Source: Chrysomallon squamiferum (taxonomy: Eukaryota > Animalia > Mollusca). Taken from it: 64,000 nt of DNA. Both the position numbers and the translations under genes were made by a program. A model generated the notes under the pieces. It was not told the DNA's origin. It saw only the letters and a list, made by a program, of their open reading frames with translations, and did no database searches. Where the stretch lies: the NCBI GenBank assembly GCA_012295275.1, contig CM022675.1, forward strand, positions 14,012,001 through 14,076,000, written 5' to 3'. Below, in pieces: positions 1-64,000 of the stretch (position 1 is the first letter of the stretch; every line of letters begins with the position of its first letter).

Positions 1-984
1 CCCACAGCCAAACGCATTATATATATATACATACATACTTACATAATTTAAAGTTATTTATAATTAATAGTAATTTGAGAAAAGAACGAAACAGAAGAAA
101 ATGAAAAATATAAAGAAATGAATGTTAATACGAATGGTTTTAAAATAAAACTTATCAGAGTTTATTTTCTGTATATTGTCGTGTTTTATATGGATAAATT
201 AATGCAAAAATCATCGTAGCTGCAGAATACCTATCTCTTTGGTATTAAAGCATCGAATTTCTCAATTCTTAAACACGAGAAAAGTAAGTAAATTTAAGTT
301 ATTAATTCGATATTGTGAAGAACTTTGTAAAGCACGATATTATTGTTTACTACACGTAGTTGGTGCCTTTCATCCCGCTACCCCTATATTCTTTTCGTCT
401 CTTTCTTACCCTGCAAGCAAAAATGTTTCAACAAATTTGTATAAATGGTAAAGTTCTAGCCGAACTCAAATTAATGGTTGACCTCAATTGTGACCTCAAA
501 ATAACAACAAACTTGTTTCTAAAATCATTTCAGTCACCGTTCTTATTGTTGTTGTTGTTGCTGTTGTGGTTGTTGCTATAGTTCTTATTATTATTACTAT
601 TTTTAATATTATATATTTTACTGTGCATAGTATATGTATAAATACTTATAACATAAGTTGATCATGTTCATGGTTGAGTTGTAAACAAGGAGAATTTGAG
701 ACCTGTGTAGAGAATACCAAAACATGTTGTTATACGAGTATTGAAGATAATATGACTCATGCTGCTTAGTTTTGTCTGTGAAACAGTAGGTCAGATTCTG
801 AACCATTAAAATCAAACTACACTTCATTACTATGATTGTTGTTGTTGTTGTTGTTGTTATGAACTCGAATTATATCTTTGTACACAAAACAACACAAATA
901 ATAATAATAATAAGAAGAAGAAGAAGAAGAAGAAGAGGAAAGAAAGAAAGAAAGAAAGAAAGAAATCGCGAATAAGAGAAGCGA

Positions 985-1420
985 TGTCTAAGTATAAACA
1001 CTATTGATGAACGAACAGTTTGTAAAAATATTAATATTCTTCAATTATCATATAAAATAGTTGATGGAGGAATGAACTATCCACGGAATAACTGATTATT
1101 TGGAATGAATAATTGAAATTAAAATTAATTGGTTTCGTCAAATATTGTAATTCGGGAAGACGAAAATTTTTGTTTTCAAAGTTGAATGACCCGTAATAAA
1201 ATAACAGGTTAATTACTATACTGGTACAATTATAATCCAATACAGATTTGTAATTTAAAGTGGCTAAGATGAATATTTCTTGTTACAGTTATATCCATTA
1301 GTTGATATTGTTCTTGTTTTTGTCTTTTGTTTCCTGTTGTGTTTTGTTTTCGGAATTTTTATTATTTTTAAACTATTTAATATGGAGTATATTCTCGTTA
1401 AAATTATTTTTTACAATGGT
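985..1420 (+). repeat. Dispersed repeat/segmental duplication block A (paralogs at ~10000-10390 and ~12125-12360)
   Basis: Shared strings such as 'acggaataactga..tattt', 'gaaattaattggtttcgtca', 'ttagttgat..tgttcttgttt' and 'aatatggagtat' recur at these loci. Confidence 0.7.
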
Positions 1421-1554
1421 CATGGAAGATTCACGTTAGTTTAAAATTAAAGTTATTTTTTTCATTAATGAAATGGTTTCTTAAATAATAATGGTACAAC
1501 ATTAAGTACTTGGTAATTTTTTTAGAATGAAAAGCTTATTATTAATACCCAGTT

Positions 1555-1910
1555 TTCTCTGTTCTTACATTTCAAAACTAAACAAGCTCACGGGTCAAGG
1601 TCATGCTACTTTAAGATTAGTGATCCTCACCTTCTTGAAATATTGGCATGAGTTTTGTCACGTAGACACGAATTAGCAAAGAACACACTTTACTGTTTTA
1701 CAAGTCTTTATTATTTTGGCAGGTTTAAAAATAAGCGATTAAATAGAAAGATTTTGTATATATACACACAAAATCTTTGATTTTCTTCTAATTAAATTTA
1801 TTTTTGAGAAGAGTTCATGAAAGATTCGAGTTGGTTATTGTTAAATTTCTTGTTTCCATTGAATGAAATTATTTATTAAATTACGATATTGCGATGAATT
1901 AAGGAATTAA
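1555..1910 (+). repeat. Dispersed repeat block B (paralogous pieces at ~10400-10480 and ~10550-10700)
   Basis: 'ctgttcttacatttcaaaa...aaacaagctcac.ggtcaaggtcatgctactttaagatta' and 'gaattagcaaagaacacacttta' occur at both loci. Confidence 0.75.
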
Positions 1911-2004
1911 ACCAAAGATAAACAGTACCATATCAGCTTATTATTATTCAGTATTTGTCACTGTCACGTGTTCTGTCTCTGAAGAAAGAAATAATAATTT
2001 GGAA

Positions 2005-2240
2005 GATTAAATAAATTTACTAGACAGAGTCTGTTCTTATTCACACAGACAAATTCACCTTAAAGTGGAAGAGATACAGTTATGTATACTGGTAAAACAA
2101 AACGTAAATGTATTATTATAGTCACTGCTGTATATGCGTATCAAATATTTCAAACAAAGGAGGTACTGGGCCACAGCTTGCCCACCTCGTGAACGCTCCT
2201 GGATTTACTGTCAAGACGAGGTAAATACACTGTACCCGAA
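2005..2240 (+). repeat. Dispersed repeat block C (paralog at ~13665-14020)
   Basis: 'aaataaatttactagacag.gtctg.tcttattcacacaga', 'aaagtggaagaga.acagtt' and 'aaatacactgtacccga' are shared. Confidence 0.75.
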
Positions 2241-2452
2241 ATAAACGGATTGCATAGAACGACCCACCCCATGATCACAACAGATTTGCGTTTTAATGAC
2301 GTGAATTAAGGTTATTTATAGATAACTGTAATTTTATGAAAGAAGAAAGAAACGAAATGAACGGTAATATGAAAGCTTTCAATGCTATTCATCTTTTATG
2401 TAGAAAATTATACAGGATATCAGAAAAGAAACCCAAACAGAATATATATATA

Positions 2453-2456
2453 TAGT

Positions 2457-2530
<74 letters not shown>
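2453..2530. repeat. (GATA)n microsatellite
   Basis: Perfect tagatagata run. Confidence 0.95.
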
Positions 2531-3969
2531 CATACATAAATGCGAAATGTAGAGCTGGATGGAAGGGTATAAAATAAAATTATCTTTACGAGTCAGTGTA
2601 TTTTACCAGGAACGTTTCAAGAGGCTGAACGAAGACTAAACGTAGAGTGAGAGAGAAATAAAATTAAATAATTAAATAAACAATGTCTGCCCTGACTTAA
2701 CAACTCTTAATAATAACGCTATCTGTGTGTGTGCGTGCTATTTTAAGCTATATTTAAGCTTACTAGAAGAAAAAGATATACAGCTCGCTCCTGTACACTG
2801 CTCATATCTTTTTGAGCAGGATTATAAACCACTTTGAAAAATGTGCTATAGTTGATCGTGTTTACATTGTCACCAAGCAACCAAACTAACATGATACGTG
2901 CAAACCTGTGACACGTCCTCTTACTAAAATATTACCTGGTGTGTCTATGCGGGCGATTCACAGAGCTGACAGGGTTTCGTTTTTACTTCGATTTCAAAAC
3001 GTTTTACTATACTGCTATTAGTAATTAATGTTGATTACTTATTTCATAGCATAAAATTAATCACTTCATTTTTTGTTATTTTGTTTTATTTTATTTTATT
3101 TTATTTATTTATTGTTCTTTTAACGGCGAACCCGGATTCTAACATCAGAAATCGGCTCACGATTGCGTTTTCATTTAAAAATGATATAATCAACATTTAT
3201 GAACTAATAAAATTGCTTTATAAATAAATTTATAAATAACGAAAACAAAAAATTATTTATTTTATTATTGTTTAATAAATCTTTTTTCAGTGAATAATAA
3301 AGAGTCGAAATATATCTTTCTATAATCAGAAATATAATGATATTAATAATACTAATACTACTAATAATAAAAAGCAGGATCATATACGTATATGTTATTC
3401 AGTTATCTCATAAACCAATCAATGGAGGAATAAATATCTACCGAATGTAAAAATAAAAATACAAAATGAAAATTAATTGGTTGTGTCAAATATTAATGCT
3501 GTTGTAAATTAGTCTCTTGATGAAGTTACAAAAGTGTAGAATAGTTATGAATTGCAATTGAAAATGCTTTCAGTATAAAACAGTTTCAAATTTAGGACAG
3601 ATTTGTGATATAAATTTATTACTTTTATTTATTTATTTATTTATTACTATTATTTTTTTCTGATCGTTTAATATAGAATTTGTTCTCATTAATATTATTG
3701 TTGACAAGCTCATGAAACATTCGCATTATTAGACATCTTGAGACAACAACCAATTTTTTTTTTTTTTTTTGTAATGATAAATAATACAAAAATTAAATGT
3801 GGTTAACTGTTTTCTTTTTCAACTCACCGCTCTGGATAGTAACACCTTCACGCGTGTTGATTTTGTTGTCACTATAGATCTTTACGTTTTTAAATGAAAA
3901 CTGTTTTAAGACCTAAACTAACAGTTAAATATCAAAGAAGTAACTGAGCAATAAGTATGTATGCATGTA

Positions 3970-4180
3970 GTTTAGGGTTTTTAATATTATCTGTCTTATG
4001 TACGTTTGAATAGACTCTGTACATAGACAATATTCGGGAACGCACTGGCGCAGAAGGACAAAGTCAAATCACGACCTCACAAACGCGTCAGACGCCGCTG
4101 ACGAAACTTGAACGTATGGCAACCATTTGCCCGCACTAACAAGGCGGACGATGTTACAGTTCGGCTACCGAGACCCCCTA
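3970..4180 (-). mobile_element. tRNA-derived SINE-like element, copy 1
   Basis: The reverse strand starts GGGGGTCTCGGTAGCCGAACTGTAAC (A-box-like tRNA head), followed by a degenerate B box. Body is highly similar to 4300-4470. Confidence 0.55.
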
Positions 4181-4299
4181 AACAAAATTGCTCAATAGCC
4201 GAGGTAATCATCCATGCCCACTAAGCACGCCGTTCTTTGTCTTTCGTCATTTTTGCATACATCTTTTTTTTGTGGGAAACCTGGCAGTGGCAAATATCT

Positions 4300-4470
4300 G
4301 TTTTAGGATTTTTAATATTCTGTCTTATGTACGTCTGAATAGACTCTGCACATAGACACTATTCGGGGACGCACTGGCGCAGGAGGACAAAGTTCAATCA
4401 CGACCTCACAAACCCTGGCGAGACTCGAACCAATGGCACCCATTCACCCGTACGCCGAGGCGAATGATGT
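4300..4470 (-). mobile_element. tRNA-derived SINE-like element, copy 2 (head truncated next to the LINE 3' end)
   Basis: The reverse strand contains GGTTCGAGTCTCGCC (B-box-like). Homologous to copy 1, with homology ending at 'gatgtt' where the T-rich tail of the LINE begins. Confidence 0.55.
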
Positions 4471-4479
4471 TTTTTTAAT

Positions 4480-7400
4480 TTTGTTTATATTTTGTTTATA
4501 TATATTTTTTTATTATCTTTATTGATATAATCAATAGTTGTACATAAATAAAAATAACATTAAAACAATAAATAATAACAATAAAAAATAGGCATGCACT
4601 CACACACTTACTCACACTCACACGCACACATACTTATTTACTCAGAACTTTCAGATATATTAATACGTATTCTACAGTAAAAAAAATAAAAATATTTTAT
4701 TCATTTTTATGATAGAGTGATATTTGTTATTTACAGTAAAGGATATTTTGTCATCTTTTAATTTAGAAAAACATTATTCTTAATATATTTGTTAATAAAA
4801 TTGAAAGTTTGTTTTACAGATTTCAAAGCACTAATAGACATAATTTCTAAAAAAAAGTGTTTTATTAATGTTTGTTCCTTTCAGTTGAGCTATCACACAC
4901 CTCTTGAACACTGATATTCTATAAATTGAAAGAACAATATTAATAAATTTTATTGAACAATTTTCAATTCTTCGATAACATCCATATATTAATAGCCTTT
5001 TTTGATTGACCTAACGAAAACCCTGTTTTCTTAAATATTTGAATACATATTTCATGACAGATAGATATTAATTCCGACAATTTTTCACAATACAAAAATA
5101 AACGACACAAATCTTCACCATTCTTCAAACACACTGGACATATACTAGATGAGATTTTTCCATGTCTACATAATTTACTATATGTATATATTACATGATG
5201 AGCTGTTCTATAAATTCAATAAATTTATCACTGTAGGGTATCCATTACCAAACTGGTTTCCAGAATATATTAACACCAAGCTCAGTCCTTTTTCCTTCAC
5301 AAATAGGGGATTTAAAATTTTTGAAATTAAAATAGAATAAATTATTTTAATTCTAAATGTACTGACATTTATCGTTTCATTATTATGAAAGAGAAATAAA
5401 TCTTTATTAGATGTTAATCTTTTAGCATTTCTTATAATATAACTTTTCCATTCATATGGAAGTGATTTCAGAATAACATTGTAAGCAATATAAATATCAA
5501 CTAATTTGACCATACCACTTTGAATAAAAGAACTAAATGGTAATAATTTGTTTTATATTTAATGAATGGATTCTGAAAAAGTGGTTGAGACAATATTTCG
5601 TCTGGATCACGTAGGCATATACGTTCCCAGTTATTTACATAGTCCCAAGCTGATAACATTTCAGCATAAAAAGATTTGATATCATTTAAAGCGTCTTTAC
5701 TGTAAACTATCTTAAAAATGTCGTAATTTAAATTCATTTTCATATATTTTCCAAGAAACACTGACTTTGTTTATTTCAAAACATTTAAAAAATTATTATC
5801 AAAATATTTTTTTAACATTTTAATAGGAAAAGGTATTTTCTTTAATGAAACATCTTGAATATTTAGCCCACCCGACATTTTATTTCCAATTATTGTTGAA
5901 TATTTTATTAAAGGTGTTTTTCCTTCCCACATAAATTCACAAAATATCTTGTGAATTTCATTTTCTACCCAATTAGGTACATTTATGGTGCTAATGATAT
6001 ACCACAGTCTAGATGTTAATACAGTATTCCATACTTCTGCTTTTCCTTGTAATGTAAATTTCCTTTGACTCCATAAATTAACTAAATTACAAATTTTATC
6101 TATTTTATTTTTCCAGTTCAACCTTTCACCTTTTTTAACATATATACCTAGAATTTTAACACACAGTTTATTTATCGATATCGAAATGTTAAAAGATATA
6201 TTTTCTTTCATGGTCTTACCAAGTACTTCTGACTTATCTATACTGACTTTTGCCCCTGTAGCTCTACAATACATATTTATTGTATTAAAAACAGATTCTA
6301 CTGACTGAGCATCGCAGACAGTTACTGTAGTATTATCTGCATGCTGAAATAATAAATAATTAAATTCATTTGTTATTCTAATTCCATTCATGCTATGTCT
6401 TTTTTTAATTAAATTATTTAAGGCTTCAGATACAATAACACAAAGCATCATTGATATTGGACATCCTTGTCTAACACCTCTTGTAATATTAGAGAAATGT
6501 GTTAAATGTCCATTCATTTTAACACAACTTTTTATATCATTATATAGTATATTAATCCACATTATAAAATTATCACCTAAATTGAATTTTTTCAGACTTT
6601 TAAAATAAAACTATGTGACAATATCAAAAGCTTTTTCTTGATCAATTTTAGCAATATACCTTTCAATATTATTTAACTCGACAATATCTATAACATCTCA
6701 TATTGACATAATATTATCAGCAGTATCTCTTCCTTTTGCACAACAGCATTGTTCTGATGAAATAATAGTTGACATAACCTGTTTAAGATGATTTGCAAGA
6801 ACTTTAGAAATAATTTTATAAGCTGAAATTTTGTAGGTCTGCTTTATTTCCTTTCTTCTTGTACAAAGGACTAATTAACCCTTTTTTCATACTACGCAAC
6901 AACATTTCTTCTTTTTGAATTGACATAACTACTTTATGAAACAAAATTTTCAAATTTTCCCAGAATTTAACATAAAATTCAACAGTTAGACCATCCATAC
7001 CAGGTTATTTATTTTATTCATTTCTTTTAAAGCATTCATTAATTCTTTAATTGTAATGTCTTTTTCACAGTTTTCAATTTCAGATTCCTTTATTTTATTT
7101 GATATTAAATTTATTATTTCTTCCTGTTTAATAATATCTACATTTTCTTGTTAAATAATTTAGAATAAAAGTCATAAGCATATTCTAATATGTCTTATGT
7201 TTTTCTAGTTAATCAATTTACTGTTTTTAGTTCTTTAATAGAATTTGATTACTGTTTTGATTTTTTTAAACTGAGAAAAACGATGTATTTCTAACCATAA
7301 CTAGATTCCACTGAACTTTAGATCTTAAAATAGCACCATTACACTTTGATCTCTCAATTAATTTTACTTTTTTTTCTAAAATGTGTATGTTACTCAAATC

Positions 7401-7740
7401 ATGATGTTTATTTACAGCTAGTTTATTCTCGTTTTAAAGCATCTTGTATATCATAAAATTTCGTTGTCAAATTTTCTCTTATTTATTGCAAAATATCTTG
7501 CACAGGTTTTCATTTTATATTTTAAGCTATCCCACCAAACAGTAGGTTGAGTCTGTAACAAAGGACACTTAAATGCACTATTAATTACTTCAACCATAGC
7601 TTTACAGAAAAGTTAATCTTTCAACAAACCAAATACCTTGACCTCTTTCGAAACGAGAAGAATCTATTTCATGCGATAAAAGATTGTAATCACTAACCGA
7701 GGTATAGGATATGTATGCATTACTTATAAACTGTTCGGTG
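4480..7740 (-). mobile_element. 5'-truncated, degenerate non-LTR retrotransposon ORF2 (Tx1/L1-like reverse transcriptase)
   Basis: Minus-strand ORF fragments contain PGMDGLTVEFY..FW, GVRQGCPISM, QHADN (YADD equivalent), KILGIY and FMWEGK...GGLNI. There is a C-terminal Cys-rich remnant near 5080-5140 and an A-rich tail on the minus strand near 4480-4520. Many frameshifts and stops. Confidence 0.9.
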
Positions 7741-7848
7741 TTTATAGATTGATTTTCCGTCTGTTTTCCTTCATTCTTTTAGTGTGACTGTCATTTTCTA
7801 AAATAGAGTCCTCGCAAACACGTCCGCACAAACACACACATATAAATA

Positions 7849-7879
<31 letters not shown>

Positions 7880-7988
7880 ATGAATAAATACATATATTTA
7901 TATGTATGTGTATTTGTATGTGTGTATGCATGTATGTGTATATATGTATGTTTAAATATCAAACGAAATATGAAAATAAACGGAAGTC

Positions 7989-8025
<37 letters not shown>

Positions 8026-8317
8026 AAGTCCAGATCAAGGACTGATGGATTTATTTTCTGTATGTTTGCAGTTTAGTGTTTAACATTCAGAACATTAAGC
8101 TAAAACTCGTCTCAGCTTCAATATGCCGAACTGTCAGTGTCCATAGTCAAAGGACAGTTGCTGATGTACATAATGTTAAAGTTCTGTTACAAGCAATAAA
8201 AACAATCAACATGGTTACAGAACGAACTGTACCAAGAGGAACATGGTGCATATTAGTAGGCTAACATTCTTCATGTTGTATGCAGAAATATAGAATCTTA
8301 AATAAATAAGTACCTCT

Positions 8318-8332
8318 GTGTGTGTGTGTGTG

Positions 8333-8407
<75 letters not shown>

Positions 8408-8423
8408 ATATATGTATATATAC

Positions 8424-8506
<83 letters not shown>

Positions 8507-8520
8507 CATAAATACATACA
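8318..8520. repeat. (TG)n/(TA)n/(TACA)n compound microsatellite
   Basis: Direct reading. Confidence 0.95.
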
Positions 8521-9081
8521 TTAAGGGTCGTCATTCACTACCAGTCTACTTTAAAAAATAAATAAAATAAAATAAATAAATACATAAATTTGTACATAAA
8601 CATATATGGTGGTGATGATGATGATGATGATAATAATAATAATGATAACCAAACTCCCTTTATTACAGAGATAATAGAACATTCCACATTTGTGACGTGT
8701 CGTCTTGCCAAAAAATTACCTGATGTATCCAAGCGGATGTCTGACAGATCGAGCAGACGGCACATAACTTGTTAGTCTACGAGACTGGAGTTTTACTTCC
8801 ATTTATACTGCAGGTAAGCAATATTTACACTATACTGTTCTGAGTAGTCACTGTTGATTGTTTATTTATTTCACAGTAAACCGAGTTATCAAGTATCTTT
8901 GGAACCTCGGACACTAGCACCCAAAAACTCGACTTTCATTCGTGTTTTTCTTTTTAAAAAAAACGATTACGAAGCAATACACTAAAGAACCAGGACAAAA
9001 TATCATTTTATTTAAAAAAAAAATAAAAAATAATATTTGTTACTCGGTTTAGCTAAATAAAAAAAAATAAAAATAAAAAAA

Positions 9082-9112
<31 letters not shown>

Positions 9113-9554
9113 GATTATTTATTTATTTATTAGATAGAATTTTATCTTTTTATAAGAACCCCCCACCAATAATGGATGCGCTAAGTGTAACCACTGTTAA
9201 TGAAAGGGCAGTTTGTAAAAATAATGATGAATATAGCATGGACCAATGATTTTTTATTTTTTTAAAATTAAAATAGGAAACTCATTTTTTGCATACGTAA
9301 TATTACATGTTTTAGAAATTGAATGCTTTCTGTTTTCACGAAAAAGAGTGAACATTTTATTTTTAATACATTTTTTTATAAGGCCGGTTAATTTGTTTTT
9401 TCAATTTTCTGTTGTAAAACTGATTCAAGCGTTATAATGAATGTATCGAGACAATCACTCAAATAACATGTGATCAGTTTGGTTTTTACATGGAAATACG
9501 ACCTCTGTTAATTGAAAATGGAACTAAATATATTAAAAAAAAGTTTGTAAACAC

Positions 9555-9690
9555 TAATCGGCGTTCGACGCTGCCATCTTGGATTTCGATCGGAAGTTTC
9601 CATTAGTTCACGGAAATGTTTAAACTTCCAAATTAAATTTTTTGCGTCCATTTTTCAGAACTTTTTATGATTTACACTGATACAGGTAAG
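9555..9690 (+). promoter_or_regulatory. Candidate core promoter / first exon (YY1-like GCCATCTTG, ETS-like CGGAAGT, donor CAG|GTAAG)
   Basis: Local CpG cluster in AT-rich DNA with motif matches, and a donor-like site at ~9685. Confidence 0.3.
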
Positions 9691-10881
9691 GGTGGTTATT
9701 CATATTACCAAGCCATTGTGTAACACGCCTTTTCAAACTACTTTTTCAACTTAATCAAACTTTTCAAACTGGATTACTTTTGTGTAAATGCGTGCATAAT
9801 AAATTGAAATTATAATTCTGAATAAGATTAATATATTAAGTTTTGTAGGTGTCAATGTTTCCCCTGTCAGATCCCAGCAGAAAAGAACATTTAGGGGTTA
9901 TTTGTACCCATTAAATCGGCGAAATTTCTTGAGGCTTTTTTCCGCGACGTAATTTGTGCCGTTACGAGTTATCGTTCCTGTTGGTCCATGCTAATGATTA
10001 GTATGTTCAGAAATAGTCGAAGCAGGAATAAAATGTCTACAGATTAACTGATTATTTAAAAATACCAAACTGAAATTAACTGATATCGATAGAATTCAGT
10101 CTACTCGGGAAGATGCAAAAAATGCAGAATAATTATGATAACCCATTGGTTAACACTATTTTTAAAGTTTAGTCAACGTTAATAAGGTTGTAGGTTGATT
10201 TCTATATACTCATTTAGTATCATTATAATCTATTACTGAGCTGTAATTTAAAAGAGCTAAAATTGATATTCCTTATTACAATTATATTTATTAGTTGATT
10301 TTGTTCTTGTTTTTCTATTTTGTTTTGTTTTGTTTCTGGAATGTGTTTCTTTAACTGTTTAATATGGAGTATCTTCTCTTTGAAGTCATTTTATTTTAAA
10401 ATTCGAGTTGTTTTATTTTTAAATTTCTTGTTTTCTTTATATCAAATTATTCATTAAATTACATTACTGCGATGAATAAAGAAATAATATGATATCAGCT
10501 GATTTGGTAATTGTTTGAGAATGAAAACTTCATTATTAATAGTGAGTTTTATCTGTTCTTACATTTCAAAAATAAACAAGCTCACTGGTCAAGGTCATGC
10601 TACTTTAAGATTAATCATCGTCACATGATCAAATCATTTTGTAGACAAGAATTAGCAAAGAACACACTTTATTTTTATACAAGTGTTTACTATTTTTGGC
10701 CCAGTTTTGAAAATGAATGTTTTAATTAACAGTTTTTGGACTGAACTGCGATTGTGATTGTTCCATTTTTATTTTTTTAAATAATTTATTATATGTATAT
10801 ATTATTGTCACATTTACATATTTCAAAAATGATATCGTATTATTGGTGTTCCGAACATGATAATAATGATAAAAACAATAA

Positions 10882-10936
<55 letters not shown>
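10882..10936. repeat. (TAG)n microsatellite
   Basis: Direct reading. Confidence 0.95.
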
Positions 10937-10937
<1 letters not shown>

Positions 10938-12369
10938 ATAAAGGATATATTTTTAATGCATGAAATTGATTTTTCCTTTGTTCCAGTGTTAAACAATAAT
11001 AATTGTTTGTACGTTGTAAAGTTTTCTACATCGGACTCTTTTAATTCATCAGATTTAAAATAAATAAACACAGCGATAAACAGATAAAACCAAATAGTGT
11101 TTGTGTGTTGACAATCTGTATCTATTTATTATTATTATTATCGTTTTATTTCACTTATATTCTTTTTCTTTCTGTACCTCTTTGTTTTCAGTCTGCATTT
11201 TATAAGTACATGCATTTTAATGTCTATATAGTTACATATGATCCAGTAAACTTGATAGAGAGGGAGAAAATCGAAATCACAATTTACAAAGACAACGCAA
11301 TTGCATCCGTTTTGTTTGAGTACAGGGTCAAGCTATTTATGTACATGTATGTAGAATTCTGATTTGACTAAGACAACAAAAACTACAACAAAATAAATAA
11401 ATAAATACAAAATATAGATAAAATAGCAAATGTGTGAAACTAAATTCATCAGAACAATTTTAAAACTTCAAAGACATTTAGATTCTCAAGACATCTTTAG
11501 GTGTTTTCTTCAGTCTATTGTTGTAAAGTCTGTTTCTACACAGATCAGCCAAATCTTCTCTCAATTGATACCCTAGAAGCTTTTACTTTTTATGTATATG
11601 TATCTATTTATCTATCTATGTATATGTATGTACGTACGTATGCATGTATGCATGTATGGATGCATGCATGCATCCATGTATGTATGTATCTATACATCTA
11701 TCTATCTATTCTATCTAATTGCATACATTCATTTTGTTTCAAGAAACTGTTATTATTTAGTTCTGTGTATAATACTTTATAGATACTTCGATCACACGTT
11801 TATGGTGTTCACTGTTCAGTTGTTAACAAAGCCAATTTTAAACCTGTGTAGTTACACTTATTGCTAGAAAATAGAAAAAGAAAATGTCGTTTCACGGGTT
11901 TTGAATATAATATCACCAGTGCTACCTAGTTTCGTGCGTCAACAGTAAGTCAAAGTTTAATGTCAAACGACATTTCATTATTTCCGTTGTTGTTATTATT
12001 ATTATTAAATCGAATTATATCTCTGTATATACACCAACAACAGCAATAACAACAACAACAACAACAACAACAACAACTACAATAATAATAATAATAATAA
12101 TAATAATAAAGCACCTATAATAAAAACGGTGTCTGAGTGTAATCACTGTTGATGTAAGCATAATAATATAAACTTCTTTTTCAATTATCTTATGAAATAC
12201 TCGATTGAGGAGTAAAATGTCTACGGAATAACTGAGTATTTGAAAATAGAAAACTGAAATTAATTGGTTTCGTCAAGTATTGATGGTGATATAATTCAGT
12301 CTATGCGGGAAGTTGCAAAACATGTAGTCTAATTATTATAAACCATTGGCCGTAACTAGATTCTTTTTG

Positions 12370-12370
12370 C

Positions 12371-12423
<53 letters not shown>

Positions 12424-12490
12424 ACACAATAATAATAATAATAATAATAGTAGTAGTAGTAGTAGTAGTAGCAGCAGCAGCAGCAGTAGT
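12370..12490. repeat. Compound (CAA)n(TAA)n(TAG)n(CAG)n microsatellite
   Basis: Direct reading. Confidence 0.95.
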
Positions 12491-13845
12491 ATATGCATTA
12501 ATGTAACATTGTCCATATCTGATACTTTCAACACCTGCAATAACACACTTTAATTACCGACGTATAGTGAAAGAAAAACACATTAAATACTCACTTAGTC
12601 ACACGTACATTAAAACGACCACTAACATTTTACTCTACAACAAAATACGTTAAAATTATCGCAGACGCAGCCAAAGCAATCGCAGAAAATATTGTCATTA
12701 ATCTTGATGAAGAAAGTTTTGTTTATCAATTGAAATTGTCAATAGCTAAAGGAAATGTAAACAACTCCGTTTTGAAAAGATTCATGTCGTGTATCTTCTA
12801 ATTATCAGTTTTCCAGTGTTTGAGAGTGTGTGGTTTATGTTGTATATAGTGTGCAACAAAGAAAACAAGCTTTAGTGTGTGTGTGTGTGTGTGTGTGTGT
12901 ACGGTTACACACACAGACAAATATTATTAAGAGCATGCTTTTAGCCATGACATAAAATAGTAAATTTAAAATAACTGACCTTCAGTGGCTAGCTTAAGTA
13001 ATGATCTTCTTTACTGGAACTAAATCATTATATAAAATAAGATAACAACAAAGACAAACAGTCAAAACAAATTAGTTAACGGAAGCTAAAAATAAGGACA
13101 AAAAATACAGAGGAAAGAATAATTAGTATGTGTTATCAAAGGTCTTTTGTTTGTTTCATTTCTTTTAAATAATGTGAAGTGCATTTCGTGTTTTCTGGAA
13201 TATTCCTGAAGAATGATTACCCGTATTTTCAGATTTAGTAATATTCTATATTTAGAAATGCTTCTACACAACAAGTAATCGCACTATAATCCAATAAAGA
13301 AGTTTTTGATTTTAAAGTAGTTAATTTAAAAGGACATTTGATTTTTAGAGTAATAAAATTCTATAAAAAACATAAAATAACAACATCGAATTCGATTTTT
13401 TGTTTCAGTAGCGAGTTTGAAGAAAGTCGCTGATGTAGATATTACAGTTCAGAAACACTAATCACTTAGACATTTTATTTCCCGGAATATTTATGATTCT
13501 TCGAATCAATTGTACACAAAATAAAATGTTCTACATTCCGGGACAACTCCACTCTGTAGAAAATTAAAGTGATTATTATAATCAAATATCAAATATTTTA
13601 CTTAACACTGGCACATATGTGTAATGTTTGGTTGCTCTAAACAAAGAAATAATAACTTGGATGGATAAATAAATTTACTAGACAGTGTCTGCTCTTATTC
13701 ACACAGATAGGTTCAGTTTAAAGTGGAAGAGACACAGTTGTGCATACTGGTAAAACAAAAAGTAAGTGTATTATTATACTCACTGTTAAAATTATATGCG
13801 TATCAAATATTTTATCTGAAACTGGCACATAATTTAACTGAAGAA

Positions 13846-13892
<47 letters not shown>

Positions 13893-14254
13893 CAAAAGAA
13901 GAAAAAAAAGCAAGAAGAAAGAAAGATTGAAATGAAGGAGATCCTAGGCCACGGCTTTCCCATCCCGTGGACGCTACTGGACTTACTGTCACGAAAACGA
14001 GGTTAAATACACTGTACCCGAGTAAAGACTTAGGATATTTTATTTGATAAACTGAAAGTTAAAGAAGAACTAATTAAATTTCTCTTCGAAACTCAAAGAA
14101 TAAAAATGTTAATTGTTCAATCCACTGAAAAAAATTTCCAAGTTGGTTTATCTGAAGTCAGAGTTCAGGAATCATTTTATGTCGTCAATATATTTTTAAA
14201 GGAAAGGCTGACAGATCCCAGACTATTTACCCTTGATTGACGAGCGAGCGAATA

Positions 14255-14345
14255 ATGTTACGTCAGTCTTCAGCAAAATAATGAAAAGACTTTCCTTTAA
14301 ATGGAGAATTTCATATGAGACGAGACCGAACGAAATGGAAACCGT
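14255..14345 (+). promoter_or_regulatory. Candidate immune-inducible promoter cluster (CRE-like, two kB-like, ISRE/IRF-like)
   Basis: TTACGTCA at 14258-14265, AAGACTTTCC at 14286-14295, GGAGAATTTC at 14303-14312 and GAAATGGAAAC at 14332-14342, all within 90 bp and upstream of the exon array. Confidence 0.35.
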
Positions 14346-14715
14346 TTCAGTGTTGTTTACGGCGTTGTGAGAATAAAAAACATTGTTTATGTAATATGTA
14401 CAACTCGTTTACTGCAGAGCTGGACCAAGCCATGCCTTGAAACATCAAAGGTTATTGTATGTATGTATGTATGTATGTATGTATGTATGTATGTATGTAT
14501 GCATGCATGTATGTATAAATGCATATTCAGTGTTGAAAAATCATCTTTTAATTATATAAAGAAATTATTTGTTAAGAATTTAACATTATGTAAAGGTATT
14601 AATAACTGAATACTGTATTATTTATAGATGTTTATAAAGACGGCAGCTGGACTCATGACTGGGCAAGGCAGAATTATTAAAGTGTTGTTTTAATGTGGGC
14701 TGTTACAGACTACTA

Positions 14716-14740
14716 ATGACAGTGAGTGAATCCGATCCCA
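14716..14740 (+). CDS. Candidate start-codon exon of the Deltex-like gene (MTVSESDP + 1 nt, phase 1)
   Basis: Acceptor-like TTACAG ends at 14708, ATG at 14716, and the segment ends GATCCCA|GTAAAC in phase 1, compatible with the array exons. The donor is weak. Confidence 0.25.
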
Positions 14741-14899
14741 GTAAACTGGGCAGTCCTTTTATCTGTGCTTCTGACGTTCTCCTTCTTGCCATATTAACTG
14801 TGAATGACTGAACTGTATAATACAGTGGAGTTAAATATACATATGTGATCCACAAACAATCTATAGTTTGGAAAAACCAAACATGGGTGTATTTTGGTA

Positions 14900-15430
14900 A
14901 GTTTTCATTGATAGTTTTTGTATAAATTAATTTATTGTTTGTATTGAGAAACCTGAGCATATAACTTACTAACATTATTCTGATATTATCTATATATTTC
15001 CATTGTTTATAATACAGTTTAGTGTTGATATTAAAAAAACTAAGAATATATCTTAATATCTCATATCATCTATACATTTGCATTGCTTCTATTTCAATTT
15101 AGTGTTTGTATTGAGAAAACTAAGAATATGTCTTCCTCAAAGTATTCTGATAATAGTGATATTATCTGTACATTTTCACTGTTTTTATAATTTAATTTAG
15201 TATTAATATTGAACAATCTATCAATATAAATTATTGAAACTATTTTTATATAGTTGATTTTACTTAACTTAGTAAAACTATTCTTATGATATTTTCATTT
15301 ATGGTGTTTATATAGCATAGTTTGATATTAGGGTTGACAAAACGAAGAATATAACTTCGTAACTATTCTGCTAGTTATATTTAGTACATTTGACAAAATT
15401 AGGAATATAACTTTGTAAAGCTGTTTCTAT
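14900..15430. repeat. Degenerate AT-rich minisatellite
   Basis: Recurrent 'tttagtgtt..tattga.aaaactaagaatat...tattctgata..atctatacattt' units. Confidence 0.6.
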
Positions 15431-16426
15431 AATTATTAGATTTACATAATTTAATGGTCCAGTTCAGAAAACAAACCATACATTTTTGCAGGTCAGCCTT
15501 TTTCGAAAATGTTCTTGTCCGGATAGGTATGTATTCGTCAAGAAGTATGACAAAATTGTTATCATTATAATGTTTCCTTTGATAGTTTGTAAACTGACAC
15601 ATTTTTGTTTCCATTGATCATAAATAAACAATTTAAAGCGGTTTAGGTACTGTCTGATACCTGAAATAAGCAAAACAAAACACACACTAATTATTGTTCC
15701 CTCAGACTATTATAATCATCCTTGTATTGGCCATTACTTATCTTAATATTGTAAAATAATGCTGATGTCAAAATCCGGAGCATCTATGTGTCATTAGATC
15801 ACACTGTTAAAAATACTTGTTAAAACATCTATAGCTGTAATCAGTAAATACTGTTCAGACAAATTCAATTATACTGTAAGCTGCTATATCTGTACACACA
15901 GAAAAAAAAAATACTCAACCCGTCTTTTCTGTGTTTCAAATACTGTTTCTATATTTATTAAATACATATGTAATTCCAGGTAAAACACTTCGACAAATTA
16001 TACATTGAAGTTGTGAATTATAAAAATGTATTTACTCTATTTTACTTTAGGATTGGAGATAGCTAACATATATCTAATATTTTTCTGTAAAACACTGATA
16101 GCTGAACAACATGGAAACATGCATATAAATACAGAGACAGTGCATATAAACATACATACCTGTGCGTAAATTTAGTACATACACAGAACACATACATACA
16201 CACAGATTTACATTCACACATGCATTATACAGATATACACAAATACGTTGAGAGTGTGTGTATGTCATATTTCTAGATATAGATAAAAACTGTTGTTTTT
16301 GTGTTTCAAAAACAGCTGCTACCTTTAATAATTATATCTAATTATGAGAATTTTGCAGGTAAAAGTATTGTCGAAAGTATGCACTGAAGTTGTGAATTAT
16401 AAAAATGTAATTACTCTGTTTCACAG

Positions 16427-19253
16427 CGGGACAACAGGCAGCAAACGGATCTACTCCTGTATCTACACAAATAGCAGATGACGATGTATCCAGTAAGAGA
16501 AACTGGAAGTTTTCTCTTCTCCACATGTTTAATAGATAACAGAATATAGAGTAGTCTTTAGTATTTTTCTGTCACAAACTGTGACCTCAAAAACATAGAA
16601 ACATGGACCTAAATACACAGACAAAACAAATAAACTTAAATACCTGTACCTACATTCAGCACATACATAGAACACATACATAGAGATACATATATATATG
16701 TAGCATTCATTACACAGATGTACACACAAATGTATTCACAGAGAGACACAGTTTATGTATGTTAAACTGCATCCTGTCATATTTCTAAATATAAATACAA
16801 AAAAAAAACAGTTTTTCGTGTTTATGAAACCGAACCTGCATTGAATAATAATATCTGATTCTCAGAATTTGGCAGTTAAAAACATTTTCACAAATTATGC
16901 ACTGAAGTTGTGAATGATAAAAAAATAATTGATTCTGTTTCCCTGCAGGACAACTGCTGACAGACGAATTTAATCATGCTTCTACAGAAATAGAAGATAA
17001 CTGCGAATCCGGTAATTTGAAAATTGAATTTTTATCTTTTCTACATATTTAATAAAAAACACACAGAATAATCAGTGGTCAGTATACTTTTTCTGTCACA
17101 CACTGTGTCCTGAACAACATAGAACGTGCACATAAATGCATACACACGGTACATATAAACAGACACACATGCACCTACACTTAGCACATACACCGAACAC
17201 ATACATTACCATACACATAAATGCAGACATATATTACACAGCCATACGCACATATGTTGAAGCAGAGACACTGTATATATATGTTAAACTGCATCCTGTC
17301 GTATCTCTACATATAGCTAAAGACTGTTGATTTTGTGTTTCAGAAACAGCTACTACCTTTAATAATTATATCTAAATCTCAGAAGTTTGCAGTTAAAAAC
17401 ATGTTACGAAATTATTCATTGCATTTTGAATTATAAAAATGTATTCACTGTGTTCCACTGCAGAACAACGACCAGCAGACGTATCCGATTCTGATTCTAA
17501 TCAAATAGAAGACAACTCTGAAACAGGTAATTTAAAAACTGAAAGTTTTCATTCTCTACATCTTTAATACATAACAGATTACAGAGTAGTCTTTAGTATT
17601 TTTCTGACACACATTGTGACCTAACCAACATCGAAACATGCAGTGAAATACACGGACACAAAATATAAAAACTTATATACCTGTACCTATATTTAGCACA
17701 TACACAGAATACATACACACAAACACATATAGATACAGACATGCATTACACAGAGGTGAACACAAATTTGTTAAACCGCATAGAGTTATATCTCTACACA
17801 TAGATAAACTTAGTTTTCTTGTTTTTAAGAAACTGTTTCTGTATTTATTAAATATACCTAATTTCAGGTAAAACACTTCGACAAATTATACATTGAAGTT
17901 GTGAATTATAAAAATGTATTTACTCTATTTTACTTTAGGATTGCAGCTAGCTAACATAAATCTAAACCTTTATACTCAAAGAGGAGACAGAGATGCATCC
18001 AGTAAGTTAGAAAGATAAATTTTTCACATCTCTAAGAAAACACAGTAGTCATTAGTATTTTTATGTCACACACTGTAACCTGAATAACATAGAAAGGTGC
18101 ATATAAATACACAGACAAGGAATATATAATTGATAATAGAATACATTAGTATTTTCATCTCAAATACTCTGACCTGAACAACAAATAAATGTGCACATAA
18201 ATACATAGACACGGTACATACAGACTTACATGCCTGTACCTACACTCAGCATATACACATAACACATACATAGACACACATATATACATGCAGACATATA
18301 TTACACAAACATACACACATGGTGTGTGTATGTTAAACTCCACACTTTCATATCTCTACATAGAAAAAAGGTTCATTTTGTGTTTCCAAAACAGCTACTA
18401 CATATAATAATCATATCTAATTCTGAGAAATTTGACGGTTGAAAACATGCATTGAAGGTGTGATTTACAAAACAGCATTTACTCTGTTTCACAGCAGGAC
18501 AACAGGCAGCAGACATATCTGATCCTGATTCTACACAAATAGCAGATAACGATGTATCCAGTAAGATAAACTGAAAGTTTGCTCTTCTCCACGTTTAATA
18601 GATAACAGAATACAGATTAGTCTTTAGCATTTTTCTGTGACACACTCTGACCTGAACAACATAAAAACGTGACTAAATACATACACACTACATGTAAACA
18701 CACATAGCTGTACCTACACTTCCCACATACACAGAGAACATACACAGACACACATATACATGCAGACATATATTATACAGACATTCACACAAACATGTCC
18801 AGACAGAGACACGCTGTGTATATGTTAAAATGCATCCTGTCATATCTCTACATATAGATAAAAACTGTTTTTCTTGTTATAAAAACAGCTACTATATTTA
18901 ATAGTAAAATCTAATTCTGAGAATTATGAGGTAAAAACATTTTTAGAAATTATGCACTGAAGTTGTGAATTATAAAAATGTAATTACTCTGTTTCACAGC
19001 AGGACAACAGGCAGCAGACATATCTCATCCCGCTTCTACACAAATAACAGATAACGATGTATCCAGTAAGTTAAAAACTGAAATTTTCTCTTCTCTACAA
19101 GTTTTATAGCTAACAGAGTACAGTTTAGTCTTTAGTATTTTTCTGTGGAACTGATCTGATAAACATAGAAACATGGACCTAAATACACAGACACAAAACA
19201 TATAAATTTAAATACCTGTACCTACATTTAGCACATACATAACACACATACAT

Positions 19254-19284
<31 letters not shown>

Positions 19285-22200
19285 CAGGCATGTACTATTC
19301 AGAAGTATACACATATTTATTCACGCAGAGACACAGTGTATGAACGTCAAACAGATTACTGTCATATCTCAACACATAAAAAAACATTTTTCTGTTTAAC
19401 AAACTGCTACTACATTTAATAATTATATCTTATTCTCACAATTTTGGAGGTAAAAACATTTTACAAAATCATGTATTGAATTTTGAATTATAAAAATGTA
19501 TTTACTGTTTCACTGCAGGACAGCTGCCAGCAGACATATCTTATTCTGATTCTACTCAAACAGTAGATAACTGTGACTCAGGTAAGTTGAAAACTGAAAG
19601 TTTTCTTTCTCTACATGATTAATAAATAACAGAAAACACAGTAGTCATTAGTAATTTTATGTCACACACTGTAACCTGAATAACAAAGAAAGGTGCATAT
19701 AAATACACAGACAAGGAATATATAAACACACATACCTGTACCACAAAATCACATATATAAAACACTTACATAGACACACATATACATGCAGACATGTATT
19801 ACAGAGACAAACACACAAATACATTCAGACACAGACACATTATGTGTATGTTAAATTCTATGCTATCATATCTCTACATATAGAAAAATCTTGGTCGTTT
19901 TGTGTTTCAAAAACAACTATTACATTTAATAATTATATCTAATTCTCAGAATTTTGCAGGTTAAAATATTTTCAGAAATTATGCACTGAAGTTCTGAATT
20001 ATAAAAGTATTTACTCTTTCTCACTGCAGGACAACAGCCATCAAAGATATCACATTCCGGTCCTACACAAATACAAGATAACGATGTATCTGGTAAGCAA
20101 AAAACTGAAAGTTTTCTCTTCTGTATATATTTCAAAGATTACAGCATACAGAGTAGTCATTAATATTTTTCTGTAAAACACTGCTAGCTGAACAACATGG
20201 AAAAATGCATATAAATACAGAAACACAGTGCATATAAACATACATACCTGTGCGTAAATTTAGTACATACACAGAACACATACATACACACAGATTTACA
20301 TTCACACATGCATTATACAGATATACACAAATATGTTGAGAGTGTGTGTATGTCATATTTCTAGATATAGATAAAAACTGTTGTTTTTGTGTTTCAAAAA
20401 CAGCTGCTACCTTTAATAATTATATCTAATTCTGAGAATTTTGCAGGTAAAAATATTTTCGAAAGTATGCACTGAAGTTGTGAATTATAAAAATGTAATT
20501 ACTCTGTTTCACAGCGGGACAACAGGCAGCAAACGTATCTACTCCTGTATCTACACAAATAGCAGATGACGATGTATCCAGTAAGATAAACTGGAAGTTT
20601 TCTCTTCTCTACATGTTTTATAGATAACAGAATACAGAGTAGTCTTCAGTATTTTTCTAGCACAAACTGTGACCTGAAAAACATAGAAACATGGACCTAA
20701 ATACACAGACAAAACAAATAAACTTAAATACCTGTACCTACATTCAGCACATACATAGAACACATACATAGAGATACATACATATATGTAGCATTCATTA
20801 CACAGACGTACACACAAATGTACTCACAGAGAGACACAGTTTATGTATGTTAAACTGCATCCTGTCATATTTCTAAGTATAAATAAAAAAACCCAGTTTT
20901 TCGTGTTTATGAAACCGAACCTGCATTCAATAATAATATCTGATTCTCAGAATTTGGCAGTTAAAAACATTTTCACAAATTATGCACTGAAGTTGTGAAT
21001 GATAAAAAAATAATTGATTCTGTTTCACTGCAGGACAACTGCCGACAGACGAATTTAATCATGCTTCTACAGAAATAGAAGATAACTGCGAATCCGGTAA
21101 TTTGAAAATTGAATTTTTATCTTCTCTACATATTTAATAAAAAAAAAACACAGAATAATCAGTGGTCAGTATACTTTTTCTGTCACACACTGTGTCCTGA
21201 ACAACATAGAACGTGCACATAAATGCATACACACGGTACATATAAACAGACACACCTGCACCTACACTTAGCACATACACCGAACACATACATTACCATA
21301 CACATAAATGCAGACATATATTGCACAGCCATACGCACATATGTTGAAGCAGAGACACGGTGTTTTTATGTTAAACTGCATCCTGTCGTATCTCTACATA
21401 TAGCTAAAAACTGTTGTTTATGTGTTTCAGAAACAGCTACTACCATTAATAATTATATCTAAATCTCAGAAGTTTGCAGGTAAAAACATGTTACGAAATT
21501 ATTCATTGCATTTTGAATTATAAAAATGTATTCACTGTGTTTCACTGCAGGACAACGACCAGCAGACGTATCCGATTCTGATTCTAATCAAATAGAAGAC
21601 AACTCTGAAACAGGTAATTTAAAAACTGAAAGTTTTCATTCTCTACATCTTTAATACATAACAGATTACAGAGTAGTCTTTAGTATTTTTCTGACACACA
21701 TTGTGACCTAACCAACATCGAAACATGCAGTGAAATACACGGACACAAAATATAAAAACTTATATACCTGTACCTATATTTAGCACATACACAGAATACA
21801 TACACACAAACACATAGATACAGACATGCATTACACAGAGGTAAACACAAATTTGTTAAAGTGCATAGTGTTATATCTCTACACATAGATAAACACAGTT
21901 TTCTTGTTTTTAAGAAACTGTTTCTGTATTTATTAAATATACCTAATTTCAGGTAAAACACTTCGACAAATTATACATTGAAGTTGTGAATTATAAAAAT
22001 GTATTTACTCTATTTTACTTTAGGATTGCAGCTAGCTAACATAAATCTAAACCTTTATACTCAAAGAGGAGACAGAGATGCATCCAGTAAGTTAGAAAGA
22101 TAAATTTTTCACATCTCTAAGAAAACACAGTAGTCATTAGTATTTTTATGTCACACACTGTAACCTGAATAACATAGAAAGGTGCATATAAATACACAGA

Positions 22201-25200
22201 CAAGGAATATATAATTGATAATAGAATACATTAGTATTTTCATCTCAAATACTCTGACCTGAACAACAAATAAATGTGCACATAAATACATAGACACGGT
22301 ACATACAGACTTACATGCCTGTACCTACACTCAGCATATACACATAACACATACATAGACACACATATACATGCAGACATATATTACACAAACATACACA
22401 CATGGCGTGTGTATGTTAAACTCCACAGTGTCATATCTCTACATAGAAAAAAACGTTCACTTTGTGTTTCCAAAACAGCTACTACATATAATAATCATAT
22501 CTAATTCTGAGATGTTTGAAGGTTAAAAACATCTTTAGGAAATATGCATTGAAGTTGTGAATTACAAAAAAGCATTTACTCTGTTTCACAGCAGGACAAC
22601 AGGCAGCAGACATATCTCATCCCGCTTCTACACAAATAGCAGATAATTATGTATCCAGTAAGTTAAAAACTGAAATTTTCTCTTCTCTACAAGTTTTATA
22701 GCTAACAGAATACAGTTTAGTCTTTAGTGGAACTGATCTGATAAACATAGAAACATGGACCTTAATACACAGACACAAAACATATAAACTTACATACCTG
22801 TACCTACATTTAGCACATACATAACACACATACATACAGGCATATACTATTCAGAAGTATACACATATTTATTCACGCAGAGACACAGTGTATGAACGTC
22901 AAACAGATTACTGTCATATCTCAACACATAGAAAAAAACATTTTTCTGTTTAACAAACTGCTACTACATTTAATAATTATATCTTATTATCACAATTTTG
23001 GAGGTAAAAAACATTTTACAAAATCATGTATTGAATTTTGAATTATAAAAATGTATTTACTGTTTCACTGCAGGACAGCTGCCAGCAGACTTATCTTACT
23101 CTGATTCTACTCAAACAGTAGATAAGTGTGCCTCAGGTAAGTTGAAAACTGAAAGTTTTCTTTCTCTACATGATTAATAAATAACAGAAAACACAGTAGT
23201 CATTAGCACTTTTATGTCACACACTGTGACCTGAATAACATAGAAAGGTGCATATAAATACACAGACAAGGAATATATAAACACACATACCTGTACCACA
23301 ATAAGAACATATACAGAACACTTACATAGACACACATATACATGCAGAGATGTATTACAGAGACATACACGCAAATACATTCACACACAGACACATTGTG
23401 CGTATTTTAAACTCTATGCTATCATACCTCTACATATAGAAAAGTATTGGTCGTTTTGTATTTCAAAAACAGCTATTACATTTAATAATTATATCTAATT
23501 CTCAGAATTTTGCAGGTTAAAATATTTTCAGAAATTATGCACTGAAGTTCTGAATTATAAAATGTATTTACTCTTTTTCACTGCAGGACAACAGCCATCA
23601 AAGGTATCAAATTCAGGTCCAACACAAATACAAGATAACGATGAATCTGGTAAGTATAAAACGGAAAGTTTTCTCTTCTGTATATATTTTATAGATTACA
23701 GCATACAGAGTAGTCATTAATATTTCTCTGTAGGACACTGCTAGCTGAACAACATGGAAACCTGAACATACATATAGAGAGACAGTGCATATAAAAATAC
23801 ATACCTGTGCGTAAATTTAGTACATACACATGACACATACATACACAGATTTACATTCCTACATGCATTATACAGATATACACACAAATATGGGGACCGT
23901 GTGTGTATGTTAAAGTGCATCATGTCATAGTTCTAGATATACATAAAAACTGTTGATTTTGTGTTTCAAAAACAGCTGCTATCTTTAATAATTATATCTA
24001 ATTCTGCGAATTTTGCAGGAAAAAATATTTTTAGAAATTATGCATTGAAGTTGTGAATTATAAGAATGTAATTACTCTGTTTCACAGCGGGACAACAGGC
24101 AACAAACATATCTCATTCCGGATCTACTCCAGCAGGAGATAACTCTGTATCCAGTAAGTTACAAACTTAAAGTTTTCTCTTCTGTACGTGTTTAACAGGT
24201 AACAGAATACACAGTAGTGACTAGTATTCTCCTTTCACACACTGTCACCTGAGAAACGTAGCAACGAGCATATATATATACACAGACACGGTCCATATAA
24301 ACACACATACCTGTACCTGGACTTAGCACATACAGAGAACACACAGATACACACACATATACATCCAGGCGTGCTTTGCACAGTCAAACCCGAAATACAT
24401 TCAGTGAGAGACACAGATATGTATGGTCAACTGCATGTTGTCATATCTCTACATACAAATTAAAGCAATTATTGCTACATGTTTAAGCCAATATATTGAA
24501 CGTTTTTACGTATTGTGCATTGACGGTGTGAATTATAAAAATAATTTACTCTGTTTCACAGCAGGAGCAAAGTCAGCAGACATATCTCATTCCGGATCTA
24601 AACAAAGAGGAGATAACGATGTATCCAGTAAGTTATAAACTTAAAGTTTTCTCTTCTGTATATGATTAACAGGTAACAGAATACACAGTAAACATTAGTA
24701 TTTTTCTGTGACACACTGTCATCTCAGAAACGAAGAATCGTGCATAAAAATACTTAGGCACCGTCCTTATAAACAGACATGTCTGCACCTAGACTTAGCA
24801 CATACACAGAACACATAGATACACACTCATATACATGCAACGTGCATTGCAAAGTCATACCCGAAATATATTCAGACAGAGAAAAATGCAGGTAAGAACA
24901 ACTGCATGCTCTCTTATTTCTACATACAAATTTGAAAAGGTGATCTCTCTTTGAACAACTGCTACTACATTTAATAATTACTGCTACATGTTTACGCAAA
25001 TATATCCAAAATATTTAGGAATTATGAATTGAATTGGTGAATTATAAAAAGTATTTACTCTGTTTCACAGCAGCGCCACAGTCAGCAAGCATATCTCATT
25101 CCGGATCTTTTCAAATAGGAGATAACTTTGAATCCAGTAAGTTGAAAACTGAAAGTTTTCTCTTCTGTACATGTTTAACAGTTAACAGAATACACAGTAG

Positions 25201-28200
25201 TGATTAGAATTTTTCTTTAACACACTGTCACCTCAGCAATGTAGAAACGTGCATACAAATGAATGGACACAGTCCATATAAACATATACATGTGTAACTA
25301 GACTCAGCACATGCACAGAACACTTACAAGCAGACATCCATTAGAGAGACATACACGAGAACATATTCAGACAGAGACACGGAGTATGTATGTTAAACTT
25401 CATATTTCTACATATAGATTGAAATAGGTTTTGTGTTTGAAAAATTGCTACTACGTTTAATAATTATATCTAATTCCAAGAATTTTGGAGGTAAATATTT
25501 TTTTAGAAATTATTCATTGAAGTTGTAAATAATTAAAGAGTACTTACGCTCTTTCACAGCAGGAGAACAGGCAGCAAGTGTATCTCATTCCGGATCCAAA
25601 CAAATAGGAGATAATTATGTATCCGGTAAGTTATAAACTGATAGTTTTCTCTTCCATACATGTCTTATAGGTAACATAATACACAGTGGTCATCTGTATT
25701 TTCATCTCTCAAAATGTGACCTGAGCAACGCAGAAACGTGCACGTAAATACACAAACACGGTACACATAAACATGTAAACTTATACGCATACGTAACACA
25801 TACACAGAACACATAGAAGCACACGCCTATACATGCAGAGGTGCATTCCACAGTCATACCCGAAATATATTCAGACGGAGACACTGTATGTAAGTTAAAC
25901 TGCATGTTGTCATGCCTCTACATAAGCAATAAAATGGTTTCTATATTTGAAAAACAGCTTATAGATTTAATAATTATTACGGAAATATGTCCAACATTTC
26001 TACGTATTATGCATTGAGGGTTCAAACTATACAATGTATTTAATCTGTTTCACAGCAGGATCAAAGTCAGCAATCATATCTCATTCCGGATCTACTCCAG
26101 CAGGAGATAACTCTGTATCCAGTAAGTTACAAACTTAAAGTGTTCTTTTCTGTACGTGTTTAACAGGTAACAGAGTACACAGTAGTGATTAGTATTCTCC
26201 ATTCACACACTGTCACCTGAGAAACGTAGCAACGAGCATATATATATGCACAGACACGGTCCATATAAACACACATACCTGTACCTGGACTTAGCACATA
26301 CAGGGAACACATAGATACACACACATATACATCGAGACGTGCTTTGCACAGTCAAACCCGAAATACATTCAGTGAGAGACACAGGTATGTATGATCAACT
26401 GCATGTTGTCATATCTCTACATACAAATTAAAGCAATTATTGCTACATGTTTAAGCCAATATATTGAACGTTTTTACGTATTGTGCATTGACGGTGTGAA
26501 TTATAAAAATAATTTACTCTGTTTCACAGCAGGAGCAAAGTCAGCAGACATATCTCATTCCGGATCTAAACAAAGAGGAGATAACGATGTATCCAGTAAG
26601 TTATAAACTTAAAGTTTTCTCTTCTGTATATGATTAACAGGTAACAGAATACACAGTAAACATTAGTATTTTTCTGTGACACACTGTCATCTCAGAAACG
26701 AAGAATCGTGCATAAAAATACTTAGGCACCGTCCTTATAAACAGACATATCTGTACCTAGACTTAGCACATACACAGAACTCATAGATACACACTCATAT
26801 ACATGCAACGTGCATTGCAAAGTCATACCCGAAATATATTCAGACAGAGAAAAAGGCAGGTAAGAACAACTGCATGCTCTCTTATTTCTACATACAAATT
26901 TGAAAAGGTGATCTCTCTTTGAACAACTGCTACTACATTTAATAATTACTGCTACATGTTTACGCAAATATATCCAAAATATTTAGGAATTATGAATTGA
27001 ATTGGTGAATTATAAAAAGTATTTACTCTGTTTCACAGCAGCGCCACAGTCAGCAAGCATATCTCATTCCGGATCTTCTCAAATAGGAGATAACTTTGTA
27101 TCCAGTAAGTTGAAAACTGAAAGTTTTCTCTTCTGTACATGTTTAACAGTTAACAGAATACACAGTAGTGATTAGAATTTTTCTTTAACACACTGTCACC
27201 TCAGCAATGTAGAAACGTGCATACAAATGAATGGACACAGTCCATATAAACATATACATGTGTAACTAGACTCAGCACATGCACAGAACACTTACAAGCA
27301 GACATCCATTAGAGAGACATACACGAGAACATATTCAGACAGAGACACGGAGTATGTATGTTAAACTTCATATTTCTACATATAGATTGAAATAGGTTTT
27401 GTGTTTGAAAAATTGCTACTACGTTTAATAATTATATCTAATTCCAAGAATTTTGGAGGTAAATATTTTTTTAGAAATTATTCATTGAAGTTGTAAATAA
27501 TTAAAGAGTACTTACGCTCTTTCACAGCAGGAGAACAGGCAGCAAGTGTATCTCATTCCGGATCCAAACAAATAGGAGATAATTATGTATCCGGTAAGTT
27601 ATAAACTGATAGTTTTCTCTTCCATACATGTCTTATAGGTAACATAATACACAGTGGTCATCTGTATTTTCATCTCTCAAAATGTGACCTGAGCAACGCA
27701 GAAACGTGCACGTAAATACACAAACACGGTACACATAAACATGTAAACTTATACGCATACGTAACACATACACAGAACACATAGAAGCACACGCCTATAC
27801 ATGCAGAGGTGCATTCCACAGTCATACCCGAAATATATTCAGACGGAGACACTGTATGTAAGTTAAACTGCATGTTGTCATGCCTCTACATAAGCAATAA
27901 AATGGTTTCTATATTTGAAAAACAGCTTATAGATTTAATAATTATTACGGAAATATGTCCAACATTTCTACGTATTATGCATTGAGGGTTCAAACTATAC
28001 AATGTATTTAATCTGTTTCACAGCAGGATCAAAGTCAGCAATCATATCTCATTCCGGATCTACTCCAGCAGGAGATAACTCTGTATCCAGTAAGTTACAA
28101 ACTTAAAGTGTTCTTTTCTGTACGTGTTTAACAGGTAACAGAGTACACAGTAGTGATTAGTATTCTCCATTCACACACTGTCACCTGAGAAACGTAGCAA

Positions 28201-31200
28201 CGAGCATATATATATGCACAGACACGGTCCATATAAACACACATACCTGTACCTGGACTTAGCACATACAGGGAACACATAGATACACACACATATACAT
28301 CGAGACGTGCTTTGCACAGTCAAACCCGAAATACATTCAGTGAGAGACACAGGTATGTATGTATGATCAACTGCATGTTGTCATATCTCTACATACAAAT
28401 TAAAGCAATTATTGCTACATGTTTAAGCCAATATATTGAACGTTTTTACGTATTGTGCATTGACGGTGTGAATTATAAAATAATTTACTCTGTTTCACAG
28501 CAGGAGCAAAGTCAGCAGACATATCTCATTCCGGATCTAAACAAAGAGGAGATAACGATGTATCCAGTAAGTTATAAACTTAAAGTTTTCTCTTCTGTAT
28601 ATGATTAACAGGTAACAGAATACACAGTAATCATTAGTATTTTTTTCTGTGACACACTGTCATCTCAGAAACGAAGAATCGTGCATAAAAATACTTAGGC
28701 ACCGTCCTTATAAACAGACATATCTGTACCTAGACTTAGCACATACACAGAACTCATAGATACACACTCATATACATGCAACGTGCATTGCAAAGTCATA
28801 CCCGAAATATATTCAGACAGAGAAAAAGGCAGGTAAGAACAACTGCATGCTCTCTTATTTCTACATACAAATTTGAAAAGGTGATCTCTCTTTGAACAAC
28901 TGCTACCACATTTAATAATTACTGCTACATGTTTACGCAAATATATCCAAAATATTTAGGAATTATGAATTGAATTGGTGAATTATAAAAAGTATTTACT
29001 CTGTTTCACAGCAGCGCCACAGTCAGCAAGAATATCTCATTCCGGATCTTCTCAAATAGGAGATAACTTTGTATCCAGTAAGTTGAAAACTGAAAGTTTT
29101 CTCTTCTGTACATGTTTAGCAGTTAACAGAATACACAGTAGTGATTATAATTTTTCTGTCACAAACTGTCACCTGAGCTATTGAACAATGTCCCTAGAAA
29201 TACATAGAAACGGTCGATAGAAACAGACATACCTGTACCTAGACTAAGCACATGCACAGAACATGTAGATGCACACACATATACATGCAGACATGCATTG
29301 CACAGTCATACCCGAAATATATTCAGACAGAGACACAGGTATGTATGTTAAACTGCTTGGTGTCCCGTCTCTACATACAGCTTAAAACAAAGTGTTTTGT
29401 TTTTGAACAACTACTACTGCATTTTATAATTATTGCTACAAGTTTACGCAAATATATCCAAGATTTTTAGGAATTATGCATTGAATTGGTGAATTATAAA
29501 AAGTATTTACTCTGTTTCACAGCAGCGCCACAGTCAGCAAGAATATCTCATTCCGGATCTTCTCAAATAGGAGATAACTTTGTATCCAGTAAGTTGAAAA
29601 CTGAAAGTTTTCTCTTCTGTACATGTTTAGCAGTTAACAGAATACACAGTAGTGATTAGAATTTTTCTTTTACACACTGTCACCTCAGCAATGTAGAAAC
29701 GTGCATACAAATGAATGGACACAGTCCATATAAACATATACATGTGTAACTAGACTCAGCACATGCACAGAACACTTACAAGCAGACATCCATTAGAGAG
29801 ACATACACGAGAACATATTCAGACAGAGACACGGAGTATGTATGTTAAACTTCATATTTCTACATATAGATTGAAATAGGTTTTGTGTTTGAAAAATTGC
29901 TACTACGTTTAATAATTATATCTAATTCCAAGAATTTTGGAGGTAAATATTTTTTTAGAAATTATTCATTGAAGTTGTAAATAATTAAAGAGTACTTACG
30001 CTCTTTCACAGCAGGAGAACAGGCAGCAAGTGTATCTCATTCCGGATCCAAACAAATAGGAGATAATTATGTATCCAGTAAGTTATAAACTGATAGTTTT
30101 CTCTTCCATACATGTCTTATAGGTAACATAATACACAGTGGTCATCTGTATTTTCATCTCTCAAAATGTGACCTGAGCAACGCAGAAACGTGCACGCAAA
30201 TACACAAACACGGTACACATAAACATGTAAACTTATACACATACGTAACACATACACAGAACACATAGAAGCACACGCCTATACATGCAGAGGTGCATTC
30301 CACAGTCATACCCGAAATATATTCAGACGGAGACACTGTATGTAAGTTAAACTGCATGTTGTCATGCCTCTACATAAGCAATAAAATGGTTTCTATATTT
30401 GAAAAACAGCTTATAGATTTAATAATTATTACGGAAATATGTCCAACATTTCTACGTATTATGCATTGAGGGTTCAAACTATACAATGTATTTAATCTGT
30501 TTCACAGCAGGATCAAAGTCAGCAATCATATCTCATTCCGGATCTACTCCAGCAGGAGATAACTCTGTATCCAGTAAGTTACAAACTTAAAGTGTTCTTT
30601 TCTGTACGTGTTTAACAGGTAACAGAGTACACAGTAGTGATTAGTATTCTCCATTCACACACTGTCACCTGAGAAACGTAGCAACGAGCATATATATATG
30701 CACAGACACGGTCCATATAAACACACATACCTGTACCTGGACTTAGCACATACAGGGAACACATAGATACACACACATATACATCGAGACGTGCTTTGCA
30801 CAGTCAAACCCGAAATACATTCAGTGAGAGACACAGGTATGTATGATCAACTGCATGTTGTCATATCTCTACATACAAATTAAAGCAATTATTGCTACAT
30901 GTTTAAGCCAATATATTGAACGTTTTTACGTATTGTGCATTGACGGTGTGAATTATAAAAATAATTTACTCTGTTTCACAGCAGGAGCAAAGTCAGCAGA
31001 CATATCTCATTCCGGATCTAAACAAAGAGGAGATAACGATGTATCCAGTAAGTTATAAACTTAAAGTTTTCTCTTCTGTATATGATTAACAGGTAACAGA
31101 ATACACAGTAATCATTAGTATTTTTCTGTGACACACTGTCATCTCAGAAACGAAGAATCGTGCATAAAAATACTTAGGCACCGTCCTTATAAACAGACAT

Positions 31201-34200
31201 ATCTGTACCTAGACTTAGCACATACACAGAACTCATAGATACACACTCATATACATGCAACGTGCATTGCAAAGTCATACCCGAAATATATTCAGACAGA
31301 GAAAAAGGCAGGTAAGAACAACTGCATGCTCTCTTATTTCTACATACAAATTTGAAAAGGTGATCTCTCTTTGAACAACTGCTACCACATTTAATAATTA
31401 CTGCTACATGTTTACGCAAATATATCCAAAATATTTAGGAATTATGAATTGAATTGGTGAATTATAAAAAGTATTTACTCTGTTTCACAGCAGCGCCACA
31501 GTCAGCAAGAATATCTCATTCCGGATCTTCTCAAATAGGAGATAACTTTGTATCCAGTAAGTTGAAAACTGAAAGTTTTCTCTTCTGTACATGTTTAGCA
31601 GTTAACAGAATACACAGTAGTGATTATAATTTTTCTGTCACAAACTGTCACCTGAGCTATTGAACAATGTCCCTAGAAATACATAGAAACGGTCGATAGA
31701 AACAGACATACCTGTACCTAGACTTAGCACATGCACAGAACATGTAGATGCACACACATATACATGCAGACATGCATTGCACAGTCATACCCGAAATATA
31801 TTCAGACAGAGACACAGGTATGTATGTTAAACTGCTTGGTGTCCCGTCTCTACATACAGCTTAAAACAAAGTGTTTTGTTTTTGAACAACTACTACTGCA
31901 TTTTATAATTATTGCTACAAGTTTACGCAAATATATCCAAGATTTTTAGGAATTATGCATTGAATTGGTGAATTATAAAAAGTATTTACTCTGTTTCACA
32001 GCAGCGCCACAGTCAGCAAGAATATCTCATTCCGGATCTTCTCAAATAGGAGATAACTTTGTATCCAGTAAGTTGAAAACTGAAAGTTTTCTCTTCTGTA
32101 CATGTTTAGCAGTTAACAGAATACACAGTAGTGATTAGAATTTTTCTTTTACACACTGTCACCTCAGCAATGTAGAAACGTGCATACAAATGAATGGACA
32201 CAGTCCATATAAACATATACATGTGTAACTAGACTCAGCACATGCACAGAACACTTACAAGCAGACATCCATTAAAGAGATATACGAAAAAAATATATTC
32301 AGACAGAGACACGGAGTATGTATTTAAACTGCATAATGTCATTTCTCTACATATAGATTGAAATAGGTTTTTTGTTTGAAAAATTGCAAACTACGTTTAA
32401 TAATTATATCTAATTCCAAGAATTTTTGGAGGAAAACATTTTTTTAGAAATTATTCATTGAAGTTGTAAATAATTAAAAGTATTTACGCTATTTCACAGC
32501 AGGAGAACAGGCAAAGATATCTCATTCCGGATCCAAACAAAAAGGAGATAATTATGTATCCAGTAAGTTATAAACTGATAGTTTTCTCTTCCATACATGT
32601 TTTATAGGTAACATAATACACAGTGGTCATCTGTTTTTTCATGTCTCAAAATGTGACCTGACCAACGCAGAAACGTGTGCAAATGAACAAATACACGGTA
32701 CACATAAACATACAAACCTATACACATACGTAACACATACACAGAACACGAACATACACACATATATATTCAAACAGAGGGCATTCACAGTCATGCCCGA
32801 AATATATTCAGACGTCATACTACATATAGATTTAAATGCATTTTCATGCCTTTTCAAAGCAATAAAATTCTGTTATTTGAAAAATAGCTAATTAGATTTA
32901 ATAATTATTAAGGTTAAAATGTTGAAAATTTTATGTATTTGAATTGAGGGTTCAAACTATAAAAATGTATTTAATCTGTTTAATAGAAGGGAAAAGTCAG
33001 CAATCATATCTGATTCCGGATCCACTCCAAATAGGACATAACTATGTATCCAGTAAGTTAACAAACTGAACGTTTTTTTTCTGTACGTGTTTAGATAACA
33101 GGATACACAGTAGTGATTAGTAGTTCCATATAAATGTCACATAGACACGGTCATATATATATAAACAGACACGGTCCATATAAACACACATACCTGTACG
33201 TATAGTTGGTAATACACAGAACACATAGATGCACACACTTAGACATGCAGACGAGCATTTCACAGTCACACACGAAATATATTCAAACAGAGATAAGGTA
33301 TGTATGTTACACTGCATGTTGTCATACCTCTACATATAGATTCATAAGACGTTCTTCATGTTTGAAAACGTCCTACTACAAATTAAAGCAATTATTACGC
33401 AAATATATCCAACATTTTTACGCAAATATATCCAACATTTTTACGAATTATGCATTTAGGCTGTGAATTATAAAAAGTATTTACTCTGTTTCACAGAAGG
33501 ACCAAATTCAGCAAGCATATCTCATTCCGGATCTACTCAAACAGGAGATAACTATGTATCCAGTAAGTTAGAAACTTAAAGTTTTCTCTTCTGTACATGT
33601 TTAACAGGTAACATAGTACACAGTAGTGTTTAATATTTGTGTGAAACACACACTGTCACCTGAGCTATTGAACAATGTCCCTACAAATACATAGAAACGG
33701 TCGATAGAAACAGACATACCTGTACCTAGACTTAGCACATGCACAGAACATGTAGATGCACACACATATACATGCAGACATGCATTGCACAGTCATACCC
33801 GAAATATATTCAGACAGAGACACAGGTATGTATGTTAAACTGCTTGGTGTCCCGTCTCTACATACAGCTTAAAACAAAGTGTTTTGTTTTTGAACAACTA
33901 CTACTGCATTTTATAATTATTGCTACAAGTTTACGCAAATATATCCAAGATTTTTAGGAATTATGCATTGAATTTGTGAATTATAAAAAGTATTTACTCT
34001 GTTTCACAGCAGGATCAAAGTCAGTAAACATATCTAATTCCGGATCTACTCAAATAGGAGATAACCGTGTTACCAGTAAGTTAAAAACTGAAAGTTTTTT
34101 CTTGTCTACATGTTTAACAGGCAACAGAATACACAGTAGTGGTTAGTATTTTTCTGTCACACACTGTCACCTGAGCAATGTAGAAACCTGCATATAAATA

Positions 34201-37200
34201 CACAGACACGGTCCATATAAACCTACACATCTATAACTAGACTTAGTACATGCACAGAACACATACACGCAGACACGCATTAAACAGATATACACGAAAA
34301 CATATAATGACAGAGACACTGAATATGTATTTAAACTGCATAATGTCATATCTCTACATACAGATTGAAATATTTTTCTTGTATTTGAAAAATTCCAAAC
34401 CACGCTGAATAATTATAACTAATTCCCAGAATTTTACAGGTGAAAACATTTTTAGAAATTATGCATTGAAGTTGTAAATAATAAAAAGTATTTACTCTAT
34501 TTCACAGCAGGAGAAGAGGCAGCAAAGATATCTCATTCCCGATCCACTCAAAAAGGAGATAACTATGTATTCAGTAAGTTTTCTCTTCTGTACAGGTTTA
34601 ATAGGTTGCAGAATACACAGTGGTCGTCAGTTTTTTTCTGTCACAAACAGTGACCTGACCAACGCAGAAATGTGCACATGAACACATACACACTTACGTG
34701 TAAACATACATACCTGCATACACATGCACACATGCACTACACCAGGGGTGGCCAAACTTTTTTACCAGAGGGCCAAATTTGCAACTTTCTTGCCACTGGA
34801 GGGCCGGATTAAATGAAATTTACGTAAAATTTGTCGTAACTGGTTGCCGTCTTTATTAAAATATATATTATTGTAGTAGAATAACAATAAATAACACCAT
34901 CTTGTTTACACTTGTATTTAATAAAAGGTTTATATATCAATGAGATAAATGCAACTGTCCACAATTTTGAACAAGCTTTTTAAAGTCTGGAGTAAAACTA
35001 GTTGTCGAAACTTTCATAATTGCTTGTAAATTTGCATCTGACAATACTGATCTGTTTTTGACTTTGTTTGATTTAAGCATGAAAAAGTCTGTTCACAAAT
35101 ATAAGTTGATCCAAATATACACAGCATCCTAGCAGCAAAACCTCGTAGATTGATAAACTTTTCAGCAGGCAAATATTTGAAAAATTCTACCAAAGGCATA
35201 TTCCTAAACTTCATTTTCAGCTCATTATTAGCTTGTAGATCTATTAGTTCCAGCTGAAGAACATCAGGGGCTGTCTCAATTTCTGTACTGAAGGGTGAAA
35301 CAAGTATATTAAATGATGAATCCATTACTCTGAAGTCTGAAAATCTTCTTTGGAATTCTTGTTTCAAGATGCAGAGTTGATTGCTGTATTTTTCAGCAAG
35401 TTTACTATCTACTGTTGCCTTCCTTAGCAAAGAAAAATGAATAAAATTACATTCTGATATCTGTTTGGCAAAAAAGTGAGAGCTTTGCCTCAAAAGCTTT
35501 TCACTTTGGTGTACATATCATGCACAAATAATCCTTTTCCTTGCAATTCCAAATTTAGAGAATTGAGCTTTTCAAACATTTCAGTGGCAAACACAAAATC
35601 ACAAAGCCAGTAATCATTTTTCATCTTCTCTATAAAATCACATTTCATTTGTTTGATATCAAGGAAAAGGAGAATTTCGTCTCTTAGTTCAAAGACTCTT
35701 CTTAGAACTTTCCCATGACTAAGCCACCGAACACTATTGTGATATAGCACATCTTTATATTCAGTCTCAATATCATCCAGTAATGTCTTGAATTGTCTGT
35801 GTGATAATGGTCTGGATCTGAGTAGATTAACTACTTCAACTACAGGACGTATCACATGATTAAAATCCAGAGCTGACTTGCATAAACTTTCTTGATGAAT
35901 GATACAATGAAATTTCCATATTTCATGCTGAGGACAGTTTTCTTTAATCTTCTTTTGTAGGAGGCTAATCATGCCTTTGTTTTTTCCAGTTAGAGCAGGT
36001 GCACCGTCAGTAGTGATACTCACCAATTTATTCCACGGCAGGCCAGCCTCCTCCACACACTTTATTACACATTTACACAGGTCTTCCCCCGTAGTTGTGC
36101 CTTTTAAAGGTTCAACTGATAACAACTCCTCTGAAATTGTAAAATCTGACTTGATACCACGTATAAATATCATGAGTTGTGCAATGTCCTGAACATCATT
36201 GCTTTCATCCAGAGCTAATGAAAACCACATGAAATCAGTGCAAGCAGTGTGAAGCTGTTGGGACAAATCTTTGCTGATATCTTGTACCTTCTCATAACTG
36301 TATTCCTTGATAGTGCAATATTCTCAAATGTATTCTGTGCTTCTGGACAAAGTATGCGTGCCGCATCCACAATGCAGTCTTTTACAAATTCTCCATCAGA
36401 AAAAGGTTTTTGCATTGTGCAATTTTGTAACTAATATAAAAACTAGCTTCTGTTGCTGAAATGTGAATGGATTGTGTCTTTGAAAAAAGCGACTGTTGCT
36501 TTATTAGATTTTTCACCATATCAGCAGCTTTATTAACCTTTTGCTCTGTTGATAGTCCTTCACTGTATCCAGCGTGTTTTGTATTATAGTGTCTTTTCAA
36601 ATTATATTCTTTAAAAACTGATATTCCCTCATTACAAATTAAACACTGCTTTCCCATTTACCGCAGTGAAAAAATATTGGTATGTCCATTCCTCCTTAAA
36701 AACTCGGCATTCATCATCTACTTTTCTCTTTTTCGTTGGAGACATTTTAACTGATAAGGTAGAGAAAAAAATAAAATTATTGCTGCTTCTGAGAAGAAAA
36801 TCCAATGTGCGTATTGTCTCTTACATGCTCAGTAAAATACTGAAAGTCAAAGCTGGAACAATTAACTTCCTGATTTCTTACAAAGTAGGCTAGTAGGCCA
36901 AAGGGATGTGAAAAAGAGCACATACAGGCTATGTTAGCTACTTACGTCATGGTTGGCAGACTGTTCTAAAAATAACGCTGCAAGGGCATTTATTCTAAAA
37001 ATAACAACGCTTGCCACAAGATACTGCTAGTAGCAGCCAGCGCTGTTGCACTGCTTGTTCACAGTGGTAAATATGGTGCTTGGAAAAAAACAAGGCAAGG
37101 TGTTTGGCGGGCCGGATGAAACAGGACTGGGGGCCGGATGCGGCCCGCGGGCCGTAGTTTGGCCACCACTGCACTACACGAACATACACAAATATATATT

Positions 37201-40200
37201 CAAATAGAGGCTCACAGTATGTATGCTAATCTGCATACTGTCATATGCTACATATAGATTGAAATATTTTTCGTTTTTCAAAAATTACTATTCTGTTTAA
37301 TAAAAATAGCTAATTCTCAGAATTCTGAAGGTTAAAACATTGAAAACATTATGTATTGAATTACTCATTAATAAAAAATGTGTTTAATCTGTTTAATAGA
37401 AGGAGAAGAGTCAGTCAAGATATCTGATTCCGGATCCACTCAAATAGGAGATAACTATGTATCCAGTAAGTTAAGAACTGAACGTTTTTTCTTCTGTACA
37501 TAGATAGCAGGATACACGGTAGTGATTAGTAGTTGCATATAAATACATAGACACGGTCTATATAAACAGACATACTTGTACGTATAGTTGGTAATACACA
37601 GAACACACAGATGCACACACTTAGACATGCAGACGAGCATTTCACAGTCACACACGAAATATATTCAAACAGAGATAAGGTATGTATGTTACACTGCATG
37701 TTGTCATACCTCTACATATAGATTCATAAGACGTTCTTCATGTTTGAAAACGTCCTACTACATTTAGCAATTATTACGCAAATATATCCAACATTTTTAC
37801 GCAAATATATCCAACATTTTTACGAATTATGCATTTAGGCTGTGAATTATAAAAAGTATTTACTCTGTTTCACAGAAGGACCAAATTCAGCAAGCATATC
37901 TCATTCCGGATCTACTCAAACAGGAGATAACTATGTATCCAGTAAGTTAGAAACTTAAAGTTTTCTCTTCTGTACATGTTTAACAGGTAACATAGTACAC
38001 AGTAGTGTTTAGTATTTGTCTGAAACACACACTGTCACCTGAGCTATTGAACAATGTCCCTACAAATACATAGAAACGGTCGATAGAAACAGACATACCT
38101 GTACCTAGACTTAGCACATGCACAGAACATGTAGATGCACACACATATACATGCAGACATGCATTGCACAGTCATACCCGAAATATATTCAGACAGAGAC
38201 ACAGGTATGTATGTTAAACAGCTTCGTGTCCTGTCTCTACATACAGATTAAAACAAAGTGTTTTGTTTTTGAACAACTACTACTGCATTTTATAATTATT
38301 GCTACAAGTTTACGCAAATATATCCAAGATTTTTAGGAATTATGCATTGAATTTGTGAATTATAAAAAGTATTTACTCTGTTTCACAGCAGGATCAAAGT
38401 CAGTAAACATATCTAATTCCGGATCTACTCAAATAGGAGATAACCGTGTTAGCAGTAAGTTAAAAACTGAAAGTTTTTTCTTGTCTACATGTTTAACAGG
38501 CAACAGAATACACAGTAGTGGTTAGTATTTTTCTGTCACACACTGTCCCCTGAGCAATGTAGAAACCTGCATATAAATACACAGACACGGTCCATATAAA
38601 CATACACATCTATAACTAGACTTAGTACATGCACAGAACACATACACGCAGACAAGCATTAAACAGATATACACGAAAACATATAATGACAGAGACACTG
38701 AATATGTATGTTAAACTGCATAATGTCATATCTCTACATATAGATTGAAATATTTTTCTTGGATTTGAAAAATTCCAAACCACGCTGAATAATTATAACT
38801 AATTCCCAGAATTTGACAGGTGAAAAGATTTTTAGAAATTATGCATTGAACTTGTAAATAATAAAAAGTATTTACTCTATTTCACAGAAGGAGAAGAGCC
38901 AGCAAAGATATCTCATTCCGGATCCACTCAAAAAGGAGATAACTATGTATCCAGTAAGTTTTCTCTTCTGTACATGTTTAATAGGTTGCAGAATACACAG
39001 TGGTCGTCAGTTTTTTTCTGTCACAAACAGTGACCTGACCAACGCAGAAATGTGCACACGAATACATACACACTTACATATAAACATACAAACCTGTACC
39101 TCCACATAGCACATACACACGCATACCCATGCACACATGCACTACAAGAACACACACAAATATATATTCAAACAGAGGATCACAGTATGTATCCTAAACT
39201 GGATACTGTCATATGCTACATATAGATTGAAATATTTTTCGTTTTTCAAAAATGACTACTCTGTTCAATAATTATAGCTAATTCTCAGAATTCTGAAGGT
39301 TAAAACATTGAAAACATTGAAGTACTCATTAATGAAAAAGTATTTAATCTGTTTAACAGAAGGAGAAGAGTCAGTCAACATATCTGATTCCGGATCCACT
39401 CAAATAGGAGATAACTATGTATCCAGTAAGTTAAGAACTGAACGTTTTTTCTTCTGTACATAGATAGCAGGATACACAGTAGTGATTAGTTTGCATATAA
39501 ATACATAGACACGGTCCATATAAACAGACATACTTGTACGTATAGTTGGTACATACACAGAACACATAGATGCACACACTTAGACATGCAGACGAGCATT
39601 TCACAGTCACACACGAAATATATTCAAACAGAGATAAGGTATGTATGTTAAACTGCATGTTGTCATACCTCTACATACAGATTCATAAGACGTTGTTCAT
39701 GTTTGAAAACGTCCTACTACATTTAGCAATTATTGCTACATTTTTACGCAAATATATCCAACATGTTTACGAATTATGCATTTAGGCTGTGAATTATAAA
39801 AAGTATTTACTCTGTTTCACAGAAGGACCAAATTCAGCAAGCATATCTCATTCCGGATCTACTCAAACAGGAGATAACTATGTATCCAGTAAGTTAGAAA
39901 CTTAAAGTTTTCTCTTCTGTACATGTTTAACAGGTAACATAATACACAGCAGTGTTTAGTATTTGTCTGAAACACACTCTGTCACCTGAGCTATTGAACA
40001 ATGTCCCTACAAATACATAGAAACGGTCGATAGAAACAGACATACCTGTACCTAGACTTAGCATATGCACAGAAGACGTAGATGCACACACATATACATG
40101 CAAACGTGCATTGCACAGTCATACCCGAAATATATTCAGACAGAGACACAGGTATGTATGTTAAACTGCTTCGTGTGCTGTCTCTACATACAGATTAAAA

Positions 40201-42264
40201 CAAAGTGTTTTGTTTTTGAACAACTACTACTGCATTTTATAATTATTGCTACAAGTTTACGTAAATACATCCAAGATTTTTAGGAATTATGCATTGAATT
40301 TGTGAATTATAAAAAGTATTTACTCTGTTTCACAGCCGGACCAAAGTCAGTAAACATATCTAATTCTGGATCTACTCTAGTAGGAGATAACCATGTTACC
40401 AGTAAGTTAAAAACTGAAAGTTTTTTCTTGTCTACATGTTTAACAGGCAACAGTTTCACACACTTTCCCCTGAAAAATGTAGATAGGTGTAAAAAATACA
40501 CAGACTTGGTCCATATAAACATACACATCTATATCTAGACTTAGCACATACACAGAACACATACATGTAGACAGGGATTACACAGATTTACACGAAAACA
40601 TATTCAGACATAGATATAGAGTATATATGTTAAACTGCATACTGTCATATCAATACATATATATTGAAATATTTTTTTATTTTTTAAATATTCCTAGTAC
40701 ATTTAATTAATCTAATTCCGAGAAGTTTCCAGGTATAATGATTTTTAGAAATTATGCTTTGAAGTTGTAAATAATAAAAAGTATGTACTCTGTTTCATAG
40801 TAGTAGAACAGGCAGCAAAGATATCTCATTCCGGATCCACTCAAAAAGGAGATAACTATGTATCCAGTAAGTTTTGTTTTCTGTGCACTTTTAGTATGTA
40901 ACAGAATAAAATGTGGTCACCATTATTTTTTGTCACAAACTGTGACCTGAAGAACGCAGAAACATGGACATATATATACATAGGCACGGTTTATCTAAAA
41001 GACGTAGCACATATACATGCATGCACATGCAGACATGCTTTACACGAACATGCAAGCAGATATATTCACACGGAGGCTCATAGTATGTATACTAAACTGT
41101 CATATGCTACATATAGATTGAAATATGTTTTGTGTTTGAAAAATACTACTGTTTCATAATTATAGCTAAATCTCAGAATTCTGAGGTTAAACTTTTTAAA
41201 AGTCGTGCATTGACGTTCTCATGTATAAAAAGTATTTTCTCTGTTTCACAGAAGGAAAAGAGTCAGTAAACGTATGTGATTCCGGATCCACTCAAGTAGG
41301 AGATAACTATATAACCAGTAAGTTAAAAAGTGAACGTTTTTTCTTCTGTGCATGTTTAATAGATAGCAGAATACACAGTAGTGATTAGTAGTTTTCTGCC
41401 ACACACTGTCACCTGAGGAATGTAGACACGGTTCATATATAGATATACATGTTTAACTAGACTTAGCACAGACCACATAGATGCAGACACGCATTACACA
41501 GACATACACGAAAACATATTCAGACAGAGACACAGGGTATATATGTTAAAGTGTTTACTGTCATATCAATACTTATAGATTGAAATATGTGTTTGTGTTT
41601 GAACCATTCCTACTATGTTTAATTATTACGTCTAATTCCGAGAATTTCCAGGTAAACACATTTTCAGAAATTATGCATTGAATTTGTAAATATTATAAAG
41701 TATTTACTCTGTTTCACAGTAGTAAAACAGACATCAGACGTATCTCATTCCGGATCCACTCAAATAGGAGATAACTATGTAACCAGTAAGTTTTCTCTGA
41801 TGTACATTTTTAATAGTAACAGAGTACACAGTGGTTATTAATATTTTTTTTCACAAACTGTGACCTGAGCAACGCGGAAAAGTACACATAAATTCATACG
41901 AACGGTACATCTAAAAATGCAAACCTGTACCTACACGTAGCACATACACGGGTACATACATGCAGACATGCATTACACGAACATACACACAGATATATTC
42001 AAACACGGACTCACAGTATGTATTCTAAACTGCATACTGTCGTATGCTACATATAGACTGAAATATTTTTTTTGTGTTTCAAAAAATACTACTCTGTTTA
42101 ATAATTATAGCTAATTCTCAGAATTCTGCAAGTTATTCCATTTTAAAAATTATGTATTGAAGTTCTCATTTATAAAGAATATTTTCTCTGTTTCACAGCA
42201 GGAGAAGAGTCAGTAAACGTATCTCATTCCGGATCCACTCAAATAGGTCATAACTATGTAACCA
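16427..42264 (+). CDS. 48 tandem 63/66-nt symmetric phase-1 exons encoding a 21-22-aa S/T/Q/D/G-rich repeat (consensus ~ TGxQSAxISHSGSTQIGDNYVS); putative N-terminal region of the Deltex-like protein
   Basis: Exons read by eye: 16427-16492, 16949-17011, 17464-17526, 17939-18001, 18495-18560, 19000-19065, 19519-19581, 20030-20092, 20515-20580, 21034-21096, 21551-21613, 22024-22086, 22592-22657, 23074-23136, 23587-23649, 24088-24153, 24562-24627, 25071-25136, 25560-25625, 26056-26121, 26530-26595, 27039-27104, 27528-27593, 28024-28089, 28501-28566, 29012-29077, 29523-29588, 30012-30077, 30508-30573, 30982-31047, 31491-31556, 32002-32067, 32500-32562, 32987-33052, 33497-33562, 34010-34075, 34508-34573, 37400-37465, 37876-37941, 38389-38454, 38888-38953, 39360-39425, 39823-39888, 40336-40401, 40801-40866, 41252-41317, 41720-41785, 42199-42264. 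All are bounded by AG and GTAA and are multiples of 3; I found no stop in the phase-1 frame. Confidence 0.8.
34743..37171 (-). mobile_element. Full-length hAT-superfamily DNA transposon (Buster/SPIN/GTF2IRD2-like), 2429 bp
   Basis: 16-bp TIRs CAGGGGTGGCCAAACT / CAGTGGTGGCCAAACT (1 mismatch). 8-bp TSD CACTACAC at 34735-34742 and 37172-37179. GGGCC-rich subterminal repeats. Confidence 0.96.
34937..36745 (-). pseudogene. hAT transposase, frameshifted into several pieces
   Basis: MSPTKKRKVDDECRVF; BED-like CLIC...NLKRHYNTKH; KPFSDGEFVK; SLALDESND; SITTDGAPAL; HCIIHQESLC; VRWLS; FGSTYICEQTFS. The reading frame changes several times. Confidence 0.92.
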
Positions 42265-42519
42265 GTAAGTTAAAAACTGAATGTTTTCTCTTCTGTAAAT
42301 GTTTAATACATAACAGAATATACAGTGGTGACGGATTGTGATCTGAGCAAAGCAACAACGAGCACATAAATGCATAGACACTATACACATAACCGTACAT
42401 ACCTACTCTTAGCACATCCACACACATATACATGGAAAAATGGATTACACAGACATACTCACAATATATTTAGACAGAGACACAGGGTTAGTATGATAAA
42501 CTGCATGCTTTGATATCTA

Positions 42520-42935
42520 TATAGAAGGTTCGGGCAAACTTTTTGTAGGAAGAGCATGAGGGCCAGAATAATGATTGAGAAGAAAAAATGATTTTAAATC
42601 GTGTATTTTATGTAAACAGTAAATTCACTTGCAACGAATTTTAGAGAATTTAATCAGATGGGTTTTGTTGCAGCGATTCAATGTCAGGCTTAATTGATGT
42701 GGTTGACAAGGGAAGAAAGGCATAGAGTTTGCATATTTTGAATTGAAGCTAGCAGCCATTTAAAATTCGCATGCGAGCTCTGTTGATTCAATGTGGCGTT
42801 CGAGACGCCTTAAAGTTTAAATTTGAGTAGAACTTGAATAGCTGTGTCAACTGACTTTATTTCTTTGACTTTTATTTTGCTGTCTCGTGGGCCGGATGGC
42901 AACTTTAATTGTGAACAGTTTGGCCGTCGAGACTA
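42520..42935. mobile_element. Degenerate non-autonomous hAT-like element (MITE) at the end of the array
   Basis: Left end 'ggttcgggcaaactttttg...gagggccaga' and right end 'gggccggatg...agtttggccg' resemble the termini of the 34743-37171 element. TSD not resolved. Confidence 0.45.
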
Positions 42936-43233
42936 TATATATATATATATATAGGAAAATGTTGTGAGTTCTCTAGTGGATATGATCAACTGTATCATCA
43001 GTGCAATGATTGATAGAAAGAACAAGGCAGATACAGGGCTTCATCTTGTATCACTCATCATCAGTGATCAAAACGTCTTTGATACAGTTACTAACCGTGT
43101 TAATACACAGCTTCAACAGAAACATGGCAAACTGAATAAAGCATCTCTCACATTATCCTCAGCTTCTTCCGGGTTTATTTATTTTTATTATTTTTTATTT
43201 AAATTAAATTTATATTTCTTATATATTGAAGAT

Positions 43234-43271
<38 letters not shown>

Positions 43272-43642
43272 GATAAAGCTTTGAGCTATTTGTGTCTATA
43301 AACAACAGCCACACTGTGAAATCTCCAGCATTGTTTCTTTCCTCTGCTGATTTTGGGGGATCTGTTCATACCAGACTTCAACTCTACACTTTATTTATTT
43401 GTTTCTTTGTTTGTTTATTTATTTATTTATTTTTATTTAACAATTAATTTGAATTAAGTTCAATGTTTAGACTTAGTCCCAGTTTTTTATTTCAATTTTT
43501 GGTAACGAATATCAAACTATTTACTTTCATAATTGAATTACCTTTTTATTAATGTATTAAGAATATTCCTATTTTTATTCACACCAGACATGTTTGTTTT
43601 TATTTATTATTACTATTATTTATTAAATATCGTAACTAAAAG

Positions 43643-44016
43643 CAGAAAACAGTGGAGTAAATGGCCAGGATTCAAGCAAGGAAACTAACGTCTACAAGAA
43701 TCAAAGTTCTCCAGCACAACACACACCATCCCAGCATTCAGATCATGTTAATGATGTCTGTGCAATTTGCCAGAATAAAATGTCAGATCCACTGAAACTG
43801 GAAAAATGTGGCCACAGTTTTTGTAAAGGTTGTATTGATACACAAATGAAAAACAAACCTGCTTGTCCAATCTGTGGAATGGTCTATGGTGTTCTCACTG
43901 GTAACATGCCTTCAGGAGGAAAAATGCAAGTTGATTATAGAAAGTCGGGACTTCCTGGATATGACAAAGATGGATCTTATTGTATCATGTACTCGTTTCC
44001 AGGTGGACGGCAAACT
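43643..44016 (+). CDS. DTX3L: Deltex (DTX3/DTX3L-like) E3 ubiquitin ligase, RING-HC exon plus start of DTC domain
   Basis: CAICQNKMSDPLKLEKCGHSFCKGCIDTQMKNKPACPIC (C3HC4), then YGVLTGNMP..G.M...LPGY...YSFPGGRQT. An in-frame TAA at 43633 bounds the exon. The tandem AAG/CAG acceptors are both phase 1; the donor GTAAGT at 44017 is phase 0. The symbol is a family-level assignment, not orthology. Confidence 0.92.
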
Positions 44017-44758
44017 GTAAGTACTGTACAATGTTTCTACAGTAGTTCAGTTTCTTTTCTGGTGAATATTTTCAAGCAACACATAGTACATCGCTATAAT
44101 CTTTAACGTGTTTGAAAAAAGTAAATAAATAAAAACCAAATAAAAATCATTAATGGACAAGCTCATTACTGACACTGTAAAATTTAACTAATTGGTCCAT
44201 CTGTTTTTTGCTAATATAAATAGTAGATTTAACATCATCATTCTTCTCAAAATGTAACCATCTTTACTAAGTGTAATAAGTACCCCAACTTTCTTAAATA
44301 TACAGTGAACATTCATTGTTTTTACCTTATTTTAATCTTCTTTTTTTATCATTATCAAATTGTTATTATGTTGGTCTTTTAGACATGAAAATTAGAGTAC
44401 ACTAGGGAAAATAATTACATAAATGTAGAGAGGGGATATGGGACAACTGTCATTTTCCCCTGTTTGCCTCCTCATAAATCTGTCTCTGTTCTCAATTTAA
44501 AGTTAATCATCACTGTTGGAATATTACTAAATACTGCACTTTACTTTAAACATGTGTAACAAAACTTCTAGAAACAAACATGTCACTGAGATCCTGAATG
44601 TTCCAACATTAGGTAAATGAATTTTGTATATGTTTAATTACTACTACTACTTCTACTACTACTACTACTACTAATAACAATAATAATAAAAGTTCTATTG
44701 CAAATCTTGTTGCTCTACAATTTTTTTCTACAATTCTTTTATATAAATTGTTTTTCAG

Positions 44759-44976
44759 AAAGAACATCCTAATGAAGGAAAGCGGTATTATGGGATTACC
44801 GAGTATGCATATTTACCAGATACACCAAAAGGTCGCAAAATACTTGCCATGTTACGTGTTGCTTGGGAACGAAGACTGACATTTACTATTGGAAAATCAG
44901 TAAAGAATCGACGTAATGAAGTCATAACATGGAATGACATTCATCATAAAACAAGAACGTATGTAGTCATAGACAA
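44759..44976 (+). CDS. DTX3L: Deltex-like gene, DTC domain exon
   Basis: TTTTTCAG|KEHPNEGKRYYGITEYAYLPDTPKGRKILAMLRVAWERRLTFTIGKSVKNRRNEVITWNDIHHKTRTYVVID. Donor after 44976 (GTGGGT) or after 44958 (GTATGT), both phase 2. Confidence 0.92.
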
Positions 44977-45792
44977 GTGGGTTCTCATATAATCCCTTAA
45001 AGATATAGACCATCTTAGTAGTAATAATCCATCAGCTGAACCTCACTAAATTTACCATCCAGTCTAAATGTGTTTCTTTACCTCATTAAAAGTGTTACAT
45101 TTAACATTTCTAATTTAACAGTAAAAAAATTGTGAACTTTAGATCATATACTAGTAATTATTTTAGAAATAATTTAACAGGAAAAAATTACTAAATTGAA
45201 GTTGACATGGTAACGTTGTTTTAGAAATTATTTTCTCTGTATAAATAGTGTTAGCTGTAATAATTATGTGAAACAGTATCAAAATTTAAAATTTAAATCT
45301 AGGTGTAAATGTTTTGTTGTGAAGATTAATCAGTGACATTTGTAGTGTTTATTTACCTGTTTTTTGTGCTTTGGTTTTGTTTCACTTGTGTTTACACAGA
45401 TAATGTGTTGTACAACAGAAATTACAATGGCTAACTGTTTGCCAGAAACACTGTCCAGTCGTGACTGTCCACTTCTCTTAGCCCAGAAACTTTCTATAAG
45501 CATATCAGTCTGTCCTATGCATTCATACTATATCCTACAAGTGAAATATTTGTTTGTAACTGGAGGATATTATAATATAAAGAGTTTGTATAAATGTTTA
45601 TGCATGTATATATATACTTGTTGTTTCTTTAGTATTAAAAATTTCTAAGGCAACATTAATAAAGTTTAAATTAAATGTTTATATTGTTTTCAGATTAACA
45701 GTGATTTGCTTTCAGTCAAAAATTGTTATCATACATTATATTAGTTCCGTATTTTAATATAATATTAACATATTGTTTCTCTATCTTGATAG

Positions 45793-45910
45793 GTCTGATT
45801 ATCCAGATCCTGGCTATCTAGATCGCGTGGAAGAAGAATTATCAGCCAAGGGAATCACTGAAGAAAGTATTAAGGATCCAAAGTATAAGGAACTCACAGG
45901 ATTCTTTTAG
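45793..45910 (+). CDS. DTX3L: Deltex-like gene, terminal coding exon
   Basis: TTGATAG|G-SDYPDPGYLDRVEEELSAKGITEESIKDPKYKELTGFF*, matching the YPDP.YL..V.EEL.AKGI signature of the DTC C-terminus. TAG at 45908-45910. Confidence 0.92.
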
Positions 45911-48900
45911 CACAATTGAACACTAACTAAAACATTCGTATTTGTACTTCTTATATAAAACATTTCTGCTAACGTTTTTGATTTTTCGGTTGGTGTATTA
46001 TACTACTGGATATTTTTTGTTTTTTAGTGAATCTTTGGACCGTCATAATTATGTGGATATAATAATTAATTAACACTATCATCAACTACATATGAGGTTT
46101 GGTTTGATTTTGATTTATCATTATCATTATTATTTTGTTTTTCTTTCTCTCTCTCTTTTAATGTTTCCTTGTTTTAAGTAGTTTATTTATATTACTGAAA
46201 TTGATATTGTGTTTTAATACACATGCCTGACATTATGCCGATTATTTCAACCCTCATAAAATGTGTTTGTTTTTAACAAATTAAAGAATGTTTCAGTAAG
46301 ATTATTGATTATGAATAGAAAATATGTCACATAATATTAGAATGTCCTGTGTATTTATTTATAAACTAAGAGGCAGATAGCATCTGCTAATGATTTTTCA
46401 TTCGAAAAACTCTAATTATATAAAAGCAAGAGAAAATATTTTTATGCATTTTGCTTTGAAAAATTCAGTTATTTCAAAATCATATGAGACTTAGTGTTTG
46501 GATTGAATCAGTTTTCTTATTTACTGATTATATCACTTTTATTATTCTCTATTTTAATTGTTTCTTAAAAGACATAAATAATTTCACATTTTTAGTTAAA
46601 ATGTACAGTGTCAGGTACTGTGGAACTGAAGTAAGAGATAATTAAAACAAAACTGTTTTCACGATTGCTAAAGATTGTTTAATTCTGGTTTTATGTTTTC
46701 TGAGAAAGTTTGAATCTACCAACAGTGTAGATAGATTTCTGATTTTTTGAAGTTCTGATAACTCTAATGATGGTGAGGGGTTTTCTACATATTATTTACA
46801 AAATTTGACTTTTTATCATGTACTTTTGACTATGTTATGTATATTTATTGTAGAAGACGTGGCAATTAATGTTAATATATTTAACAGCTTCTGTTACCTG
46901 TATTATCTGATATAGTTAATAATATGTATTATTTATATTTTATATATATAAACATTGCATATAAGTGTTCTTCTTCTAATAATAATAAAAGAAAAAAAGA
47001 ACTGAATAAATTAAAATTTTAAAAATCCAAAACAGCATAAGTGTAATCATACTAAAGTCATCTATAGTTCAAGAATGAAAACATCCTGACATTCACGAAT
47101 TCATGTGAAAAGTGAGTTTATCAACACAACGTATAATAACACTAAGAAAATCAATAAATCACAACAGATTTTTCACTACATTCTGCTGTTGTTTGTTCCA
47201 GTAAAACTGATCAAAGCACAGTAAATAAAATTGAGCCAAGCATTTTGTCACTTAAAAATTGTCATCTGTCTGCAATATCAAAATAAATAATGTTCATATA
47301 TATAAGTTTAATTTCAATCAAGTAGAAAGGTGTTTAGAAATTTCAATCAAGTGCACTGCTCAAAATAGAAATGTCAAGTGTTGTTTTATCATAAAAAGAT
47401 GAATTCTTCTTGACATGTTTTAATTTAAGTAGTGATAATTAGACTCTGACAATTAACTTGAAGATATATTGTGACAGATTTTTTGACACCTCTACCTAAT
47501 CACCTAAATACAGTTTCTTTACACATTGTTCATGTAATCAACAGTTTCCTGACTGATTTGATGCAGTGAGTCCCTGAAAACAAAAGTACAGTGATTTGGG
47601 TATTGAGTTAGAAAGTTATTTGATCCTATACTATCATATGAATGAATCAATTCAACAGCAAATTAAGGGTGATTGTTGATTTTTATTACTCATTGTGTTA
47701 TATTGTGTGTAGGTGAATGGTTTGTATTGATGTTATCAGTTTTCGGGAAAGCTGAATGATTTAAACAAATTATTCTTATATTTAATGTTTAGTGTGGGTT
47801 TTTTGTGTTTTTTTGTTTGTTTTGGTTGTTTTTTTATATTACATAGTATTTTAGTATACACACACATGCTCAAAGTCATGCACATGTGCACCCATGATAC
47901 ATACATGCAAATACATATAAAACTGTTTTATCATTTATAAATCTGTTAAGAGTTTATTAATTATATTATCTGTGTATATAGAACATTTGATTACTCAGTC
48001 TTTAATATTTTTAAATCGTGCAGAACAAATAACTTTAAAAAAGAAGATTTAATGAAATTTTTAGACATCTATAAATTGATTATATATAAATCATTTTGAT
48101 ATTCAGATGTTCTTAATTTATATATTTTTATAACTGTTATTTAATATTGTTGAGAATTTTTGATTTTTTAACTGTAACATAGCAAACAGTAATTTTATGT
48201 TTGTTATTTGCATACATGGTTTTAACATATTAAATTATTTAAAGAGACTGAAAAAATCATATTTATTAGTACCATCATTTATATTTAAGCGGAATATTAT
48301 ATTTAATGTGCAGAAGTCTCTCTCTCCCTCTCTCTCTCAATGGTCTTATCTCATTTTAAATATTTGTTTTGGCATAATGATGAAATGAAAAAGGAAACCT
48401 GTTTCAGCCACTCCATAATTACAATAAATGACTGTAACAGATATTTTAGATAAACTTTTATAATTTGTTTAAGTTTTGAAATAAAGTAATTAAAAAAGAC
48501 CTTTTCATTATGATGTACACATTTATTCCTATCAGATTTTAGTATTATTGTTTTTCTATACATTTGATTTGTACTGATGTGGAATAGACCACTTATTTTC
48601 CATTTCAGTTCAGTATGTACATTATTGTTAAATGAAAACTAATAACAACTGATCTTGTTCTGCTAGTAGAAAAGTGAAATAGGATTTCCTCTGTGTCAGA
48701 TTTTACTAAGTATTTACCTAGTTGTTTATCAATGTGTTCTTGTAATGGTATTAAACAAATAAGTTAATAACACTAACAATGACAACAGTAACAACAAAAA
48801 TATTATATGCAATCACAGATTATTACATTTTTTAAAGGTGTCATTTGTTAGATAGTTGCTATTATTATTACCTTTCTTTGTTGTTTGATGTGGTTTCGTT

Positions 48901-49045
48901 TTGTTGTTTCTTTTTGTGGTTTATTTCTGGTTTTTTTTTCTTCTTTTAGTTAAGTTTGACTAAATAACAAATACATTTGTGAAATGGTTTAAAACAATTT
49001 TTTATTTTTTTATTTATTGTTTGGTTATTTTTGTTTATTTATTTG

Positions 49046-49083
<38 letters not shown>

Positions 49084-49757
49084 TAATTTTATTATAATAT
49101 ATTATTATTTGAGTGTATTATTTCTTTGTAATTTTTATATACTAACAATATTCTGAAGAATATTCGTTTACATTTATTGTTTTAACATTATATATAATTT
49201 TGTTTCAATAGATTTAACTGTTAAATGAAAGCAGACATTATTACCATAATTATTTATAAAATTATATTTTAAACAGGAGGCAATATAATTATTCTGAAAC
49301 AAAATTATTTCATGTTGATCATAAATAATTTTATGAAACATGAGGAAAATTCATTTTTAAAATGTCCCTCTTTTAACTGAATAAGTTGGATTTACTAATT
49401 TATTACAAAATGCTAACTAATTGCTTTCCAATTTATTTAAACAATAAATTTAATTGTAACTTTATGAATAACGTTCTGAGCAAAAGTAATAGAATGAAGT
49501 CATGCATAAAAATTTTGTCTGCATTTTCTTCAGGTATTTAACAACTGTATTGAAATTAAAATTGCATAATTAAAATTATATATATATATATATTTCATTA
49601 TTTGGTAATAAAGATAACATACAGAAATTTGTGATGTACGTTCATGTTGTTTATCAATACACTTTTGCCATTTCAATATAACATATAAACTATCTTGAAA
49701 ATTTTGACTTGACTATTAAACGTCCCATATTTTATTTTCCTATGTCTTATAATTCAG

Positions 49758-51163
49758 TTTCTAACATGACAGGTGAACGTTCCATTGTGCTTTTATATTT
49801 CCTTGAACATGGAACTGATTCTAATTTAACAGACAATGATACGAATTCAGTTTTACACATAGCAGCAAAACATGGAAAAACAGAAATTGTGACAGCACTG
49901 ATTAAAAAGGTGTTGATGTAAATATTAAAAACAATGCAAGTGAAACCTCACTTCTTACAGCTCTGAACTCTCAACAGAACAAAGTAGTTTTCCATTTATT
50001 GGAACATGGAACTGATTCTAATTTAACAGACAATGATAACAATTCAGTTTTACACATAGCAGCTAAACATGGAAATATAGAAATTGTGCCAGCATTCATT
50101 TAAAAATGTATTTGATGTAAATGTTATAAACAGTAAAGGTGAAACTGCCATCCTTTTAAGGATAAATTATGATGAATATCACACTTATCTTAATGATGAA
50201 CCTTGCAAAGCAGTTTTGTATTTGCTGGAATATGGAGCTGATCCTAATTTAACAGACAGGGATAACAATTCTGTTTTACACCTGGCAGCTAAACATGGGA
50301 AAATAAAAATTGTAACAGACTGATTGAAAAAGGTGTTGATATAAATATTAAAAACAGCTGTCAACTCTCAACAGAACAAAATAGTTTTGTATTTTCTGGA
50401 ACATGGAGCTGATCCTAATTTAACAGACTGCAATTGCACCTGGCAGCTGAACATAGACTAGTAGAAATTGTGACAGCGCTTATCAAAAAAAGGTGTTGAT
50501 GTAGATGTTATCAACAGTAGAGGTGAAACTTAACTTCTTAAAGCTGTGAAATACAAGCAAAACAAAGTAATTTTGTATATACTGAAACATGGAACTGATT
50601 CTAATTTAACAGACTGTGATAACAATTCTGTTTTGCACATGCCAGCTAAACACGGAGAAATAGAAATTGTGACAGCACTGATAGAAAAAGGTATTTATGT
50701 AAATTTTAGAAACAGTCTAAGTAAAATTCCTCATCTTATGGCTGTGAACTGGACACAGAACAAACTAGTATTTTATTTATTGGAAATGGAGCTGATCCTA
50801 ATTCAACCTACAGTTATAACAATTCCGTTTTTTATCTAGCAGCTGAATATGGAAATATGGGCAGCACTGATTAAAACAGGTGTTGATGTAAATATTAGAA
50901 ACAATGAAGGTAAGGCTCCTCTTCTTATAGCTGTGAACTTTCAAGTGAGAAAAGTAGTTTTGTATTTGCTCAAACATGGAGCAGATCCTAATTTAACAGA
51001 CGGTGATAACCATTATTTTTTTCACCTTGCAGCACTGATAGAAAAAGGTGCTAATGTAAATACTGTTAATACTAGGGGTAAAACAACGCTCAGGATAGCT
51101 AAAGATCGGTTGCATATATTTATATATGAATATATTACATCATGCAAAAATATGTATGTATGA
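49758..51163 (+). pseudogene. Ankyrin-repeat pseudogene 1 (alternating two-repeat, ~66-aa modules)
   Basis: Repeated LLEHGADPNLTD.DNNSVLH.AAKHG..EIVTALI.KGVDVNI.N..G.TPLL.AVN, broken by multiple frameshifts and deletions. Acceptor-like TTCAG ends at 49757. Confidence 0.88.
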
Positions 51164-52310
51164 CTTGGAACAGTAAAATGAGTAAGTTCTTCCAAATATG
51201 AAATATGACTTAACATAATATTGTCCAAAATTCACAAAAATATTGATTCCAAATGTGCATGTATCAATTCAGTCATCTAAAAGAAAATTGACTTCAAAGA
51301 ATTTGAGTAATTTATGATGTCTGCCCTAACCACCCACTGGTTTATTGTTATGAAAAAGTCATCAGATTTCATACCAATAATAAGTGAAAAAAATACAAAC
51401 AATTATTATTATTATTTTTATTATTATTATTATTATTACTTAATTGAATAAAAATATATATTGAAATTTCTTGCAAAAGGATGTCATATTTTAATAATTA
51501 ATATTAAGGAATTGCAGATTGACATATTTGTTACATAAGAATGAAAATGCTATCATAACTTCAATATTTTTATAATTTTACAGTATTTGGACGTACTACC
51601 GAATCTTATCACAGCAGTCATTGCTATCATTGGATTCATCACATCTACCGGTTTTTGATGGGATATATTCATGTTTTCTAAAAGTGTTCATGCAAATAGT
51701 GTTAGTGTTTACTTTTCACTCCCGGTGGCATAATTATTTCTGGTATCTCTGAAGTTTGAGCAGTGTTATTATAACCACGTTGAGCAATTCTTCATCATAA
51801 TCAGAATATTTCTTCTTGAAAATGTATCCTGGATTTATAGCGTCCGTGTTAAAATCAGTGTGTGAACAGTGTGATGATTTTCTTACTGTTATACTCAAGA
51901 TAACTTTTTCCTGAAGCACTTGTTGAGTCTCTTTTGTTGATCAGAAAGGAACTCACCAGAAGAATTGAATTCTTTTCATAATCTCGTAACGAAACAATAC
52001 AGAATAGTAAATCAACTGCATTTTGGTCAACGATTTTGTAAGAGTTATCTTGCAGTTCTTGCATGTGTACTACTGCATTTATATATACACACACATACAT
52101 ATTTAATGTATGTGTATATTTTAGAAAACAAAGTCACTGAGAAAAAATCACTGAAAATGGATACACATTAACACTTTTTAAAATAATGAAGACAGTAAAA
52201 CAGCAACCAATAAAATAGAGAAAAAAAAAAAAAAAAACCCACTAAAAACACTGGTATGTAAACACTTTATAGCAGTAAAATCTATTGTAGGAAATACTTC
52301 AATATGATAT

Positions 52311-52345
<35 letters not shown>

Positions 52346-53899
52346 ACTCATACAAAGAAAAATAAACATACAGATACACGGACACAGAAATACACACACA
52401 CTCGTACACAGACACACAGACAGAACAAGAGAGCAATGCACATATATTAGAATAATTAACTCTTCAGAACTGTCTTTACTCTGATATGATAACTAAAATA
52501 ACAGCTTTAAAATACTGGGTCTAAAAGTAAAAATGTCTACAGAAATAAAGTAAAATTAAAAACAAGTAAAAGACTTCAACAACTAAGTGTACATCAAAAT
52601 GACGTACGAATGAAAAATACGAAATCGAGGTAAAATATTATTGCATAAACATTTGGTTAAAATGAAAATGCACAAGGGGCTCTCAGAGATAACTCTTTCT
52701 GTGGAGGGACGTCTGAGTCAGCAGGGCAGGTAACTCCAGATTCCTGAAAACAGAAGAGTTCCAATTCAACTGTTATTCAGAACATGAGTACACTCCATAT
52801 GAATGATAGACATAGAGCATTTTAAGTAAACGTGTGTGTATACGTGTGTGTAGTTCCTATTTGCCCTCTTCTACTAAATTTTTTTGATCTCGCTATTCAG
52901 ATACATATTCATGCGTTTATATATTTAAAAATAGTCGCAGCATGTGCGATTCAAATCTGAAGGCAACTAGCATTTTCCGTCAACGGTGCACAGTTTATTT
53001 GCGGTGACGGACAAACCTTCGGCTTCACGGTCTCTGCTGCATCAGGACAAAAGTGGAAGGTGAAAAGATATTTCAAAGCTTACTGTTGCCAAATGGCGTG
53101 TGATTAAACTTTCATTTTGTTGTTTGTTTCTTCAAACAAGCCAATCACCTCTGACAGGTTCTAGTCTTTCAGTTTTTAACGAGACGAAGACAATTATATT
53201 TATGAATTTGTATATTATTGCCGTTATTGTAATTTTATTTATTTATTTATTTTATATTGTGTTATTATTATTGGGCTATCGTTATGTTCATCATATTTAT
53301 GTGTTTGGGCATATCGTTATCATCATCATCTTTTAATTATTTATTTGTTTTGTTTCTTCATATCCTTCATTAACCTATCGTCATTTTTTTCTTTTAATTA
53401 TTTCTTTTGTTTTATTTCTTCAATCATAAATTATAGTTATTTATTTACTTACATTACAAAACGTTTTACCTTCAGTTAATTTTCTCGCCTAATTATTATA
53501 GTGTTCGGAGAGTGGTGTAACAAAACTATTAATGTATGCTCGGAAACTCTGTTTATATCATATTAAAAAATCTCAAAGCCTTTGAAACCCGAGACGATAG
53601 TTGTTGAGCCGAGTATCTGGTAAATAAAAATGACTTAAAGTGGCATTTTTGAAATGGGTTAATGTGCCTAAATCCAGCAAACTCAATGACAGATCGAAGT
53701 GAAAGGATTAAAATGTTCATAACAACTTCACACGTGTCTTCTTACAACTTCGAATTTAGATAATTATAATATAATTAAAGTCTTTATTTAGCCATATGAT
53801 ATATATTAAATTACTTTTGCTCTTGATAGAACGCCTATAAATAAATAAATAAATAAATAAATAAATATTGCATATGATCAATTTAATCGGGTATAACCG

Positions 53900-54060
53900 G
53901 GTAGAATCACGGAAGTGTACGAAATAATAATCTCGAGGATTCTCGCACGATTTTGACGCGATTAAAATGGCGTGTTGTTGTAAGGTGGCGGTTGCAGCTC
54001 AAATTAAAATGAAAAGACTAGTAGGAATTAGTTAGTTAATTGTTTCTGTTTGTGTAGGTA
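53900..54060 (+). promoter_or_regulatory. Candidate promoter (ETS CGGAAGTG, YY1-like AAAATGGCG, CpG cluster)
   Basis: Motifs at ~53910 and ~53965 in a locally CpG-rich patch about 2.3 kb upstream of ankyrin pseudogene 2. Confidence 0.35.

Positions 54061-64000: not shown

Follow-up and report, generated by a model that had tools for sequence, protein, structure and literature searches.

We propose, at a probability of roughly 0.63, that 48 tandem copies of a short exon and its intron are held in frame by selection and are likely spliced serially onto a RING-DTC ligase of the DTX3/DTX3L class, to which they would contribute a predicted disordered arm of at most about 1,045 residues. The copies lie near the middle of the window, that is, the whole 64-kb stretch of DNA that was analyzed. 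The observation made in the first-pass annotation of this DNA is confirmed, and its interpretation is partly supported. On this reading a coding gene sits inside an apparent satellite, where it would likely be lost to repeat masking and to short-read assembly.

Organization of the Array

15870..16204, plus strand: truncated 49th unit, with an acceptor and exon start at 16051
16427..23649, plus strand: array block 1, 15 exons (10 of 63 nt, 5 of 66 nt)
24088..34573, plus strand: array block 2, 22 exons in 4-5-unit higher-order repeats
32987..33052, plus strand: exon with -1 and +1 indels that cancel in the alignment, still 66 nt with an open frame
34743..37171, minus strand: decayed hAT-type DNA transposon, 2.4 kb, inserted in one array spacer
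37400..42264, plus strand: array block 3, 11 exons, all of 66 nt
55746..55971, plus strand: lone unit relative outside the gene, in which the same donor and the first 110 nt of the spacer come after an exon-like piece

The first-pass annotation had counted 48 units, 37 of 66 nt and 11 of 63 nt, bounded by AG and GT and open in phase 1. Our recount agrees: all 48 segments, which span 16427 to 42264, have AG/GT borders, and none contains a stop in the phase-1 frame, while the other two frames are interrupted in 32 and 48 of them. Each exon ends in A (38) or G (10), as had been reported. The proposed unit layout holds for the acceptors (CAG 43, TAG 5) and for the GTAAG/GTAAT donors (GTAAGT 40, GTAATT 4, GTAAGA 3, GTAAGC 1); the pyrimidine tract is modest, at 0.40-0.60 pyrimidine over 30 nt. 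To the 48 whole units blastn and nhmmer add the truncated one, which lacks ~109 nt including the exon end and donor (nhmmer profile positions 28-229 then 338-469), and the 48 exons comprise only 36 distinct sequences. The exons had been called microexons; they are real exons under frame selection, but at 63-66 nt they exceed the 39-nt limit for micro-exons given in the available text of 10.1101/868786, and we therefore refer to them as short exons. The spacer length of ~430 bp stated earlier fits the 46 spacers that lie at 385-505 nt but not the one that holds the hAT element, which has 16-nt terminal inverted repeats (15/16 match), an 8-bp target duplication and, its ORF being in pieces, zf-C2H2_12 (E 8e-7) and Dimer_Tnp_hAT (E 0.004) domains.

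Pairwise identity among units is 57-100% with a median of 73%. Block 1 shows a 7-8-unit higher-order duplication and encodes acidic peptides, none of which has Q-I/V-G; many units of block 2 are 99-100% alike, and exact copy number in the near-identical middle block is less certain than elsewhere. We suggest that the array grew from one 0.5-kb unit by unequal crossing-over, with higher-order repeats of 7-8 and then 4-5 units, and that the symmetric phase-1 exons would have left copy number free to change without a break in the frame.

The Ligase Gene and Its Candidate Start

9659..9685, plus strand: candidate start exon, ATG at 9667, six codons, phase-1 donor CAG/GTAAGG at 9686
43643..44016, plus strand: RING exon, acceptor at 43643 or 43646, phase 1
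44759..44976, plus strand: DTC exon 2, DTC positions 40-106 (Pfam E 1.2e-26)
45793..45910, plus strand: last coding exon, DTC positions 115-133, stop at 45908-45910

Judged by its sequence, the gene downstream of the array is a Deltex RING-DTC ligase of the DTX3/DTX3L class. The RING exon encodes a short linker, a C3HC4 RING (Pfam zf-C3HC4 E 1.5e-10) and DTC positions 1-39 (E 3.7e-5), so that by Pfam the RING is followed directly by the DTC at the C-terminus, over three consecutive exons. The best PDB match of DTC exon 2 is human DTX3L (3pg6, E 1.3e-19). The RING pattern is of the C3HC4 (HC) type and not H2, and we take the HC type to be that of DTX3/3L. The split of RINGs into HC and H2 is set out in the accessible part of PMC10340142. 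In keeping with the claim that the RING exon is phase-compatible with the array, the 48 array exons and the three RING-DTC exons join into one frame of 1,280 codons with a single terminal stop. The predicted protein gave no match to an RRM, KH-like, macro or WWE module (Pfam, array peptides), and since an unseen upstream exon is possible we class the gene as DTX3/DTX3L-class and not as a DTX3L orthologue. The gene is multi-copy and probably molluscan; the high depth of the RING in run X1 matches the expansion of Deltex in bivalves, where genes with the Deltex C-terminus average 13.1 per genome versus 3.6 in others according to the portion of PMC8382680 at hand.

There is no in-frame Met in the array, and a separate start exon is thus required. 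The candidate at 9659..9685 is one of the two top scorers among 11 phase-1 ATG-donor candidates listed upstream of the array. An exon-like piece read by eye at 13707-13761 was rejected, having stops in phase 1.

Selection on the Reading Frame

Selection preserves the reading frame of the array but not its residues. Some 193 substitutions have accumulated in the exons, for which 9.1 stops are expected and none is observed (P about 1e-4). In 365 flanking spacer columns there are 86 gap runs, 61 of them not a multiple of 3, which bears out the arbitrary-length indels that had been described for the spacers. The array exons contain one 3-nt deletion and one -1/+1 pair within a single exon; uncompensated frameshifts number 0 against ~10.5 expected (0.236 gap runs per nt x 63 nt x 61/86), the spacer indel rate being an upper estimate because of simple-repeat tracts. 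The comparison of exon and spacer indels that the first-pass annotation had called for thus finds the frame kept in exons and not in spacers. Spacer columns change 3.6 times on average over the tree, donor positions +1 to +4 not at all.

The dN/dS check, also suggested there, gives 1.16 from pair counts, omega = 1 is not rejected (2dlnL 2.9), and divergence is 0.257 in exons versus 0.253 in spacers. Changes at first, second and third codon positions number 73, 63 and 45, and the excess at the first two shrinks once base composition is allowed for. Positive selection on the array exons is unsupported.

Evidence on Splicing and on the Proposed Link to the RING Exon

Runs were compared with positions 40200-44100, which include the last five array exons; three are RNA runs of the same organism, and stretches here that lack RNA cover are no evidence of silence. 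Contigs of RNA run X4 support real splicing of such exons. A 119-nt contig at depth 43 runs from the end of one exon through a complete 66-nt exon into the beginning of a third, and two 60-nt contigs (depth 14 and 28) carry a different exon-end/exon-start joint. These head-to-tail joints map on the exon at 40801-40866, their three joint words are absent from the window, and X4 falls to zero depth in spacer bins 40331-40723 and 40986-42819. Differences of 1-4 letters from the 40801 exon mark the contigs as coming from an allele or a paralogue. Head-to-tail contigs could arise from an intronless genomic copy as well; no such copy was present among the X1 pieces listed.

The exons may also be real in a copy that is silent or recently dead, or in an array that becomes part of a different transcript rather than leading into the RING exon. 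The first-pass annotation had held its reading refuted if no spliced reads joined array exons to each other or to 43643/43646: joints of the first kind were found (X4), and no RNA contig among the pieces listed for this region makes the second or matches the RING exon of the window exactly, the listed RNA pieces there differing by 1-12 letters. In run X3, a contig that covers the RING extends 350 nt further upstream, and this extension shows no listed match to the last five array exons; at least one expressed paralogue thus seems to be built otherwise. The start exon is a candidate, the first unit is truncated, and the neighbours are decayed ankyrin ORFs, one of them with a unit relative. However, all 51 exons are intact in one frame, the RING exon needs a phase-1 partner, with an in-frame stop just upstream and no usable start of its own before the first zinc ligands, and the GT-A/G-AG, GTAAT and GTATG donors in the 1,378-nt last intron suggest no strong extra exon there (2 weak sites). 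We consider a silent or unlinked copy unlikely.

Nature of the Repeat Peptide

The joined repeat arm is rich in serine, glycine and aspartate (S 21%, G 10%, D 8%) with a net charge of -56. Between the two outcomes that had been offered, a constitutive disordered arm and a spliced repertoire, the constitutive branch fits best, although the FoldIndex of the arm is just slightly negative (-0.06).

We also weighed whether the repeats are RHIM/HET-s-like amyloid signalling motifs, through which the ligase would be recruited to, or would nucleate, immune amyloid filaments and ubiquitinate them, and we regard this as improbable. Q-I/V-G-D/H-N occurs in 17 of the 48 peptides (17 of the 33 in blocks 2-3) and resembles the GIQIGA and GVQVGD cores; like the motifs of Pirk/Rudra, which carry several RHIM-half repeats, it belongs to a ~20-residue motif with a following Asn in an unstructured setting (PMC4262963, available text). 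The amyloid class was suspected before scanning; of 30 members then scanned, two matched Pfam HET-S (PF17108), with E-values of 0.016 and 0.06 and an alignment to profile positions 6-23 of 23. In the motif half of the exon, codon positions 1 and 2 change less than the spacers predict (56 vs 75), which is not so in the other half (80 vs 80). Against this, the defining tetrad (V/I)-Q-(V/I/L/C)-G (PMC13506858, as far as its accessible text goes) occurs in 0/48 peptides, its first hydrophobic residue being missing from every one, and the key hydrophobic position is occupied by K, R, T or A in many units. The two HET-S matches score below the 24.3-bit cut-off and the unrelated family Eplus outscored them (E 0.009); no RHIM model was among the Pfam matches listed for the repeats, and PDB searches with one peptide and two profiles (E up to 10) listed chance-level rows and no RHIM or HET-s fibril. 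Conservation extends to third codon positions (45 vs 69), so what is constrained may be splicing signals. In known proteins the motif is present in one to three copies or as several half-motifs, and the available text of PMC4262963 names no RING partner.

A broader form of this proposal, in which the targeting arm would be a copy-number-variable string of such motifs, one per exon, that docks on or seeds invertebrate immune amyloids and shares its module with the neighbouring ankyrin gene, is likewise an outside chance. The lone unit relative adjoins a decayed ankyrin-repeat ORF on its upstream side; positions 55861-55971 match the array unit (nhmmer E 1.9e-17), and its peptide is weakly similar to those of the array, 17 of 26,958 background windows scoring equally high. 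If the motifs were RHIM-like, Deltex ligases would be linked to amyloid immune signalling in invertebrates, and the array would supply 36 natural motif variants.

Serial Inclusion or Exon Choice

The first-pass annotation had also compared the array with Dscam, whose duplicated exons form arrays of mutually exclusive clusters. If exons were skipped or chosen in many combinations, as in Dscam or the micro-exon genes of Schistosoma, the array would generate an isoform repertoire of substrate-binding arms. Every exon subset stays in frame, NAGNAG acceptors occur in 34 of the 48 exons, substitutions are more frequent at first and second than at third codon positions, and array contigs with joints appear in only one of the three RNA runs. 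Yet three exons lie serially in one X4 contig, which argues against, and for that transcript excludes, a one-of-many choice; the order of neighbours fits the genomic higher-order repeat, so that skipping is not demonstrated, and only the 66-nt acceptor is used at the joints. The codon-position excess shrinks as described, omega = 1 is not rejected, and 12 of the 48 exons are exact duplicates. The Dscam-like comparison consequently fails for these contigs, and we hold a diversity generator to be rather improbable.

A non-coding satellite or assembly artefact, open by inherited chance, would accord with equal exon and spacer divergence and with several middle units being 100% alike, but it is already contradicted by the RNA joints, the stop and indel deficits and the invariant splice sites, and, as X1 covers units and spacers at 98-99% with a depth of about 55, which is single-copy depth over the 3' units, and units are 57-100% alike, we give it very little credence.

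Comparison with Known Systems

The ligase shares with the DTX3/DTX3L class (human DTX3L 3pg6, invertebrate DTX3L-like) a C-terminal C3HC4 RING followed by DTC, and its identity to DTX3L-like proteins of molluscs and lamprey is about 50%. An RRM is present in most metazoan DTX3L (10.64898/2026.04.23.720386, available text), whereas here ~1,045 residues of exon-encoded repeat form the predicted N-terminus. The acidic arm, rich in Ser, Gly and Asp, would stand in for the folded modules found at the N-terminus of other Deltex proteins; for an immunity-type ligase it may serve as a tether of variable length or as a multivalent surface for binding. The result would be a mucin-style arm, under selection for its frame while its residues drift, on a cytosolic-type ligase from a family that has expanded and is probably immune.

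In layout the gene matches the SmPoMuc mucins of Schistosoma mansoni, in which, according to the accessible part of PMC2576457, a 27-bp exon and its flanking introns are tandemly repeated in 1-kb units, up to 20 copies and over 93% alike, in a multigene family with a unique C-terminal part and homogenization by unequal crossing-over or conversion. Here, too, exon plus flanking intron is the repeat unit and several repeat exons occur per transcript (X4, allele or paralogue), but the exons are 63-66 nt in 0.5-kb units, with 48 copies of median identity 73%, and the product is a predicted intracellular ligase and not a mucin. Human disordered proteins likewise have runs of same-phase, tandemly duplicated symmetric exons that arose by internal duplication and encode disorder (PMC3632108); this is a general trend, and the available text of that source includes no ligase or 48-copy case. 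The first-pass annotation knew of no described Deltex with this architecture; the layout itself is known, but tandem exon arrays have seemingly not been found before on the Deltex family.

A weak word-based search that scored the repeat alignment against 7,988 longer proteins found no repeat-bearing database protein, and equally weak searches with the RING exon (22 candidates among longer proteins, 2 among near lengths) gave no match. Querying ESM Atlas with one repeat returned no usable match, and a 17-nt exon motif in 53 metagenome loci was dismissed as chance: at E 1e-5, blastn aligned none of these loci to the window. In blastp against 150 Deltex hits, the joined repeat had one low-complexity match only, at 19% identity. 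Compared as proteins only, other Deltex proteins (P0027, P0086 and P0109) do carry tandem repeats of 20-22 residues.

Array structure and reading frame

A scan for AG-(63 or 66 nt)-GTAA(G/T) recovers the units, each a short exon with its spacer intron, at the same places as the first-pass annotation. Between 15870 and 42300, blastn and nhmmer find 49 units, that is, 48 complete ones and a damaged one at 16051 from which about 109 nt, donor included, have been deleted. As that annotation had claimed, every exon length is a multiple of 3 (66 nt in 37 exons and 63 nt in 11, with 36 distinct sequences among the 48) and the phase-1 frame is open throughout (stops in 0/48 exons); read in the two other frames, 32/48 and 48/48 exons contain a stop, and in a control 238/887 spacer windows are stop-free. 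The RING exon was also correctly said to fit the phase of the array, since the 48 array exons and three downstream exons join into one frame of 1,280 codons with a single stop at its end.

Features of the array and the ligase gene
9659-9685, putative start exon, judged the best among candidates
16427-42264 (+), array of 48 units
34743-37171 (-), decayed hAT element flanked by an 8-bp target duplication
43643-44016 (+), RING exon
44759-44976 (+), DTC exon
45793-45910 (+), DTC exon

Spacers are 385-505 nt long with the sole exception of one of 2,826 nt, which contains the hAT element. No Met codon occurs within the array. Directly 5' of the candidate start exon, 9573-9615 contains GCCATCTT, GGAAGTTTCC and TTCACGGAA, which we take to be putative YY1-, NF-kB- and STAT-like sites.

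Selection on frame and splice sites

The unit tree places 193 changes in exon columns. If exons mutated with the spectrum seen in spacers, 4.7% of these changes would create stops; 9.1 stops are expected and 0 are observed (P about 1e-4). In the 365 nt of flanking spacer there are 86 gap runs, 61 of them of a length that is not a multiple of 3, which upholds the earlier claim of arbitrary-length indels; this spacer rate is an upper estimate because simple repeats occur in spacers. Exon gaps, by comparison, all keep the frame: a single deletion of 3 nt, and in exon 32987-33052 a -1 and a +1 change that cancel out. On the tree, the donor is invariant from +1 to +4. The indel and dN/dS comparison proposed in the first-pass annotation has a divided outcome, in that frame and splice sites are kept but residues are near-neutral (dN/dS 1.16 from 32 distinct cores, using 46/48 exons); a codon model does not reject omega = 1, and exons are as divergent as spacers. 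Based on the deficit of stops and indels, the unchanging donors, this dN/dS and the equal divergence, selection acts on splice sites and frame and hardly on the peptide.

Exon joints in RNA contigs

For 41000-46200, the indexed runs listed included no RNA run; X1, a sequencing run of unrecorded kind, contains 56% of the words of that stretch. X1 behaves as DNA, covers the spacers at a depth of about 55, and may be the source sample. X1 and three RNA runs with the same organism label (X2, X3 and X4) were compared with the locus over 40200-44100, an interval that takes in the last five array exons and the RING exon. A 119-nt X4 contig runs from 44 nt of an exon end through a complete 66-nt exon into 9 nt of a third exon, with both joints precisely at the predicted donor; another joint is found in two 60-nt X4 contigs, and X4 depth is absent from the spacer bins flanking the jointed exons. 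Exon types and order in these contigs match the window's four-unit repeat to within 1-2 letters. They represent an allele or a paralogue, being 1-4 letters away from the exon in the window. The predicted joining of array-type exons to each other is seen in X4, whereas the predicted joints to 43643/43646 are not among the RNA contigs listed for this interval. Among the pieces listed, X2 and X3 yielded no head-to-tail exon joint and no RNA run an exact match to the window's RING exon; one X3 contig, from a paralogue, extends 350 nt upstream of RING with no array match among the matches listed.

The Deltex ligase

Pfam finds a C3HC4 RING and an entire DTC spread across the three downstream exons, in agreement with the initial identification of a Deltex protein, and the closest solved structure for the DTC exon is human DTX3L. 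Identity to the ligase is about 50% for the best of 150 representatives; those with a species name include gastropods, bivalves and lamprey. A midpoint-rooted tree was built from the query and 55 of these 150 hits (56 sequences, at most 10 of them named), and in it a Potamilus protein pairs with the window's ligase (support 0.79). A molluscan source is likely. X1 depth on RING pieces, 685-2,594 versus about 55 for the window's copy, points to many paralogues, although depth is no copy number. Deltex gene expansion is described in bivalves (PMC8382680, in part). In the literature covered, mostly non-subscription papers without supplements, we found neither a DTX3L with tandem-repeat exons nor a DTX3L expansion in molluscs. 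Tandem repeats of 20-22 residues, unlike the array's in sequence, occur in 3/150 Deltex hits.

Deltex-like database proteins with Ser/Thr-rich tandem repeats
P0027, 21-residue repeat
P0086, 22-residue repeat
P0109, from Gigantopelta aegis, 20-residue repeat

Proposed origin and function of the arm

We propose that unequal crossing-over multiplied a single exon-intron unit, which would explain the higher-order repeats, whose periods are 7-8 and 4-5 units; because the exons are symmetric and phase-1, adding or losing copies leaves the frame intact. SmPoMuc mucins have the same layout (PMC2576457, in part), and a tendency of disordered proteins to contain tandem symmetric exons is already known (PMC3632108, in part). 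The predicted arm is acidic and rich in Ser, Gly and Asp, and would occupy, as a segment predicted to be disordered (FoldIndex -0.06), the N-terminal place of the folded targeting modules borne by other Deltex proteins (10.64898/2026.04.23.720386, in part). We infer that it may be a length-variable tether or a multivalent surface.

It is improbable that the repeats are RHIM/HET-s-like amyloid motifs. A Q-I/V-G-D/H-N motif that had escaped the first reading is present in 17/48 repeat peptides and is close to the RIPK1 and RIPK3 cores GIQIGA and GVQVGD (PMC4262963, in part), and Pfam HET-S matches 2/30 array members (E 0.016 and 0.06). However, these scores fall beneath the Pfam cut-off and an unrelated family outscores HET-S, the RHIM-defining tetrad (PMC13506858, in part) is present in 0/48 peptides, and fibril chains are absent among the PDB matches listed for the repeat. 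Titles and abstract openings, mostly of non-subscription papers, revealed no Deltex with a RHIM repeat arm.

Surrounding sequence

Other features of the window
4967-6610 (-), decayed LINE-type reverse transcriptase (RVT_1 E 6e-10)
42558-42950, interspersed repeat of high copy number within the last intron (X1 depth reaches 1,670)
49740-51120 (+), decayed ankyrin-repeat ORF with many stops and frameshifts
56290-58260 (+), decayed ankyrin-repeat ORF, likewise with numerous stops and frameshifts; contains a tandem repeat of 198 nt and has a lone array-unit relative upstream

The lone relative, at 55861-55971, reproduces the donor of the unit and the beginning of its spacer (nhmmer E 1.9e-17), and the piece preceding it shows weak similarity at the peptide level. 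The last intron also contains a piece at 42975-43270 (+) that ends in a 35-nt A run and for which a Pfam match was not found; 42975-43160 matches contigs from all three RNA runs at about 91%, and the piece may derive from part of another transcript by retro-insertion. Upstream, 600-2240 and 10000-14020 form an older rearranged duplicate (68-86% alike), within which 13707-13761 is an exon-like piece with a strong donor.
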